A DNA stretch of 64,000 nt from a virus (lineage: Duplodnaviria; Caudoviricetes), in IMG/VR virus record IMGVR_UViG_3300031998_000024, positions 1 through 64,000 of that record; one strand, given 5' to 3'. The notes under the pieces were generated by a model, which ran no database searches, was not told the DNA's origin, and saw only the letters and a program-made list of their open reading frames with translations. How positions within the stretch are numbered: position 1 is the stretch's first letter; each line of letters starts with the position of its first letter. This document shows, in pieces, positions 1 through 64,000 of this stretch. A program made the position numbers and the translations under genes.

Positions 1-30
1 TCCACAACTTGGACATTTTGATGCTGCCAT
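1..30 (-). CDS. 5' end of a minus-strand gene running off the window (MAASKCPSCG, zinc-ribbon-like start)
   Basis: CAT at 28-30, AT-rich leader, CxxC motif, promoter immediately upstream. Confidence 0.55.
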   Translation of the reverse strand, partial: MAASKCPSCG

Positions 31-55
31 AATTTTTATATTTAGATTAGTTCGG

Positions 56-87
56 CAAAGATACGGCAAATTTTATTTCTCAGCAAA
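56..87 (-). promoter_or_regulatory. Bacteroidetes primary-sigma promoter (-33 TTTG / -7 TAnnTTTG)
   Basis: Minus strand reads TTTG (87-84), 20-nt spacer, TATCTTTG (63-56), about 25 nt upstream of the ATG at 30. Confidence 0.75.
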
Positions 88-110
88 GTTATTATACAAG
101 TAAACTAACA

Positions 111-1178
111 ATGAAAGGAGAAATAAAAATGAAAACAATCAAAGGGTTTGACAACAACCTGCAATGCCGTGGCTTTCAATATGAAATCGGCAAGACCTAC
201 AATCAAGAAGGAAACATTAAGGCATGTAAAAACGGATTTCACGCTATTAGTGAAGATAGCGCACCGCTGTCTGTATTCAATTATTATGCGCCAGTTGCTG
301 AAAACGGTAAATCGTCACGATATTGCGAAGTTGAAGCAAGCGGCGATATAGATAAAACAGATGATAAAATTGCTTGCTCGCAAATTACAATCGGTGCTGA
401 AATAGGAATACCTGTAATAACAAAGGCGCATGTTGAGTGGGTGAAGAAGCATATCATCAACGAGAAAAAGGAAACAAATACGGGTGACCATTCAGCCGCT
501 ACAAATACGGGTTATCAGTCAGCCGCTACAAATACTGGTGATTATTCAGCCGCTACAAATACGGGTAATTATTCAGCCGCTACAAATACGGGTTATCAGT
601 CAGCCGCTACAAATACGGGTTATTATTCAGCCGCTACAAATACTGGTGATTATTCAGCCGCTACAAATACGGGTAATTATTCAGCCGCTACAAATACGGG
701 TAATTATTCAGCCGCTACAAATACTGGTGATTATTCAGCCGCTACAAATACGGGTGACCATTCAGCCGCTACAAATACGGGTGACCATTCAGCCGCTACA
801 AATACTGGTGATTATTCAGCCGCTACAAATACGGGTAATTATTCAGCCGCTACAAATACGGGTTATCAGTCAGCCGCTACAAATACGGGTTATTATTCAG
901 CCGCTACAAATACGGGTAATTGTTCAGCCGCTACAAATACGGGTAATTGTTCAGCCGCCAGTGTTGAGGGTAAGGATAGCGTGGCGATTGCAACTGGTTA
1001 TCAAAGTAAGGCTAAGGGTGCGTTAGGTTGCGCAATAGTTGTGGTTGAAAGAGGTGATTGGAACGGTGGAACTTATCCGCTGAAAGCGATTTGTTCCGCT
1101 ATTGTTGATGGTGTGAAGATTAAAGCCGATACTTGGTACACCGTGAAAGATGGTCAATTTGTTGAGGTGGAGGACTGA
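111..1178 (+). CDS. Phage protein with 9-aa SAATNTGxx tandem repeats (beta-solenoid-like)
   Basis: N-terminal KGFDxxLxCRGFQYEIGKTY motif, 18 repeats, C-terminal VDGVKIKADTWY motif typical of this phage repeat family. Confidence 0.85.
   Translation: MKGEIKMKTIKGFDNNLQCRGFQYEIGKTYNQEGNIKACKNGFHAISEDSAPLSVFNYYAPVAENGKSSRYCEVEASGDIDKTDDKIACSQITIGAEIGIPVITKAHVEWVKKHIINEKKETNTGDHSAATNTGYQSAATNTGDYSAATNTGNYSAATNTGYQSAATNTGYYSAATNTGDYSAATNTGNYSAATNTGNYSAATNTGDYSAATNTGDHSAATNTGDHSAATNTGDYSAATNTGNYSAATNTGYQSAATNTGYYSAATNTGNCSAATNTGNCSAASVEGKDSVAIATGYQSKAKGALGCAIVVVERGDWNGGTYPLKAICSAIVDGVKIKADTWYTVKDGQFVEVED
474..959 (+). repeat. 18 x 27-bp coding tandem repeat
   Basis: Unit acaaatac(g/t)ggtNNNNNNtcagccgct; amino-acid variation confined to two codons. 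Confidence 0.95.
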
Positions 1179-1182
1179 ATGT

Positions 1183-1578
1183 ATGAGAATACTATGTGTT
1201 TTACAAAATGCTTGGGGTGATAGAAGGTTGCCTATTAGATTTGTTCCTAATCCTTATAATAAAAGTGCGAAGGTAATTAGAAAAATGGTTGGTGAAAACT
1301 ATTACGAATTTGCTAACACAACAGATGTGGTTACTCAAACACCGAATGAAAAACCTAAACCAAATTATCAACATTTCAAAAGAGTTATAGTAGAAATGAA
1401 AAAGTTTGATTTAGTATTAGTTTGTGGTAATCAAGCGAAAGAAGTTGTGAATAAGTTTATTGAAGATGTGAAAGCAACTAATGTTCCGTTTTTATTCGTA
1501 CCACATCCAGCAGCAAGAAATTTATCAAATAGCATGATTTCAGAAATACATGATAAAATTAGGAGTTACGAAAGATGA
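1183..1578 (+). CDS. Uracil-DNA glycosylase superfamily-like protein
   Basis: LVLVCGNQA and VPHPAAR resemble UDG-fold motifs; ATG at 1183 preferred over the track start. Confidence 0.45.
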   Translation: MRILCVLQNAWGDRRLPIRFVPNPYNKSAKVIRKMVGENYYEFANTTDVVTQTPNEKPKPNYQHFKRVIVEMKKFDLVLVCGNQAKEVVNKFIEDVKATNVPFLFVPHPAARNLSNSMISEIHDKIRSYER

Positions 1579-2237
1579 ACACTTACAGCAAGTATTGCCC
1601 TAATGTATGGGTCGCAAAGTGCAGCGAAAAGCACGACAAGGGAGAAACAATCATTCTTACTACTAAGCATGGCAAGGAAAACGAATGTATTGTTTGGAAT
1701 TTCCTGTATGAAAAAGACGGATTCTATTATTACTCTATTACCAGAGCAGATGGTTACAATTCGCAAGAACGAGCAAGAGCAAAAGTTGAAAAATATGAGG
1801 ATTGGGCTGATAGGGCGCACCAAAGGTCTGATGAAGCGTTTGATAAGTCGCATAAGGCGGTTGAGCATATTCCGCTTGGTCAGCCTATTCTTGTAGGACA
1901 TCATTCCGAAGGTGCCCATCGTGCTGCTATCAAGCGTTCTGATGGTGCAATGAGAAAGAGTGTTGAGGAAATGCACAAGGCAGAGGCGCACGAATCTAAG
2001 GCTGAATATTGGCGAAGGATGGAAGGTAAGATAGACCTATCAATGCCTGAAAGTATAGAGTATTTTGCTCATAAACTTGAAGTAGCAAGGGAATATCACG
2101 AAGGTTTAAAGTCGGGTAAATATCCTAAGCAACACATGTATTCCGTGACCTATGCTAAGAATGCTGTAAATGAAGCGCAAAAGAATCTGAATATTGCTAT
2201 AAAGTTATGGGGTGAAAATAAGGAGGCAGAACAATGA
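1575..2237 (+). CDS. DUF3560-family protein
   Basis: IPLGQPILVGHHSExxHR signature. Confidence 0.75.
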   Translation: MNTYSKYCPNVWVAKCSEKHDKGETIILTTKHGKENECIVWNFLYEKDGFYYYSITRADGYNSQERARAKVEKYEDWADRAHQRSDEAFDKSHKAVEHIPLGQPILVGHHSEGAHRAAIKRSDGAMRKSVEEMHKAEAHESKAEYWRRMEGKIDLSMPESIEYFAHKLEVAREYHEGLKSGKYPKQHMYSVTYAKNAVNEAQKNLNIAIKLWGENKEAEQ

Positions 2238-2383
2238 GTTGTATTTGGAATGTAAAACCAACCGAAAGGCATTGCGGATATTATGTTGTAGAAAATTGTA
2301 ATGAGAGATTGCCGAAACAACCTCAAACTATAACATCAACGCAATCAACATTTGAACAAGTAGATTGGCCGATGATTCAATAA
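2234..2383 (+). CDS. Small hypothetical protein (49 aa, not in ORF track)
   Basis: ATGA overlap with upstream stop; MSCIWNVKPTERHCGYYVVENC...; fills the gap to the next gene. Confidence 0.45.
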   Translation: MSCIWNVKPTERHCGYYVVENCNERLPKQPQTITSTQSTFEQVDWPMIQ

Positions 2384-2391
2384 TCGAAATT

Positions 2392-2745
2392 ATGAGCAGC
2401 AAGAAAACGAATCGTGAAATAAGGGAAACTGTTCGCAACGAAGTTAGCCGTGAATACAAGCATCGTATAGAGCATTTGCAGGATTCCTATAATAAGATGC
2501 GGGATTTTGCTAAGAAGGCAGAGCAAGAGCGTGACGAGGCAATTAAACGCGCTGAGGATGCAGAAGAGAAATTGCGTCAGTATGAAGATTGGATTGAGCG
2601 TTTGCAGGAGTTCTGTAACATGACTGATGAAGACCGTCAAATTGCTATTGATGAGTTTCGTAATAGTAAGAAGGTAGAGAAACAATTTGAGGTTAATCCG
2701 ATATTCAATTCAGAACTTTTCAAATATTTGAAATTTCTAATGTAA
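2392..2745 (+). CDS. Hypothetical coiled-coil protein
   Basis: ORF with charged heptad-like pattern; ATG at 2392. Confidence 0.7.
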   Translation: MSSKKTNREIRETVRNEVSREYKHRIEHLQDSYNKMRDFAKKAEQERDEAIKRAEDAEEKLRQYEDWIERLQEFCNMTDEDRQIAIDEFRNSKKVEKQFEVNPIFNSELFKYLKFLM

Positions 2746-2876
2746 TATAAGGGGTTCAAGTTATCTAATTATAAGTAACAAACCTCCTTTTATTGTTGTT
2801 ACATATTTGGATTGAAAATAGTCTTGAACCTCTTTTATACAGTTATAAGATTGTTATAGTATAGAATTATCTTTAA

Positions 2877-3155
2877 ATGACGAATTTTAATTCACATCCG
2901 TATATTAGGGAGGCTTTTAAGCAAGCTGAAATGGTTGATGCACGCGGAGAAATATGTATTTCGTTACATAGGTTGAAAAATGAATTAGAGAAATACAGAA
3001 TACAGCAAAAAGACCTAAGAGATTATTTATTGCTTTATACATCAGCATCTTATGAGCAGTATAATTATATTATTGGAGTGCTTCCAAGACTATATGACAA
3101 GTCGGCAAATATAGATAAATCGGAATTATTTCAAATAACATCTGGATTAAGATAG
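2877..3155 (+). CDS. Hypothetical protein
   Basis: 92-aa ORF preceded by GTTATAGTATAG motif. Confidence 0.6.
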   Translation: MTNFNSHPYIREAFKQAEMVDARGEICISLHRLKNELEKYRIQQKDLRDYLLLYTSASYEQYNYIIGVLPRLYDKSANIDKSELFQITSGLR

Positions 3156-3243
3156 GCGGTTGATAAGTTATTTGTCTGCCAACTGATAAACTTCAATAAT
3201 CAGCCGCCGTCTTTTTAAGTAATACTTAAATATAAAAATAGGT

Positions 3244-3636
3244 ATGACCATAGTTGCTATTAGTGGTGATTATCCGTATCACATCATCAATAGGGTTGGT
3301 GAAGATGCAACCTTACATGATATTGTTATTATTATTTTAGATAGCATGGGATTTGCTCCTAATATTGCTGTGATGTTGATGAGTGGAAATAATGTATATT
3401 CTGGTATAACATCAAAATACGGTATTGTCTTTCCTAATCTTGCTAATGAGAGTTATACTCTTTATATTGCTGAGAAGGACAAGAATCAAGAACAGATTGA
3501 TGGTGTAGAGTTTGATGAGGCAAAAAAGTTAATACGAATAAAATATATAGGGCAAAATAAAACCCGCTGGGATGGAATGTACGCAAGTACACCTCCTGAA
3601 ATGTATGTGAATACATATGATGGAGGTCACGCATAA
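3244..3636 (+). CDS. Ig-like (carboxypeptidase-regulatory-like) domain protein with C-terminal WDGM...DGGxA motif
   Basis: Paralogous to the C-terminus of 26356..27717 and to 47052..47447. Confidence 0.6.
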   Translation: MTIVAISGDYPYHIINRVGEDATLHDIVIIILDSMGFAPNIAVMLMSGNNVYSGITSKYGIVFPNLANESYTLYIAEKDKNQEQIDGVEFDEAKKLIRIKYIGQNKTRWDGMYASTPPEMYVNTYDGGHA

Positions 3637-3861
3637 GAATTTTCAATACTCGAAAAAATTTTCCCGCTTCGGAAGTGTAACAAAAACGCTGATGTAGTGG
3701 GATTTTCTTTTATCTGCAGAAAAGAATATTAGCGGAAAAATAAAAATCTGAAAATTTTTAGAGGTTTGACAGAAGGTAAGCAGGTATTAGTTATTCAAGA
3801 ATGCTCAAAGAGAGTATTTAATCAATCAAATTTATTGTTCAACCTTAAAAATTTCAAATCA

Positions 3862-4356
3862 ATGGAAAATTCTGAAAGAGGCTTGTCACAGTACGAGCAA
3901 ATTAAGATTTCCGAAATGCACCGTCATGCCAGCGGTACTGCTATTGCAGGTCTGGTCGTCGGTGTTGGCGCAGCCGTTTTAGCAATCGGCGCAGCCGCAT
4001 GGGCAGGTTCCCGTGCAAAGTCGGCACGTGATGTTGCTGACGCTAACAATGCTGGCACCGCCGCACTGTTGAATCGTTTGGCTACTCAGTATGACCAGTA
4101 TTTTGCAGCTGAACGCGCAGAGCGTATCAATGGCGATACGAACATCAGCCAGACGATTACTGACACTATTAGCGGTCAACAGCAAGGCTCACAGTCGCAG
4201 TCACAAACTACGAGTGTTGATAACACGATTTCGCAGATTATGACGCAGACGCTTGCCGATGCTATTACTGGCCGTTCTTCTCTGAATCCCACGCCCGTCA
4301 ACATCTATTCGGCTCCGCAGCCTTGCGGTTGCCCTGGAGGTTGTGGCGGTAGATAA
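3862..4356 (+). CDS. Membrane-anchored protein with Cys/Gly-rich C-terminus (first gene of Cys-rich cassette)
   Basis: Ala/Gly-rich TM segment; ends NPTPVNIYSAPQPCGCPGGCGGR; ATG at 3862. Confidence 0.75.
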   Translation: MENSERGLSQYEQIKISEMHRHASGTAIAGLVVGVGAAVLAIGAAAWAGSRAKSARDVADANNAGTAALLNRLATQYDQYFAAERAERINGDTNISQTITDTISGQQQGSQSQSQTTSVDNTISQIMTQTLADAITGRSSLNPTPVNIYSAPQPCGCPGGCGGR

Positions 4357-4432
4357 AGGGAAGCAGCGTTAAGGTAGAGAAGGAGGCGCGTTGCCAAGCA
4401 TCTAACCTCCTTCTCACCTTAATCTAATTGCA

Positions 4433-4798
4433 ATGTCGTGGTTTAACAGAAAACAGAAAGAACGGATGGACTTCATACAGAATTTCAGACCAACAAGCAA
4501 AATCCAGTTGAAGCAGGTTTGCCAATGGTATGCTAATGGCGACATTAAGAAGGCGCAGGAAATGTATGAGTATTATGCAAAGGACATCAACCTGCCAGAC
4601 TTTGACCCAGTACCACCGACTTGGACTGAAAAACTGAAAGGTGGCGCAGACGGGATTCTTGGTTGGATAAAAGAGAATCAAGACACGCTGTCACAAGGCT
4701 ATGAGTTCATTCGTCAAATCATATCAAACAAAGGTAAGTTGCCACCTATTTCCGCAGGGGAAACTGTAGCGGAAGCATTGCCTTCTATAAACGAATAA
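4433..4798 (+). CDS. Hypothetical protein (cassette)
   Basis: ORF, tight operon packing. Confidence 0.75.
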   Translation: MSWFNRKQKERMDFIQNFRPTSKIQLKQVCQWYANGDIKKAQEMYEYYAKDINLPDFDPVPPTWTEKLKGGADGILGWIKENQDTLSQGYEFIRQIISNKGKLPPISAGETVAEALPSINE

Positions 4799-4810
4799 TA
4801 ACACTGAAAT

Positions 4811-5020
4811 ATGCAAGCATTCAAAGTAGAATCATTCAACATTTGGGCTGAAAGTCAGCAAGAGGCTGACGATATGCGTAAGGCTTTAATCGGCTTCATC
4901 GAAGAACACGGCAAGCAAGGCAGGTATGTTACAGCCGCAAAGATAACTGATGCAATCAGTCATTGGAAGGATAACGCTTTGATTCGTAATAGAGTTATTG
5001 AGCATTTTCAAAATAAATAG
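4811..5020 (+). CDS. Hypothetical protein (cassette)
   Basis: ORF, tight operon packing. Confidence 0.7.
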   Translation: MQAFKVESFNIWAESQQEADDMRKALIGFIEEHGKQGRYVTAAKITDAISHWKDNALIRNRVIEHFQNK

Positions 5021-5022
5021 TC

Positions 5023-5448
5023 ATGCCTAAATTAGAAAATCCTATACAACAACATCGAAATTTCGTCACTTCTCAGATTGAGAAATCGTTTGATAATGAA
5101 TTGCAGAAGGCAAGAAGCGGAGTTTACGCTGATACTCCAGAGAATCGCAAACTTAGCCGCGTAGGTCAACAGTATGGCGGTAAAAAGAAAGATGACAACA
5201 ATCAATTTGACGCAGTAATGCAGTCTTTTGATAAGTTATTGAAGCCGACAGATGATTGGGAGGATGAGGATTGGAATGATGATGAAATGAATAAGAAACT
5301 GAAAAAGGATATTACCAATCTCATCCGTAAGCATAAAATATCCAAGAAGCAATTTGAAAGTATTGCTAAACGCTATCAATGGCTTGATTTATCCTATACG
5401 GATTATATTCCCAACCATAGTAAAGAATACAACGCATTAAACAACTGA
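5023..5448 (+). CDS. Putative internal head protein, GVYADTPENR-tag family member 1
   Basis: IEKS and LQKA then RSGVYADTPENRKLSRVGQQYGG (5107-5181), unique C-terminal domain. Confidence 0.65.
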   Translation: MPKLENPIQQHRNFVTSQIEKSFDNELQKARSGVYADTPENRKLSRVGQQYGGKKKDDNNQFDAVMQSFDKLLKPTDDWEDEDWNDDEMNKKLKKDITNLIRKHKISKKQFESIAKRYQWLDLSYTDYIPNHSKEYNALNN

Positions 5449-5452
5449 CATT

Positions 5453-5686
5453 ATGAACGAAAATACACAACAAGAGCAACATCCTACAACAAGGCCATGC
5501 CCGCAAAATTGTTTGAAATGTACACCGATGCAGCAAATTTACTGCTGCACCAAGATGATGTTTGACCAATCCGCTACCATTCAGAAGATGGCTACAAAAA
5601 TTGAAAGTTTGGAAACAGAAATCGTCAACTTGAAGAATGAATCGCTTTTGAACAAGACCGATTCTTTCAGCGAGCCGATGAAATAA
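5453..5686 (+). CDS. Small Cys-rich coiled-coil protein (cassette)
   Basis: CPQNCLKC...YCC then heptad region. Confidence 0.7.
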   Translation: MNENTQQEQHPTTRPCPQNCLKCTPMQQIYCCTKMMFDQSATIQKMATKIESLETEIVNLKNESLLNKTDSFSEPMK

Positions 5687-5760
5687 AAATATAGCACAAT
5701 AAGGCAAGCGGTGCAGATAATAGGCTGCCGAAATAATAACAACTAAAACAACAAACAACT

Positions 5761-6243
5761 ATGAACGGAAAAACTTATGTGAATTTCCTTACTCCAGTCC
5801 CAGGGAGTACAGAAACAAGTGCATCGTATGTTTTGGGTCTGACCCATTACACTTGCGGAAACAAAAAGATGTGTGTAAACAACGCTGATGGATTCCCGAT
5901 AGCATCGAATCTTGATGTTCAGATTCTTGGCGCACCTCAGCAGTTGCAGGATGGCGTGTATTGCTGCAATGTCCGTTGTATTTGCGATTTGACCTATGAG
6001 CAAGTTTACGGATATGGATGCTGCCCGAATACTTGCCTACAAACCGAAAAGGTGGTTGCGGTGGTTTGCGTACCAGTTACATCTGATACTGTACCGACTG
6101 TATCGGCAAGTGGCGTTACGGCCAGCCCTGCCAATGTAAACTGCGGTTGTTCTTCTACCAATGAAGCAAGCCTCAATATTTCGTTTACTTTGGAAACAAC
6201 GGCTGGAGCAAATGAAACACCTAATCAAAACGGGGGCAATTAA
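5761..6243 (+). CDS. Cys-rich beta-strand protein (cassette)
   Basis: 12 Cys including CCNVRCIC, GCCPNTC, NCGC. Confidence 0.75.
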   Translation: MNGKTYVNFLTPVPGSTETSASYVLGLTHYTCGNKKMCVNNADGFPIASNLDVQILGAPQQLQDGVYCCNVRCICDLTYEQVYGYGCCPNTCLQTEKVVAVVCVPVTSDTVPTVSASGVTASPANVNCGCSSTNEASLNISFTLETTAGANETPNQNGGN

Positions 6244-6248
6244 CAACT

Positions 6249-6599
6249 ATGACTAATTGGACGGATGTTGCAATGTTGGTTTTGTCCTGCGTGTTAGCGA
6301 ATCATATGGGACTAATCGAAGCCATAGAGGGCATAATAAAACACAAGATACCTATTTTGAATTGCGTTAAGTGTTCTACCTTTTGGCTGACATTGTTTTA
6401 TTTCATATTGAATCATAACAATATGATAGTGTCCGTTGCAACATCCTTCCTTTTGTCCTATTCAGCAATTTGGTTAGAACTATTCTTTGGATTTATAGAT
6501 ACGCGCTATGGGAAAATCTACCGAAAAATCTACCAAGGTTCAGAAACCGCAACCTCCGAAAGTGCCGATTACGCTGACCCCGAAAATACCAAGAACTAA
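6249..6599 (+). CDS. Multi-pass membrane protein with CxxC (cassette)
   Basis: Hydrophobic helices flanking LNCVKCSTFW. Confidence 0.7.
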   Translation: MTNWTDVAMLVLSCVLANHMGLIEAIEGIIKHKIPILNCVKCSTFWLTLFYFILNHNNMIVSVATSFLLSYSAIWLELFFGFIDTRYGKIYRKIYQGSETATSESADYADPENTKN

Positions 6600-6635
6600 T
6601 TGTCCTAATTGTTAAACTTGAAAAGAAACAAGGAA

Positions 6636-7145
6636 ATGAAAACAGTAACAGAATTAAAGGAAAGATATGAGCAGTTGTATAAGGATATGGCTGCTTCCAA
6701 CGATACAAGCAAGATGATGCTTTTCGGTTCAGTGATGAATGAACTGATGGAGTATGTTGTTAAAAGGGATTCTGCTTTTGCCGAGCAAGAGATTGATAAG
6801 TTGGAATCCATGAATTGGAAACAGTACTTGACTAAGAGCGAAGCAGAAAGTATTTGCAAGAATTTAGACCCTGAATGTAAGTGGTCGTTTGATGCTTGGG
6901 AAAATGCTTTGAAGTCTTTGGATTTAGAAACGGAGCGTAAACCTTGCTTTAACAAATATGCGCTTTGGGTGACGATGAATGCCCAATACTCAGACCACGC
7001 TGAAACGATTGCTCAGAAGATTCTTGAAGCAACTCTTGAAGAAGCATCTACAGAGCAGATGATTTCAACTATTCATGCGCTTGCCTTAGATTCCTTGCTT
7101 GATAAGGATGAGAGATTTAATGTGAGAAAGTATTTCATAGAATAG
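6636..7145 (+). CDS. Helical hypothetical protein (last gene of cassette)
   Basis: YLTKSEAE...FNKYALWVTMNAQYSDH motif recalled from gut-phage proteins; ATG at 6636. Confidence 0.7.
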   Translation: MKTVTELKERYEQLYKDMAASNDTSKMMLFGSVMNELMEYVVKRDSAFAEQEIDKLESMNWKQYLTKSEAESICKNLDPECKWSFDAWENALKSLDLETERKPCFNKYALWVTMNAQYSDHAETIAQKILEATLEEASTEQMISTIHALALDSLLDKDERFNVRKYFIE

Positions 7146-7215
7146 GTGTATATGAGTGGGGTTACTGTTTGTTTTACTTCACTCATAACTTTTTAATCAT
7201 TGAAACGAAACAATC

Positions 7216-7470
7216 ATGGCTGAAACAATTCAATTAAGGCGCGATACAAAAGCAAATTGGATTCTTTATAATCCGATTCTTGCTGATGGTGAAGTAGGTT
7301 TAGAAACTGATACAAGAAGGCAGAAATTTGGCGATGGTGTTACCCATTGGAATGATTTGCTTTATTCTGAAGATGGTTTTCCTCACGAATGGGTTACGCA
7401 AGAAGAATATGATGTTTTAGTTCCAGAAGAAGGTATGACCTACTTTATTTATGAGGAGGCGTTGCTATGA
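7216..7470 (+). CDS. Stand-alone Mtd_N / phage hyaluronidase N-terminal-like domain protein
   Basis: IQLRRDTKANWxxxNPILADGEVGLETDTxxxKFGDGVTHWNDLLY signature. Confidence 0.8.
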   Translation: MAETIQLRRDTKANWILYNPILADGEVGLETDTRRQKFGDGVTHWNDLLYSEDGFPHEWVTQEEYDVLVPEEGMTYFIYEEALL

Positions 7471-7661
7471 TAGTTCAAGGTACATGGACGGCGGTTAGGA
7501 TTGTCAAGGACGGTAAGGAGGCCACGATGGTTTTCCATGTTGTCAATGGTCGTCCAATACTTGTATGGCAGGCTGTACGCTCATGTTTCGGCAGCGGAGT
7601 TTGGGTGTCGGCAAAACCTTGGTTAGGACAAGAAAAGTGGAAAAACAAGAAAAATTACTAA
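7467..7661 (+). CDS. Small tail-fibre-associated protein
   Basis: VWQAVRSCFGSGVW...PW motif; coupled to the DGR target gene. Confidence 0.65.
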   Translation: MIVQGTWTAVRIVKDGKEATMVFHVVNGRPILVWQAVRSCFGSGVWVSAKPWLGQEKWKNKKNY

Positions 7662-7664
7662 AAT

Positions 7665-10600
7665 ATGGCAAGAATTGAAAACATTGATGAACCTTGGGAA
7701 GGACACGAAGGTATTGAAGTTGAAATATTTGTTAAAGAAGAAATTGTTTCATTGCAAAATGAGGCTATTGGCGATGTAGAACTTGGAGAAATTGACCAAG
7801 AGCGCAGTACTATTCCGTTGAGTTTTTATAAGGTAAGTGATACCGACCATGAAGACCCTACAACCGTTGATATTCCGCTTGCTGGAGAAACTGGAACGGT
7901 TATTGTCCCGAAGGTGACTACACAACTCTACCAAACGCAGCAGGTGGTCAAGTTAGGTGATACTATTCGCGTAAGATGGACTTACGACTGCATCAAGACA
8001 GAAGATGGGGCATCTGAAAGTACCACTGATAAGGCGCAGACATTGATTATTACAGTGAAACTTGGCCAAGCGACCATTTATAGTGAAACAAGATACAATG
8101 TTGCTCCTCAGACCAGCGACATTATTACAATTGGTCCAGATTTGGTTACGGATGCTGGTGTCGTAAATGTTATGGTTGTTGCAACAACATATATTGCAGA
8201 ATTAGACGAAACTAAGACTGCGAGAAGTTCAAAATCAGTTAATGTAACTGCCATGAGGATTACCGCAACCTTTAATCCAGCATCATATTTGAATAGCGGT
8301 GGTTACGGTAGCGGTCAGTCTGTATCAATTCCTTATAGTTACAATGTGCCGCGTGATGGAGCGACATTTAAGATTTGGCTTGATGGCGTGGTTGTGCAGA
8401 CTTATAACATAAGCGGTAGCGGTCGCAGCACCTATTTCTTACCTGTTTCAGAACTTACGGCAGGCAGGCATAATATCCAGATGCTTGCTGAAGGTGTCGG
8501 ATTGGTTAGTAATGCTCTTTCATTTGATTTTCTGAAACAAGGTAGCACAGCAAGTTATCTTGGTATGGCTTTGGATTGCGAAATTGCGGAAGCGCCAACG
8601 CAAGGAAACACGCCGTTGAATTGGTCATACGGTATAGATACTGTCCTATTGTCGGTGAATCAGTTTGAATCTATTGGTCTTGACTTTGGCGTGTGGGTAG
8701 ATGGAGAGTTGACGCATAACGTGGAGATTATTGTTGATGGAATAGTTACGCAAACCATTGAGGCTGATAGGTCATTACAGCATGTTTCGCAGCGTTTCGA
8801 TGTAGCAGACTCGCATACGATGGTTGTTAAGGTTGATAATGTCATATATCGCTCCTTTGATGTGACGGTGGTTGCGGCAGAGAGTGTGACCGAACATGAG
8901 GCTGAGGGATATGTAAACAAACTTACTGCCATAGGACGCAGCAACAGCGAGCCAGAGCCAGAACGCTCAGATTGGGGTGGTATTACTACTTTTAGCGGTG
9001 TAGACTGGAACACTACGGGCTGGATTACTGGTAGCGATGGCGTTCCTGCGCTTGTGCTGAAAAATGGCGCGAAGGCGATAATTGATATTAAGCCGTTCAT
9101 ATTAGACCAATCCGCTGGCGATTACTCCATTAATAGAGACGGTATGACAATTCAGTTTGAACTTATGCTGTCGCAAGTGACTGAGCGTGGAGCAATAATA
9201 GTTGAGTGTCTAAACGATAATAGCGGCCAAGGTTATCCGATGGGCTTGAAACTAACCACAGCAGAAGCGGCATTACTGGTAGGAGGTTATGAGGAAATCA
9301 AGACCGCCGACAAGATGACTAATGATAACGGTAACTATATCAGTTTTACAGAGGCTCAGGTTAGCGTTGGTGATTCAGTTGTTGGATTTTATGAGCGTAT
9401 TACTGAACACGTTTATGTTATGACTACTGACACAACAGCTTTGAGTGGAAAGACTTATTATGAAGCGGTTATTGAAAGTGATGAAGAAGATGCTGCCGAC
9501 CTTTATATTGTGAGGGCTTCTGGTGTATCAGCCAATATTGCAACAGATATATGGATTGATATTTCATATGTAGTCACGCCTATACAGAGTGATGGTTATG
9601 GTTTGACGATGCTCTATATTAATGGTGTTTTGAGTCGTGCAAGTCGTTACAATGCGTCACTTATTCAGAGTATGCCTCAACCTATTGTGTTTGATAGTGA
9701 TAATGCGTACATCAGACTGCGCGGGTTACGATATTACCGCCGTGCTTTGATTGCTGATGATGTACTTGGTAATTGGATTATTGACCGTCCTACTGGTATT
9801 GATATTCAGGACATGCATATTAAGAATGCTGTTGGTGATTCGTCTGGTACACTTGATATTGATGGTAATATTGCTATTGATAAAGAAGCGTTGGTTTCAA
9901 AGGGAAGGGGTGTGCTGACTGTTATCCGCAGCGGTGATAGCGGTGATGGTCTTACCGACCTTTTCAATTGCGTTGACAAAAAACAAAACTTCAAGGCAGA
10001 CCTTGTAAGATGGGAGCCGCCTTTGGATGATAATGGAAACCCAATAGGACAAGGGTTTGAAGCGAGGAATATCCGCATGAGGATTCAGGGAACATCGTCT
10101 GTTAAATATCCGTATAAAAACCTTCGTTTCTATCTTACTACAGCGCAGGACGGCACCCGTTCATTGGTTATTGGTGGTATAGATGTGACAGATACAGCAT
10201 CTGGTTATCCTTTACGCGGTGTTGCCAACTCCATCGAACAAGCTGTGCTTTGTGCTAAGACTGATTTTGTTGATTCGTCTTTGGCGGGCAACACAGGAGG
10301 TGCTCATCTGTTCCATAACACTATGATGGAATTAGGTTTGCTTACACCGCCGCAAGATTATGATAGCCGTGTTCGTCAAGCCATTGATGGTATTCCTTGC
10401 GATATTTTCTCTGGAACTGACGAGGCTGGAACACTTACTTATTGCGGTCAGTTCGTGCTGAACAATGAAAAGTCGAAATCGGGTAAGATTTTTGGTATGG
10501 AAGGTATTAGCGGTTTCACACCAGATTGTGCTATTGCGCTTGAAACTTTGAATAATTCTTCACCTATGACCTTGTTCCACCCTGCTGGTAGTGCAGACAG

Positions 10601-13600
10601 CCAAAATCTGGCTGACCAACTTGCCGCTGAATTCGATAACGGTATGGAGTTCAATTTTCCTGAAGATGCAAAATGGGATAATGTCGATGAGGGGCAATGG
10701 GATGATGAGAAACAGAAGTGGGCTGTTAAGCCTGTGCCTGGCGCAAGAGCCGCAATCAAACGCTGGATGGGTTGGATTTACGATTGTATGATACAAACCG
10801 CAGGTGTGCAGAATGAAACTATGACCATCGCCAATCCTGACTACGGCACTTCGGCAGGATGGAGTGATGAGAGTAAGGCTAAGTGGATTTGTACTAAGTT
10901 TAAGACAGAAGCGGTTCAATATTTCAATGTAAGTCATTTGCTGACTTATTATTTGATTATTGATTATTTGGCAGGTAAAGACCAATTAGTGAAAAATATT
11001 CTTTGGCGTACTTGGGATGGCTTGAAATGGTATAGTACCTTCTATGATGGCGACACATGGGAGGCTATCCGTAATGATGCTTTCATTGTCTATCTTTACA
11101 ACATTACTCGTGACAGTTATGACGCTGAACGCTCTAAGTATGCCTTTGAGGGTCATGCATCATGGTTATGGTGTTTAGTGCTTGCTAACTTTGAAACAGA
11201 ATTGAGGCAATGTGCAGCATCATTGCGCAACCAACTGACCAACCAATATATGCTCAACGAGTTTGTCGGAACAATGATTAGTAACTGGAGTGAGCGTCAG
11301 TACAACAAGAGCGGCAAATTGAAGTACATAGACACTATTAACACGATGAACTATGTCTATACGCTAACTGGTAGCCGTGAGGCACATATAAGGGCATTCC
11401 TTACTAATAGGGCTAAACTACTTGACGCAAGGTATTCAGTTGGTGGTTATAATGGCGATGTTGTTACGCTTACCGTTGTAAGGGCTTCTACCGACACACC
11501 TTCATCATTGGAACTGACCAGTGGCGACCTTTACTATTTCGGCTATAAACTGAATGGAATTTGGTTGCAAGGGCCAACGCAAGTAAAGGATGGAGAAACG
11601 CTAACACTCAACTTCACACAAACCCTTTCCACTAATGACCCGTTAATGATTGGTGGTGCAAGTTGTATTAAGGAAATCGACTTTACTGAAATGGGAAGCC
11701 AGTTGAATGGTAATGTTGGGCTTTCACTTTGCGCAATGTTGGAAAAGATAGTGATGCCCGCAACAAATGGCGCGGCAAACGCACCGCTTATTCTTGGTAA
11801 CATTTCAAAATTGCAATATGTTGATATTACGGGTCAGACCGCTGTCAATACGGGCGTGGCTGGCGTTCTTGACCTATCAAATCAAAGTCGTCTTGGGGTG
11901 CTGAAAGCGCAAGGTACGGGTTTGACCTCCGTGTTGATTCCTGACGGCGCACCTCTAACTACGCTTGAACTTCCATCAACGCTGACCATGTTGAGACTGC
12001 GCTACCTAAACAAACTGACAATGGACGGACTGACGCTTGAAAACGCTAATGCCTTTACTGCGCTCAACTACGCTGATTGTCCTAATTTGGATTGGAAAGA
12101 TATTCTAACGCAATGCCAAAACATTCGCACTATCCGTGTAGAAGGTGTGAGCGGCAGGGTGCGCAGTGAGTACCTCCGCCAGTTTATGACGGGATGGAAC
12201 GGTATTGATGCGCAAGGTAACACACAAACCTATCCAGCCCTTATTGGTACGGTGATATTGATTGACACGCCAAACGACTATCAAGACATCCGTACATTCT
12301 TTGAGAATTGCGGTTTGACGGTTTTGGAGAGCCAATTCACGGAATATTGGTTTGACGACACGGTAAGCGACCCTGCTAACATCACCAATGAGGACAACAA
12401 GACTGGGTATGCTTATGCCGTGACTGGAACAACAGGGCATCCTAACGGCTACTATCCTTCTGGCCACGTTAGCAAGATTCGCGACAAGTGCCAGATTGTT
12501 TCAGGTTTGGTGAATCCATCGACACACAAGATGCGCTGCGAGAAAATCTCAAAGACCAATCTTAACCAAAAGGCTGATGGTACACAGTTTGACCCGTCAG
12601 ATAGCGGAAATGATGGCTATGATGTGTTTCTTTATGTACCAAAGTATTGGTATAAGGGTGTGAATAATTTCAAGGTTGGCAGAAAACACTTGTTTTTGTC
12701 TGCAAACACAGAGTGTCCGAATAGTACGGCATCTTCTGTAAATCGTACAGCCATCGCCACGCTGCTCTTTGCTGCTGACCATGCTGTTGATAATAGTGCT
12801 ATTGCTGTTGGTGATACGCTTAATGAAAACAACTTACTTTCGTTACAAGGTTATTCTGTTTATCGGTTTAACGTGGAGGGAATGAAACAAGTGCGTTTCC
12901 CATCCGTAAAAAGTAATTATTATTCACACGCATTTACTGATGGAGATAATAAGGCGATTGCTGTTACCAACCTTGTAGTGCCGATTGGATACAACGCCGC
13001 TGGAACGACCGTGCTTTCACCAGCCGATTTTGACAATACTATTGGTGATTACGACATTCGTGAAGTGCCAAGCGGAGCAAAATGGCTTTACTTTACAGCC
13101 ATGAGTAGTATTGACCAAAATTTAGAGGTTATTGCCGCTGATACTCTTGAACTGGAGGCTATGGAGCCTGATTGGGTGGAGCATAAGAGTGAACTTATAG
13201 GTATTTATCAAGGTTTTGCCACTGGTGTTACTACTGGCGGTACAGCCACAAGTGGACTTCGCTCTATTAGCGGTAAGACGGTGTCGAGAGGTAATAATTC
13301 TCAAGTCACTAACACAGGTTGGACATATGACACGAATGGTAATCCTACTAATTTGCCATCGTCAAGTCTTAACGGTACGGCGCAAGATTTCTTTAACCTT
13401 GCTCTTTATAGGAATATTCAGACTGGGGTTTTGGAAGGACAGTACACTACGGTGCGTTATGAGACATCGAAGGACATGGCTAATCTGATAATGGCTTGGT
13501 TTGGTACAAGGGATGTGGAGACTATTGTAGGTAGGGGTTCATCGGTTGGTGAAACTACTGGTGTGGGAAATGCTATTGCTTTTGGCGATTCTGCTTTTTA

Positions 13601-14090
13601 TGCCCAAAATCAGCATAACAAGATGTGGGGCTTAGAGTGTTGGACGGCATCAACATACGAATGGAGTGATTGCGCTTGCTTTAATGCTCCAAGTTTCGCT
13701 CGGTTCAAGAAAGACAAGCGGGTTGCTACATCATCGTATGTTGTTGATTACATTTGGAATATTCTTCAACAAGATGGCAACGAGCGTAGGGTTAAGGCTG
13801 CCATAGACCAACAAGCATCTAACATAGCAAGAGTGCGTTTTGGTCGGTATTGCGATATTGTATGTTCAGCATATGCGGGTGATACGGTCTATACCACTTG
13901 CTATGCAGCCTATCAGAGTGCGAATCAAAATACTGGTGGCGTCGTTGGGCGGTCGGACAGCCGCGCGAATGCGAACGCAGGGGTGGCGTCTGTGGATACG
14001 AATGCCGCCTCCTCGCTTTCGCACCCGAATCGCGGTGCGCGGCTTTGCTTCTTCGGAAAAATCGAAAACGAAGAAGAGTTGCTCGAATGA
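7665..14090 (+). CDS. DGR target: large receptor-binding/tail fibre protein (beta domains, LamG-like, CotH-kinase-like, LRR-like, C-terminal CLec fold with VR)
   Basis: 2141 aa; DQLVKN...FYDGD CotH-like motif; LRR-like LxxLxL tract; C-terminal VVGRS...GARLCF encoded by the VR. Confidence 0.85.
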   Translation: MARIENIDEPWEGHEGIEVEIFVKEEIVSLQNEAIGDVELGEIDQERSTIPLSFYKVSDTDHEDPTTVDIPLAGETGTVIVPKVTTQLYQTQQVVKLGDTIRVRWTYDCIKTEDGASESTTDKAQTLIITVKLGQATIYSETRYNVAPQTSDIITIGPDLVTDAGVVNVMVVATTYIAELDETKTARSSKSVNVTAMRITATFNPASYLNSGGYGSGQSVSIPYSYNVPRDGATFKIWLDGVVVQTYNISGSGRSTYFLPVSELTAGRHNIQMLAEGVGLVSNALSFDFLKQGSTASYLGMALDCEIAEAPTQGNTPLNWSYGIDTVLLSVNQFESIGLDFGVWVDGELTHNVEIIVDGIVTQTIEADRSLQHVSQRFDVADSHTMVVKVDNVIYRSFDVTVVAAESVTEHEAEGYVNKLTAIGRSNSEPEPERSDWGGITTFSGVDWNTTGWITGSDGVPALVLKNGAKAIIDIKPFILDQSAGDYSINRDGMTIQFELMLSQVTERGAIIVECLNDNSGQGYPMGLKLTTAEAALLVGGYEEIKTADKMTNDNGNYISFTEAQVSVGDSVVGFYERITEHVYVMTTDTTALSGKTYYEAVIESDEEDAADLYIVRASGVSANIATDIWIDISYVVTPIQSDGYGLTMLYINGVLSRASRYNASLIQSMPQPIVFDSDNAYIRLRGLRYYRRALIADDVLGNWIIDRPTGIDIQDMHIKNAVGDSSGTLDIDGNIAIDKEALVSKGRGVLTVIRSGDSGDGLTDLFNCVDKKQNFKADLVRWEPPLDDNGNPIGQGFEARNIRMRIQGTSSVKYPYKNLRFYLTTAQDGTRSLVIGGIDVTDTASGYPLRGVANSIEQAVLCAKTDFVDSSLAGNTGGAHLFHNTMMELGLLTPPQDYDSRVRQAIDGIPCDIFSGTDEAGTLTYCGQFVLNNEKSKSGKIFGMEGISGFTPDCAIALETLNNSSPMTLFHPAGSADSQNLADQLAAEFDNGMEFNFPEDAKWDNVDEGQWDDEKQKWAVKPVPGARAAIKRWMGWIYDCMIQTAGVQNETMTIANPDYGTSAGWSDESKAKWICTKFKTEAVQYFNVSHLLTYYLIIDYLAGKDQLVKNILWRTWDGLKWYSTFYDGDTWEAIRNDAFIVYLYNITRDSYDAERSKYAFEGHASWLWCLVLANFETELRQCAASLRNQLTNQYMLNEFVGTMISNWSERQYNKSGKLKYIDTINTMNYVYTLTGSREAHIRAFLTNRAKLLDARYSVGGYNGDVVTLTVVRASTDTPSSLELTSGDLYYFGYKLNGIWLQGPTQVKDGETLTLNFTQTLSTNDPLMIGGASCIKEIDFTEMGSQLNGNVGLSLCAMLEKIVMPATNGAANAPLILGNISKLQYVDITGQTAVNTGVAGVLDLSNQSRLGVLKAQGTGLTSVLIPDGAPLTTLELPSTLTMLRLRYLNKLTMDGLTLENANAFTALNYADCPNLDWKDILTQCQNIRTIRVEGVSGRVRSEYLRQFMTGWNGIDAQGNTQTYPALIGTVILIDTPNDYQDIRTFFENCGLTVLESQFTEYWFDDTVSDPANITNEDNKTGYAYAVTGTTGHPNGYYPSGHVSKIRDKCQIVSGLVNPSTHKMRCEKISKTNLNQKADGTQFDPSDSGNDGYDVFLYVPKYWYKGVNNFKVGRKHLFLSANTECPNSTASSVNRTAIATLLFAADHAVDNSAIAVGDTLNENNLLSLQGYSVYRFNVEGMKQVRFPSVKSNYYSHAFTDGDNKAIAVTNLVVPIGYNAAGTTVLSPADFDNTIGDYDIREVPSGAKWLYFTAMSSIDQNLEVIAADTLELEAMEPDWVEHKSELIGIYQGFATGVTTGGTATSGLRSISGKTVSRGNNSQVTNTGWTYDTNGNPTNLPSSSLNGTAQDFFNLALYRNIQTGVLEGQYTTVRYETSKDMANLIMAWFGTRDVETIVGRGSSVGETTGVGNAIAFGDSAFYAQNQHNKMWGLECWTASTYEWSDCACFNAPSFARFKKDKRVATSSYVVDYIWNILQQDGNERRVKAAIDQQASNIARVRFGRYCDIVCSAYAGDTVYTTCYAAYQSANQNTGGVVGRSDSRANANAGVASVDTNAASSLSHPNRGARLCFFGKIENEEELLE
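13930..14049 (+). repeat. DGR variable repeat (VR)
   Basis: Ungapped 120-nt alignment to 14157-14276; 16 of 19 mismatches are at TR adenines. Confidence 0.97.
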
Positions 14091-14156
14091 GCAACGGAGC
14101 GCGTGGCATGGTGCGTGTGTGCGTGCCGTGCTTAGAAATATAAGGCAGATTCCCCT

Positions 14157-14276
14157 ATACTGGTCGCGTCATTGGGCGGTCGAACAACAACGCGAATGCG
14201 AACGCAGGAGTAGCGTATGCGAATACGAATAACGCCTCCTCGATTTCGAACACGAACAACGGTGCGCGGCTTTGCT
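14157..14276 (+). repeat. DGR template repeat (TR)
   Basis: Non-coding copy of the VR with 11 AAC/AAT codons in the VR frame, upstream of the RT. Confidence 0.97.
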
Positions 14277-14456
14277 AAATCGAAAATCGCTGCTACGCCA
14301 ACTCCTACGGGTTGGGTAAGGGTGACGGCGAGGGGGATGAGCCTCTGCAAAAGCGTTATACGGAAAGCAGAAACATAAAAGACGCAGCCTAAAAGGGTCA
14401 AGTAGTGCAAGCGAAAGCGCCAAGGCTGCAAGTACGAAGAACAAAGGAATAAGGAA
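14277..14456 (+). ncRNA. Probable DGR RNA spacer (Sp) downstream of the TR
   Basis: GC-rich, hairpin-prone non-coding stretch between TR and RT start; position typical of the DGR priming spacer. Confidence 0.5.
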
Positions 14457-15409
14457 ATGCCAAAAAGACACGGCAACATGATAGTAAAGATAGTGGAACG
14501 CGACAATATGGAACGCGCTTTCAACGAAGTGCTTCGCAATCTTGAAGAGCCACGCAAAAGCAAGATGCATAGCAAAAGGGAGATTGTGTTGTCATATCTT
14601 AAAAAAGAGATAGAGGCTGGAACATTTCGTTTGAGATGCTATCGAGAAATGAAGGTGCGCGAGGGTGAGAAGGTGCGTAATGTGTCAAGTCCATGTGTTG
14701 TTGACCGTATCGGATGCAATGCTATTATGCGTGTTGTTGAGGAGAAAGTTTATCCAAGCGTGATATACACATCGGCAGCAAGCATACCAGGCAGGGGAAT
14801 GCACCGATTGTTCGCTAAGATGAGGTGTGATATAGAAAAAGACCGCGAAGGTACACTCTACTATTACAAATGCGATATGCGCAAGTTCTATGAAAGCATT
14901 GACCAAGAAATTTGTGGAGTATTGTTTGCCGCAAGGTGAAAGACCCTATTTTGCTTCCTATGCTTCACAACTTCATTACAATGCTTCCGAAGGGTATTTC
15001 CATAGGATTGCGTTCGTCACAATGCTACGGCAATCTTTATTTGAGCCAGATTGACCATCTGCTAAAAGACGGTTTGGGCATAAAACACTATTACCGCTAT
15101 TGCGACGACATCGTTATATTCGCAGCTACTAAAAAGGAATTATGGATGCTTCGCGACATCATGCACAAAGAAGCATCAAAACTCCGACTTGAAATCAAGC
15201 CTAATGAGGTGATAAAGCCATTATCTTCAGGCATAGATTTTCTTGGCTATGTTTATGACGGTAAGAAGGCAAGACTGCGCAAGCGTATTAAGCAAAATGC
15301 CGCACGGAGGCTTCATAAACTAAAAAGCCGCAGACGCAGAATGGAAGTGGTTGGTAGTTTCAAAGGCATGGCGAAATGGGGAAATTGCAAAATTTATACA
15401 AGACATTAA
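14457..15409 (+). pseudogene. DGR reverse transcriptase, split by a -1 frame break at about 14910
   Basis: 14457..14939 has the RT N-half (KCDMRKFYESID); 14912..15409 has GISIGLRSSQ, YYRYCDD, GIDFLGY; adding one base gives SIDQEILWSIVCRKVKDPILL. Confidence 0.85.
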
Positions 15410-15420
15410 CAGGGATAGAA

Positions 15421-15765
15421 ATGGAATCATTTAACGAAATCATTAAAAAGAAACAGAAGCAAGGAATTGGTTTCTTGGGAGCCGATGGAAAACGAATTAT
15501 GAAGGGCACGTTAGAAAACTTGCGTACTTTGGCAAACACAAAGGTAACGATACTTGATTTTGAGCCTGATGTGCCTACAAAGAATGGCCCACGCTATGTA
15601 GTGCAGTTCAAGAAGGCTGATGTCTCAATAGGCAAGTATTTTACAAACGACTCAGAACAGAAATTCTGGCTTGAAGAACTCAGGAAGGATAAAAGCCTGC
15701 CTTTTGAATGCACTATCTCACCGCAGTTTTTCGGTCAAGGAAAAGTAAGATATATGTTCACTTAA
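15421..15765 (+). CDS. RT-associated protein, possibly the C-terminal domain of the RT
   Basis: Its frame is open from 15376 and would join the RT by a -1 shift at 15390-15395 (KWGNCKNLYKTLTGIEM). Confidence 0.6.
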   Translation: MESFNEIIKKKQKQGIGFLGADGKRIMKGTLENLRTLANTKVTILDFEPDVPTKNGPRYVVQFKKADVSIGKYFTNDSEQKFWLEELRKDKSLPFECTISPQFFGQGKVRYMFT

Positions 15766-15777
15766 AACACTATTACT

Positions 15778-16263
15778 ATGGAAAAAGTATTTGGAGCAAC
15801 AGAGCGACATGACCAGCTCATCACATTCAACAATGGTAAGGCTATGTTGATTTTTGGTTATGGAGAAGAAAATGGCAACGGATATGATTACCGTCAACAG
15901 TTTAATAACATACCAACAAAACATGAGTTGAAAGAAATAATAGAGGCGCATGTTAATTCCCTTACAGATGAGCGAATTTTGAGCGGTTATGTATGGCGTA
16001 ACAATCCAGTTTGGTTATCGTCGGAAAACCAGTTTAATTTCAAAGCGGCTTATGATTTGGCTTATCAGACTAACGGCGCAAGCCTACCAGCAAAGTACAA
16101 ACTTGGTGAAGACGCGCAAGGTAATCCTATTTATTATGATTTTATTGACCTTGCTACTTTCCAAGATTTCTATTTTGGATGCGTTGGTTGGATTCAGCGT
16201 TGTATTAACGATGGCTGGGATGAAAAGGATTCTGTAGATTATGACGATTTGTTAGCAAACTGA
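15778..16263 (+). CDS. DUF4376-like phage protein (possible fibre assembly factor)
   Basis: VWLSSENQFNFKAAYDLAYQTNGASLP motif; position after the DGR. Confidence 0.6.
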   Translation: MEKVFGATERHDQLITFNNGKAMLIFGYGEENGNGYDYRQQFNNIPTKHELKEIIEAHVNSLTDERILSGYVWRNNPVWLSSENQFNFKAAYDLAYQTNGASLPAKYKLGEDAQGNPIYYDFIDLATFQDFYFGCVGWIQRCINDGWDEKDSVDYDDLLAN

Positions 16264-16319
16264 TAAATTACAAGGTATTATAGGCAATCGCTGTAAAAGA
16301 ATTAAAGCGATAATGACAT

Positions 16320-16356
16320 CAAACAAGGTGCGACTATTTTTGACACACCTTGTTTG
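16320..16356. terminator. Bidirectional hairpin terminator between convergent genes
   Basis: caaacaaggtg...caccttgtttg inverted repeat. Confidence 0.65.
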
Positions 16357-16373
16357 TTGGGTTAGTTGTTTTA

Positions 16374-16859
16374 TTACCAAGGAGAAATCTTATCACCAAT
16401 CTCACCTTCCCAAATCAGAGAATCATCATCATAATACACTTTTGCTCTTACTTTTTTATTCTTTACTGCACTTGGGTGATTGAACCCCGTTGTCGATGTT
16501 AGTTTCACGGTTTTGACTAATCCGTTATCCCATGGGGCATTAGATGAGTATTGAATGATTTCCGAATTAGAACAAATAATTTCATCACCCCAAATGAAAA
16601 CATATTTTACCGATGTAAGGTCTGTTATAGGTTTTCCAGATTTGTTCTTTATCTTGAACTCAACAAACGGATAAAGATTGTAGGTCAATCCAGTTTGCAG
16701 TTCAAGTATTTCAAAGCAGTCGCTCATCTTAGGCTTGGGTGTTTCTTGTTTCGTTTCTGTTGCCTTACTACTGTTGGTCTTGCTACTATTAGTATTACAC
16801 CTAACCAATACGAAGGTGGTTAGCAAGACCGCAAATGTGGTTTTTAATACATTTTTCAT
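16374..16859 (-). CDS. Putative lipoprotein/exported protein
   Basis: Basic N-terminus, hydrophobic stretch, Cys at position 21, S/T/K linker, beta-rich domain; only full-length credible minus-strand gene. Confidence 0.65.
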   Translation of the reverse strand: MKNVLKTTFAVLLTTFVLVRCNTNSSKTNSSKATETKQETPKPKMSDCFEILELQTGLTYNLYPFVEFKIKNKSGKPITDLTSVKYVFIWGDEIICSNSEIIQYSSNAPWDNGLVKTVKLTSTTGFNHPSAVKNKKVRAKVYYDDDSLIWEGEIGDKISPW

Positions 16860-17076
16860 AGTGTGTAAGATTTAAGTTAGTTTCCGTTATTACAAACTTT
16901 GCTTGAAAAATTTCTTGGCGAGTTTTTCGGTGTAAAACGCTAATATTTTGCTTAGTTTTGTTTGTTGTTGATTGATTTTCTGATTGTTATTGTTGAAGAA
17001 ATATTTTTAGCAGAATTTAGTTATAATATAGGCAGTTATAGTATAGGCAGTAAGAAATTTCAAAATACATAACAAT

Positions 17077-18159
17077 ATGAATAATCCAATAGAACAACAC
17101 AGAAGATTCGTACAGAATCAGATTCAAAAGTCATTCGACAACGAATTAGAAAAGGCAAGGTATGGTGTTTATGAAGATAATGCAGAAAACCGCAGACTAA
17201 ACAGAGTTGGTCAAGAGTATGGCCACGCAGCTCAGGAGAAACAACCTGCCGCACCTCGTCAGAAAAAGCAAGACGAAGAAAGCAAGAATTTGTCTGATAG
17301 TGCAAAAGAAGCATCAACTGGAGCATTGAAGCGTGCCGCCGCTGACGAGAATGCTAAACCTAAAATTAGGGAGGCTGCTGAAAAAGAGTTGAAAGAGAGA
17401 GGTGAAAGTAGTGAGCAAAAAAAAGAAGATAAAGCGAATTCAATATCAATAGAAAGCATAGAATCGTGCAATACAAATATTGATGATTCTAATAAAAATT
17501 TATTTGCTTACTCAATTAAACAAAGTCCTTATCATCCAAGATATGGAAACGGTCAAGAACAAGATGTGATTCATGTTAGGATTCGTGCAAATAAAAAGGA
17601 TGCATTAAAGGAAATCAAATCAATGAATGAAAAATTGGGTATTAATTTATCTATTGACGATTTTGAACGCACACCTCCTGGTAGATATGGAGATAATACA
17701 TACGATATACAGTATAATCCTAAAACAGGCACTTGGGGTAATGGTAGAGAAATAAGTGATGAGTTAAATTCAGAATGGTATGAACAAAACTCTGAATCTG
17801 AGAAAAAGGCTGAAAAGAAAAATACTATGGATAAATTAAAGAGTTCGCAATCTTTTACAAAAGAATCTATTAAAGATTTACTCGATAATGATGAGGTAAA
17901 AGACCATGCTTTTTCGTATTTTAATTATGGTGATGATGGAGATTGTTCTCCAGAAGAAATTGAACAATTTGAAAAACTTGAAAAACTTGGTGCAAAGATT
18001 AGCGATTATTTTGATTGGAAAGAAGATGGTGATGCAGATTCATATAAAATGAAAATGCAAGCAAAGGGTTATCGCATGTTTGATATTTCAACCAGCGATG
18101 GTTATTTATGGTTGATGATAAAGAATAATAAATTGTCTAAGTCTGAAACAAAAGAATAA
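17077..18159 (+). CDS. Putative internal head protein, tag family member 2
   Basis: IQKS, LEKA then RYGVYEDNAENRRLNRVGQEYG (17152-17223); leader homologous to that of 5023. Confidence 0.65.
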   Translation: MNNPIEQHRRFVQNQIQKSFDNELEKARYGVYEDNAENRRLNRVGQEYGHAAQEKQPAAPRQKKQDEESKNLSDSAKEASTGALKRAAADENAKPKIREAAEKELKERGESSEQKKEDKANSISIESIESCNTNIDDSNKNLFAYSIKQSPYHPRYGNGQEQDVIHVRIRANKKDALKEIKSMNEKLGINLSIDDFERTPPGRYGDNTYDIQYNPKTGTWGNGREISDELNSEWYEQNSESEKKAEKKNTMDKLKSSQSFTKESIKDLLDNDEVKDHAFSYFNYGDDGDCSPEEIEQFEKLEKLGAKISDYFDWKEDGDADSYKMKMQAKGYRMFDISTSDGYLWLMIKNNKLSKSETKE

Positions 18160-18490
18160 TATCAGTTATAGTCTATTAAAATTCATAAATTATGGTTACA
18201 CTTGAAGAAGTTTTCAGAAAGTCACAAGACAATCTTACAAAGTCATTCGATGCAGAGAAATTCTCATCAGACATCGAAAACCTATCAAAGGCAGAAACAG
18301 AGTGGCTTTTAGGACAAATTCAAGCCGAAATCCTCAAAGGCGGCGATTACAACACGCTCACCGAAATGCGCGACATCGCATTAGGTAATATAGAGAAAGC
18401 AAGAAGCGGAGTTTACGCAGACACCTCAGAAAATCGTAAGTTAGGCAGAGTAGGTCAGCAGTATGGCGGCAAAAGTAGTCGTGGAGGTAA
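18145..18490 (+). repeat. Dispersed ~340-bp repeat, copy 1 (copy 2 at 44616-44960)
   Basis: Near-identical from gaaacaaaagaataatatcagttatagtc through the leader coding region. Confidence 0.92.
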
Positions 18491-18755
18491 GCAAACAGAA
18501 GGTTTGGGGTCTAATTCTGTGAAGAAAATTGCCAATGCTATGTATCAAAATAGCAAATTTGCATCAAGAATAGAATCATTATTATCAGAGCATCTTGGTG
18601 ATGAATTGAAAAAGAAATACGGCACTGATGATTTTGCTGATATTTTTGATAAAGTCGGTGAAGATAATTATGGTAAAGTTGTAATGAATCTAATTCGTAA
18701 ATTACCTGTTGACGAAGTTCAAAACGCTTACAATTCTTATTTTCAGAAGAAATAA
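18192..18755 (+). CDS. Putative internal head protein, tag family member 3
   Basis: FRKS, LTKS, LSKA, ILKG, IEKA then RSGVYADTSENRKLGRVGQQYGG (18396-18470). Confidence 0.7.
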   Translation: MVTLEEVFRKSQDNLTKSFDAEKFSSDIENLSKAETEWLLGQIQAEILKGGDYNTLTEMRDIALGNIEKARSGVYADTSENRKLGRVGQQYGGKSSRGGKQTEGLGSNSVKKIANAMYQNSKFASRIESLLSEHLGDELKKKYGTDDFADIFDKVGEDNYGKVVMNLIRKLPVDEVQNAYNSYFQKK

Positions 18756-19104
18756 CGTAATTACTAATTTTGTAAGTATAAAAGATTTGAATAGAGATTT
18801 TGAAAATCTTGATTGGGATAAGGCAAGAGATATTATTGACGGTAATGTTGATAGTTATAAAGATGTTGAAAATGCTTCTGATAAAGATAAAAGGTTGTTG
18901 AAGTTTATGGAAGATGTTGGTTTTTCATGGGGTGATGCAAATGAATATGATAAAAATCCTGAGAAATATAGGGATAATGCAGAAAGAAAACATATTGCTT
19001 GGTTCCATGTTAATGGCGGTAGTGAAACTTGTATAATAGAAGCGCCAATGAAGAAAGTAAATGCTGTTCTTGATAAAATAGTAAGAGGGGAATGGACTTA
19101 TTAA
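18709..19104 (+). CDS. Hypothetical protein, possibly a frameshifted continuation of 18192..18755
   Basis: Protein-like open frame, but only a TTG start inside the upstream gene. Confidence 0.45.
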   Translation: MTKFKTLTILIFRRNNVITNFVSIKDLNRDFENLDWDKARDIIDGNVDSYKDVENASDKDKRLLKFMEDVGFSWGDANEYDKNPEKYRDNAERKHIAWFHVNGGSETCIIEAPMKKVNAVLDKIVRGEWTY

Positions 19105-20084
19105 ACGGATACAAAAATCCAGCGCCATTATTAATAGAATTTGAACCAACAGAAGGATGTAACCTTGGTTGCTCCTTTTGCGGTTTAAGGGGCATAAGAG
19201 AAACAGGTACGAAGCCGTGGAAGTTTCTTTCAGTTAGAAATGCTCAAATTATTGCAAGCAAAATACGCAAAGAGCGTTGGAAGACAAGAATAGCAATTTG
19301 CGGTCATGGTGAACCAACCTTAAATCCTAATTTGCTTGAAATCATTAGGGTTATTCGTGAAGAATTACCTTTTAATGATATTACAATGATGACCAATGGT
19401 GTTGGATTTAGGAATGGTAATTTTGATTTGAAATCGTTTTGCGCTGAATTAGAAGAATTAGGTTTCAATGATATTGTTTTTGATGTTTATTCTAAAAATG
19501 GTGATTGGAATGTTGTTGATGAAATAAAAGATGATTATGATATTATTATAATGGGTGATGAAAGAAATGGAAAGAGTTTTAGTAATAAGATTTTAAAAAC
19601 TAAATTAAGGATATTATTATATCCACTTGAGTTACCTAATCACCCAAATTGGCGTAAGATGGCAAATCATTGCGGTGCTGCTGCTCCGTTAGATTTCAAA
19701 AAAAAGCATATTACTTGCACTAAGGTATTCCGTGAAATGTTCATCCGTTGGGATGGCAATGTCGCCTTATGTTGCGATGATTTTAGAGGTCAATATTTTA
19801 TTGCTAATGCCTTACAAGAAGATTTGAAATTAAGGGATATTTGGAATCACGAGCGATTTCAAGCAGCAAGAATTAGGCTGTTTAACAAAGATAGGACTTT
19901 CAAACCTTGCTATGGCTGTAATTGTCCACCTAATAGAGCAGGTTTTATCCCAGATATTTCGGGAGGCAAAGATAGAATTTACATGCCTACAGAAATAAGT
20001 GAAGATGTAATTAGGATTACTAATGAGGCTTACTTAAAGGATGGCTTAACAACAATAGTTAAGCGTAAGTGGGAGCAAGATTAA
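19092..20084 (+). CDS. Radical SAM protein with SPASM/twitch domain
   Basis: CNLGCSFC, GHGEPTLNP, MTNG, C...IRWDGNVALCCDD...CYGC. Confidence 0.9.
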   Translation: MDLLNGYKNPAPLLIEFEPTEGCNLGCSFCGLRGIRETGTKPWKFLSVRNAQIIASKIRKERWKTRIAICGHGEPTLNPNLLEIIRVIREELPFNDITMMTNGVGFRNGNFDLKSFCAELEELGFNDIVFDVYSKNGDWNVVDEIKDDYDIIIMGDERNGKSFSNKILKTKLRILLYPLELPNHPNWRKMANHCGAAAPLDFKKKHITCTKVFREMFIRWDGNVALCCDDFRGQYFIANALQEDLKLRDIWNHERFQAARIRLFNKDRTFKPCYGCNCPPNRAGFIPDISGGKDRIYMPTEISEDVIRITNEAYLKDGLTTIVKRKWEQD

Positions 20085-20212
20085 ATTGCAAATAATCTTT
20101 GCTGAGAAAATCGTCACGCATCGTCATGACGCCCGTGACGGGTGAAAATTTGATTTAATTTACCAAATTAAAAGTCGGCAAATATAAGTTCGTATAAATT
20201 GCACAAAAGTTT

Positions 20213-21775
20213 ATGGCAAGGAATAATTTTGAATTTTGGTGTCCGTTAGATAGCGTCAACAAAGCAATAGACGAAAAGACTGGTGAAGAGATAATGTTGC
20301 TTGGCGGAATTGCTTCAACAGCAGATGAGGATTCTGATGGAGAGTTTCTTGACCCCAAGGGATTTGATATCAAACCTTTGTTGAAAAGCGGTTTAGTGAA
20401 CTGGCATCACCAGGCAAAGACAAATCCTGGTACAATCGTTGGTGAGCCTACAAAGGCAGAAATAAGAAAAGAAGGGTTGTATATTGAAACGCAACTATAT
20501 CCTCATAGTCAGGTTGCTTGCGATATTTGGGAGTTAGCAAAAACGCTTGCTTCAGATTCAAAAACACGCAGACTTGGATATTCAATTGAAGGTAGAGTTG
20601 TGAAGCGTAAGAGTGAAGACCCGACAAACCCAGATTACAAAAAGATTGTTCAAGCTGTAATTACTGGAGTTGCTATTACTCATCAGCCGAAAAACCCTAA
20701 AACATTCGCAAATATAATAAAGGGTGAAATTGATGAGATGGAAGATGAAGAGGTTGAAGAGATAAAAGAGAAGCAAGAAAATGCTGAAACTGAGGAGGCG
20801 ATTGATACGGAAAATGCCGCTGCTTTGAAAAAAGAAGATGTTGATGATGACTTAAAAGTTACGACTTTTGGAAAATCAGAGGTGTTCGATAAAATTTTTC
20901 AAGACATACCAGGTATAAGTATAGCAAAAGCAAACCAAGTTTATCATTTAATTGAAAAAATTGTAGATATGAAGAAAGAAAATTCAGAGATTACTCAGGA
21001 TGATATCAACAAGGCATATGAGGCTTTGGGTCTTGAAATGCCCGCTATTGATATTGTAAAGGCTGGAGAATCGGATGAAACCGATGAAAGCAAGGAAACT
21101 GAGGAAACAGAAGAAACTGAAGAGAAACCTTCCAAGACCGAAAAGAAATCTGACGAAGAAACTGAGGAAACAGAAGAAACCGATGATGGCGAGGTTTTTG
21201 AAAAGGTTGATGATGAAGAGGAGGATGAAGAGGAAGGTAAAAAGGTCAAAAAGGCTAATCAAAATTCAATCGGTTTGAAGTTTGAGCGCATTGAAAAGGC
21301 AATTGCCGCTTCTCACAATTCTCAGTCTAAGTATGTAAAGGCACTTGGAGTTATGTTCAAGGCTCAGAGCATTCAGTTGGAAAAGGCTCAGCAATCCCTT
21401 AATCTTGCTATTGAAACGATTAACAGTCAAAGCGATATTATTAAGGGGTATGAGGATAAACTCAACTCTTTGAGCGAACAGATTACCGAAATTGGTAATG
21501 GCGTGCCTGCTCCTAAGTCGGTAAGAAATGCCCGTCCAGTTGAGCGTGCCTTTGGTAAGGCTCAGGAAAACGACTTTGAAAAGGGCGGTAATGAAAACCG
21601 AGTAAGCATCAATAATCGTTCTGCTATTTCGGAAATTCTTGACCAAGCAACTTTTGCTAAGGGATTCGATGAGGAATTTTCTAAGGCTTGCACTTCATTT
21701 GAAGCAGGTGCTCCTTTGTCGCAGAATGTAATCAACAGAATAAAGAACGAATTTGGAATAGAAATCGTCAAATAA
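20213..21775 (+). CDS. Prohead protease fused to acidic/coiled-coil scaffold
   Basis: GIASTADEDSDGE, NWHH, LGYSIEG, VAITHQPKNP motifs; directly upstream of the capsid gene. Confidence 0.85.
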   Translation: MARNNFEFWCPLDSVNKAIDEKTGEEIMLLGGIASTADEDSDGEFLDPKGFDIKPLLKSGLVNWHHQAKTNPGTIVGEPTKAEIRKEGLYIETQLYPHSQVACDIWELAKTLASDSKTRRLGYSIEGRVVKRKSEDPTNPDYKKIVQAVITGVAITHQPKNPKTFANIIKGEIDEMEDEEVEEIKEKQENAETEEAIDTENAAALKKEDVDDDLKVTTFGKSEVFDKIFQDIPGISIAKANQVYHLIEKIVDMKKENSEITQDDINKAYEALGLEMPAIDIVKAGESDETDESKETEETEETEEKPSKTEKKSDEETEETEETDDGEVFEKVDDEEEDEEEGKKVKKANQNSIGLKFERIEKAIAASHNSQSKYVKALGVMFKAQSIQLEKAQQSLNLAIETINSQSDIIKGYEDKLNSLSEQITEIGNGVPAPKSVRNARPVERAFGKAQENDFEKGGNENRVSINNRSAISEILDQATFAKGFDEEFSKACTSFEAGAPLSQNVINRIKNEFGIEIVK

Positions 21776-21805
21776 TTTTTTAACACACTTAAAAGTATTT
21801 ACAAA

Positions 21806-23290
21806 ATGGAAAGACTTTCAATCAATCTGAGCGATTATGGCTACCAAGGTGTTAATGGCTATGGTCAGGGAAACATGGGTGAGGTTGATGCTCTTAACAA
21901 GGCTTTGGCTGCTGGTGAAATCACTGGCCGCGAAACCACGAACATGACCGATGCTTCGGGTTCACCTCTGAAAGTTGAGAGTTTAGAGAAAACTCTGAAA
22001 CACTTGACTTTCCGTGAAAGCGACATCCGTCTGTGGAAGGACATCCCTAAGAAACCCGCTTACAACACCGTTGAAGAGTACAATCAACAAGTTAGTTACG
22101 GTCAAGACCGTGGAGGCTTCAATGCCGAAGGTGAACTGCCTGAAGAAGAAGACAGCGTGTTTGTCCGTAGGTCGCAACTGGTTAAGTATCTTGGCGTGAC
22201 CAAGAGCGTGACCCACCAGATGACTTTGGTGAACACTATGATTGGTAGTGTTATGGAAAAGACCATTAAAGATGGCACCCTGTGGATTCTGCGTAAACTT
22301 ACTAAGTCGTTGTACTTTGGTGATGAGCAGTTGATTCCGCTTGAATTCAACGGATTCCTGGCTCAACAGAAGCAGTCTGACGCTTGGGCTAACTACAACC
22401 AGTACATGACCAGCGAACATGTGATTGATATGCGCGGCGCAAGCCTCGATGAGAGTGCTATTGAAAGCGGTGCTAATTCAATCGTGGAGAGTTTCGGTCT
22501 GGCTACTCAGTTGTATGCCGCTCCTGCCGTTCTTAGCGGATTCGTGAAACAGTTCTATGGCAACAAGTTCATAATGCCTAACACTCAGGCTTTGACGAAT
22601 GGTGTCATGGGTCAGCGCGTGCAACAGTTTGAGAGCCAATTTGGTCCAATCGGTTTGAACCAAGATGTGTTCTTCAAGAAGTTGCCTGCTAAGGCTGCCA
22701 ACGCTGCTGCTACAAGTGAAAAGGCTCCCACTAAGCCCACTATCACTGCTTCAGCTGTTTCTGCTGGTGCTGCTAACTCTAAGTTCACCTCAAGCGATGC
22801 TGGTAACATCTATTACGCTGTTTCGGCTATCAACCGTTATGGCGAATCAGACCTTCGCATTGCTGGTTCACCTACCGCTGTTGCCGTTGTGGCTACTGGC
22901 GCTGTTGATATTGCGATTACCGATGGCGGCGGTCTGCATCCTGCTACTGCTTATCGTATTTATCGTACAATGGCTGGCGCTGGTGCTGATGGTCCGTTCT
23001 ATCCGCTGTTCGATGTTTCGACTGCGAATGTGACCACTGGCTTCGATGGTGCTACTGCTGGTTCGGTGCGTGACCTTAACCGCTTCATGCCTAACTGCGA
23101 CCAGGCTATGCTTGTGCAGTTCGACAATGAGGTTGTTGAGTTCGCTCAACTTGCACCTCTCATGAAGATGGATTTGGCTCTGCTGAGTCCTGCTTACCGC
23201 TTCATGATTCTGCTCTATGGTACTCCATTCCTGTATGCTCCCAAGAAGATGGTTCGTATCATCAACATTGGCGCTTACAAGGCATCCTAA
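21806..23290 (+). CDS. Major capsid protein (SPO1/Twort-like)
   Basis: LKVESLEKTLKHLT, TVEEYNQ, EGELP, ELAPLMKMDLA-like and LYGTPFLYAPKK motifs; strongly biased codon usage; terminator downstream. Confidence 0.9.
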   Translation: MERLSINLSDYGYQGVNGYGQGNMGEVDALNKALAAGEITGRETTNMTDASGSPLKVESLEKTLKHLTFRESDIRLWKDIPKKPAYNTVEEYNQQVSYGQDRGGFNAEGELPEEEDSVFVRRSQLVKYLGVTKSVTHQMTLVNTMIGSVMEKTIKDGTLWILRKLTKSLYFGDEQLIPLEFNGFLAQQKQSDAWANYNQYMTSEHVIDMRGASLDESAIESGANSIVESFGLATQLYAAPAVLSGFVKQFYGNKFIMPNTQALTNGVMGQRVQQFESQFGPIGLNQDVFFKKLPAKAANAAATSEKAPTKPTITASAVSAGAANSKFTSSDAGNIYYAVSAINRYGESDLRIAGSPTAVAVVATGAVDIAITDGGGLHPATAYRIYRTMAGAGADGPFYPLFDVSTANVTTGFDGATAGSVRDLNRFMPNCDQAMLVQFDNEVVEFAQLAPLMKMDLALLSPAYRFMILLYGTPFLYAPKKMVRIINIGAYKAS

Positions 23291-23317
23291 ACTTAGGGCG
23301 AAGTGTAAGAGTATTGG

Positions 23318-23350
23318 AAGGGGTGGGCGTTGCTGCCCCACCCCTTTTTT
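23318..23350 (+). terminator. Intrinsic terminator after the capsid gene
   Basis: aaggggtggg...cccacccc + T6. Confidence 0.85.
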
Positions 23351-23383
23351 GTTAAATTATTGTAAAATTAAAATTGTAAAAAG

Positions 23384-23836
23384 ATGAAGATTAAAGCGAA
23401 AAACGAAAACATTAGGTCTATACAACTCCAGGTGCCTTGCGATGGATTGATTGAAATTGACAAGGATGGTTGCGCTGAAGTTTCAGACCGCTGTGGTCAA
23501 ATGCTCATAGAGGGCACTAACGACTGGTGCGAGTTTGAACCCAGTAAGAACTCTAACAAGAAGGGAAAAGCTGCCGAGCAAGCAAAAATTGACGATGAGA
23601 AGGCAGATAACGAGCCTGAGGATGAAACCGAAGGTGATGAGAAGTCTGACGACGAAGTTATCAATGGTCTGAACTCTTTGTCTTTGGAAGATTGTATCCA
23701 AACCGCTAAGGAGGCTAATTATCCTAAAAAGGAATGGGAAAAGTTTTCCAAGAACGAAAAGGCAGCTGAAAAACTGATGCGTGCTTACCTCATTAAGAAG
23801 TACAAGGCAAGTCAGGGTGTCGCTGAAAACGATTAA
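23384..23836 (+). CDS. Hypothetical head-module protein
   Basis: ORF between capsid and neck genes. Confidence 0.65.
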   Translation: MKIKAKNENIRSIQLQVPCDGLIEIDKDGCAEVSDRCGQMLIEGTNDWCEFEPSKNSNKKGKAAEQAKIDDEKADNEPEDETEGDEKSDDEVINGLNSLSLEDCIQTAKEANYPKKEWEKFSKNEKAAEKLMRAYLIKKYKASQGVAEND

Positions 23837-23878
23837 ATAATTACTTTTGGTAACAGTCATTCGTAAGGATTTTGAACC

Positions 23879-24682
23879 ATGGCAATATTACGCTTGAAAA
23901 TAGCATATAACAAAAACAATGGTTTACTCATTAGCCCAACTGAACTGAGGGAAATCTATCTTTTTGGTATTCCAGTCTGTACTACCGATGGTCGCAAGAT
24001 TTCTTCACAATCCTTAATGCAAGCCATTCGTTCAGCACAATCGAAGTTTGAAACTATTTTCAGTATCAAACTGCAAAAAGAAGTAGTTGAGGAATCAAGG
24101 GATTTCATTAGAGAGGATTTCAATAATTGGGGTGCTGTAAAGGTTACATATCCTATCAGATATGTTGATTGGTTAAAGGGTTATATCAATGAGGCTTGTC
24201 AGGTTAATTATCCTCACGAATGGCTTGTTATCAAGAGAAACGAGCATGTTGCTCAATTCCGTAATCTGTTTTTGATTCCTAATAGTAGTAGTACTCATGG
24301 TGCTACTATGAATCAAAATTCGATAATTTACAACGGAATTTCACCACACTTAGGTTGGTTTGGTCAGACAAGGATTCCTAATTATTGGCGTGTTAAATAC
24401 ATTACTGGTTGGGATGCTGACGAAATACCTAATGATTTGTTTGATGTTATTTGTAAACTTGCTGCTATAAACGCTATGCTTGTTATAGGTAGTTATCTGT
24501 ATGGGGTTGGTCTTGGTTCGTTAAGCGTTTCGCTTGATGGAGTTAGTCAGAATTTCCCGTTGACAAGAGGTGGTAAGTACGGAATGTTTACAGATAGGAT
24601 AACAGCATACAAAGAAGAAATTGACCAAGTGTGGCAAGATTTGAAGTATTGTTACGCAGGATTTATTTTTGATGTGTTCTAA
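23879..24682 (+). CDS. Putative head-tail adaptor/neck protein
   Basis: YLFGIP, VKYITGW...IPNDL..VICKLAA, SVSLDGVSQ motifs; synteny. Confidence 0.6.
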   Translation: MAILRLKIAYNKNNGLLISPTELREIYLFGIPVCTTDGRKISSQSLMQAIRSAQSKFETIFSIKLQKEVVEESRDFIREDFNNWGAVKVTYPIRYVDWLKGYINEACQVNYPHEWLVIKRNEHVAQFRNLFLIPNSSSTHGATMNQNSIIYNGISPHLGWFGQTRIPNYWRVKYITGWDADEIPNDLFDVICKLAAINAMLVIGSYLYGVGLGSLSVSLDGVSQNFPLTRGGKYGMFTDRITAYKEEIDQVWQDLKYCYAGFIFDVF

Positions 24683-25512
24683 TGCCCACTGGAAAATCTA
24701 TATTGACTCAGCACCCGATTACCGCTCAAACACCGCCATCATTGGATTTGCCTAAACCAATATGGGATGTAAATAAGTTTGAGGGGTTAATCTATAATAA
24801 TGGATATGATGCGTATCTTGAAAGAGCGTTAAGATGTCCTTGTGTTGATAGGTCAAGTGGTCAAGCGTTATCCACTTGTAAGAATTGTTTGGGAAGAGGT
24901 TGGTTTTTTGTAGATAAAAGACAAACGCGTGTCGTTGCTCAATCTATGGAAAACATACGGAGAAATTCTCAAACAGGTGAAGTGAATCGTGGTAACGCAA
25001 GAATTACAGCGAGAGCGTCTGATAAGTTAGGTTTCATGGATAGAGTTATGTTGCTTGATTTAGTCGCTTGGTACACTGAAATTTTGAATCCTATTGAGTA
25101 CGATAATGAAATTGTTGCTTATCCCGTATATGAGCCGATTGATATAACAAACATTTATCTTTATGCTGGTGATAATGTTAAGTTAAAGCCTTTGAATGCT
25201 TCTCAGTATCAGGTTCAGGGAAATAAAATTGTTTTTGATAATAGCATAATAAATTTTGTACCGATTGATGATGTGAATCAGCGTATTCCTGAAATTACAA
25301 TTTCTATTCGTTATTCATATCATCCAGTCTATCATGTTATTGATGCTAATCGTGAACTCACTAAGGTGAGGGATAAAGGCGGCTGTATGATTACGGATGA
25401 TAATTTGAAGCAAGTTCCAATGCTTTATATAGCAAGGAAGGCTCATTACATCTTTGACCAACAACGTTATAATAATGTTGCCTTTGAAAATAGTTTGACG
25501 GGAGGCGAGTGA
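24682..25512 (+). CDS. Putative neck/head-closure protein
   Basis: CPC...CKNCLGRGW motif as in SPO1/Twort-like neck genes; synteny. Confidence 0.55.
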   Translation: MPTGKSILTQHPITAQTPPSLDLPKPIWDVNKFEGLIYNNGYDAYLERALRCPCVDRSSGQALSTCKNCLGRGWFFVDKRQTRVVAQSMENIRRNSQTGEVNRGNARITARASDKLGFMDRVMLLDLVAWYTEILNPIEYDNEIVAYPVYEPIDITNIYLYAGDNVKLKPLNASQYQVQGNKIVFDNSIINFVPIDDVNQRIPEITISIRYSYHPVYHVIDANRELTKVRDKGGCMITDDNLKQVPMLYIARKAHYIFDQQRYNNVAFENSLTGGE

Positions 25513-25516
25513 TGAC

Positions 25517-26344
25517 ATGGCTACTATTCCCGATATAACAATTGACCTTTGGGGATTAAAGAGTCAATTTTTAGGTAACATATCAGACCAGCAAATAATT
25601 GATTTAACAGAGACTTGCGTTCAGGTAGTAACAAAGGCTGTTTTTGCTAAATGGGAAGCATTAGCAAAGCAGGAATTACATTCTACACTGCCTGAATATC
25701 TTCATAATCTAAACATAGTTGATAAAGGTATTTTTTCTAAGCAGATTATTCTGACTGGGACTTTACCTGAAATGGTTGAATCTGGAGCCTCACCCTTCGA
25801 TATGAAGGATGGTTTTAGAAAATCACCATATGTTAGATTTACGGTGCCTGTTTATAACGCAAAAGGTAAGATGGTTTATCCAGGTGGTGATTGGTATTTA
25901 ACAATTCCATTTCGTCAAGGAACACCTGGTATAGTCGGTCAGGCTGGATTTGCTAATGAAATGCCTCAGGATATATACGACTTAATGGTTCATAGGGCTG
26001 CTAATAGTCCTTTGACTAAATCTGAAATTCCAAGTCCTTATGATATTCCGCGTAGTCGTGCTGCTATATATGATGCTCAGCAAGAAAAGGTTATTTATGG
26101 CGAGTATGTACATAAAGCAAGCATATATGAAGGATTAGTAAAGCAGTCTGCCGCGTATGGAAAGGCAATACAAAATACTTATCATTCCTTCCGCAGAGCA
26201 GGGGCGAACAGTGACCCATTAGCGTTTATTCATCGTGGAATACAAGCGCGTGATTTAGCAAGTAAGGCGGTTGAACAAACGAATGTTGAACAAATTGTAG
26301 AAAACGCTACATACCAATTTCTTGACGATATATTACCAAATTAA
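25517..26344 (+). CDS. Putative neck/tail-completion protein
   Basis: ESGASPFDMK, YLTIPFR, FRRAGANSDP..FIHRG motifs; synteny. Confidence 0.5.
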   Translation: MATIPDITIDLWGLKSQFLGNISDQQIIDLTETCVQVVTKAVFAKWEALAKQELHSTLPEYLHNLNIVDKGIFSKQIILTGTLPEMVESGASPFDMKDGFRKSPYVRFTVPVYNAKGKMVYPGGDWYLTIPFRQGTPGIVGQAGFANEMPQDIYDLMVHRAANSPLTKSEIPSPYDIPRSRAAIYDAQQEKVIYGEYVHKASIYEGLVKQSAAYGKAIQNTYHSFRRAGANSDPLAFIHRGIQARDLASKAVEQTNVEQIVENATYQFLDDILPN

Positions 26345-26355
26345 AGAGATTAAAC

Positions 26356-27717
26356 ATGAGTGGCATATTGATTCCTGAAATAGTAATTAGTCAAACTCTT
26401 GAAAGTATAACAAAATACATTAGGAATGATTTAACAAATGTTGTACCAGTAGATGGAGAGTATGATTATTCAAAAACATTCCTATATCGTTTATTAGGAT
26501 TGGATGACGATGGAAATCCTATAAAGTTGAATAGGTACAATTATTTTGTTCAGGCTCAAAAAGTTTTTAGCAATCCTCAAAACCTCAGTGTTAATATAGG
26601 ATACAATTTTGAGGTTGCTAAAATTATATCGTTTCACATTATCCTTCCTTCGGAACAACCATCTGCTGTACCGATTGGTGAAGATGAAGGCTATTTGACG
26701 GAAACCGATGATGATGGCAATATTCAATTAAAGTTTTGTCAAATGTTTTCGTCTAATTATCAGATTATGATAACATCTGATAATATGAGTGAGGTGAATT
26801 TAGTGTATCATATTTATAAGTCATTATTGATTGCGCTTGTTCCTCATTTGTCTTTGAAGGGTTTGATGAATCCTAAATTTTCGGGAAACGATATTGTTTT
26901 TCAAGATGACCATATGCCTATGGGTATTTTCCATAAGGTATTGAATTTGTCGTTTGATTACGAATTAGTTGTTCCACAACTGTTAATGGGAGCCGCTATT
27001 TCCGCTATACATTTTGAAGCGAATGCTGTTGAGGAATTTGACGATAGTAAACATCTTTCACCTTCAGGCGATGATAAACGGGAATATCCATATCATAGAG
27101 TTGAGCCTGGTAAGCCTATTTTATCAACGCAATTAGATTCTCAAGATGGTAGAGATTATCCGAGTAAAATCATTGAACCTGGAATTGGTATTATTGCCTC
27201 TGTAAATGAGAAAGATGATTATCCAAGTAAGATAGTTGAACCAGGTGGAAGCGTGGCAGGCGGTCAAAATAATGACTTGTATCCAAGTAAAATCGTTGAG
27301 CCTGGTAAATCTTCATTTGATGGCGGTAAGGAATTTCCGACTTCACATATGATTTATGCTATGTATAATTCAGAGTATCATACTTTGAATAATGTACGCA
27401 TAGTAGTTACGGATGGCGAAGATGTTTTGGTTGGCGGAGTTGCTGTTGAATTAAAATGCTCAACTTGTTCATATTACGGAATTACTGATGAAAACGGAAT
27501 GATTACCTTCCCAGCAATTGCTTTGAATTCATATCGCGTTACGCTTGCTAAAAGCGGATTTAATCAAGTACAACTATTTAACATTAGGTTTGATTCGTTA
27601 CTCACATATGTGGAGTATAGTATGGTAACAAAAACTATTTGGGATGGTATGCACGCTGATACTAATCCGATAATGTATGTAGATATTCATAACGGAGGAG
27701 GAGCAGCGCAAGTATAA
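26356..27717 (+). CDS. Putative tail terminator with C-terminal repeats, Ig-like domain and WDGM motif
   Basis: Directly upstream of the sheath gene; four YPxxxxEPG repeats; terminal WDGMHADTNPIMYVDIHNGGGA. Confidence 0.55.
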   Translation: MSGILIPEIVISQTLESITKYIRNDLTNVVPVDGEYDYSKTFLYRLLGLDDDGNPIKLNRYNYFVQAQKVFSNPQNLSVNIGYNFEVAKIISFHIILPSEQPSAVPIGEDEGYLTETDDDGNIQLKFCQMFSSNYQIMITSDNMSEVNLVYHIYKSLLIALVPHLSLKGLMNPKFSGNDIVFQDDHMPMGIFHKVLNLSFDYELVVPQLLMGAAISAIHFEANAVEEFDDSKHLSPSGDDKREYPYHRVEPGKPILSTQLDSQDGRDYPSKIIEPGIGIIASVNEKDDYPSKIVEPGGSVAGGQNNDLYPSKIVEPGKSSFDGGKEFPTSHMIYAMYNSEYHTLNNVRIVVTDGEDVLVGGVAVELKCSTCSYYGITDENGMITFPAIALNSYRVTLAKSGFNQVQLFNIRFDSLLTYVEYSMVTKTIWDGMHADTNPIMYVDIHNGGGAAQV

Positions 27718-27766
27718 CTCTGTAAAAGACTTTTTTACAAATTATAACAAAATAAATTTAGACAAA

Positions 27767-29419
27767 ATGGCTACAATTGTTAATTTCCATGGAAAAAATT
27801 ACATTGAACCTGGAGCGTATGCTGTGTCAACTTACAATCCAACATCAGCAGTAAATGTTGCCGAATTTGGTAACTGCATGATTATTGATACTGGTTTGTC
27901 TAAGACCGCAGATGGTTATGAGTTCTCAGGTGGTTCGGGTATTAATGGAGAATTGTACCAAGGTCTGAAGTCGGTTTATGAGTTTGACAACTATGAGGAT
28001 TTCCTTGCCTTTATAGGCGGTGGTCCAGTGGGCGATATTGCCCAAAAGTTGTTTGAACCGCGTTCTGGCTCACTTGGTATTCCTAAACTTTATTACACTC
28101 GTGCTGCCGCAACCACAGCCGCTACTATTACGCTTGAACTTGCTGCCGCAGTTGATGAAACACCTGCTCAAAATCTTATTTTGAAGTGCAAAAACGAAGG
28201 TATTACTGGCAATGGTGTACTTGCTGACGGTACGCTGAAACTTGGTTATGCTGCGAAAATCGTGGCTGGTACTGACGACACTTCTAAGTTTAAGTTGCAG
28301 ATTTATCAAGGCTCATTTATGGGTGTTGACCCTGATGGTGAGCCGTATGGTGCTAAGGATTGGTCTTCAGCTCCGCAATACCTTTTGGTTGAATCCGATG
28401 AGGTTACTACTAATCAAGAATTAGTTGATTGGTGTAAGAGTAGTAGGGCTGTTCTTTCCAACTTTGTTGTATCAACTACTGGTACTATTACTGGTAATCT
28501 TGCCGCCGTTTCTCAGGTTTTGGCTGTTGGAGGTACAACCGATTACACATCTGCTACTGCTTATGCTAATGCTCTTGAAGCGGTTACTGAGTTGGACATC
28601 ACCTTCTTCTTATGCTGCAACACTACAGTCGCTGGCGGTACTGATGCTTCAACGAATGGTAAGTTGTTTACTTTCTTGAAGAACACCGCTAAGTTTACCG
28701 AGTTTATGGTTGTTCCTGGTGGTTCTGGAAGTGATGACCTTCTTAATACCAGTCAGGTTACAACTGGTACATCGCAAGCAATTGCTAAGTATTACGATTC
28801 AGAGCAAGTCGTTGTTGTTCATGGAGCGCCAGTTGTTTCTCGCAAGGATGGTAACGGCACTAAGACTTTGTCTTCAATCTATCTTGCTGCAACTGTTATC
28901 GGTTTGATTGCTGGTAAGGCTCCGCAAACACCGCTTACTTTCAAACGCACTGGTTACGACAATTTCAAGTACGATTTGAAGCAGAAGCAGCGTGAAAAGG
29001 CTTTGCAGGCTGGTATCATGCATGTTCGTAATATTAATGGTTATTGGTGCATCAACCAAGGTATAACAACGCTACAAGATAATAAGCAGACTTATGCTCA
29101 GGATGGTCAATCAATGGAGTTGTCGATTGCTTTGATTAAGGCTCAACTTAATAAAGAGCTGATTATTGATGCAAGTACGCGATTTGTTGGAGACAATGTG
29201 GGTAGAATTTCGCCTGAGGATGTAAAGAATTTTGTTGAAGCAAAATTGCAGAGTATGACGGTTGCTGGTAATGAGGATAATCTTATCATCAACTGGAAAA
29301 ATGTTAAGGTTGCTGCTAAAAATAGCGATTTCTTTACTACTTATGATTTTGTTCCTAATGTTCCTTTGAACAAGTTGTTCTTCACTGGTAATGTACTTGA
29401 TTTTTCATCCGTTGTTTAA
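27767..29419 (+). CDS. Tail sheath protein
   Basis: YIEPGAY start, PQTPLTFK, INQGITTLQ, YDFVPNVPLNKLFFTG C-terminus; size. Confidence 0.88.
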   Translation: MATIVNFHGKNYIEPGAYAVSTYNPTSAVNVAEFGNCMIIDTGLSKTADGYEFSGGSGINGELYQGLKSVYEFDNYEDFLAFIGGGPVGDIAQKLFEPRSGSLGIPKLYYTRAAATTAATITLELAAAVDETPAQNLILKCKNEGITGNGVLADGTLKLGYAAKIVAGTDDTSKFKLQIYQGSFMGVDPDGEPYGAKDWSSAPQYLLVESDEVTTNQELVDWCKSSRAVLSNFVVSTTGTITGNLAAVSQVLAVGGTTDYTSATAYANALEAVTELDITFFLCCNTTVAGGTDASTNGKLFTFLKNTAKFTEFMVVPGGSGSDDLLNTSQVTTGTSQAIAKYYDSEQVVVVHGAPVVSRKDGNGTKTLSSIYLAATVIGLIAGKAPQTPLTFKRTGYDNFKYDLKQKQREKALQAGIMHVRNINGYWCINQGITTLQDNKQTYAQDGQSMELSIALIKAQLNKELIIDASTRFVGDNVGRISPEDVKNFVEAKLQSMTVAGNEDNLIINWKNVKVAAKNSDFFTTYDFVPNVPLNKLFFTGNVLDFSSVV

Positions 29420-29441
29420 CATAAAATAGGAGAGTGAACAT

Positions 29442-29945
29442 ATGGCACAAAATACTAAGACGATGACCGCACCGCTTGCTATTATCAAAATCAATAGCAT
29501 TGCCGTTGGTAAGATGAAAAATGTCCGCGTTACTGAACAAATCAGGCGTGGTCGTGTTAGTGGTCTTGGCAGATTGAATCCGTCTGAATTGCCTGCCTTG
29601 GAATGGAGTGGTTCGTTGAGTTGTAGTTCTTATACTATCAATTTCAACCTGCTTGCTAACTACATCAAGAAGGGTACATTTAGAAATGCTGGCACTGTTG
29701 ACGCTTGGGCTAACGCTATCTTGCTTCAGGAGGATGGTCTTGAAATAGCAATCCTTCGTAAGGTTAAGGATGGTGAAATTGACCCAGACACAGGTTTGGT
29801 TCAGTCCAAATACGAAACATTTGCTACAGTCAATGGAGCATTTGCTAATCGTGAAGGATTCGATATTCAGGAAGGTCAAATTTCAGGGCGCGATACTGAA
29901 TTTGAATATACTGAGCCGATTCTGTTCAACGGAGTCACTGAATAA
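29442..29945 (+). CDS. Tail tube protein
   Basis: Follows the sheath; VGKMKNV...VSGLGRLNPSELP motif; 167 aa. Confidence 0.8.
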   Translation: MAQNTKTMTAPLAIIKINSIAVGKMKNVRVTEQIRRGRVSGLGRLNPSELPALEWSGSLSCSSYTINFNLLANYIKKGTFRNAGTVDAWANAILLQEDGLEIAILRKVKDGEIDPDTGLVQSKYETFATVNGAFANREGFDIQEGQISGRDTEFEYTEPILFNGVTE

Positions 29946-29972
29946 GGATAACATCCATTTCAGTTATAAGTT

Positions 29973-30002
29973 AAGCGTATTGGGAAAATCCCGATACGTT
30001 TA
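29973..30002 (+). terminator. Hairpin after the tube gene
   Basis: aagcgtattggga-aaa-tcccgatacgttt. Confidence 0.5.
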
Positions 30003-30029
30003 ATTGTTTAATATTAAATGTAAATCAAA

Positions 30030-30413
30030 ATGGACAAGTGTAAAAAATTCAAAATCGGAAACAAGGAATTTACTGCTAAATTCCCGAAAGTTGGTCAAAT
30101 CATCGACATGGATGCTATGAAGCAAGCGATTAGTGGAAACAGTTATGGTTCTATGGTTGCAAGCGGATTAGCAAGTGCTTATTATGCGCTTGATTTAATT
30201 GATGCTATTACTTTTTATCAGGTTGTAACTCCTGAGGTTGGTCGTTATTACAATATAAACAATTTTGCAGATTTAGAGTTGGAGGAAATTCAAGATTTGC
30301 TTAATGCTTATAAGGAACAGATTCAACCTTGGTATGTTGAAACTATGAACGAGATTAAGGGTTTAGCAAAACAGTCGATTGATGAAGCCAAATCTGTTGA
30401 GGGAGAAGGTTGA
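30030..30413 (+). CDS. Tail assembly chaperone
   Basis: Between tube and tape measure genes. Confidence 0.65.
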   Translation: MDKCKKFKIGNKEFTAKFPKVGQIIDMDAMKQAISGNSYGSMVASGLASAYYALDLIDAITFYQVVTPEVGRYYNINNFADLELEEIQDLLNAYKEQIQPWYVETMNEIKGLAKQSIDEAKSVEGEG

Positions 30414-30711
30414 GCCAAAAGAAGACATTGATAATTTTATCTTCAATTGGCATAACTTTCCACTTGACTTTTGGTGGAGAAAAAAATACAATATTCCTTT
30501 TGGTTCTCAACAACACAGGGAAATGGATTTCATTGATATGTTAATTGAGTACCGAGAGGAAATTGTTGTAAATAGATTTAAGAATGAAGCGAAATTAGAA
30601 CAAGATGAACAAGATAATCGTGAAATTGCAGATTTGAATAAAGAGGTGGTTCATCTTTCAAAGGAACAGATTGATGATGATTATGATAGTCTTGATTTAT
30701 CTAAGTTCTGA
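30382..30711 (+). CDS. Tail assembly chaperone 2
   Basis: Overlaps the previous gene in the +1 frame; precedes the tape measure gene. Confidence 0.6.
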   Translation: MKPNLLREKVEPKEDIDNFIFNWHNFPLDFWWRKKYNIPFGSQQHREMDFIDMLIEYREEIVVNRFKNEAKLEQDEQDNREIADLNKEVVHLSKEQIDDDYDSLDLSKF

Positions 30712-30732
30712 TATTTGAAAAAGAAATAAAGT

Positions 30733-33084
30733 ATGCCTATAACTATCAATGTAAACGGAGTACCTGCTGGGGGTGGTCAAAATCCTACACCACCTCAGCA
30801 GCCTACACCGCCACAACAACCTTTGCAGCCGCAGCAACATGTGCCTCCGAGCAATCCGCAATGGGCACCTGCGCCAAATCCAACTCCAGGTGTTACAACT
30901 TATCAGTCGCCTGATTGGAATCAATATACATCAAATAGAGTGGGTGGAATCAATACACCTATTCCTACCAGCGACACTATGGTTGCTGATATGCGTAAAG
31001 AAATGTCTTCAAGGGGTGTATTCTTAATCCCTGGTTCAAGTAATTTCTCTACAATGATGAATACGCTGAAACAAAATCAGCGTCAAAGTGTATTAGGGCC
31101 AATCGAAAGTCAATATCAAATGAGTATGGCTGATATTGATAGAAGAAGGGATTGGCTTTATGGTGATATTGAAGAGAGGTTAAAGCGTGCTCAAGATATT
31201 GAATTAAGTGCCGCAACCAGTCCTATGGAAGAAGATAGGATAAACAAGCGGTACAAAAATTTGCGTCAAAAGGAATTAGGCAGAGCAGAACATCTTTTTG
31301 ACACAGAATACGCTGCTGTTGAATCATCTTATCAAAGTAGGTCTGCTGAGGCTGAACAAAGACTTACTGAAGCGTTGCAAAGACTTACTGAGGAATTAAG
31401 TCAAGGCAATAAGGATTCATATTTGAATCAAATGCGTGACAAGTATCGTTCAGCAATTTGGCGTCGCGACAATGCCGCTACTGAAGAAGAAATGCGTGAG
31501 GCTAATAGGGAAGCAAGTAAGATTCAGGAGCGTATGCAAAGGTCAATGAATTTAGGAATGTCTCCAGTTGCTTCAAGATTTTTAGGAGCTGTTGGAACAA
31601 GCGTTGGTGTTCTTGCAAATACCGCTATACAATCAGCAATGCTATCAGACCAAATGAATTGGGGATTAGGATTAGAGCAGGCTGGTTCTGTTTTAAGCGG
31701 AAATGCTTTTCAAGCAATTAGACAAAGAAATGCTTATGAAAATCAACAAACATCATTGCGTTGGGGTGCTGGTGGAGCAGTAGGTGGAGCGTTAGCTGGC
31801 GCTGTTATAGGTTCATTTGTTCCTGTTATTGGAACAATTGTTGGAGGCATTATTGGCGGTTTAATTGGTGGTGCTGGAGGTACTGCTGGTGCTTACTATT
31901 TGGGTGGAAATAGAGAGCGTTTGCGTGAAGATAAAAGAGTTCAAGCAGCAGACCTTTGGCGTCAAGAAGAACAAAGGATTGCTCAATATAATGACCTCAT
32001 TATGATGACTCGTTTTAATACTAACGATTCTGGTCCAAGAACAACAAGTATTGAAGCAATGAGAAATCAATTTATAGGAATGGGTGGATTGTACATAGAT
32101 GGTTTTAATGCAGATTCAGAAGGGTTAAATCTTTATAATTTAGGATACACTGGAGCGGAATTTGCTCAGCAAGCAGCGAGAAGGATTAAACAGCGTGGGT
32201 TTGCTCGTAATGGAGATATGTATAAAAACGCTTTATATGCTGATGCTCTTGAGAGGATTTTATCATTAAACGGAGGTGCGTTAGGTGAATTAAGTCGTTA
32301 CGATAGATTTGGTAGAAATGAAGCAAATCAAGATTTTGCTAATTTAGCGTTTACTCTTGCTGGAATGGGTACCATTGGAATGCGTGAAGGCGGTTTTTGG
32401 CGTTCTGATGAGTATTTAGGATATATGACTCAATTAACAGGTTCTCAGCGTTCAACATTTTTAACAACCGATAATGCAAGGGCTGGTCGTCAAATAGCAA
32501 CTGGTCAATCTATTTTTGGAGATAGATTTGGTCAGGAAGCGATACAAGGTATTCAAGCGATAAATCAACAGGTTCAAAATCCTGGCGGTGGATTTGCAAA
32601 AACTCTTTTATATGATGTAATTCAAGAATTACATCCAGATGCTCGTGGTGATATTGCTAAAATAAAGAAATATCAGTATTCCGATGAACCTGGTGTTCAA
32701 GATGAAATACAACAAGCGTTTGCTAAAAGAGTTGCTTCAATTTATGGCGATGAGACCACAACTTCAGGATTTCTTGCATTTCAAGAAATTTATGGAATAG
32801 AGAATCCAAATGTTCTTAATCCATTAGTTGGTCAAATGGTACGCGGAGGAGGTCTTGAAGCAAAAGGGTTGCAAACAGCTAATGTAGAACAACTTGTTCA
32901 AGAATTAAAAAATAGTTACACACCCAAAGTATCAGAACAATTGAATATTGCATCTGACCAAGAAATGCAAAGAATATATAATGAAAGAGAAGACCTTTCA
33001 AAAATTGCTTCTAATTTATATAATCTTTTGAAAGACGATATTTCTATAACATTAAGGGGTGCATTAGAAGTTTTGAAAAAGTAA
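30733..33084 (+). CDS. Tape measure protein
   Basis: Helical, Ala/Gln/Gly-rich, glycine-zipper TM segment GAGGAVGGALAGAVIGSFVPVIGTIVGGIIGG; synteny. Confidence 0.75.
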   Translation: MPITINVNGVPAGGGQNPTPPQQPTPPQQPLQPQQHVPPSNPQWAPAPNPTPGVTTYQSPDWNQYTSNRVGGINTPIPTSDTMVADMRKEMSSRGVFLIPGSSNFSTMMNTLKQNQRQSVLGPIESQYQMSMADIDRRRDWLYGDIEERLKRAQDIELSAATSPMEEDRINKRYKNLRQKELGRAEHLFDTEYAAVESSYQSRSAEAEQRLTEALQRLTEELSQGNKDSYLNQMRDKYRSAIWRRDNAATEEEMREANREASKIQERMQRSMNLGMSPVASRFLGAVGTSVGVLANTAIQSAMLSDQMNWGLGLEQAGSVLSGNAFQAIRQRNAYENQQTSLRWGAGGAVGGALAGAVIGSFVPVIGTIVGGIIGGLIGGAGGTAGAYYLGGNRERLREDKRVQAADLWRQEEQRIAQYNDLIMMTRFNTNDSGPRTTSIEAMRNQFIGMGGLYIDGFNADSEGLNLYNLGYTGAEFAQQAARRIKQRGFARNGDMYKNALYADALERILSLNGGALGELSRYDRFGRNEANQDFANLAFTLAGMGTIGMREGGFWRSDEYLGYMTQLTGSQRSTFLTTDNARAGRQIATGQSIFGDRFGQEAIQGIQAINQQVQNPGGGFAKTLLYDVIQELHPDARGDIAKIKKYQYSDEPGVQDEIQQAFAKRVASIYGDETTTSGFLAFQEIYGIENPNVLNPLVGQMVRGGGLEAKGLQTANVEQLVQELKNSYTPKVSEQLNIASDQEMQRIYNEREDLSKIASNLYNLLKDDISITLRGALEVLKK

Positions 33085-33085
33085 T

Positions 33086-34378
33086 ATGGAAACATTCAAA
33101 CTGTATCATAATAATCCTAATATAAAGACACTAAGTGAGTTTTGTGAAAAACAAAGGATTTTTTTTGATGACGAAAATTCTCAAGTTGCTGATAAATACA
33201 CTCTTCAGAATTTCTTTGATGATAATAAGCAAAGAATTTTTGAACAGATGGGTATGGTTGAAAGAATCAATTACATTAAAGATAATAATTTGAATAAAAA
33301 GGTTGTTGATTTAGAGCCTGATGATTTGAATATTGATATGACCATACCTTGTCCGATGACTTTGGTTATTCCTAAGCGTTTGGTTACATACACGCTATCT
33401 GTAAAACATAGTACATTTCAAGAACAAGTTTCCGATATTGCGGCATTTGAAGATGCTCATATAAAGAGTGTTTTCAATGAGGATGATTTGAAATTTCTAT
33501 TCGATTACAGAAAAGAAAAGGCTGAGTGTAGTGTAATAGGATTCTTTAAGACAATATATTACAATAAGGTTGAAACTTCATATCGTAACGGATTATATGA
33601 TTCAACTCCTAAATTCAAATCAAATTTCATAGATATATCAAAATTCGTTTATTCATTAACAACAAGCGTTAGTGCTCAAGGAGGTTCTTTTAGTTTTTCG
33701 TTGCCTCATATTCCTATGTATCATAATAAATGGGAATATGATAAAGACATCAATAGCGATATTCTTCTTGATAATAGCGATTTCAATGTTTTTAGTGCAT
33801 CAGATGAACAATATCCTGTTGTTAAATCTTCATTAAAAACAATGGATTATTTCAATTGGTTAATATCGCCAAATGATTTGATTCTTTTGTCATTTGATAA
33901 AATATCTGAAGAGAGTGTAACGGATGATATGATTGGCAGAAATTCATTTGATATGATTGGGTTGGTTGAAAGTGTAAATGTTACAAGAGATTCTCAAGGT
34001 AATGTAACAGTTCAGGTTACTGGTAAAGATTTAATGAAACTTTTAACAGATGACTGTTCTATATTTTTCCCGAATGCTACTGCTGTTAATCAAGGTAATT
34101 TCTTTGATAATACAGAAGGTGCTTTGAATAATGGCGATATAGGTGGCGTCATTTATGTAAACGGCGAAATAGTTAATGATGATGATATGTTAAGAATGCC
34201 GTGTACACATTCTATTAGATTATTTATGGAAGAGTGTAATGGTTTTACGATAGATTATATTTTGAAGGTGGTTATTAGTGAATTAGCCAATATTCAAATT
34301 TGTCCTTCAGAAATATTTTCATCTTGGTTTGATAGAACAACATTCAATTATTTGAAACCTAAACAAGAAAATAGTTAA
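33086..34378 (+). CDS. Baseplate hub protein, N-terminal part
   Basis: GGSFSFSLP, ISPNDLI, MIGLVESV, VTGKDLMKLL motifs of hub/gp27-like proteins. Confidence 0.55.
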   Translation: METFKLYHNNPNIKTLSEFCEKQRIFFDDENSQVADKYTLQNFFDDNKQRIFEQMGMVERINYIKDNNLNKKVVDLEPDDLNIDMTIPCPMTLVIPKRLVTYTLSVKHSTFQEQVSDIAAFEDAHIKSVFNEDDLKFLFDYRKEKAECSVIGFFKTIYYNKVETSYRNGLYDSTPKFKSNFIDISKFVYSLTTSVSAQGGSFSFSLPHIPMYHNKWEYDKDINSDILLDNSDFNVFSASDEQYPVVKSSLKTMDYFNWLISPNDLILLSFDKISEESVTDDMIGRNSFDMIGLVESVNVTRDSQGNVTVQVTGKDLMKLLTDDCSIFFPNATAVNQGNFFDNTEGALNNGDIGGVIYVNGEIVNDDDMLRMPCTHSIRLFMEECNGFTIDYILKVVISELANIQICPSEIFSSWFDRTTFNYLKPKQENS

Positions 34379-34380
34379 GT

Positions 34381-36240
34381 ATGAAAACACCGATTATAAA
34401 AAGAGGTTGGTTAGGTGGATTAAATACATTACCTATAAGTTCACCATTTGGACCAAGAAAACAGCCAACCGCTGGTGCGTCAACTAATCATAAGGGAATA
34501 GATATAGCGGTTGGTGTTGGTACATCAATCAAGGCTCCATTTTCGGGTACGCTAATTTGTAAGGGGGTTGATAGCGGTGGTGGATTGTATTGTGTATTAC
34601 GCAGCGGAAATCTTGAATTAAGATTTATGCATTTGTCTCAATGTATATTAGGAGCATCTGCTGGAGCAACTACCGCTGTTGTTGAAGGTACTGTTATAGG
34701 AAAAACTGGAGGTAAGAAGGGTGATAAATATGCTGGTGTTTCAACTGGTCCACATCTTCATTTTGAATATCGTTGGAGTGAAAGTAGGAATTGGAGTTAT
34801 AAAGACGCTTTGAATCCTGCTCGTTTTCTTGCCGATAAACTTGTTAGCAAAAGTGGTAATATTATATCAAACGGATTACCTACTCAATTTGACAAAGTAA
34901 CTGGAGAAGAAATAAGTTATGAAGTTGGCGATACGAGGCCAATGATAATGACGACTTATTCAGTAGCAGAGGCAGTTCAGGATGAGCAATTCAATTCTGC
35001 TTACGAAACGGATGATGATGCTACAGAGGAATATATTGATGACCAACAGCAGGAAATGGATGCCAATGAAGAATATGCTAAGGGTATTTGGCAAATTATT
35101 AAACTTGCTGTTGATGGTAGTGTCGCAGATTTGACTTTATACGATGCTACTGTTTCCACGCAAACTGGTGCTATGATAGGATTTTTTAATAAGGCTTGTC
35201 AGCAACCGCTTGCAGAATTTTCAGGAGATACATTTGGCGATAAATATTTCTTTTTGATTCGCAGACCTCCTTTTGATAGAACAGGAATGTTAAAGGCTTT
35301 AAGTTCTCAAAGATTACTTGACACCGATTTGAATGGATTAGAATCTGAATTAAATGAAATGAAAGATTTTTCTATTAAAATGCAAAATAGTGAAGAATTA
35401 TCGAATAATCAAGATTATTTGAGAAAACTTGAGCGTTGGCGTACTGAATACGGGTTTGGTGATAAATACTTAACAAGAATGAATATCATAGAGAATATAA
35501 TTCCAGATATTCAAAAAAGTCGTGGTATTTATACAATTTTAAGTAATGAAATAGTTAATTCAGACATAAATTTCAATAATCAAAACATATATTCTTGGTA
35601 TCAGTATTATCCTCAATTTGAATGTCCTGGTGATGATATGGAATACATGGTTCCAGCCGTATTTTTTCCTGAATACGCGGCAATTTGGGGTAGTAAGTCT
35701 TTACAACTTCAAAGTCAATATCGTTCAATGCGTGGTAACGGATTTCGTGATGATGTTCAAAATAATGTTTCTAATGAGGTTGCTGATAAAACTTGTTTAT
35801 CTGTTCTTGATGATTTGAAATACATAATTGAAAGTAATGCGTATGCTCCATTTGTTCGTCAAGGTACGCTTACTATAAAGGGTTCAAGACGAATTAAAAG
35901 AGGTACATTTATTCAAGTACAAATTGAAGCGGGTGTTGATGAAATTTTTTATGTAGAATCAGTTAGTCAAAATTATGATTTGAACGGAAATCAGGTTTCA
36001 AGAACAACAACATTGCAATTATCTCACGGAATGGTTAAAAAGTTCGTTGAAAGTTCTAATAAAAAGAATGCTGAAGTATCGTATTTCAACATCATTGATT
36101 TTACTGGTTATGCTAAAAATCGTTCAAGCGTAAATATAACCAATTGGCGTGATGCTATATCAAAATGGAAGGTTAATAGAAATATTTTCAAATTTTTCTT
36201 GCGTCGTCAACAATTTATTTTACCAAATTACGATAAATAA
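34381..36240 (+). CDS. M23 peptidase fused to baseplate hub C-terminal part
   Basis: HKGIDI, FMHLS, STGPHLHFE (M23); later RRPPFD, GTLTIKG..RIKRG, FYVESVSQ, TTLQLSHG hub motifs. Confidence 0.8.
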   Translation: MKTPIIKRGWLGGLNTLPISSPFGPRKQPTAGASTNHKGIDIAVGVGTSIKAPFSGTLICKGVDSGGGLYCVLRSGNLELRFMHLSQCILGASAGATTAVVEGTVIGKTGGKKGDKYAGVSTGPHLHFEYRWSESRNWSYKDALNPARFLADKLVSKSGNIISNGLPTQFDKVTGEEISYEVGDTRPMIMTTYSVAEAVQDEQFNSAYETDDDATEEYIDDQQQEMDANEEYAKGIWQIIKLAVDGSVADLTLYDATVSTQTGAMIGFFNKACQQPLAEFSGDTFGDKYFFLIRRPPFDRTGMLKALSSQRLLDTDLNGLESELNEMKDFSIKMQNSEELSNNQDYLRKLERWRTEYGFGDKYLTRMNIIENIIPDIQKSRGIYTILSNEIVNSDINFNNQNIYSWYQYYPQFECPGDDMEYMVPAVFFPEYAAIWGSKSLQLQSQYRSMRGNGFRDDVQNNVSNEVADKTCLSVLDDLKYIIESNAYAPFVRQGTLTIKGSRRIKRGTFIQVQIEAGVDEIFYVESVSQNYDLNGNQVSRTTTLQLSHGMVKKFVESSNKKNAEVSYFNIIDFTGYAKNRSSVNITNWRDAISKWKVNRNIFKFFLRRQQFILPNYDK

Positions 36241-36242
36241 TC

Positions 36243-37301
36243 ATGGGTTGGTTTGAAAAAAATTACGGAAATAAAAACGGAGTAGGTACTGGCGGTGTAG
36301 GTTATGTTGTTATACCAGCAAATGTTACCGAAATAGGAAAATATGTTCAGCAATGTTATCGTTCTAATGAGATAACAATATCAGGTGAAGGTTATGGAGT
36401 AATGTCTCATGTTAAGGTTGCTGATGGCGTAATGCCTAAAATTATGTTTCCTAATAACGAAAAAGGAAAGGGAAGTTTAGTTGTTTGGGTTAGAGAATCG
36501 TTTTACAATAGACCCATTGTTGTAGCAACACTTTCTGATAATAATACTCCAACTATTCAAGGTGCTGGTCAACAATCGCAGCGTCAAGATTATATGGGTG
36601 TTTCAACAGAAGTCCTTACTGACGCTGTAAATGCTATTATTCAGATTTACGCTTGCGGTAATGTAAATAGACCTGGTCATGTAGTAATTAAGGCTGCTGG
36701 TAGCGATGAAGATGAGGTAGAAATTCAAGCAGGCAAGAAAATTAAGCATATTAGCAAGGAGTTTAATGTTGAATCTACAGAATCCTTCACTGTAACTATT
36801 CACAATGGGGAGCAACCGATTATAACGATTGAAGGCGATGAAGATAAACTACACTTTGTTGATTATAACGGCAATGAGATTTCTATAAACAATAAAGAGG
36901 ATGAAGAGCAGGATATAAAGAAAAATATAGAAATCAAGGATACATTTGGTCGAAAATTCTTTTTTGACGATGAACAAGCTGAAATAACAGACCAATTTGA
37001 CCATAAGATAGTTTTCAACGAAGATGAGGCTCACTATACTGATAAATTTGATAACGAAGCGATTTTTAATGAAGATAATATTCAATTTAAGTGCGCTAAG
37101 TTTAATGTTGGTGATGGGAATGAGCCTATGGTTTTAGGCGATACTTTGAAGGGGTTGTTGGAAGATTTGATATCAGCGATAAATGCTATAACAGTACCAA
37201 CCGCATATGGACCAAGCGGAATGCCGTTAAATTCTGCTCAATTTACTGCTATAAATAGTAGGTTGAGAACAATGTTGTCTGAATTGTCTAACACAGACTA
37301 A
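36243..37301 (+). CDS. Baseplate spike / gp5-like protein
   Basis: Beta-repeat C-half; EPMVLGDTL...TVPTAYGPSGMPLN ending. Confidence 0.65.
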   Translation: MGWFEKNYGNKNGVGTGGVGYVVIPANVTEIGKYVQQCYRSNEITISGEGYGVMSHVKVADGVMPKIMFPNNEKGKGSLVVWVRESFYNRPIVVATLSDNNTPTIQGAGQQSQRQDYMGVSTEVLTDAVNAIIQIYACGNVNRPGHVVIKAAGSDEDEVEIQAGKKIKHISKEFNVESTESFTVTIHNGEQPIITIEGDEDKLHFVDYNGNEISINNKEDEEQDIKKNIEIKDTFGRKFFFDDEQAEITDQFDHKIVFNEDEAHYTDKFDNEAIFNEDNIQFKCAKFNVGDGNEPMVLGDTLKGLLEDLISAINAITVPTAYGPSGMPLNSAQFTAINSRLRTMLSELSNTD

Positions 37302-37336
37302 TTTATCATATATAAGATGTTAAAATAAAATATGGT

Positions 37337-38098
37337 ATGGCTGTTTTACCGAAAAATTATTGGACAAGTCAATTAACCAATGTATCTAAACAGATTGTCG
37401 ATGCTGGTCTTAGTATCGGCAAGGCTGCTTTACATTGTTGGATGCCTGATGATATTGAGTATTATCTTTGTGCATTAGAACTTGTTGATTGTAAAGATGA
37501 AAGGATAGGATTTCTTTCATTTTCAGTTATGCCTGAACAAATTGTTGAAAGTTTTTCGCCAATCCATACAATGATTAAAACTCATAATGGAGTGGTTACA
37601 ACCATAAATGATTCGTTTTCACCAGTAGATATAAACATAACTGGAACATTTGGTCGCAAGTTTAGATTGTTATTGGATTATAAAGACCCTAATAATAGTG
37701 CTTCATTAGGTGCTAAGGCTAATATAACTACTTTGAATTTTGGAGAAATTGCTGGAGTTAGTACGGGTGTTAAAAGCGGTTATGGTATGACAAAAGTTCT
37801 TGAGCATATTTTGAAACACACTACTTCAGTTGATAATAACGGAAAGCCGTTTTATTTGAAGTTTTTCAATTATTCGTTGAACACAGCGTATATTGTTGAT
37901 GTAGTGAATTATAGTTTTTCACAAAGTATGGCTAATAACTGTATGTGGAATTATGCTATATCGTTAAGAGCAGTTGCGCCGTTAAGACATGAGGGTGATA
38001 CATCTAATAAGTTAAAGCGTTTGTTACCGAATGTTGCCGCTAATTCAATTGCTAATGGTATAACAAACATACTTACTGGTATGATGAATTTCTATTAA
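37337..38098 (+). CDS. Baseplate/tube-initiator-like protein
   Basis: VMPEQI..IKTHNG..INITGTFG..WNYAISLRA pattern; synteny. Confidence 0.5.
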   Translation: MAVLPKNYWTSQLTNVSKQIVDAGLSIGKAALHCWMPDDIEYYLCALELVDCKDERIGFLSFSVMPEQIVESFSPIHTMIKTHNGVVTTINDSFSPVDINITGTFGRKFRLLLDYKDPNNSASLGAKANITTLNFGEIAGVSTGVKSGYGMTKVLEHILKHTTSVDNNGKPFYLKFFNYSLNTAYIVDVVNYSFSQSMANNCMWNYAISLRAVAPLRHEGDTSNKLKRLLPNVAANSIANGITNILTGMMNFY

Positions 38099-38110
38099 AA
38101 AGATTGCCGT

Positions 38111-39019
38111 ATGATTTCAGATATTGCTAATAAGTTTCAAGAGATAACGAAATTTAATTTGTATTCGTATTTTGAAGATTACGCAAATTTTATGCGTAAT
38201 CAATATCCAAGCGTGCGTGCATATTTCGCTGGAAATTCTGAATCAATTGATGCGTCTTATATGGATATGCTTAGTTCGCTTTCAAGCCGTAGTGATGATT
38301 TGTTGAAACTTTTTAGCGCGTTTGGTCCCAAATTAAGCAATGTTGGGTATTGGGAATTGCAGATTTATTGCCAGGATTTGAATGATACGATAAAGAAGGT
38401 TGAAAAACTACCTAAATATTTGCGTACATCTAAGACACCAAGAGGTTATAAGCCTTATGTTCAGGTGAATTTTAATGTTGGTGGTTTAAGGGATTTTCGT
38501 GATATTGCAAGTCGTATCAATTCAGACGAAATAACAGAAGAGAGTTTGATTTTGGGGAATGATTTTGAGGAGGAGGATTATGAAATTGATACTTTAACAA
38601 ACGCTATGGCGTTTTATCAGAACAACCGCGATGTAGTTGTTCAAACTATTCTTGAAGAGCCTGTTGATAGTAAGGTTTATGGTAGGGATATAAATAGAGT
38701 GATAAAATTTGTTTATAATGATTTGGATGTTGTTAAGTATGAAGATAATATCACTCAAAAGGTGGAAATACTATGTGAATTAGTTAGGGGTAGTGTTCCC
38801 GAAATGCCTAAATTTGGACGCAAAAACATTAGTGGTAATAATTTCGGGGCATATAATTATCCTGAGTTGGCGAGAGAAATTCAAGGTGTTTTTCTTCAAG
38901 ATGACCTTTTTGATAGCGTTGAGATTGAAAATATACGAATTGAGAATGGCGATGTTTACATCACGCTCAATATTAGAACAAAGTACATTTACACTATAAA
39001 AAAGACATTAGTGATATGA
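38111..39019 (+). CDS. Baseplate wedge protein (gp25-like C-terminus)
   Basis: RGSVPEMPKFG...LQDDLFDSV pattern; upstream of baseplate J. Confidence 0.55.
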   Translation: MISDIANKFQEITKFNLYSYFEDYANFMRNQYPSVRAYFAGNSESIDASYMDMLSSLSSRSDDLLKLFSAFGPKLSNVGYWELQIYCQDLNDTIKKVEKLPKYLRTSKTPRGYKPYVQVNFNVGGLRDFRDIASRINSDEITEESLILGNDFEEEDYEIDTLTNAMAFYQNNRDVVVQTILEEPVDSKVYGRDINRVIKFVYNDLDVVKYEDNITQKVEILCELVRGSVPEMPKFGRKNISGNNFGAYNYPELAREIQGVFLQDDLFDSVEIENIRIENGDVYITLNIRTKYIYTIKKTLVI

Positions 39020-40236
39020 TAACTAAAATTACATCTGTTGATAATTTGAAGCAGATATTTGCTGAGATTCTACTAAATAAAACCGATGAAATCAGCGATA
39101 TTAGCAATGAAAGTGTTTTGAACGGAGTTGCTTATGGATGCGCTAAACTTGCTCAAAGGTTGTTAGTGAATCAAGGTGTTGTAGAAGGTCATTTATTTCC
39201 AGATACAGCATATGGCGAATATCTTGACGAAATAGCGAAATCACGTGGTATAGCACCGCGTTTTACATCGTTTGGTTCTACTACATATGTAAGGGTTCAA
39301 GCCGATAGCGGAACAGTTTATCCAATTGGTACTATGTTTTTATCATCCAATGGTATTCAGTTCGTTTCAACTGAAAATTATACTGTTGGAATTGATGGAT
39401 ACGGATTTATTAAGGTTAATAGTATTCAAACTGGTTCTGCTTCTAATGTTGATGCACTAACAATCAATATGATTTCAGGTACTGCTCCAACTGGACATAT
39501 AGCGTGTACTAATGATTTCGCTGCAACTGGCGGTCGGGATAATGAAAGTGATGACGATTTCCGTATAAGGATAAAGGCTTCAGTAAATCAATTGGCGAGA
39601 AACACAATGTCTTATTTGGAGCAGATTTTTATGAAGATAAATAAGAAGGTTTTGCGTTTACATCGTGGCGGTACTGATGAGAATGGTAGAATAACACTTA
39701 TTGTCGTTTCAGTTAATGGTCAGGATTTTACTCAAGCTGAATTTGATGAAATTTTATCTCAGGCTGAAGAGTTCTTATCATTAAATGAAATAACGCGTGA
39801 AACAGTTAGCGGATTTCCGATTAAGTTGGTTAATCCTGATTGGTATCCAGTTGATATAGATTTCCGTTGCGATGTTGACCCAGCGTATGACCAATCTATG
39901 GTGCGTAGAAATATGCAACTTGCTGTTTCAAAATTATTTGATTATCGTTATTGGGGTGTAAATGAAAAAGTTGAGTGGGAAAATATTTTGTATGCTATAA
40001 GAAATGCTGACGGAGTTCGTTATGTTGCTGATGCTTACTTTTTACCGCAGGGTGATATCAATATGACTAATTTCCGTTTACCGCGTGTAAGAGGTTTTGT
40101 TGTTAGGGATTTAGACGGAGGTGTTTTATACGATAATCATAATTATAGTGTAATTGGAAGATTTACTTATACAGATTATTTCTTTCCAAACACGCCTGAT
40201 TTGAATTTTCAACAATCTGTAATCAGTAGTATATGA
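39016..40236 (+). CDS. Baseplate J-like protein
   Basis: TAYGEYLDEIA..RGI, GSASNVDALTI, ATGGRDNESDDDFRIRI. Confidence 0.88.
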   Translation: MITKITSVDNLKQIFAEILLNKTDEISDISNESVLNGVAYGCAKLAQRLLVNQGVVEGHLFPDTAYGEYLDEIAKSRGIAPRFTSFGSTTYVRVQADSGTVYPIGTMFLSSNGIQFVSTENYTVGIDGYGFIKVNSIQTGSASNVDALTINMISGTAPTGHIACTNDFAATGGRDNESDDDFRIRIKASVNQLARNTMSYLEQIFMKINKKVLRLHRGGTDENGRITLIVVSVNGQDFTQAEFDEILSQAEEFLSLNEITRETVSGFPIKLVNPDWYPVDIDFRCDVDPAYDQSMVRRNMQLAVSKLFDYRYWGVNEKVEWENILYAIRNADGVRYVADAYFLPQGDINMTNFRLPRVRGFVVRDLDGGVLYDNHNYSVIGRFTYTDYFFPNTPDLNFQQSVISSI

Positions 40237-40598
40237 GTGAGAGATATTGTCCAATAGTGGAAAATGAAAAAATGTCTGCTGAAGATGCTCCAGCACCAGT
40301 TGGAACACCTTGTACTATTGTATTAAAATCAGCATATGATGATGATGGGATTAAGATAAAGCCGACTATAATGGAGGCTGAAATTATCGGTATAGAAGCA
40401 CCCGTTGATACATCGTCAGGAGTTTATTATAACGGAGTTCTTGGTGGTCAAGGTGACTTGATGATATTCCATAACGACGATGCTGGAGATAATACAGCAA
40501 AAATGAACAACGATGGTGAGTTAGAAATATCTACTATTAATGATGAATCATCAAGATACAGTAAAGATGGCTTAGATTTGATTTATGATGGAGAATAG
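40233..40598 (+). CDS. Hypothetical baseplate-region protein
   Basis: Overlapping operon ORF. Confidence 0.6.
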   Translation: MSERYCPIVENEKMSAEDAPAPVGTPCTIVLKSAYDDDGIKIKPTIMEAEIIGIEAPVDTSSGVYYNGVLGGQGDLMIFHNDDAGDNTAKMNNDGELEISTINDESSRYSKDGLDLIYDGE

Positions 40599-42300
40599 TA
40601 ATTACTTATATGACGACAGGGATTCTTTAATCCTTCAAATGCGCCCTAATAATAGAGGCAGTTATACAATCAATTCAATAGAATTTACATTTGATGGTTT
40701 TGCTGGCGATGTAAATATTGATATTTATTTCGGCTGTCTTGAAAACGGAATAATTGAATCAGATTGGGAATATGTAGGAACAGCATCAGCCGATTCCTAT
40801 ACTGTTAATACAGCGTATGATGTTCCCCGTTCAGCAGTTTTTCAGATAAAGTTTGTTCGTATAGGTAATGGCGATGAGATAGAATTTAAGCAAGCGGATA
40901 TTGATGCTACATTCTTTACTACTGCTAAACAAACTCCAACGCTTAATGAGTCGATTTTTGCTAATCTTAATGATGATGTTGAAACCGATATTCTTGAAAA
41001 CAATTTATTCAAAAAGTTATATTTACGCGGCATAGTACCAGATTACATTAAAAGAGCCGCTAATTTATCAAAGAAAGAAGATAAAGATTACATAGCAATG
41101 TTTTCAACTGTTGCTCGTTTCTTTACTTTGATAATAAGATTTTTCAAGCGTTGGGAACATATAATTGATGATGAAGAAATGCTAAAAGAGGTTTTGCGTA
41201 ACAATTCGATTCAGTTCAATGAAACGCAAATAACTCTTGCTGAATTACAGTCGCTTGTTCAGAATCTTTATAACGAGATAGCAAAAAGAGGTACACCTGA
41301 AATTTTCCGCAGAATAGGAGAAACAAGACCTGATGGAACAGTTGTAACAGAAAATGGTGAATTTATGCGTATGATTAATGCTGATGCTGCTACCGAAATT
41401 CTCATGGAGACAATACCTCATCAGGAATTAGGTTGGTGCACAGATAGGTCGTCACCGCTTTATAGGGGTATTCCGAATGATTGTTTGGATTTAGATAAAA
41501 TGAATTATTCAAACAAGAAGTCGCATAAATTTACTAATGCTGATGATTACAATAAAATTCTGAAGTTTGGTAATTACACGCTTGTTGATGATAATACTGT
41601 AAGAGGCGAAGGTCAGGTAATTAGATTCACTAATGAAAGCGGAATTGGTAGGTCAAGTTCATCTTCATCATTTGATAAGATTAGAGATTATGTTATTAAT
41701 GTTGACGCTTGTATGGATTATGAAATTGTCGCTGGAATAAGAGTTGTAAGTACTGGTGGAGTAGGCGAAACAAATAAACTTTACGCTTCAGTTGAAGGAT
41801 TCAATATTAATGGTATAAAGTTACCCGATGCATTTGTTTCATATGATAAATCTACTGTTTTTGAAGATTTCTTTGATGATGGTGTAAAACTGTCTAAGTT
41901 TGTTCCAGGACATTATTATTACATAAGATTTATTATAAGGGCTTATGCTTCTGAGGCTACAACCGATGAAGATGGTAAATTGAATATAGGGTATGGTCAT
42001 CATCTTTGCTTCAATAATGCGTTTGTTCGTTATATTTTACCAACTATAAGGATTGATGGTGGTTCGATAAATGTTTGTAATTATCATATTAGACCCTTAG
42101 TGCGTGGAACAAATATCGGTAAGATAATAGGAGAACAATTTGAAAATTGTTTTAGTCTTGGTTTTGTTCAGGCTTGTAAATTTTTCCATCTTTATTTGCG
42201 TAGTCGTAATAAAACAATGTCGCAAAAGGATGTCGCTGAGTTTATTGACCGATATTTATTAACATATAGCAGTGCAAGTTTATTAACATTCATAGAATAA
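40585..42300 (+). CDS. Baseplate structural protein
   Basis: Large ORF after baseplate J; IAKRGT motif of tail I/wedge-like proteins. Confidence 0.55.
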   Translation: MMENSNYLYDDRDSLILQMRPNNRGSYTINSIEFTFDGFAGDVNIDIYFGCLENGIIESDWEYVGTASADSYTVNTAYDVPRSAVFQIKFVRIGNGDEIEFKQADIDATFFTTAKQTPTLNESIFANLNDDVETDILENNLFKKLYLRGIVPDYIKRAANLSKKEDKDYIAMFSTVARFFTLIIRFFKRWEHIIDDEEMLKEVLRNNSIQFNETQITLAELQSLVQNLYNEIAKRGTPEIFRRIGETRPDGTVVTENGEFMRMINADAATEILMETIPHQELGWCTDRSSPLYRGIPNDCLDLDKMNYSNKKSHKFTNADDYNKILKFGNYTLVDDNTVRGEGQVIRFTNESGIGRSSSSSSFDKIRDYVINVDACMDYEIVAGIRVVSTGGVGETNKLYASVEGFNINGIKLPDAFVSYDKSTVFEDFFDDGVKLSKFVPGHYYYIRFIIRAYASEATTDEDGKLNIGYGHHLCFNNAFVRYILPTIRIDGGSINVCNYHIRPLVRGTNIGKIIGEQFENCFSLGFVQACKFFHLYLRSRNKTMSQKDVAEFIDRYLLTYSSASLLTFIE

Positions 42301-42312
42301 AATTTCAAATCA

Positions 42313-43767
42313 ATGGAAGTAAGAATAAGTAACAACTTGTTTCTTGGCGTTGCTGAGTTAAACAGATTGAAAAAATCCCTTGGTGAAGAGGGTTGGAAGA
42401 GGTTTATTCGTAACTTCATCCGAAAATACGGAATCATCCGAAATAATGATAATACTAATTTCTTGCCAATTAAGAAATCGGGTGTTGATGAGGTTTTGAC
42501 TATTCAGCCTGGTATAGCGTTTGATGCTGATATGAACGCTATTATCATAGATACACCAATAGATATATCATTGCCAAGTTCTATGTTATCGGGTGATAAC
42601 AAATATTGGATAGTTATTAGATATGGTTCAACACATAATGAAGTCGGAACAGTTTCTGTTAATTCAACTGGAGCATTGACTGGTACTGGTACAAAATTCT
42701 TAGAAGTGTTAAGAGGTCAGCCTGATTTTCCGACTAAGGTGAAATTTGATTCTCAAGTCAATCTTGGCACTTATGAAGTCATAAGTGTTGCTTCAGATAA
42801 TTCCGCTATTATTGCTGGTTCATTTACTCAAGAGAGTGATTTGAAATATAGCGTTGTTGGTACATTTACACCTGGTTTTATACCTAATCCTGAAGATGCT
42901 CAAATTTACGAATACGATTCTTATGAAATTTCTGTTGTTACAGCAACGGCAATGCCCATGTCGGTGCCTGTAGGTTACGACTTTGTAATCTGCGCTGTCA
43001 GTTACATAAAAGGCGTTATGAACATTGAGGATTACCGTTTAATGTTTATGTTAAATGAACCATATGAATTATCTGATGAGAATATGATTGCTTTATCGGT
43101 TAATCCGTTGGTCACATTGGTAAATGAAAATGTAGTTGATGTGAATGAAAAGGGTATAATGGTAGAATTGTTAATGGAGCATGGATTTGCAATAACAAGT
43201 TTCGATTTATTAGCAACCACGGCTGGTTATACATTTACCATAAATCAAGGCGGTTGTAATTATATAGATACATCGTCAACGATACCTAACGGAATATTTA
43301 AGGGTTGGTGGATATTGAATAGGAATAATATGAAATATTGTGAAGTCTCTGATTCTGTCAATAATGTTTTATACATTACCGATATTGTTCCAGAGGCTGT
43401 TCAAGATGCTGCAAATATTGTTCTTATTCCGCCATTCAATGAAATAGAGTATCGTGTTGCCGTTTCTAATAATGTCACCATTCCATCAGAGCCGTATTAT
43501 GTACGCTGTTCCGCTGAAAACATTAAGAATAGAATTATGATACCAATCTTTTGGAAGAGTGTGAAAAATAGTGTTTATGCTAACACAATTACATTAACAT
43601 TGAGTTATCGTATGATTGGTTTTGGTAAAGACAAATATCCGTTTAATCCGTTTAATCAAGCAACATATACAGACCATGAAGGCACTGTTTTGTCAATAGC
43701 AAGTAGTTCTATTCAAATCAATGTTACTGAACTGAAACCTATCGCAACTCAGCATAATTATTCATAA
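42313..43767 (+). CDS. Baseplate/tail structural protein
   Basis: LTIQPGIAFD, LTGTGTKF beta-rich motifs; synteny. Confidence 0.55.
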   Translation: MEVRISNNLFLGVAELNRLKKSLGEEGWKRFIRNFIRKYGIIRNNDNTNFLPIKKSGVDEVLTIQPGIAFDADMNAIIIDTPIDISLPSSMLSGDNKYWIVIRYGSTHNEVGTVSVNSTGALTGTGTKFLEVLRGQPDFPTKVKFDSQVNLGTYEVISVASDNSAIIAGSFTQESDLKYSVVGTFTPGFIPNPEDAQIYEYDSYEISVVTATAMPMSVPVGYDFVICAVSYIKGVMNIEDYRLMFMLNEPYELSDENMIALSVNPLVTLVNENVVDVNEKGIMVELLMEHGFAITSFDLLATTAGYTFTINQGGCNYIDTSSTIPNGIFKGWWILNRNNMKYCEVSDSVNNVLYITDIVPEAVQDAANIVLIPPFNEIEYRVAVSNNVTIPSEPYYVRCSAENIKNRIMIPIFWKSVKNSVYANTITLTLSYRMIGFGKDKYPFNPFNQATYTDHEGTVLSIASSSIQINVTELKPIATQHNYS

Positions 43768-43784
43768 AAATAGGAGATTGTAAA

Positions 43785-44630
43785 ATGATGTTGTATTTAA
43801 CAGGTGCTTCTGTTTCGTTGTCTAAATCCAGCGATGCACCTCAAACTGATGTTCAAAAATCGCTTGGCGGTTACATAAGTTCTTCAGTGGTACCTAATGG
43901 TGCTATCAATTCATTATTTGATATGATTTCGTTAAACACTTTGAAGAATAGAACAAAGGAAATCATAGCAGTTGGGTTGATAAACAAATTAGATATTAAG
44001 GTTACTAATGTTGAAGTTAAGATGGTAACTAAACCTAATTTTGTTGGAAAATTTAAGGTAGCCGCTGTTTCTGTTGATGATGATTATCTTATGGAGCATA
44101 TTGATAATCGTTATGCTGAACCTATTCAGGCTGAATTTCATGATATTGATTTTTATCGTGCAAGTGTTATTGCTGAAATCTTAAATCCTGCTGTTGCTGG
44201 AGAGGTTATTGATTTTGACCCGTTCCGAGTTACCGCAATTGTTACTGAAAGTGGTATGAAAGGAACAATGTATGCTATTTTGAAAGCATTTTCAGAGGAT
44301 GCTAATTATTTAGCAAACAAATTATCTGAAAATGAATTTGAGATAATTTGCAGAAATTACGATACTATTGATACACCTATTCAGTGTGAAGCGTTTGGAA
44401 CAGATTCTTGTAAAATAGAGTTCAAAGACCTTTATCGTAATCAAAAAGATAATACTGCTCTTGTAGCCGATGTTTTGAATCCTAATGAAGCAATCGGTAT
44501 ATGGATTCAGCGTTCAATTGAACCTCAAAATATAAGTAATGAGGAATTGATAAGAATGTATAATGAGGGGGTAAAATCTGAACAAGTTGAAGAGGTTGAA
44601 TTTTTAGTTAGTTACGAAACAAAAGAATAA
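43785..44630 (+). CDS. Virion structural protein (putative)
   Basis: SLGGYISSS..NSLFDMIS and LNPNEAIGIWIQR motifs. Confidence 0.5.
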   Translation: MMLYLTGASVSLSKSSDAPQTDVQKSLGGYISSSVVPNGAINSLFDMISLNTLKNRTKEIIAVGLINKLDIKVTNVEVKMVTKPNFVGKFKVAAVSVDDDYLMEHIDNRYAEPIQAEFHDIDFYRASVIAEILNPAVAGEVIDFDPFRVTAIVTESGMKGTMYAILKAFSEDANYLANKLSENEFEIICRNYDTIDTPIQCEAFGTDSCKIEFKDLYRNQKDNTALVADVLNPNEAIGIWIQRSIEPQNISNEELIRMYNEGVKSEQVEEVEFLVSYETKE

Positions 44631-44960
44631 TATCAGTTATAGTCTATTAAAATTCAAAAAATTATGGTTACACTTGAAGAAGTTTTCAGAAAGTCACAAG
44701 ACAATCTTACAAAGTCATTCGATGCAGAGAAATTCTCATCAGACATCGAAAATCTATCAAAGGCAGAAACAGAGCAATTGTTAGGTCAAATCCAAGCCGA
44801 AATCCTCAAAGGCGGCGATTACAACACGCTCACCGAAATGCGCAACATCGCATTAGGTAATATAGAGAAAGCAAGAAGCGGAGTTTATGCCGATACTCCA
44901 GAGAATCGCAAACTTGGTCGCGTAGGTCAACAGTATGGCGGCAAGGGCAGTCGCGGAGGT
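44616..44960 (+). repeat. Dispersed ~340-bp repeat, copy 2
   Basis: Matches 18145-18490. Confidence 0.92.
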
Positions 44961-45269
44961 CAGCAAGAAGATGATGAAACAGTTAAGCAGAAAATAAATC
45001 AACGCAAGAAGAATTATTTCATCAAAACAATGAGGGATGATGGTTGTAATAAAGATGATGAAATGTTTATTTCCAGACATGAGGATAGTTTCAAAGATGT
45101 TTTGAAGAAATACGGATGGGATGGTTGGGATGATTTTTATGAAAGTGACGATTGGGATTGGAATAATGATAAGGATATTAAGAAATTTAATAAGATTTTC
45201 TTTGAATGCGTTAAGCAAATTCCAGCATCAGCGTTTGGAAAACTTTATGATGATAAACATTTCAAATAA
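44664..45269 (+). CDS. Putative internal head protein, tag family member 4
   Basis: First ~99 aa nearly identical to 18192 gene, tag at 44868-44942, unrelated C-terminal domain. Confidence 0.7.
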   Translation: MVTLEEVFRKSQDNLTKSFDAEKFSSDIENLSKAETEQLLGQIQAEILKGGDYNTLTEMRNIALGNIEKARSGVYADTPENRKLGRVGQQYGGKGSRGGQQEDDETVKQKINQRKKNYFIKTMRDDGCNKDDEMFISRHEDSFKDVLKKYGWDGWDDFYESDDWDWNNDKDIKKFNKIFFECVKQIPASAFGKLYDDKHFK

Positions 45270-45286
45270 AGCAACACTTAATAATT

Positions 45287-45730
45287 ATGACTGCCCAACC
45301 AAGTTCAAATCAAGGATATGTTCCGCGCACTTATGACCAAGTTGTTGCTATAATTAATGAAACGCTTACTGGTCGTGAGGATGGTCACGAGATATTACCT
45401 GAAGAACATGAAAGTATGGCGAGAGCGATACTTGATTATGCTCGTTCAACTCAAACCAGCGGTTCATGTCCGTTAATGGGATTTGCCGATACAAAAACAG
45501 TTCCGCAGGTAACTAATGCTATGCGTTGTTTTTATGTTTCATTGGTTGGTAATAATCAAACAATGACATTTTCTAATTTTAGGGATAATTTAGGCAATTC
45601 TATAGAAGTTGATACCGATGAATTTGAAATTAAAATCGTTATCCTAATGTGGAATACATCATATTGGGAAGCGATGGAAACATCTTTGGATTTTGCTGAC
45701 TTGATAAGATTAAATATTGAAAATTCATAA
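45287..45730 (+). CDS. Hypothetical protein
   Basis: 147-aa ORF in operon. Confidence 0.65.
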   Translation: MTAQPSSNQGYVPRTYDQVVAIINETLTGREDGHEILPEEHESMARAILDYARSTQTSGSCPLMGFADTKTVPQVTNAMRCFYVSLVGNNQTMTFSNFRDNLGNSIEVDTDEFEIKIVILMWNTSYWEAMETSLDFADLIRLNIENS

Positions 45731-45742
45731 ACACATTACAAA

Positions 45743-46669
45743 ATGGATAAGCAACAATATGTTAGCGTAGGCAACATCATCGAACAAGAGCGTTTGCGCC
45801 GTCAGGCTCAAATTTCTAAGGGTATTCAATCAAACCCGATAGACCATATTGAAAAAGCCTACAATGAAGATTTCGGTGGAAATCTTGAAAAGGGATTTGA
45901 AGATGAAAATTTAATTCGCTTTGCCAGCGATATTTCTGAATTCAATAAAGCAGAAACGGAATTTGCTCTTCATAAGATTCAGCGTCAAATGAATGCTGAC
46001 CCTGAAAGTGAACTTTTGAAATCAATGCGTACTATTGCTCTTAATCATATCAATGATATTGAGAAGGGTGTTTACGCTGATACTCCAGAGAATCGCAAAC
46101 TTGGAAGAGTTGGTAAGCAATACGGAGGTAAGGGTAGCCGTGGCGGTAAGGTTCATGAAACACAATGGGAACAAGCCGCTAAATGGGATGATGCTTATGA
46201 ACAGCATTATAAGGAAAAACATCTTATGATTGATTCAAGCGGTTATCCTGCTAATAATCACCCCAAGGTTGAGCGTTTGAGAGTTATTAGCCTGAAGGGT
46301 GATAAAGCAACTCCTGAAGAGAAAAAGGAAGCAAAGGAAATTCAGGATGAAATTAAGAAGCAAACTGAAGCCTTCAAGGAAAGTGCAAAAGATTATGGTT
46401 TGAGACAAATATCTAAGACCGCTGAATCTTTTAGTAAGTATGGTCCAAGAGTTGGTGTAAACAAGATGTCTAAAAAGATGTTGGATAAGGTTGGCGCCAA
46501 TTTCGGAGTTACTTATAGCAAGGGTGATTACAATGTTGAGGCTATGTGCTATAAGGATAATGATGGTAGCGAGGTTTGGTCTGTCTATGAAGATAAAGAG
46601 GGTGGTAAGGATAAAGAGTTTGATAACGAGAAAGATGCTGTGAAATTTTTTGGTAAGTTGATAGTTTGA
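45743..46669 (+). CDS. Putative internal head protein, tag family member 5
   Basis: ISKG, IEKA, LEKG, FNKA, LLKS, IEKG then VYADTPENRKLGRVGKQYGG (46064-46129). Confidence 0.7.
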   Translation: MDKQQYVSVGNIIEQERLRRQAQISKGIQSNPIDHIEKAYNEDFGGNLEKGFEDENLIRFASDISEFNKAETEFALHKIQRQMNADPESELLKSMRTIALNHINDIEKGVYADTPENRKLGRVGKQYGGKGSRGGKVHETQWEQAAKWDDAYEQHYKEKHLMIDSSGYPANNHPKVERLRVISLKGDKATPEEKKEAKEIQDEIKKQTEAFKESAKDYGLRQISKTAESFSKYGPRVGVNKMSKKMLDKVGANFGVTYSKGDYNVEAMCYKDNDGSEVWSVYEDKEGGKDKEFDNEKDAVKFFGKLIV

Positions 46670-46699
46670 TTAGTTAGTAATCCTGTTATGTATGGCATT

Positions 46700-46727
46700 A
46701 GTCCAACTCTTCACGGGTTGGACTTTT
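46700..46727 (+). terminator. Intrinsic terminator
   Basis: agtccaactc-ttca-cgggttggact + T run. Confidence 0.6.
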
Positions 46728-46776
46728 GTTATCAGGTATTAAAGTAAAAAGAAGTTTAATTAAACAAGTTTGAATT

Positions 46777-47040
46777 ATGAAATCAATGAATGTTCCAGCG
46801 TCATCCCAACAGATTGCTTGTTTAGGATTTGGTAAGAATTTTTCATCAGCTGGTAAGTTACCTGAAGAGGTTAGCGGATATATACGAGTAAAGAATGTTG
46901 GAGCAACGCTTGGTCATATTCGTATTTATGGCGCTGATGGTGATGGTATGGCTTTTTCTCCTGATGAAACAGAATACCTTTATATCAATGAAGGTGAATC
47001 TGTTGAAATCGTTGATGGTTCTTTCAATATAATGTTCTAA
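46777..47040 (+). CDS. Small hypothetical beta-rich protein
   Basis: 87-aa ORF. Confidence 0.65.
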   Translation: MKSMNVPASSQQIACLGFGKNFSSAGKLPEEVSGYIRVKNVGATLGHIRIYGADGDGMAFSPDETEYLYINEGESVEIVDGSFNIMF

Positions 47041-47051
47041 TTTCTGAAATT

Positions 47052-47447
47052 ATGTTATCATCTTTTATTGGTAGATTCGGAAAATTCGGCAATCTTCTGC
47101 GTAGAGTGTTTGCTGATGGTAGTGGTACGGATGAATCAATTGTTACTGTTAAAGATGGTAATAATAATGTTCTTGCAGATACCGCTATACAGATAAAAAG
47201 AGGTTCATATACTTATACATCCGTTACAGATTCTAATGGTCAGGCTACATTAGTAGGTGCTTTGGGAGTATCTTATGTTGTAACGCTTGCTAAGGCTGAT
47301 ATAGAACAGTATGAAATCAACGGTTGGATATTTACCACTCCATCTGATTTTCAATATCCGCAATAGAATAAGGAAACTTGGGATGGCATGTATTCAGATA
47401 CAGACCCGCGAATGTATGTAAATACTTGGGATGGCGAAAACGCTTAA
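47052..47447 (+). CDS. Ig-like domain protein with WDGM motif, interrupted by in-frame TAG at 47364-47366
   Basis: Frame continues NKETWDGMYSDTDPRMYVNTWDGENA to TAA 47445-47447, matching the paralog C-termini. Confidence 0.7.
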
Positions 47448-47483
47448 TAAGGTTGGATTTTAGGATTTGGTTAATATTTAGTG

Positions 47484-47513
47484 AGGAAGGGCTGAAAAGC
47501 CCTTCCTTTTTTT
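47484..47513 (+). terminator. Intrinsic terminator
   Basis: aggaagggct-gaaa-agcccttcct + T run. Confidence 0.85.
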
Positions 47514-47573
47514 ATCAATAAAACGCAGCAAAGTTTTTTACTTCAAGAAATGAACTTTGTAAAAATCTAAATC

Positions 47574-48353
47574 ATGGAAATTGAAAAAGTATTAGACAAG
47601 TTGCGTAAATTACAAAGGTTGTATAATAGCGCAACAAAAATCAACAACGAAGGTGAAGCCGCTGCCGCTGCTGAAATGATTCAGAGGTTGCTTATTAAGT
47701 ACAACTTAACAATGGAAGAAGTTGGTACAGATGAGCAAAAGAAATCAGCTAACGAAATAAAGGAATGCATAGTATCAGGATTCACTCATACATCAATTGG
47801 CGGTGTTTGGGAATATCGGTTATGGAATTGTTTGTGTAAACATAATTTCTGTCGTTGTTATATGTATGGTAATTCATACAAACGCTTAATTCTTTTAGGT
47901 AACAGTGAGAATATTGAGGTTGTTAAATGGATGTTTAATATGCTTTCAGAGCGTTTTGTTCATTTTTCATCCGAACAATTCAAAAAGTATAAGGAAACTG
48001 ATGAATATATTTTCGCTGTTCGTAAGTGTTCAAAAGACCGTTATCAACGCGGTTATTTAATTGGAGCAGTGGATGGTTTGAATAGAAAACTTACTGAAAT
48101 CGCTGAGCGTAATAAAAAGCAGGAGCCTGAATTATCTGCTAAGATTACAGCGTTGACGATTCGCAATGATGGCGCGATTACGGATTATGTTCATGATAAA
48201 TGGGGTGGTGTTAGAACAGTAAAAACGAATTTCACCGCTGGTATTCGTGATAGTCGTGAAAGAGGTTATCGTGATGGCTATAATACAGATATAAATAAAC
48301 CGATACAAGAAAATCATAAGCGTGCCGCTTCAACTGTTAAATTACTGGGTTAG
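47574..48353 (+). CDS. DUF2786-domain protein
   Basis: VLDKLRKL...NEGEAAAAAEMIQRLLIKYNL N-terminal signature. Confidence 0.75.
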   Translation: MEIEKVLDKLRKLQRLYNSATKINNEGEAAAAAEMIQRLLIKYNLTMEEVGTDEQKKSANEIKECIVSGFTHTSIGGVWEYRLWNCLCKHNFCRCYMYGNSYKRLILLGNSENIEVVKWMFNMLSERFVHFSSEQFKKYKETDEYIFAVRKCSKDRYQRGYLIGAVDGLNRKLTEIAERNKKQEPELSAKITALTIRNDGAITDYVHDKWGGVRTVKTNFTAGIRDSRERGYRDGYNTDINKPIQENHKRAASTVKLLG

Positions 48354-48379
48354 ACTTTAATAAGGGTTATTTATTGACG

Positions 48380-48418
48380 GACTATGGGTGACCTTCACAG
48401 GTCGCTCATAGTTTTTTT
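48380..48418 (+). terminator. Intrinsic terminator
   Basis: gactatgggtgacct-tcac-aggtcgctcatagt + T run. Confidence 0.7.
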
Positions 48419-48527
48419 ATAGTAGGAATTAAAAATAAATAGTGAAATATGGATAAATTTGTTATATAAAATCGCTGGAATATAATATTCAACAGCTATT
48501 AGTTTTATGAATTAAGTAATTTAATTA

Positions 48528-49427
48528 ATGATTGGAATAATTTATAAATATAGTATTTTAGGAGGTTGTAAGTATTATGGACATCATCCATTTTATGTCG
48601 GTCAACATTGGGAAAGAAATAGTTTAGATGAATTCTTATCAGTTGATGCTGTTTATATTGGAAGTGGCAAAAATTGGTTGAAATTCATTGAAGAATTAAG
48701 GATAAAATATCCGTTTAAGTGGCGATATTTAATTAAGCGTGAAGTTCTATATGCCAAAGAGGATATTTCTCAAAAAGCATTAGATGCTCTTGAACAACAT
48801 TTTATTAAGAAAGAGAAAGCGCATTATTCATATAGATTAGGCGGTTGTAACATCTTATGGGGCACCGCTAATGAGTTCGGTTCAGGAAGTCCGATGAAAG
48901 ACCCGAATATTGCCGATAAAGTTATTAAACAGCTTTTAGGCAGAAAGGGTGCTAAAAGGTCTGAAATAGGTAAAAGGAATATGAGTATTGCCGCTAAAAA
49001 ATCTTGGACTGGAAAAAATGGAGAGTTGAGGAGAAAAAACTTATCGCAAAAAATGAAAGAATATTGCTCAAGACAAGATGTTAAAGAAAAGAGGTCAAAA
49101 ATAAACAAGGGAAAAACATTTTCAGAAGAGCATAGGAGGCATATATCAGAAAATCATGCTGATTTTAAGGGAGAAAAACATCCAATATATGGTAAGCATT
49201 TATCTGAAGAGACGAGAAGAAAAATAAGCAATGCTAATAAAGGAAGAAAGGTGTCTGAAGAGACGAGAAGAAAAATGTCTGAAAGTAAAAAGGAGTATTT
49301 CAAGACTCATAAAGCCCATAATGCTGGTAAGGTTGGGATATTTCATCATTCTGAAGAGACGAAAAGAATTTTATCGCAGAAACATTTAATCATAAATGCA
49401 AATAAATGTAAAAATGAAAAAAAATAA
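48528..49427 (+). CDS. GIY-YIG-type homing endonuclease with NUMOD3-like repeats
   Basis: GIIYKY...FYVGQH...YIGSG; repeated SEETRRK(I/M)S motifs. Confidence 0.85.
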   Translation: MIGIIYKYSILGGCKYYGHHPFYVGQHWERNSLDEFLSVDAVYIGSGKNWLKFIEELRIKYPFKWRYLIKREVLYAKEDISQKALDALEQHFIKKEKAHYSYRLGGCNILWGTANEFGSGSPMKDPNIADKVIKQLLGRKGAKRSEIGKRNMSIAAKKSWTGKNGELRRKNLSQKMKEYCSRQDVKEKRSKINKGKTFSEEHRRHISENHADFKGEKHPIYGKHLSEETRRKISNANKGRKVSEETRRKMSESKKEYFKTHKAHNAGKVGIFHHSEETKRILSQKHLIINANKCKNEKK

Positions 49428-50412
49428 CATTTTGGTGGACGGCAATTTTTGCATACATAAAGCATTCGCAGTTTGGTCAACTTATTATCAAGATGCTAAA
49501 AAAACACAAGAAGAAAACGAACAGTTAATAATCAAAGCATTACTTGATAAAGAAAAAAGACAAATTTTTCTGCGTAAAGTTATCATTGACCTATGTTTCT
49601 CAGTTCGGAAATTTAGTGAGAAGCCTGATAGTTTGGTTGTAGTCATTGATTCACACTCCTGGAGATATAAGTTCTATGACAATTATAAATATGCCCTTAC
49701 GCGTGTGAATGCATCGTATTATCAAGAATTTTGTAATATGATAGATTATGTTGAAGAGTTCTTTACAAAGAAGGGTTTAATCGTTAGCCGCGTTCCAGGT
49801 GCTGAAGGTGATGATTTGCTTTATCTTTGGAGTATATACTTCAATCAAGTTTTGGATGAGCCTTGTATTATCATTACTGGTGATTCCGATATAAGACAAA
49901 TCATGAATTCAAACATAGCAATTTTCAACAATAATTCAAAGAATCTACATCTTTACTGTACTCCAGATAGAGAGGTGTATTGGAATGAGAGAATGGAATC
50001 AGATGTTATGGTTGAACCAACAGTTCCGTTTGAGGTTGTTTTATATAAAACATTGATGGGTGATAAATCTGATAATATACCTAAGATTAAAAACGGAATT
50101 GGTGATGTTGGTTTTCGTAAATTCATTAATTCAATAACTCCATACACTAAACCACAAGAAGGAACAACTCTTACAGCAATGGCTATGTGGATTGCTGATA
50201 GGTTTTCAAAATTTGCTAAGTTAGATTATGAAGATACGCTTGGTAAGGTTTTATTTAATTTGAAAATGACTTGGTTGAATCTTGAAACATATAATGGTAT
50301 CAATGAAGAGTTGTTGCATAAGATGTTGAACGATATAAAGAACAAGAAAAACAATTACAGTTATAAGAAGTCATACACATTGGAAGATTTCTATGGTATG
50401 ATGATAAAATAA
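49414..50412 (+). CDS. 5'-3' exonuclease / T4 RNase H-like flap endonuclease
   Basis: VDGN, EGDD, TGDSD, GDKSDNIP..GIG motifs. Confidence 0.88.
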   Translation: MKKNNILVDGNFCIHKAFAVWSTYYQDAKKTQEENEQLIIKALLDKEKRQIFLRKVIIDLCFSVRKFSEKPDSLVVVIDSHSWRYKFYDNYKYALTRVNASYYQEFCNMIDYVEEFFTKKGLIVSRVPGAEGDDLLYLWSIYFNQVLDEPCIIITGDSDIRQIMNSNIAIFNNNSKNLHLYCTPDREVYWNERMESDVMVEPTVPFEVVLYKTLMGDKSDNIPKIKNGIGDVGFRKFINSITPYTKPQEGTTLTAMAMWIADRFSKFAKLDYEDTLGKVLFNLKMTWLNLETYNGINEELLHKMLNDIKNKKNNYSYKKSYTLEDFYGMMIK

Positions 50413-50433
50413 CTTAATTAAAAATTTTGAATT

Positions 50434-51369
50434 ATGAGCAAAGATTTAAGCGTTACCGATGCTTTTCAGAAGCATCTTGCCCAAAGAAGGGCAAACATTA
50501 TTAGAATGTTCAACAATCCTGAAGATGCTGTTGGCATTAGTAAAGCCGAAGAAAATGACGACTTTGAAGAAGATGACGACAAGATGAAGAAGGGTTGTGG
50601 TGACGGCAAAGAAATTGAAAAAGAAAATCCTGAAGAAACTGAAATGGAAAATGAGGATTCTGAAGAGGATGAAGATGAGAAGACAGATGCTGAAAAGGCT
50701 GAGTTAATTGACCTGATTGGCGTGGAACAATTGGATGTTTGGAAGGCTGAAATTGATGAATTGGCTACTAATTACGATTCTTTCAATGAAACCGAAAAGG
50801 CTGAAAAGATGCAAGCAATTGATACTGAAATCAATGGTTTCGCTGAAGTTTCAGGCTTAGAAAAATCCGATATTCTGTATGCTTTAAGCGGTTATGATAC
50901 CAAGTTTAAGTTCCGCAAGACTGGTAAGGAAATTAAGGAACAAATCAACACCGCTGTTATTCCTGGTCTTAATGCTAAACTTGCTACTGCGAAAACTGAG
51001 GCTGAAAATTTGTTGAAGGAATGCGGTGATGCTCCTACTCATGATGTTCCAGAGTATTGGACTGGTGAACTGCATATTGAAATGCCTTATAAGTATTACG
51101 AATGGGATGAAACAAGGGTTCCTGAAAATAATCCTTCTATCAGCGTTGTTGCTTCATTCTCACCCGATTCTTATAAGCAGCGTTGTTGTAAGAATGCTCC
51201 TGCTTCTCCTGAAGAGGCTGAGATGCGTTGCAAGTATAATGAACAGATTCGTAAGATTTGTAATATCACAACCGATATTAAGGCTTGCGAAATTGTGTCC
51301 AAGAATTTGAAAGATAGCGAGGGTGTTGAACTTAATGTTCGTCAATTGCTTGCTTTCAAGTTCGTTTAA
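50434..51369 (+). CDS. Acidic protein, possible scaffold/internal head protein
   Basis: Highly acidic; ISKA, MKKG, VWKA, LEKS motifs; terminator downstream. Confidence 0.55.
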   Translation: MSKDLSVTDAFQKHLAQRRANIIRMFNNPEDAVGISKAEENDDFEEDDDKMKKGCGDGKEIEKENPEETEMENEDSEEDEDEKTDAEKAELIDLIGVEQLDVWKAEIDELATNYDSFNETEKAEKMQAIDTEINGFAEVSGLEKSDILYALSGYDTKFKFRKTGKEIKEQINTAVIPGLNAKLATAKTEAENLLKECGDAPTHDVPEYWTGELHIEMPYKYYEWDETRVPENNPSISVVASFSPDSYKQRCCKNAPASPEEAEMRCKYNEQIRKICNITTDIKACEIVSKNLKDSEGVELNVRQLLAFKFV

Positions 51370-51403
51370 TCAGAAACATTCTTGTAATTTTTCATTTTTT
51401 TTA

Positions 51404-51441
51404 TTTGGCCGCTTATAGCAATATTGGCGGTCAAAGTTTTT
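51404..51441 (+). terminator. Intrinsic terminator
   Basis: tttggccgct...ggcggtcaaa + T run. Confidence 0.6.
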
Positions 51442-51475
51442 ATAGCATAGTTTCTTATTATATAAGATTAATGCT

Positions 51476-51781
51476 ATGGATAATCCCTGGAGATATTTTA
51501 AGATAGGTGATGTTGTTACTAATGAAACAAGTTTCGGGAAGAAAAAACGTTTTGTTATTATATCAATGCGCGGAAATTCATATTGTCCGTTAATTGATGT
51601 TCATCCTATCTTCAAAGAAAAAGTTGTTTGCACATTTATACCATCTTTAATGAAATTGGTTGATAGTCCTAACAGACCATTCAGACGATTGAAAAGGGAT
51701 GTTTTATTGAAAGTAAACAAGAAGGGGAATGTTGAAGCAAAACGAGAAATAACAATGAGATTATACAATAAAGAATTTTAA
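51476..51781 (+). CDS. Hypothetical basic protein (SH3/KOW-like start)
   Basis: FKIGDVV motif. Confidence 0.6.
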   Translation: MDNPWRYFKIGDVVTNETSFGKKKRFVIISMRGNSYCPLIDVHPIFKEKVVCTFIPSLMKLVDSPNRPFRRLKRDVLLKVNKKGNVEAKREITMRLYNKEF

Positions 51782-51782
51782 T

Positions 51783-52913
51783 ATGGCTACTACAAAAATG
51801 TTTGCAAATTGGTCGTTTTTTAATCAGTTACCTGACGACAGTATTGATGTTCATGAAGAAAACAAACGCTTATTCTTTTGGCTAATGCATGAAAGAATGT
51901 GTATTTGGAAGCGGAGGTTTGTTGATAAACAAGAAAGACCTTGGACAAAAAATGAGATTTTGAGAGATTATAAATTCACTAATATTTATCGTGAATTAGA
52001 TAGAAATAGTCAATGGCAAATTAAAAACATTTTGCTTGATGATTCTCTTAGTTTAAGAAATCTGATTTGGAAGTTGATGGTTTTCCGTTTCTTTAATAGT
52101 CCTGAAACATTTACATTTGAACCTAAAAACGCTAATGGTATTCAAGGTGATTTGTTTGGAGAGCCTGTGAAAAGCGGATTGAAGCAAGTTCAGAATCCCA
52201 ATGAATTGATTTCTGCTAAGCGTTGGAAAAATGGAATACCTGATTATGATGAATACGATGAAGATGAATTTAGCCGCTTTATTGCAGGCATACGGAGCAC
52301 TGGTCAGAATCCTTATACCACCGCTTATTTAATTAACAGTCAAGCAACCCCAGGACAACCACGAGATTATTGCTACACGCGTGTAGTTATTCCTGAATTA
52401 CATCGTCGCCTTCCTGATTTAATTAAGACTGTGTTAAAAGCGGAAAATCCTGAAGATATTATTTCATTCTTGACTAAGATGCCCGCTGTTGCAGATTTTA
52501 TTGCACATGAATTTTATCAAGATTTTACATATATTCCGCGTTACACGAATAGGAAATTTATGAAATTTGACCAAAACGATTATACTAATGTTGGTCCAGG
52601 TGCGAGCGTTGGAATAAGATTGATTTATCCTTCATTACCAAATATAAAGGAACAAAAGAAGGGCATATATTGGTTACGCGATGAAGCTGAAAAGCAGTTA
52701 AGTGATATTGCTAAGGAAAAGGGTGAACCGATGTATTATCTTGATTGGGATAAGAATAAGCGTGAGTATGTATTTTCCGATTATTGTAACATTACTCTTC
52801 ATCAGATTGAAATGTGGTTATGTGAGTTCCAAAAATATTGGAAGATGACTATAAAAACAGGAAAACAGCGTTCCAAGTTTGAGCCTAAGACAAAAAGTTT
52901 GATTGTTAATTAA
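51783..52913 (+). CDS. aGPT-Pplase1 / 5-hmdU-modification-associated helical domain protein
   Basis: ERMCIWKRR...PWTKNEILRDYKFTNIYRELDR and QIEMWLCEFQKY signatures. Confidence 0.8.
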   Translation: MATTKMFANWSFFNQLPDDSIDVHEENKRLFFWLMHERMCIWKRRFVDKQERPWTKNEILRDYKFTNIYRELDRNSQWQIKNILLDDSLSLRNLIWKLMVFRFFNSPETFTFEPKNANGIQGDLFGEPVKSGLKQVQNPNELISAKRWKNGIPDYDEYDEDEFSRFIAGIRSTGQNPYTTAYLINSQATPGQPRDYCYTRVVIPELHRRLPDLIKTVLKAENPEDIISFLTKMPAVADFIAHEFYQDFTYIPRYTNRKFMKFDQNDYTNVGPGASVGIRLIYPSLPNIKEQKKGIYWLRDEAEKQLSDIAKEKGEPMYYLDWDKNKREYVFSDYCNITLHQIEMWLCEFQKYWKMTIKTGKQRSKFEPKTKSLIVN

Positions 52914-52921
52914 GGTTTGAA

Positions 52922-53263
52922 ATGATAAGTAAGAAATTAAGTGAATTGCCTGAGCAATTAGAATTTGATTACAACTTAGTAAGCATAGAACTTGATACAT
53001 CACCAAATCGGTTAAGATACATATCATCAGCCGATTTGGATGATGCTGTTAGAAAAGATGCTTTTGATTTATTTTATAATAATCTGCGTCAAAATAATGC
53101 TGTTGTAGTTAGTTTTGATAATAATGCTGACATGTATGAATACGGCGATGACGCTTTGGTTATTGTATTGTTTGAGAATGAATCAACTCGTTTTATCATA
53201 TTCGATATTCAAGATGCTAAGAAAATTGAAAACGCTATCTTTTATGCAAAAGAGGAATGTTAG
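52922..53263 (+). CDS. Hypothetical protein
   Basis: 113-aa ORF. Confidence 0.65.
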   Translation: MISKKLSELPEQLEFDYNLVSIELDTSPNRLRYISSADLDDAVRKDAFDLFYNNLRQNNAVVVSFDNNADMYEYGDDALVIVLFENESTRFIIFDIQDAKKIENAIFYAKEEC

Positions 53264-53313
53264 CAATTATTAAAGAGTAGTAGTAAGAAGTTTAACAAAT
53301 AAATCTATTCATT

Positions 53314-54018
53314 ATGAAAGTTTTTGCAATTCAAATTACATTAAACGGAAATCCTGAAAGTATCTTCATAAAAACCAATGCTGATGCGTCTAAGGTAAAG
53401 AATTTTACAATTATTGATGTAATTAAACCTAACGGAATTGGTGATTTGCCGATACGCGCTGGTTTGGTAATGAATTACTCAGAGTTGCTTGATAAAATCG
53501 CTTTGAGTGATGCTATGGGATTGATTTCTGTTTCTGCCGTTAAGGTTCAAGACGGTGACGATACCGATGTTATTACAAGTGAACTACCTACTATTAAAAC
53601 AGTTACTGTTTCTGTTAGCAATACTGGGGCGATTCTGAAAATAAACGGAAAACGGGTTGTTGGATTGACTTGGGTCGGTTATTTACACGCTGGTGAATCT
53701 GTGACTTATGAGGCTTCAAAGAACGGTTATGTTACACAATCAGACACTTTGACTGTTAGTTCGTCTAACATTACAGAAAGTATTACTTTGGTAGAGTTGA
53801 AACATGTTAGCATTTCTGTTACTAATGAAGGTGCTACTTTGAAAATTGATAATGTAGCGCAAAGCGGTTTAAGTTGGGAGGGTGATGTAGCGGTTGGTGA
53901 TTCTGTTGATTATGAAGCATCACTTGAAGGTTATACGACGCAATCGGGTACTGTGAGCGTTACGGATGCTGCAACTGTTTCAGACCTAACTGTTGAAATA
54001 AAATTAGTTTCTGCGTAA
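53314..54018 (+). CDS. Protein with two tandem PEGA/Ig-like domains
   Basis: Duplicated GAxLKIxx...GLxWxG...GxSVxYEASxxGYxTQS. Confidence 0.7.
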   Translation: MKVFAIQITLNGNPESIFIKTNADASKVKNFTIIDVIKPNGIGDLPIRAGLVMNYSELLDKIALSDAMGLISVSAVKVQDGDDTDVITSELPTIKTVTVSVSNTGAILKINGKRVVGLTWVGYLHAGESVTYEASKNGYVTQSDTLTVSSSNITESITLVELKHVSISVTNEGATLKIDNVAQSGLSWEGDVAVGDSVDYEASLEGYTTQSGTVSVTDAATVSDLTVEIKLVSA

Positions 54019-54053
54019 ACATACCTTTGTTTGAGAATATTTTTCATTTGATT

Positions 54054-54084
54054 TCGGCAGGGCATTCGTGTTCTGCCGATTTTT
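54054..54084 (+). terminator. Intrinsic terminator
   Basis: tcggcagggca-ttcg-tgttctgccga + T run. Confidence 0.75.
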
Positions 54085-54146
54085 ATTTTTAATAAACAAG
54101 TGTTTCAGATATAAATTGAAAAAGTATAAATAAATAGAATTGTAAA

Positions 54147-55916
54147 ATGCCAAGTTACGCAGACCAATTGAAAGCAGTAGATATGGCTGAGCAGAAACTC
54201 ATGGCTAAGAGATTCCGACTGATAGAAAAAGCAGCTAAATCAGATAATCCAACGGATATGATTATGGCTGCTCAAGTTGTCGATAGGATTCAGAAAAAGT
54301 CGAGTAATGAAGCAAAGGCTTATTTGATAGACCCGTTGCAATTTAGTGCTAATTTAGGGTATAAGGATAAAATCTTTTCACTTACATACACCACTCTCAG
54401 GAGAATGGCGAAAACGCCAATCATAAATTCTATTATCAAAACCCGTAAGAATCAGATAGCAGACTTTGCAGAGCCTCAGGCTGATAGATACAATACAGGT
54501 TTTGTTATCAGAAAGAAACCGATAGGAGGTGTTGAACAAAAGATGGATAATAAGGATAGAAAAATTGCTAATGCTATTACGGATTTTATTCTTAATTGCG
54601 GAGGCAGTAATTCTTGGACGAGTGATGATTTTGATTCCTTTATAAGAAAGATTGTTGAAGATTCCTTAACATTTGACCAAATGACATTTGAATGTATAAG
54701 GAATAGAAGGGGTAAACTTGAATATTTTTTAGCAACCGATGCTTCAACATTCCGAATTGCTGAAAGTGCTTTTAGGTCTGATTATGATAATGATTTCTTT
54801 CATAGACTTGGTTCAGGAGTTTACGCTGATGAAAATTTGAATAACTTGAATAAAAAGATAAATGGTTATTATCCTCAATATGTTCAGGTTTATCAAAACG
54901 CGGTTGTTAATGAATTCTATCCTTGGGAATTATGTTTTGGTGTTAGAAATCCATCAACTTGGATAAACGCTAATGGTTACGGATGTAGTGAGTTAGAAGA
55001 TTTGATTAATGTAATTACATCATTACTTTGGGGTGATGAATACAATCGTAGATTCTTCAGTCAAGGTTCAGCACCGAAGGGATTGTTAAGGATTAAGGGA
55101 GGTATGAATGAAAAGGCTATGCAACAATTTAAGCAACAGTGGCAAGCCATGATTTCAGGTGTTATGCAATCTTGGAAAACTCCAGTAGTAGAAGCGGATG
55201 TTGATTGGATAGATTTGCAAAAGAATAACCGCGATATGGAGTACAACTCCTGGATGGAGTATTTGATAAAACTTGCTTGTGCTATCTATTCAATTGACCC
55301 CACGGAAATAGGTTGGGACATTTCACGCTCAGCTGGAAATTCAGGACTTTATGAAGCATCTCAAGCAGAGCGTTTACAACATTCAAAAGACAAGGGGTTG
55401 TATCCTATTTTGAAATTTATCCAAAGAAAACTTAATAAGTATATCGTTGAACAAATCAATCCTGAATATGAATTTGTGTTTATGGGTTTGAATGGTATGA
55501 CGATTGAAAAAGAGTTGGATATGGATATTAAGAAAATCGGTTCATTTGCTACTGTGAATGAAATCCGTGAAAAGTGGGATATGAAGAAGATTGATGATAT
55601 TGGAGATATTATTGAAAATTCAGTTTATTTCCAAGCATATAATCAAAAGAAACAAGCGGAAATGCAACAGCAACAGCAGCAAGGAGGCTTTGGAGGAGGT
55701 TTTGAGGATTACGAAAATGAGGGTGGTGAAGAAGATGATAATTGGAATCCGTTTGAAGATTACGAAAGCAATGACGAGGGTGGTGGAAACGAGAGTGAGG
55801 AACAGCCTTCAGAAGAAAACGAAGAGGGTAATACAGAAAATGAAGAAAAAGCCGTTAGCAATGTTTTCGTAAAGGCTTTTGAAAATTACTTAGAACAAGA
55901 AATAAATAAAGGGTAA
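54147..55916 (+). CDS. Portal protein
   Basis: IINSIIKTRKNQ, EDSLTFDQ, GYGCSELE, RRFFSQGSAPKGLL, YSIDPTEIG, TVNEIRE motifs of SPO1/Twort-like portals. Confidence 0.92.
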   Translation: MPSYADQLKAVDMAEQKLMAKRFRLIEKAAKSDNPTDMIMAAQVVDRIQKKSSNEAKAYLIDPLQFSANLGYKDKIFSLTYTTLRRMAKTPIINSIIKTRKNQIADFAEPQADRYNTGFVIRKKPIGGVEQKMDNKDRKIANAITDFILNCGGSNSWTSDDFDSFIRKIVEDSLTFDQMTFECIRNRRGKLEYFLATDASTFRIAESAFRSDYDNDFFHRLGSGVYADENLNNLNKKINGYYPQYVQVYQNAVVNEFYPWELCFGVRNPSTWINANGYGCSELEDLINVITSLLWGDEYNRRFFSQGSAPKGLLRIKGGMNEKAMQQFKQQWQAMISGVMQSWKTPVVEADVDWIDLQKNNRDMEYNSWMEYLIKLACAIYSIDPTEIGWDISRSAGNSGLYEASQAERLQHSKDKGLYPILKFIQRKLNKYIVEQINPEYEFVFMGLNGMTIEKELDMDIKKIGSFATVNEIREKWDMKKIDDIGDIIENSVYFQAYNQKKQAEMQQQQQQGGFGGGFEDYENEGGEEDDNWNPFEDYESNDEGGGNESEEQPSEENEEGNTENEEKAVSNVFVKAFENYLEQEINKG

Positions 55917-55921
55917 AAATT

Positions 55922-57829
55922 ATGCCATTAGGAGAAACTACTAACATAGGACAAATTGCTGCATTATGGATAGCGGCAACTGCTCCTACTAATACAAAAT
56001 TGATTTGGTATGATACGGCGCAAAATATACATCGTATCTATGAAACAACGACTGGTAACTGGATTGCTCTGAATCCTCAGGCTGTTACTAATAGTACCAT
56101 TTCTGCTTTGACTGTTATTGCTCAAGGCACTGGTATTGCAATAGGTAAGTTTTTCTATCTTACTGATGTTGGTACATTAGCGATTGCTTTAACATCTACT
56201 AAGATTTGGTATGTAGATACTCATAGTAATTATATAGTCAACGATTTGGCTGCCGCTATTCAGTATTACATAAATTCCACTAATCTTTATATTGATGGTA
56301 ATGCTGGCGTTTGGAATACATCAACTGGTAGGCTTGAATTTACCTTTACAGAAGAAAATTCATTAAACCAAACAAATGATTATGTTGTTATTAGACGAAA
56401 GAATGGAAGCGTTTGGAGTTGGGTGAAATCAAAGATTTCTAATTTTATTTCAACAGTTGCTAATAATAGCATAATTTGGAATAATGGAATTTATTTTAGT
56501 TTCAGCGCAAACATAAATAGTATCTTGAATCAATCGGGTGGAATTGTGGGTTATGACCAATATCTAACTGATATTCAACTTTTGGTTCAAGATATAAATA
56601 ATGTTGCGTTAGATAACCAAAACTATTTGCAACAAGCCAAGACATATACCGATTCTAAGACTACCGCTGCTGAAATATATGGTAAGGGATTACCTGCTGC
56701 TATTACGCCATCAGCCGTTACTCAGACAGCGCCAGTTGTTGGTTGGAGCATTAATCGTATTCTTCAAGATATTTACGGATGGTTTGGAAATCTGAAGTAT
56801 GCTAATAACATCAATGTTGGTATAAATTTCAATCCAGCTGGTAGTGATGGCAATGTTGACGCTACAGATAGCGTAATGCTTGCTATTCAAAAGTTGGTTA
56901 AGAAGGTCGCTAATTTATACGTTGCTTGTTCAACGGCTGCTCTAAGGTTATCCGCAGGATGGGCTCCATATTCATATTGGGGTACTGTTCCCGATGTTGC
57001 TGCTAATGATACAGTTGATACTGCATTTTCCAAATTAGTTGGAAGAATGAATCAACTTGGTATAATAACTAATGGTGTATTAAAGTCAAGAGAAATACAA
57101 CAAAGTCAATATAATACGCTTTTTGAAATAGAGGCTGGTAGATTAGAAATTGGTGAGGTTGATGACCAAGAAACAGTTAGAGTTTCTTTAAGTAATGACG
57201 GTATTCAAATGGAAGACCATTTTTTAGAACAAGATGATTTAATAATAAAACCAAGAAAAATATCTCAATATAATCATCAAATTGATAATTATTCTCAATA
57301 TTATGATGCTGATTATTTCTTTGGCGCAGAATTTCTTGTAAATGGTGTTGATACAAGTCATTGGAGTCAATCTTCATTTGGAGCGGCATTAGTCGGTATG
57401 ATTACTATTGGAGGATATAGAAAATTATACGGATTATATTCAAATAAAGCGTTATTAAGAAGTTTGCATTTTAAGCAAGCTACATTTACATTTTCAGATA
57501 CAAGTCGTTATTTGTATATGAGTGAAAGTCAATCGTTTGTAAGAGTTGTATCGAGTTATGGATATAGTGGAGTTGCTTATTTGTATTTACCGCCAGTTTC
57601 TGATTCTGATTTTGAAATGGTTTTCTTTGTTTCAGTAGAAGCAAATGGATTAGGATTATATATTCAAGCATCAAGCGGTGCTGAAATAGAAATAGGTAAT
57701 GGTTCAACAGCAGCGTCAATTCAAGGTACTGAAGGTGATTTGTTTATGTTTATATTCAGACCTGGATTCTTTTTCCGTGGATTGCAATATAATGAAGGCA
57801 CCTGGAGTTGTAAATTAATAAATCATTAA
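55922..57829 (+). CDS. Putative tail fibre protein
   Basis: TAPTNTKLIWYDT start; repeated VxAxDxVxxAxxKL motifs; beta-rich C-terminus. Confidence 0.6.
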   Translation: MPLGETTNIGQIAALWIAATAPTNTKLIWYDTAQNIHRIYETTTGNWIALNPQAVTNSTISALTVIAQGTGIAIGKFFYLTDVGTLAIALTSTKIWYVDTHSNYIVNDLAAAIQYYINSTNLYIDGNAGVWNTSTGRLEFTFTEENSLNQTNDYVVIRRKNGSVWSWVKSKISNFISTVANNSIIWNNGIYFSFSANINSILNQSGGIVGYDQYLTDIQLLVQDINNVALDNQNYLQQAKTYTDSKTTAAEIYGKGLPAAITPSAVTQTAPVVGWSINRILQDIYGWFGNLKYANNINVGINFNPAGSDGNVDATDSVMLAIQKLVKKVANLYVACSTAALRLSAGWAPYSYWGTVPDVAANDTVDTAFSKLVGRMNQLGIITNGVLKSREIQQSQYNTLFEIEAGRLEIGEVDDQETVRVSLSNDGIQMEDHFLEQDDLIIKPRKISQYNHQIDNYSQYYDADYFFGAEFLVNGVDTSHWSQSSFGAALVGMITIGGYRKLYGLYSNKALLRSLHFKQATFTFSDTSRYLYMSESQSFVRVVSSYGYSGVAYLYLPPVSDSDFEMVFFVSVEANGLGLYIQASSGAEIEIGNGSTAASIQGTEGDLFMFIFRPGFFFRGLQYNEGTWSCKLINH

Positions 57830-57841
57830 ATAATTAGAGTT

Positions 57842-58378
57842 ATGAAAGGAAAAATTCAAAACAACGGTATGATTCCGATTGATTATGAATCGGAATTAAA
57901 AGCATTGAATAAACATTACGCTTCAGAAAAACAACAAAATGGAGTTACTGATGATATCATTAATGTAATTCTTTTGAAGGATACAAAAGATTATACCGAT
58001 GAAGAAGTTGTAAAGGTAGCGCGTAGGAAAATCATTGATGATAAGTATAAATCTAAGAAGGCTGAACTTGATTCATTCAAAGAAATTGTTGAAATACCAT
58101 TTGATGGAGAAATTCCTACTGGTTATACATTGGTTGGTAAGTTCAGAGAAAACGGCGATGTGATTGAAAACTACTATGAGTTGGAAAAAGATTTGTTTGG
58201 TATAAATAAAAATATCAAACAGATTGAAAAAGAATTATCTGATGGTGATTATCGTATCATTAAGACCTATGAAGCGAGATTGATGAATCAACCTGACCCG
58301 TATGAAGACATGGAGTTATTCATACAACATCGTAACGAATTGAGACAACAACATGAATATTGGTCAAACATACTTTAA
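57842..58378 (+). CDS. Putative tail fibre assembly protein
   Basis: LSDGDYRIIKTYEARL...RNELR motif after a fibre gene. Confidence 0.55.
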   Translation: MKGKIQNNGMIPIDYESELKALNKHYASEKQQNGVTDDIINVILLKDTKDYTDEEVVKVARRKIIDDKYKSKKAELDSFKEIVEIPFDGEIPTGYTLVGKFRENGDVIENYYELEKDLFGINKNIKQIEKELSDGDYRIIKTYEARLMNQPDPYEDMELFIQHRNELRQQHEYWSNIL

Positions 58379-58393
58379 TGAAGGGGTTTGATT

Positions 58394-58969
58394 ATGTGTA
58401 AAATTGTATATTTAACAACACGATGTTTTGATGTCGCTGCTAAAAAATTTCGTGAAGCGTTAAAGGATGAGTTGCATAAAAGAGGTGTTGAGGTTGTAAC
58501 TAAATCAAGTTGCTGTCTAAAACAACGATTTTCAAAACATAATACATATGGAATAGCAATTGCGATAGATTTCTTCAGAGATAAAGGAGGCGATGGTTGC
58601 GGATTGACACTTAATCGCAAATGTTCGTTTATTAGTCGTGATTTCGCTTATAATCTCAGTAATGCATTAGATTTACTTACACCTCAGATTCGTTGGCGTG
58701 ATTTCAAATTTGTTGAATCGGATGATAAAGAGTGGTTTAGGTTTTTCAATAAAGTTAGCGCATCAACAAAAACAATAATCTATCTTTGTACCAAAAATAA
58801 TGATTCAGATTGGGAAAGTTATCAATTGGTTTTTGATAAGATAGTTTCTTCATTTACTGATGAAATTATCCGATGTTTGAGAAGCAATTACGATTATAAC
58901 AAGTATCAACAGAGTAGTAAATTAGCTAAATTAAGCGCAAGACGAAGAAATGGAAACAATGAACAGTGA
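58394..58969 (+). CDS. Amidase_3-fold protein apparently lacking catalytic residues
   Basis: Pattern follows N-acetylmuramoyl-L-alanine amidases, but the expected His/Glu ligands are not seen. Confidence 0.5.
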   Translation: MCKIVYLTTRCFDVAAKKFREALKDELHKRGVEVVTKSSCCLKQRFSKHNTYGIAIAIDFFRDKGGDGCGLTLNRKCSFISRDFAYNLSNALDLLTPQIRWRDFKFVESDDKEWFRFFNKVSASTKTIIYLCTKNNDSDWESYQLVFDKIVSSFTDEIIRCLRSNYDYNKYQQSSKLAKLSARRRNGNNEQ

Positions 58970-59450
58970 GTTAATTACAATAATAAGCAGTTTATTTGGC
59001 GTTGGCGGTATAATCTATGGAGTGGTTATGCACTTTGTAGAAAAAAAGAAATATGATGTTGAAGTAAAAGAGAAACAAGCCGATGTAGATGTAAAAACCG
59101 ATGAATTTTGGAAAAATCGTTACGATGTTCTGAATAACGAAATGAAAAGTAAGGATGATTGGTGGAATGAACGATACAATAATCTTTACAATGAAATGCA
59201 ACAAGAACGGAAATTGTCAAACGAGATAGTTTCCAGTTTCCGCAGTGAGTTAAATCAGATTCGTGAAGATTACGAAAGACAGCGTGAAATTGATAAAAAG
59301 AAATACGGAGAATTACTTGACCAATATAACAAATTCAAGGATGAAAGTGCTAAACAGAATAGTGAAAGCATGAAGCGTATAAATCAACTTGAAAACTTGG
59401 TTAGTGAATACGAAAGAAAATTGAAAATAAAGCCAATAGAAAATGAATAA
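58959..59450 (+). CDS. Holin-like membrane protein with coiled coil
   Basis: Single N-terminal TM, long coiled coil, lysis-cassette position. Confidence 0.5.
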   Translation: MNSELITIISSLFGVGGIIYGVVMHFVEKKKYDVEVKEKQADVDVKTDEFWKNRYDVLNNEMKSKDDWWNERYNNLYNEMQQERKLSNEIVSSFRSELNQIREDYERQREIDKKKYGELLDQYNKFKDESAKQNSESMKRINQLENLVSEYERKLKIKPIENE

Positions 59451-60021
59451 AAAGATAACCATATCATTAGCAACCGTAGTAGCATTAGCAATTAGTATGC
59501 TTGTAGGCATTCTTATTGGTAAGGGTTGTGCTGATGTTGTAGAGGTTGAAAAAGAGGTTATAAAAACCGAATGGAAAGAGGCAGAGCCTATTCATGATAC
59601 CATATACGAGCCTAAGCCAGTTACAGTTCATGAAACAGATACTTTCAAACTCATTGTTGAAAAAGAAATCGCTGTGGATACTTCAAAGATTCTTTCAGAC
59701 TATTATCTTATTCGTCAGTATGATTTGAATTTTGGTAATGATACTGTTGGAAAATTCAAAGTTAATTTAGATGTTACACGCAACAGAATTACTAATGTAA
59801 CATCTGAAATTAGACCAATAGTAAAAGTTATTGAAAAAGAGAGGCAAATTGTAAGTATTCCAGCTGTTCAATTTTATGGTATGGTTGGTACATCCGTTGA
59901 TTTGAAGACTAATAAGATTCAATTAGGCGTAGATTTGTATCAAAAATATTTAATAGGAATCAGTGGTTTAAGAATGGATGATAAGTTTGGTTACACAATC
60001 GATGTTGGAATAAAATTTTGA
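59443..60021 (+). CDS. Membrane-anchored spanin-like protein
   Basis: N-terminal TM, HDTIY/TDT Bacteroidetes-type repeats, beta C-terminus ending GIKF. Confidence 0.5.
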   Translation: MNKKITISLATVVALAISMLVGILIGKGCADVVEVEKEVIKTEWKEAEPIHDTIYEPKPVTVHETDTFKLIVEKEIAVDTSKILSDYYLIRQYDLNFGNDTVGKFKVNLDVTRNRITNVTSEIRPIVKVIEKERQIVSIPAVQFYGMVGTSVDLKTNKIQLGVDLYQKYLIGISGLRMDDKFGYTIDVGIKF

Positions 60022-60022
60022 T

Positions 60023-60199
60023 ATGGCTAAACATAATCATGATAAGGATTCTCATTTCATACCAAGTCCGCATAAAGTTGTTACTGGGTATGAAAATGCT
60101 TTTATCAGCGATTGGAATAATACACTTTCAGCCGCTGTTGGCGATGTTTTGAAATATATAGCAAAAGTTACATCTGAAAATATTAAACAAAATGGATGA
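60023..60199 (+). CDS. Small hypothetical protein (58 aa, not in ORF track)
   Basis: ATG just after the upstream stop; open to a TGA overlapping the next start. Confidence 0.55.
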   Translation: MAKHNHDKDSHFIPSPHKVVTGYENAFISDWNNTLSAAVGDVLKYIAKVTSENIKQNG

Positions 60200-61355
60200 C
60201 ATTATTAGACAAATACCTATCAGCGATAAAGAGGAGGCTGAATGCATATTAAAGGCAATTGATACCGATATAATGTTTGATGAGTTAATTAAGGCTCATA
60301 ATGTCGGTGATTTATTTTTCCAAAACGGAAAGACCTATGTTTGGACTGAATACGCTCCAGGAAAATTTGATTGGCATGTTTTGAAAAACAATAGAGTTGT
60401 TCGTGGTAGCGGTATCAATGGTCTTCATGGTAAAAAGGCTTTGGAAAAGGCTTTTTCCGATATTGATAAGGGATTTACCGATAAAAGTAAAATGCTGTTG
60501 CGTCGCACTCCTAATAGGCATTGGCGTCTGTTTTACGATGGTGATGATATAGGTATGACGATAGATGGAAGCAGTATAACCGAATCTGAATTGCGTGAAG
60601 CTGATGTTGTTTATCAAGATAAGAAGGTTGTTGATAATTTCGATTCTTTGAAAGATTACATGGAATTTTCAAGTTCTGATGATGTTTATTTCGTTCAGAT
60701 AATTAAGCGTTGGAAAGATAATAAGGATAAACCAGATGCTGATAAATGGAAGGCAGAGGGAAGACAGAAGGGTTCATATCATTCGGGTGCTGAATATTTG
60801 AATTATTGGCTGATACATTCCACTGATGAATTAGAATCTTTGAAAGACGATATTATGAAGGTTTGCGGATACAACAATGCAAGAGCCTACATAACTATCA
60901 ATAGCAGAAAACAGAGTCAAGTAAATCAATACATTGGTCAATTTAAGAGCCGCTTTTCAGACCCGAATGACCCAAGAGTTAAGAATGCTGAAGCGATACT
61001 TTATGGTATGCCTAAGACTGGACCAAATTGGCGCAATGAGCGTTTAAGAGTTTTGCTTGATATAGATACAACGAGTGATAAGATTGTAAACATTAATGGT
61101 AAAACCGTCAATGTTTGGGATGAAACAGAAAGACGATTGAAAGCATTAGGAATTAAGGTGGCTGCTCGTTACGAAACACCTTCAGGTGGTTTACATCTTA
61201 TTCTTAATAATAAGAATAATCGCAACCTTCGTGATTTTTACAGAGGTTTGTCTGATTTTGACGGAGGTAGAAATTTAGGTGTTACCGCTACAGTTCATCC
61301 ATCTGATGATACAAAGATGATTCTTTATTCTAATGTTGATACAGCAGGATATTAA
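60192..61355 (+). CDS. Protein with K-A leader and C-terminal AEP/prim-pol-like domain
   Basis: ILKA, LIKA leader; VLLDID and YETPSGGLHLI motifs. Confidence 0.6.
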   Translation: MDDIIRQIPISDKEEAECILKAIDTDIMFDELIKAHNVGDLFFQNGKTYVWTEYAPGKFDWHVLKNNRVVRGSGINGLHGKKALEKAFSDIDKGFTDKSKMLLRRTPNRHWRLFYDGDDIGMTIDGSSITESELREADVVYQDKKVVDNFDSLKDYMEFSSSDDVYFVQIIKRWKDNKDKPDADKWKAEGRQKGSYHSGAEYLNYWLIHSTDELESLKDDIMKVCGYNNARAYITINSRKQSQVNQYIGQFKSRFSDPNDPRVKNAEAILYGMPKTGPNWRNERLRVLLDIDTTSDKIVNINGKTVNVWDETERRLKALGIKVAARYETPSGGLHLILNNKNNRNLRDFYRGLSDFDGGRNLGVTATVHPSDDTKMILYSNVDTAGY

Positions 61356-61366
61356 GATAGTTTGAC

Positions 61367-62836
61367 ATGGTTTTATCTCAAGCACAAATTGATGATATTG
61401 TTGCTATACTTCAGCAACATCAATTAACATTTATCGCTAAACAGTTGGGTGTTAATTATCTATTAGCAACTGATAGGGCTATTCTTGTTGCTCATGGAGT
61501 TGATTTAAGTAAGTTCGCAAATTCTCAAGGAATAATAGAACAAGCGTATTTATTTGGTTTACTTTCACAAGCAATGGATGATAAACGAGCAAAGAATATG
61601 ACTTATGCTCAATTCAAGAAGTTTATCAAGTCAGGTCAGTTTGTTCCGCTTACGGATGAAGAGGAATTTGTGCTTGAGCAAGTTAAAAACCAGTCATACA
61701 ACGACATTAGTGGTTTAGGCAGTAAGATTATACAAGGCACTAAAAATATCGTTGTACGGGCAAATTTAAGAACACAGAATAATATAAGGAATATAATCAA
61801 AAACAAGGCTATTGATGCTGTGAAATTCCGTCAATCTGCTGCAAAAATGGCTTCTGAAATAGGTCATGCTACAGATGATTGGGAAAGAGATTTTTTGAGG
61901 ATTTCCTATTATGTACTTCAGAATGCTTATAATTACGGAAGGGCAAGGTCTATTTACAGAGAACATGGAGAAGATGCTGAAGTTTATTTCGATATCTTAA
62001 AGGGTGCTTGTAAACATTGTCGTGAATTGTATCTAAAAGACCCTGATGATGAAAATAGTGAGCCGATTGTTTTTAAGTTAAAGGATGTTCTTGAAAATGG
62101 AAATAATATTGGTAGAAAAGTAGCAGATTGGTTGCCAACTGTTTCTCCAATACATCCTTATTGTCGTTGTAATATACGATTCAAAGACCCGAATATGGAA
62201 TGGGATGAAGAAACCTTATCATTTACCAAACCAAGGGTCTATAAACCTAAAAATAAAAAGTTACAAGGTGTTAAGTTAGATATTAAGGTAACAAAATCTG
62301 ACGATGACGAATTAAATAAAGAGAGTTTCAAACAGCGTTTAGAAAATGCTAAATCTGAAACAAATACTGAACCAACTGAAGCAGAAATTAAGGCTGGAAA
62401 CTATAAGAAGGGTCATGTATCATTCGGAGGTTATAATTTCGTGATTGAGAATCCAAAGGGAAGTGAAAGAAGCGGAGTTGATAAGGATGGTAAGCGTTGG
62501 AGTATTACGATGAATAATACATATGGATATTTCCTTGGAATAATCGGTAAGGATAAAGACCATATTGATGCGTTTATCAACGATAATGCTGATTTAGATA
62601 ATTTCCGTGGTAAGATTTATGTTATTGACCAGGTTAATAAAGATGGTAGTTTTGATGAACATAAAATAATGTATGGATTTAATTCTATGCGTGAAGCAAA
62701 GGCTGCTTATTTATCAAATTACGAAAAAGGTTGGAAGGGATTAGGTCGTATAACAGCTGCTCCTAAGCCAGTATTTGATAGGTGGATGAAGCGAAGTAAA
62801 AGAAAACTAAAACCATTTAGTTCGTATCAAAGTTAA
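61367..62836 (+). CDS. MuF-like minor head protein fused to inorganic-pyrophosphatase-like (InPase) domain
   Basis: ACKHC...HPYCRC (MuF); PTEAEIKAGNYKKGH, IENPKGSERSG, DKDHIDAF, FDEHKIMYGF (InPase). Confidence 0.8.
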   Translation: MVLSQAQIDDIVAILQQHQLTFIAKQLGVNYLLATDRAILVAHGVDLSKFANSQGIIEQAYLFGLLSQAMDDKRAKNMTYAQFKKFIKSGQFVPLTDEEEFVLEQVKNQSYNDISGLGSKIIQGTKNIVVRANLRTQNNIRNIIKNKAIDAVKFRQSAAKMASEIGHATDDWERDFLRISYYVLQNAYNYGRARSIYREHGEDAEVYFDILKGACKHCRELYLKDPDDENSEPIVFKLKDVLENGNNIGRKVADWLPTVSPIHPYCRCNIRFKDPNMEWDEETLSFTKPRVYKPKNKKLQGVKLDIKVTKSDDDELNKESFKQRLENAKSETNTEPTEAEIKAGNYKKGHVSFGGYNFVIENPKGSERSGVDKDGKRWSITMNNTYGYFLGIIGKDKDHIDAFINDNADLDNFRGKIYVIDQVNKDGSFDEHKIMYGFNSMREAKAAYLSNYEKGWKGLGRITAAPKPVFDRWMKRSKRKLKPFSSYQS

Positions 62837-62854
62837 TAATATTGCGAATTGTTA

Positions 62855-62895
62855 GACGCGGCTACATGCTGAAAGGCGGTAGCCGCATCGTTTTT
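62855..62895 (+). terminator. Intrinsic terminator
   Basis: gacgcggctac...gtagccgcatc + T5. Confidence 0.65.
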
Positions 62896-62933
62896 ATATA
62901 CATAGTTCTTAAATTAAAGTAATTCATAAAGAC

Positions 62934-63623
62934 ATGAAGAAAAGTAATAAAGAAAAAAGTTATCTGATTATCCAGCCTCATTCTGACGATGCTTTGTTTA
63001 GCGTTGGTCATCTTGTTCTTTCAGAACATAATGTTTCAATTCTTACTGTTGAGAATAATGCTAAAAGAATAAGTGAGGATGAAAAACTTTATCAGTTTAT
63101 CGGAAAAAATTGGAATCATTTAGATGTAGATTTTGATGACCAATCTTTCTATGAGTTTTATAAACATAATAAGGATTTGAACGAAAGTAATGGACATGAT
63201 TTCATGATTTCTTATTTTGGCGAAGAAAAGATGTCTAAAATAAAGAATGCTGTAAATAAGTTTGTTGAAAAATTTGTTTCTCAAAATGAAGATAGTATTA
63301 TTTATTTGCCTTGGGGTATTGGACATCCGTTTCATCTATTTATCAGAATTTGCGTTGAAAGAAAGTTTGCGAATAAAGATGGTGTGAGATTGCGTTTTTA
63401 TCGTGATTTTCCGCATTCATATAAGCGTAGAGCGCAAGCGCAGGTCGCTGAACAACTTCATGATTTTGTATTGTATAAAAGTTATGATGTTAAGGATTTT
63501 GCCGATATTAAATGGGAATTGGCTAAAAAGTTCTATAAGAGTCAAAGTGGTTTGCTTTGGTTTGAACAAGGATATATCAAAAAGAATTTACCTGAAGAAG
63601 TGTATGTGAGAAAACCGAGTTAA
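62934..63623 (+). CDS. PIG-L family deacetylase
   Basis: IQPHSDDA and GIGHPFH metal motifs, YRDFPH. Confidence 0.8.
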   Translation: MKKSNKEKSYLIIQPHSDDALFSVGHLVLSEHNVSILTVENNAKRISEDEKLYQFIGKNWNHLDVDFDDQSFYEFYKHNKDLNESNGHDFMISYFGEEKMSKIKNAVNKFVEKFVSQNEDSIIYLPWGIGHPFHLFIRICVERKFANKDGVRLRFYRDFPHSYKRRAQAQVAEQLHDFVLYKSYDVKDFADIKWELAKKFYKSQSGLLWFEQGYIKKNLPEEVYVRKPS

Positions 63624-63624
63624 T

Positions 63625-64000
63625 ATGAAAATTTTAATATCATCATTTACGATAGCAAAACAAGGTGGGATAGTTCAATATATCCATTCGATGATTCAAG
63701 CCTTTAAGGAATTGGGTCATGATATAGATATTGTTGAACTTGCTCCTAATCGTATTACAGAAAGTGCATACAAGAGTAAGTTTGAATCCATAAAGAGTGG
63801 GGAATATCAACGCAAGATAGTTCCCCATTCTCAGTCAGGAGGTTACTGCTTTGATGAATCAAGCGGTTATTTTTTCAACACTTATTACGGATATTTTTTG
63901 CCACCGAGTAATAAAATTTGCGTATTTGATTCTGATGCTGTGGAGCGTTGGTATAAACTTGTTTCAGATGTAGATATTATTCTTTGGAATTTTATGCCAA
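63625..64000 (+). CDS. GT-B (family 4-like) glycosyltransferase, partial
   Basis: MKILI...GGIVQY...AFKELGHDIDIV N-terminus; frame open to the window end. Confidence 0.65.
   Translation, partial: MKILISSFTIAKQGGIVQYIHSMIQAFKELGHDIDIVELAPNRITESAYKSKFESIKSGEYQRKIVPHSQSGGYCFDESSGYFFNTYYGYFLPPSNKICVFDSDAVERWYKLVSDVDIILWNFMP

Follow-up and report, generated by a model that had tools for sequence, protein, structure and literature searches.

The 123,871-bp (124-kb) genome of a Bacteroidota phage with an SPO1-type head, part of which is the 64,000-nucleotide stretch analysed here (the window), encodes six otherwise unrelated proteins that share a leader and a 20-residue peptide, the tag. Five of the genes are located in the window, the sixth outside (Table 1). 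The sequence (K)ARSGVYADTPENRKLGRVGQQYGG is common to all six proteins, and is found behind leaders rich in the motif hydrophobic-x-K-[A/G/S]. A six-frame scan of the window with the regular expression N[RK][RK]L[GSN]RVG returned exactly five matches, all at the positions first noted, and all five ORFs, on the plus strand, translate as first described; the five dispersed genes with a shared tag, reported by the initial annotation, were thus recovered. The two leader types that it had distinguished, here called A and B, were also found, and gene 5 combines both.

Table 1. Position of the tagged genes, of their parts and of head and neighbouring genes. Coordinates refer to the window, except for the sixth tagged gene; sites are hydrophobic-x-K-[A/G/S], and ↓ marks a predicted cut.
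Feature	Position	Strand	Remarks
Tagged gene 1	5023..5448	+	141 aa
Gene 1 type-A leader	5023-5109	+	IEKS and LQKA sites
Gene 1 predicted cut	after K29 (5107-5109)	+	
Gene 1 tag	5110-5184	+	
Gene 1 payload	5185-5445	+	
Tagged gene 2	17077..18159	+	360 aa
Gene 2 type-A leader	17077-17154	+	IQKS and LEKA sites
Gene 2 tag	17155-17229	+	followed by HEAT-like helix pair, then 230-aa payload
Tagged gene 3	18192..18755	+	187 aa; small payload
Gene 3 type-B leader	18192-18398	+	acidic, helical, five sites
Gene 3 tag	18399-18473	+	
Radical SAM/SPASM gene	19092..20084	+	between tagged gene 3 and protease gene; context
Prohead protease/scaffold fusion	20213..21775	+	residues 1-165 (20213-20707) match phrog_1028; acidic scaffold-like C-terminal part
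Major capsid protein (MCP)	21806..23290	+	phrog_752 match
Predicted MCP propeptide end	21899-21904	+	LNK32↓A33
Tagged gene 4	44664..45269	+	201 aa
Gene 4 type-B leader	44664-44870	+	five sites
Gene 4 tag	44871-44945	+	
Tagged gene 5	45743..46669	+	308 aa; 180-aa payload
Gene 5 composite A+B leader	45743-46066	+	six sites
Gene 5 tag	46067-46132	+	
Portal protein	54147..55916	+	
Protein with C-terminal InPase domain (PF18823)	61367..62836	+	context
Sixth tagged gene	120937-122139 of genome		outside window; 400-aa ORF; tag HMM match

The tag is a basic peptide of the form (A-R-S-)G-V-Y-x-D-x-x-x-N-R-K-L-G-R-V-G-x-x-Y-G. In the tag alignment 13 of 29 columns are invariant, and each copy is scored by the tag HMM at 69-79 bits. 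The HMM search, proposed in the initial annotation, returned the five copies and also an unforeseen sixth, at genome positions 121126-121209. The tags of genes 3 and 4 differ by about 11 synonymous codon changes, which indicates conservation at the protein level. The first 183 nt are identical in gene 3 and in the sixth gene, and on this basis the leader cassettes recombine. The pattern A[AT]TT[CT]A[AT]AA occurs upstream of five of the six tagged genes and of 3 of 134 other plus strand genes; it is given little weight, having been derived from the same tagged genes.

No Pfam, NCBIfam or PHROG model matches the tag, apart from spurious sub-threshold rows on repeat proteins, in agreement with the earlier remark that it is not a named domain; it models as a short peptide motif instead. 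A literature search for the tag motif strings retrieved no relevant paper, and an ESM Atlas search with leader plus tag scored no higher than 0.77 and provided no lead. The patterns of glycyl-radical enzymes (RVxG[FY]), mycofactocin (GVY), YD repeats, RHIM and AT-hooks do not match it. AlphaFold2 (AF2) models feature a helical leader, a poorly ordered strand-turn-strand tag, a disordered linker and a folded payload.

The leaders contain 25 hydrophobic-x-K-[A/G/S] sites in 394 residues, as compared with 2.3 expected (Poisson p ~9e-18) and with only 3 in 1107 payload residues. Expressed per 100 aa, the density is 6.3 in leaders, 0.27 in payloads and 0.59 genome-wide; shuffled leaders equalled the observed count 0-9 times in 5000. 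The same bias is seen in 55 single-tag metagenomic relatives (5.5 in leaders against 0.35 in payloads). When 80-aa site clusters are ranked genome-wide, the densest are those of the protease/scaffold protein, followed by the tagged proteins with type-B and composite leaders; the short type-A leaders have two sites each. The last site always directly precedes the tag, as the initial annotation had stated, and 158 of 191 phage-type tags (83%) have a site 10 or fewer residues upstream, with the predicted cut mostly 5 residues before the tag Tyr. The site is kept across indels (IEK↓ARSGVY versus IEK↓AVY), and in gene 5 the predicted cut falls directly at IEK↓GVY. Type-B leaders are acidic, with a charge of -5 to -6, and the tag carries +3. 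In phage DAC16 the leader sites are less regular.

Sites of the same type are found in the head proteins. The protease/scaffold protein, presumed to act both as processing enzyme and as assembly partner, contains 17 of them, the genome maximum in density. Both its phrog_1028 match and the phrog_752 match of the MCP are SPO1-like, not T4-like. The predicted MCP propeptide end is conserved with the SPO1-like junction DVDALNK↓ALEAG, as found in the MCP of SP82G, whose scaffold has 11 hydrophobic-x-K-S sites; the corresponding DAC16 junction is LQK↓A. In phage 812 the MCP has VVK24↓S25 and the scaffold seven V-x-K-S sites; the 439-aa PDB chain 9row begins at residue 25 of the precursor, 5lii being the 463-aa sequence. 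The leader sites, read initially as likely prohead protease sites, are therefore of the type that occurs in the scaffolds and at the MCP propeptide end, both in this phage and in SPO1-like and Twort-like phages; the specificity of the protease for Lys sites is what we infer from these sequence patterns and from the length of the one PDB chain. Compared with Herelleviridae heads (phage 812 MCP, SPO1/SP82G MCP and scaffold), the hydrophobic-x-K↓[S/A] site is the same and the MCP propeptide junction homologous, but the descriptions there concern structural and scaffold proteins, while here the leaders of the tagged proteins carry it too.

Neither megablast nor full-length tblastn of the tagged genes found a match in 50,697 phage records. 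The 27-aa tag, searched at a relaxed E-value, identified in the same set only six DAC/SJC Bacteroides phages, and no tagged cargo family was found in these records beyond them. A profile search matched 1,555 cluster representatives, some share of them animal repeat proteins; the analysis covered the best 150 of the 1,555. In 29 of 39 related IMG/VR loci a portal homologue is followed, a few kb further downstream, by a tagged gene, and in 30 of 39 the next gene after the tagged one is a homologue of the InPase protein; in some loci the tagged gene comes shortly before protease and MCP. Four tagged genes are present in the cultured phage DAC16 (DAC16_76, _79, _82 and _196), whose host is B. thetaiotaomicron; DAC16_196 lies between the MCP gene and DAC16_192, a presumed portal with an N-terminus like that of the window portal. 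These head-morphogenesis neighbourhoods sustain the link to the head system made in the initial annotation. In the window, about 1.4 kb separates tagged gene 3 from the protease gene downstream of it; gene 2 is the most conserved tagged member in relatives.

The six payloads have no significant pairwise similarity, and the five window proteins have no match in Pfam (E up to 1), PHROGs or NCBIfam. In relatives, payload domains include Zeta_toxin, NUDIX, DUF5661, a weak GNAT match and an AAA-type P-loop, as catalogued through the tag search. Of these, NUDIX, zeta toxin and P-loop ATPase are enzyme domains of a kind commonly seen in injected phage proteins. The payloads may indeed be called interchangeable, as proposed at first. 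No recognisable anti-defence domain, however, is present in the window payloads. Structure prediction, also suggested at the outset, gave a helical, folded payload for gene 4 (pLDDT 80-94), with no PDB fold match by Foldseek (P0004, E >= 0.7); for gene 2 (P0002, mean pLDDT 62) the best VIA-align hit, Z 6.0 over a 42-residue helix pair, was uninformative. Some relatives carry two tags together with NUDIX, DUF5661 and a weak GNAT match, and large NUDIX, zeta-toxin or DUF5661 proteins of 500-1400 aa contain 1-3 internal copies of the tag, in some of them far from the N-terminus (residues 443, 689 and ~1090). An N-terminal address is therefore not universal: the common N-terminal tag initially described holds for the window proteins, where the tag is predicted at the exposed end, and not for some large relatives, where it is internal.

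Kinases of molluscs, cnidarians and starfish, and a RING protein, also contain the tag core (YVDNAQNRKLGRVG, 14/14 identical). These invertebrate Ser/Thr kinases and the RING protein carry YVDNxxNRxLGRVG in tandem, in 4-13 copies within Ser-rich linkers. As in the phage, a short peptide between flexible linkers is attached to an enzyme; the differences are the animal origin of the proteins, the 4-13 copies and the near absence of the cut site, a K-[A/G/S] site being present upstream of only 4 of 283 repeats. Since invertebrate kinases carry tandem copies, the tag is not phage-specific, and since the same core occurs in proteins without a capsid, its job is not capsid-specific.

Taken on sequence grounds, the six genes probably encode capsid-internal, protease-trimmed cargo, a Lys-site analogue of the T4 capsid targeting sequence (CTS) and internal proteins. 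Each protein would be made with an N-terminal propeptide co-assembling with the protease/scaffold core of an SPO1-type procapsid. The prohead protease would cut after Lys in hydrophobic-x-K↓[A/G/S], reducing the leader to peptides of about 7-24 residues. The last cut would fall 2-6 residues before the conserved Tyr, so that the mature protein would start with the 20-residue tag peptide and continue through a flexible linker into the variable payload. The payloads would form a swappable kit, including in relatives NUDIX, zeta-toxin-type kinase, P-loop ATPase or GNAT, and would probably leave the head together with the DNA. Being retained, basic and unfolded, the tag would most likely tether the cargo to some ligand within the head, for which DNA is, as a guess, the leading candidate. 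Its role as a DNA or ejection handle, and that of the leader as the targeting part, are likewise guesses; packaging, cleavage, ejection and the tag ligand are what we infer from sequence only. The capsid-loading system postulated by the initial annotation is partly supported, through architecture, site statistics, synteny and payload diversity.

The T4 capsid targeting sequence and internal proteins were reportedly described by Mullaney and Black in 1996. In T4, the precedent is given by the CTS and the internal proteins IPI, IPII, IPIII and Alt: unrelated proteins share an N-terminal propeptide ending in a prohead protease site, remain inside the head once mature and leave it together with the DNA on ejection, and the cargo varies between related phages (PMC9026906). 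DarB, with the N-terminal packaging signal of the P1 Dar system, is another (PMC9024508). Like the T4 internal proteins, six unrelated proteins share here an N-terminal leader. However, the leaders have neither homology to the T4 CTS nor the gp21-type L/I-x-E cleavage rule. Capsid and protease are of SPO1/HK97-type lineage, versus gp21 in T4; the predicted cut follows Lys, versus Glu in L/I-x-E; the leaders have 26-108 residues and 2-6 sites, versus 10-19 residues; and the mature cargo is predicted to keep a conserved 20-residue peptide, unlike in T4.

NUDIX, GNAT and InPase domains are typical of head-packaged polyvalent proteins, which have two to fifteen effector domains per polypeptide (Iyer, Burroughs, Anand, de Souza and Aravind 2017, PMC5512222). 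The likeness extends to the NUDIX and weak GNAT payloads of relatives and the neighbouring InPase, the head-gene neighbourhood, the predicted co-delivery with DNA and the 500-1400-aa multi-domain forms of relatives, and the tagged payloads add a zeta-toxin-type kinase to the repertoire overlap. In contrast to polyvalent proteins as described there, the payloads are mostly single and on separate genes, the window proteins have no Pfam domain, and a prohead-protease-type site and the tag precede each unit, in place of release through an MPTase autoprotease domain; the tag was not found among the domains of that paper. MuF-type polymorphic toxins and SPP1 gp7 fusions were discarded, no Phage_Mu_F domain being present in the tagged proteins (Pfam, E up to 1).

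If the capsid-loading model is true, SPO1-type phages of gut Bacteroidota would have their own head-loading rule, consisting of leader, Lys site and retained tag. For this little-studied group of phages, sequence could then be used to predict injected proteins, candidate host-takeover or anti-defence cargo could be catalogued, and Bacteroides phages might be loaded with foreign proteins, as has been achieved for T4 and P1. What is odd in the model is the tag kept on the cargo, an unannotated peptide motif with no T4 counterpart.

The proteins could still be head cargo with the roles of leader and tag reversed relative to T4, the tag being a loading or anchoring signal that docks on protease, scaffold, portal or inner capsid wall, and the leader a removable mask or spacer. 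We regard this as unlikely, while giving it some credence. The leaders differ between this phage, DAC16 and other lineages, the tag being far more conserved; the tag occurs inside large polyproteins, each time with a site before it; and acidic leaders could neutralise the basic tag until their removal. However, MCP, portal and scaffold have such sites but no tag, which is therefore unnecessary for protease recognition; the type-B leader, too, is conserved, as a helical unit of 65 residues, some of them invariant; and capsid-specific docking leaves the identical core in animal kinases unexplained. That the proteins never enter the virion, and are intracellular host-takeover proteins whose short linear motif docks on a conserved host or phage factor, seems quite improbable to us; the K-[A/G/S] motifs would then be merely features of amphipathic helices. 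The tag does behave as a short linear motif, the animal copies are attached to signalling enzymes, and the window copies are dispersed, with genes 1, 4 and 5 outside the head module. Yet sites are over 15-fold commoner in leaders than in payloads, which fall below the genome mean, the site-to-tag spacing is fixed, the site type is that of MCP and scaffold, and related loci keep the tagged gene in the head module.

The radical SAM/SPASM gene directly follows tagged genes 2 and 3, and 23 of 39 related loci have a homologue within 6 kb of a tagged gene; the tag might accordingly be a recognition or core sequence for this enzyme, in RiPP or protein maturation. Such a role is very improbable, given that DAC16 lacks a radical SAM gene (no PF04055 match) in spite of its four tagged genes, that the tag has no Cys, that the tagged proteins are 140-400 aa long with folded payloads, and that the enzyme matches no peptide-maturase equivalog. 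The neighbours of the radical SAM gene in relatives are homologous to the PIG-L deacetylase and glycosyltransferase genes (62934, 63625), which suggests a DNA or sugar modification module; it is probably not part of the tagged-cargo system.

A broader and improbable reading takes the tag as an old portable ligand-binding peptide, common to phage-packaged cargo and invertebrate signalling enzymes, and possibly horizontally moved. Phages would use one protease-exposed copy per cargo, tying it to the genome or to a bacterial structure, and molluscs, cnidarians and echinoderms would array 4-13 copies before kinases or RING ligases, sensing the same ligand. If true, it would represent a new cross-kingdom recognition module. 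What the tag peptide binds is a directly testable question, raised by the near-identical invertebrate kinase copies; for the portable peptide, the candidate ligand would be nucleic acid or a conserved bacterial component.

The virus record is complete (123,871 bp, with direct terminal repeats; the window is its first 64 kb), has a GC content of 37% and carries nearly all its genes on the + strand. The phage, a myovirus, has a head module of the SPO1 type. Its closest cultured relatives are the Bacteroides thetaiotaomicron phages DAC16, DAC19, DAC20, DAC22, DAC23 and SJC03, with 46% identity in the major capsid protein (MCP), followed, by MCP similarity, by a Chryseobacterium phage and then by Bacillus SPO1-like phages.

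Features of the phage genome (window positions, unless marked as genome)
Feature	Position	Remark
Tagged genes 1 to 5 (starts, + strand)	5023; 17077; 18192; 44664; 45743	
Sixth tagged gene	genome 120937-122139	400-aa ORF, beyond the window
Large ORF	7665-14090	2141 aa; phrog_14959 (E 9e-295)
Reverse transcriptase-like ORFs	14457-15409	phrog_1423
Radical SAM + SPASM gene	19092-20084	
Protease fused to acidic scaffold-like tail	20213-21775	phrog_1028
Major capsid protein	21806-23290	phrog_752
Tail sheath	27767-29419	
Baseplate wedge subunit	39016-40236	
Homing endonuclease-like ORF	48528-49427	phrog_314, phrog_655
Portal	54147-55916	
HNVGD module genes	60192-61355; genome 65130-67409	
InPase-domain gene	61367-62836	489 aa; PF18823, C-terminal
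PIG-L deacetylase and glycosyltransferase homologues	62934-63623; genome 63625-65070	
Site-rich ORF	genome 67431-69935	

The initial annotation had described five genes, each encoding an N-terminal leader, a shared peptide of about 20 residues (the tag) and a variable C-terminal payload, as a candidate capsid-loading system. The translations of the five ORFs agree with that description, a six-frame scan found exactly five tag copies in the window, and a sixth lies beyond it; 13 of the 29 aligned tag positions are invariant, and pairwise similarity among the payloads is not significant. The reading that we moderately favour is that these proteins are predicted head cargo: the leader would carry the cargo into the head, and the prohead protease would trim the leader, thus exposing a retained tag. 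The principle would be that of the capsid targeting sequence and internal proteins of phage T4 (reviewed in PMC9026906); the tagged system differs in its capsid lineage, in its predicted cleavage rule and in the extra peptide that would be retained.

Both leader types proposed at the outset are present. Type A, of about 30 residues, consists of an amphipathic helix followed by I-x-K-S-F-D-x-E; type B, of about 70 residues, is acidic and helical, with many positions invariant across 13 homologues; in 45743 an A-like part is indeed joined to a B-like part. The first 183 nt of 18192 and of the sixth gene are identical (window 18192-18374, genome 120937-121119), as are about 47 nt upstream of 18192 and 44664, whereas the tag codons of the latter two differ at about 11 synonymous positions. 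It follows that leader cassettes recombine, while the tag is kept constant at the protein level. The stretches of identical nucleotides suggest that the tagged genes have recently undergone gene conversion or exchanged cassettes. All tagged genes except 5023 have an A[AT]TT[CT]A[AT]AA element 12-28 nt upstream of their start codon; the enrichment of this element (5 of 6 tagged genes vs 3 of 134 other + strand genes) is partly circular, because the pattern was derived from these same genes.

The putative protease sites, hydrophobic-x-K-[A/G/S], are concentrated in the leaders. Their density is 0.59 per 100 aa in the whole predicted proteome, 6.3 in the six leaders (25 sites vs 2.3 expected, p about 9e-18) and 0.27 in the six payloads; in 55 single-tag metagenomic relatives, leaders and payloads show 5.5 and 0.35, respectively. 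When proteins are ordered by their densest stretch of 80 residues, the protease/scaffold protein (17 sites in total) is first, and the four tagged proteins whose leader is type B or composite follow; the short type-A leaders hold two sites apiece.

Support for such sites being maturation cuts comes from capsid proteins. The phage's own MCP carries LNK32/A33 (the slash marks the predicted bond) exactly where similarity to other MCPs starts, and DAC16 has LQK9/A10 at the equivalent position, with VQKG, VQKS, IEKS and LEKG in its scaffold. In the SPO1-like phage SP82G, the MCP contains DVDALNK/ALEAG and the scaffold eleven hydrophobic-x-K-S sites. For Staphylococcus phage 812, whose scaffold has seven V-x-K-S sites, the MCP precursor contains VVK24/S25, and the PDB holds chains of 463 (5lii) and 439 residues (9row), the latter starting, by alignment offsets, at residue 25. 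Together, these sequences support a Lys-specific maturation rule that would be conserved in this capsid lineage.

A tag profile, run against 1.84 billion representative proteins, gave 1,555 matches (E up to 0.001). Among phage-type tags, 158 of 191 (83%) have a site no more than 10 residues upstream; the distance from bond to Tyr is mostly five residues (K/ARSGVY), otherwise two (K/AVY or K/GVY) or six, and the site is kept despite an indel deleting A-R-S. Tag and site form a unit. The tag need not be N-terminal: some proteins of 500-1400 residues, which carry NUDIX, DUF5661, zeta-toxin or weakly matching GNAT domains, have one to three copies of it inside. There, a site precedes every copy, and in one common family two tags lie about 43 residues apart. 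Processing at every site would yield fragments each starting with a tag, which favours a tag that acts after cleavage.

As the initial annotation had supposed, the tag is not a recognised domain: in the AF2 models it is predicted to be a short peptide motif (strand, helical turn, strand; pLDDT about 60-79, poor to moderate confidence), between a helical leader and, after a disordered Gly/Ser/Lys linker, a folded payload. Five of the six copies have a net charge of +3, and type-B leaders one of -5 to -6. The motif is without annotation in Pfam, a literature search found no publication on it, and structure prediction and family searches matched the phage's payloads to no known fold or family.

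The strongest profile matches are animal proteins, from gastropods (Biomphalaria, Physella, Bulinus, Aplysia, Plakobranchus, Candidula), bivalves (Saccostrea, Mercenaria, Mactra, Mya), the cnidarian Hydractinia and the starfish Acanthaster. They contain 4-13 tandem Y-V-D-N-x-x-N-R-x-L-G-R-V-G-x-x-x-G-S copies in Ser-rich linkers, preceding a Ser/Thr kinase domain; one protein combines the copies with RING fingers instead. The phage's sixth copy and a Biomphalaria kinase, in its first repeat, have an identical YVDNAQNRKLGRVG core (14/14). Scaffolds carrying the animal genes reach 83 Mb, which makes contamination an unlikely source. The Lys site stands upstream of only 4 of 283 animal repeats; it is therefore something that phages have added to a peptide that is older or shared. 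As a guess, a ligand that is universal, nucleic acid for example, would suit both settings.

Of 39 IMG/VR loci, 29 have a portal gene with the tagged gene a few kb downstream, and 4 have the tagged gene just upstream of protease and MCP, like 18192 here; in 30, the tagged gene is directly followed by a homologue of the InPase-domain gene. This gene also matches PHROG families annotated as DarB-like antirestriction, minor head protein and virion structural protein, and the domain is typical of head-packaged phage polyvalent proteins, where it is linked to NUDIX and GNAT (Iyer and colleagues, PMC5512222); its product is likely a packaged effector. DAC16 has four tagged genes, one of them between the presumed portal gene and the MCP gene, with payloads including a zeta-toxin-type kinase and a P-loop ATPase. 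The tag is also found beside packaging genes in a different phage lineage (PF04860 portal).

The radical SAM gene, located within the head module between the third tagged gene and the protease gene, matched no NCBIfam equivalog, and DAC16, which has tags, has no such gene. In relatives, its homologue adjoins PIG-L deacetylase and glycosyltransferase homologues; from this context, it more likely belongs with DNA or sugar modification genes.

Two genes encode a second shared module, KA/HNVGD...W(T)EYxPGKFDW, straight after a hydrophobic-x-K/A site; this, too, may stay on head cargo as an N-terminal module. The site-rich ORF has four sites within its first 80 residues. The large ORF, without Pfam domain, matches a family of unknown function. 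Two adjoining ORFs match consecutive parts of a reverse transcriptase family, and look like one such gene with a broken reading frame. The homing endonuclease-like ORF lies between the tail/cargo region and an exonuclease gene.

Follow-up and report, generated by a model that had tools for sequence, protein, structure and literature searches.

Two single-nucleotide deletions at AAATTT sites have probably inactivated the reverse transcriptase of a phage DGR, one of them at a natural domain boundary

The prototype DGR, that of Bordetella phage BPP-1, comprises bRT, Avd, a template region (TR) and the variable region (VR) of mtd. An active DGR requires an intact reverse transcriptase (RT) ORF. 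DGRs whose RT was inactivated by a frameshift, a nonsense mutation or an IS insertion, with VR and TR left intact, were described in the DiGReF survey (Schillinger et al. 2012, PMC3521204). The frameshifted RT of Bacteroides sp. 9_1_42FAA is one example (PMC3521204), and a DGR with a broken RT is thus an already known kind of event. Programmed -1 frameshifting at X XXY YYZ heptamers operates in dnaX, IS elements and the phage tail chaperone G/GT (PMC5009743).

We analyzed a window of 64,000 nt, which is the first 64 kb of a 123,871-nt IMG/VR phage record that has direct terminal repeats and is rated complete. Almost all genes lie on the plus strand. The DGR cassette of the window has the following parts.

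7665..14090, plus strand: DGR target gene, an ORF of 2141 aa with the VR at its 3′ end
13930..14059, plus strand: variable region (VR), a 130-nt repeat of the TR with 23 mismatches
14157..14286, plus strand: template region (TR), paired with the VR
14457..14939, plus strand: RT piece 1, 160 aa, N-terminus through motif A (YYYKCDMRKFYESIDQEI), then eight off-frame residues and TGA
14908..14913, plus strand: break 1, AAATTT, one base short compared with all relatives
14912..15409, plus strand: RT piece 2, up to 165 aa, with motif B (ISIGLRSSQ), motif C (YRYCDD) and thumb
15389..15395, plus strand: break 2, AAAATTT, one base short, in the linker between the RT and the C-terminal module
15421..15765, plus strand: C-terminal module, 114 aa from Met, OB-like, matching phrog_19665

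Like BPP-1, this locus has the SQ signature of RT motif 4 ([ILV]GxxxSQ, here ISIGLRSSQ), a TR beside the RT, a VR at the 3′ end of a tail-fibre-like target and adenine-specific differences. The VR/TR pair differs almost only at adenines: 20 of its 23 mismatches fall at TR adenines and the other three at TR cytosines. The VR ends 31 nt before the target stop codon, the TR has this single VR partner genome-wide, and the RT gene follows immediately downstream of the TR. The YxDD motif (YRYCDD) lies in piece 2 together with motif 4, and the RT is 45-68% identical to full-length RTs that adjoin TR/VR pairs. Unlike BPP-1, the phage carries no avd between VR and TR; an OB-like C-terminal module is present instead, and the RT is not intact. 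The ORF list holds no ORF between VR and TR and none that is avd-like, and Pfam and PHROGs searches of the neighbouring ORFs gave no Avd match. Instead of one translatable RT ORF, we find a gene spread over three frames.

The RT gene (14457-15765) consists of three overlapping ORFs (14457-14939, 14912-15409 and 15376-15765), and the starts of the three pieces modulo 3 are 0, 2 and 1. Therefore, each junction is a -1 step. Performing tblastn with the intact 450-aa RT of the relative L002, we matched the window in three frames (residues 1-166, 167-326 and 326-450), with junctions at 14912 and 15388-15391. The first-pass annotation of this DNA had described the RT frame as broken twice, each time by -1 at AAATTT in the same phase, and the positions, the ORF frames and the tblastn matches all agree with that description. 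AAATTT occurs only twice in the 1309-nt gene, both times at a break and both times in the phase xAA ATT Txx; at break 2 the hexamer occupies 15390-15395, and an extra A before it makes AAAATTT from 15389. Adding one base per break gives 1311 nt with no internal stop and a continuous protein of 436 aa, as had also been claimed. Alignment to intact homologues, proposed earlier as a check, points the same way: in a MAFFT alignment with X placed at the breaks, exactly one residue is missing per break, without gaps, and the relatives are single-frame. At the missing residue the relatives have M or L (break 1) and N or H (break 2); the closest of them found in viral_contigs encode the RT in a single uninterrupted ORF, 450 aa long in L002 and 476 aa in L004.

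The pieces themselves look healthy. Piece 1 covers positions 95-247 of the phrog_1423 RT profile and piece 2 covers positions 249-428, the latter also giving a Pfam RVT_1 match (E 1.3e-07). All RT motifs are intact, the pieces are 58-67% identical to L002, and accelerated change was not seen. We consider it probable that the RT carries two genuine 1-nt deletions and was recently inactivated, with break 2 lying on a natural domain boundary. We infer that the inactivation is recent because the motifs and the three pieces are otherwise intact and the breaks occur in this strain only.

Most simply, each deletion would be the contraction of a short A/T run. Break 1 would have gone from A3T4 to A3T3 at 14908-14913, and break 2 from A5T3 to A4T3 at 15389-15395, each by loss of one presumed base. 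Near the breaks, the relative P0054 reads ..QDILW.. and ..CRNLYK.., and P0058 reads ..CKNLY... The sequences suggest ATT TTG (A3T4) and AAA AAT TTA (A5T3) as the ancestral states, from which both events would be ordinary homopolymer contractions. The chance that both deletions leave AAATTT is about 1e-4 if deletions fall uniformly, and about 0.006, a post hoc value, if they fall on any of the 26 runs of at least four identical bases. The latter coincidence counts against plain decay, which does not predict a shared AAATTT. Tracts of 7-8 nt made up entirely of A/T may simply be more prone to slippage, and we found no mechanism that makes the shared site meaningful.

The breaks would be artifacts if the true genome had an extra base at one or both sites. 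Sequencing indels were among the alternatives listed earlier; the record was assembled from a metagenome, each site is a junction of short homopolymers, and the data behind the assemblies with the breaks may overlap. Against such an error, the three-piece gene with identical proteins is found in five assemblies: the 123,871-nt record, L020 (the JGI contig of sample 3300028914, 100% identical over 4554 nt), Logan SRR9008936, Logan SRR9008937 and the ENA MEGAHIT contig ERZ27257204. They represent at least three pipelines and at least two SRA runs; the five may come from one study, and therefore say little on independence between populations. Performing a scan of ORF junctions and coding scores, we found no other convincing frame break in the 124-kb genome, despite its 114 A6 and 61 T6 runs. 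This bears out the earlier remark that other frame breaks are few, a single further doubtful junction lying at 18755. The 160 further AAATTT sites are unaffected, and two random errors within one 1.3-kb gene of 124 kb would be an event of about 1e-4. Random error is very unlikely because the five assemblies are identical and no other convincing break exists in 124 kb, and we hold an artifact at either site to be very improbable. As judged from the assembled sequences, the breaks are genuine and present in the DNA. A minor intact RT variant in the population is possible.

At the doubtful junction, an ORF at 18694-19104 overlaps the end of 18192-18755 by 62 nt. Its first ATG is at 18907 and otherwise there is just a TTG at 18709; an unusual start or a further frame break may be involved. 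Three genes (window 18192-18473 and 44664-44945; genome 120937-121209) begin with a module of about 91 aa that is 88-100% identical among them and continue into unrelated C-terminal parts, and the JGI contig L020 jumps from 18376 to 120920 via this repeat.

Break 1, present in this strain only, is located within the polymerase core, eight codons downstream of the motif A catalytic Asp and ahead of motif B. Its position indicates that it most likely inactivates the RT. Full-length RT would most likely be abolished, and mutagenic homing would therefore have stopped, with the VR frozen. The VR is the same in all five assemblies, and the 2141-aa target is identical in every source. Non-adenine VR/TR differences number zero in 7 of the 11 relatives with a usable pair, three in the window and two in L002. 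The three in the window are compatible with a degree of drift after homing last took place, but the evidence is weak, given that L002 has two such mismatches with an intact RT. A whole-genome search found a single RT and no second one, which rules out a trans-acting RT encoded elsewhere in this genome.

Relatives carry a variety of other RT lesions. L021 has a deletion of about 40 nt starting at the codon of break 1. In L023 (an ENA contig of 48,817 nt), an in-frame TGA (3062-3067) occupies the Cys/Gly position of motif 4 (RSSQ*FGN, motif B) with the remainder in frame; either a nonsense mutation or TGA recoding could account for it. In P0041 and P0030 the frame shifts after SQCYGN, and in P0043 (a Logan contig, 244 aa) an internal deletion removed motifs B-E and joined the N-terminal third to the OB-like module. 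The search that yielded these last three took short proteins only and was biased to truncated forms; therefore, it says nothing on lesion frequency. The picture is one of recurrent, unsystematic RT decay in the family, as in the DiGReF survey. Inactivation, one of the alternatives in the first-pass annotation, is supported: the indels are real, break 1 is in the core and relatives have other RT lesions. The accompanying idea of 'locking in a good VR' is speculation. Like the DiGReF cases, this element has a frameshifted RT and a still recognisable, mostly adenine-specific TR/VR pair, and is read as a recent inactivation. Unlike those cases, it has two 1-nt deletions, both at AAATTT and one in a linker where a split is normal, and it resides in a 124-kb lytic-type phage genome with terminal repeats.

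Three related RT genes (L014 2683-2767, L015 757-841 and L016 746-830) contain three in-frame TAG codons each, with an otherwise continuous match, which suggests TAG-recoded phages. Searches for nearer relatives of the window came back empty. Megablast of the cassette against GenBank phages gave no match; pattern scans for intact or broken near-relatives (two of viral_contigs and two of metagenome_contigs, one with degenerate third positions) found none, and such blanks say little. The one window protein tried (520 aa, 20213-21775) had no homologue in G001 or G002, the closest RT relatives.

Break 2 has a different setting. It lies in the linker, ..GSFKGMAKWGNCK|NLYKTLTGIEM.., upstream of the Met at 15421, a residue that most aligned relatives have, whether fused or split. 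Interruptions also occur no more than about 10 codons from break 2 in two other lineages: in L006 a TAA replaces the Lys of ..CK.. in the linker, and in L019 a 1-nt deletion falls in ..RTL|TG... The 114-aa module matches phrog_19665, a standalone family of 105 positions. An exhaustive search of the module family gave 62 cluster representatives in two size classes, standalone proteins of about 100-125 aa and proteins of about 410-475 aa with the module at the RT C-terminus. The module is fused to the RT in most close relatives (at 3560-3855 in L002) and standalone in many others. Break 2 is effectively a gene boundary because it falls in the linker, two lineages are split nearby, and the module exists both standalone and fused. 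This agrees with the earlier suggestion that it might be a normal gene boundary with ATG at 15421. The fusion would have become two ORFs, and the module could still be made from that ATG. Break 2 recreates a common architecture and therefore need not be harmful alone.

AlphaFold2 predicts the module to be an OB-like barrel (pLDDT 91). Its resemblance to SSB-type OB folds is weak (PRD1 P12, Z 5.4, rmsd 3.3 over 86 residues; PrgE, E 7e-3), and in the predicted model an SSB-type kinship is a lead, not an assignment. The OB-like module of about 110 aa may be an accessory factor of these avd-less DGRs.

Could the RT work in pieces? Piece 1 and a piece 2 started at a GTG (14936-14938) by stop-start coupling might assemble non-covalently with the separate module into a working DGR enzyme. 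This GTG overlaps the TGA of piece 1 (14937-14939) as GTGA and is a possible restart for piece 2; the JGI gene caller picked it, beginning piece 2 at the V of VKDPILL. The family clearly tolerates the split at break 2, for the linker-split L006 has 14 A-only and no non-A VR/TR mismatches. Break 1, in contrast, cuts inside the palm/fingers core, dropping eight residues and adding eight off-frame ones. No relative is split in an orderly way there, the lesion of L021 being a deletion and not a clean split, and our searches turned up no DGR RT that is naturally in two pieces. We give a functional split RT very little weight against an RT inactivated by break 1.

The first-pass annotation had also offered programmed ribosomal or transcriptional slippage. 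Here the ribosome or the RNA polymerase would shift by -1 at AA-AUU-U at both sites, yielding some full-length RT, with the consequence that DGR activity is throttled or the indels are partly rescued. In its favour, the two breaks have a common hexamer and phase, and both have AUU as the P-site codon and, once shifted, a UUR Leu codon. Apart from the breaks the pieces show no damage, a hairpin (-15.7 kcal/mol) begins directly after break 1, and, like programmed -1 systems, the gene shows a -1 step between overlapping frames of one functional gene. Unlike in those systems, the phase is wrong, a stimulatory structure is lacking, the sites are unconserved and two serial shifts are needed. The incoming frame reads GAA ATT TGT and AAA ATT TAT, not X XXY YYZ, a point on which the earlier annotation was itself right. 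Reasoning from the sequence, a tRNA-Ile moved from AUU to AAU would have a mismatch at the middle position. The hairpin at break 1 lacks a spacer and falls short of significance (z -1.06), folding at break 2 showed no structure (z +0.43 and +1.74), and neither break has a stimulatory structure at a spacing of 5-9 nt.

The comparative and genome-wide counts argue against recoding as well. The A/T tracts and breaks are absent from relatives: in viral_contigs, all 17 related loci stay in one frame throughout the match, and the A/T tract at break 1 is absent in those examined, L002 reading GAC CTG ATG TGG at that position. Same-phase AAATTT sites on the coding strand sit in ORFs that continue in 41 of 43 cases, and the break phase is not avoided in long ORFs (38 observed versus 30.3 ± 5.4 expected from codon shuffles). 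The canonical phase A_AAT_TTN is two-fold depleted in long plus-strand ORFs (19 versus 37.7 ± 5.7, codon shuffles). Two shifts in series would give very little product. A3T3 is much shorter than the known transcriptional-slippage tracts, and transcriptional slippage or a contingency tract would need far longer runs than these 3-4 nt. With the wrong phase, no structure, no conservation and no genome-wide motif effect, the slippage proposal does not hold, and programmed or leaky recoding at these sites is in our judgement highly unlikely.

There is a very slim chance that non-canonical P-site slippage of tRNA-Ile at AA-AUU-U, in this phage-host pair, allows low -1 decoding and a trickle of full-length RT; if true, indels would survive only where leaky decoding persists, a 'savior indel' throttle on a mutagenic retroelement. 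A genome-wide AAATTT decoding rule is ruled out, since 41 of the 43 sites continue and the phase is not avoided. A frameshift-suppressor tRNA is ruled out by a genome with one tRNA-Met and no suppressor-like or unusual tRNA. A slipped-strand contingency locus fails on the short runs (A3T3 and A4T3), the identity of the five assemblies and the absence of the tract in relatives.

Some further features of the genome were noticed along these searches. ARAGORN reported the tRNA-Met and a doubtful permuted tmRNA-like element with the tag GKKVSFDRMVNQRHEARVYACAA (genome 103083-103158 and 103433-103806). The AAA_TTT phase is enriched in long plus-strand ORFs (56 versus 39.2). In the whole genome TTTAAA occurs 8 times and GAATTC 14 times, versus 162 for AAATTT and 125 for AATATT; such strong avoidance of the two palindromes TTTAAA and GAATTC is as expected for restriction-site avoidance.

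For annotation, the broken RT calls for caution: this DGR should not be recorded as an active diversifier or a case of recoding, but as one whose RT is disrupted and whose VR is probably frozen. The assorted RT lesions of the family are in keeping with the view that phage populations often lose DGR activity or can do without it. The fusion of RT and module has been split repeatedly, in the same linker and in independent lineages, and this family of phage DGR RTs carries a separable OB-like C-terminal module instead of an avd gene.
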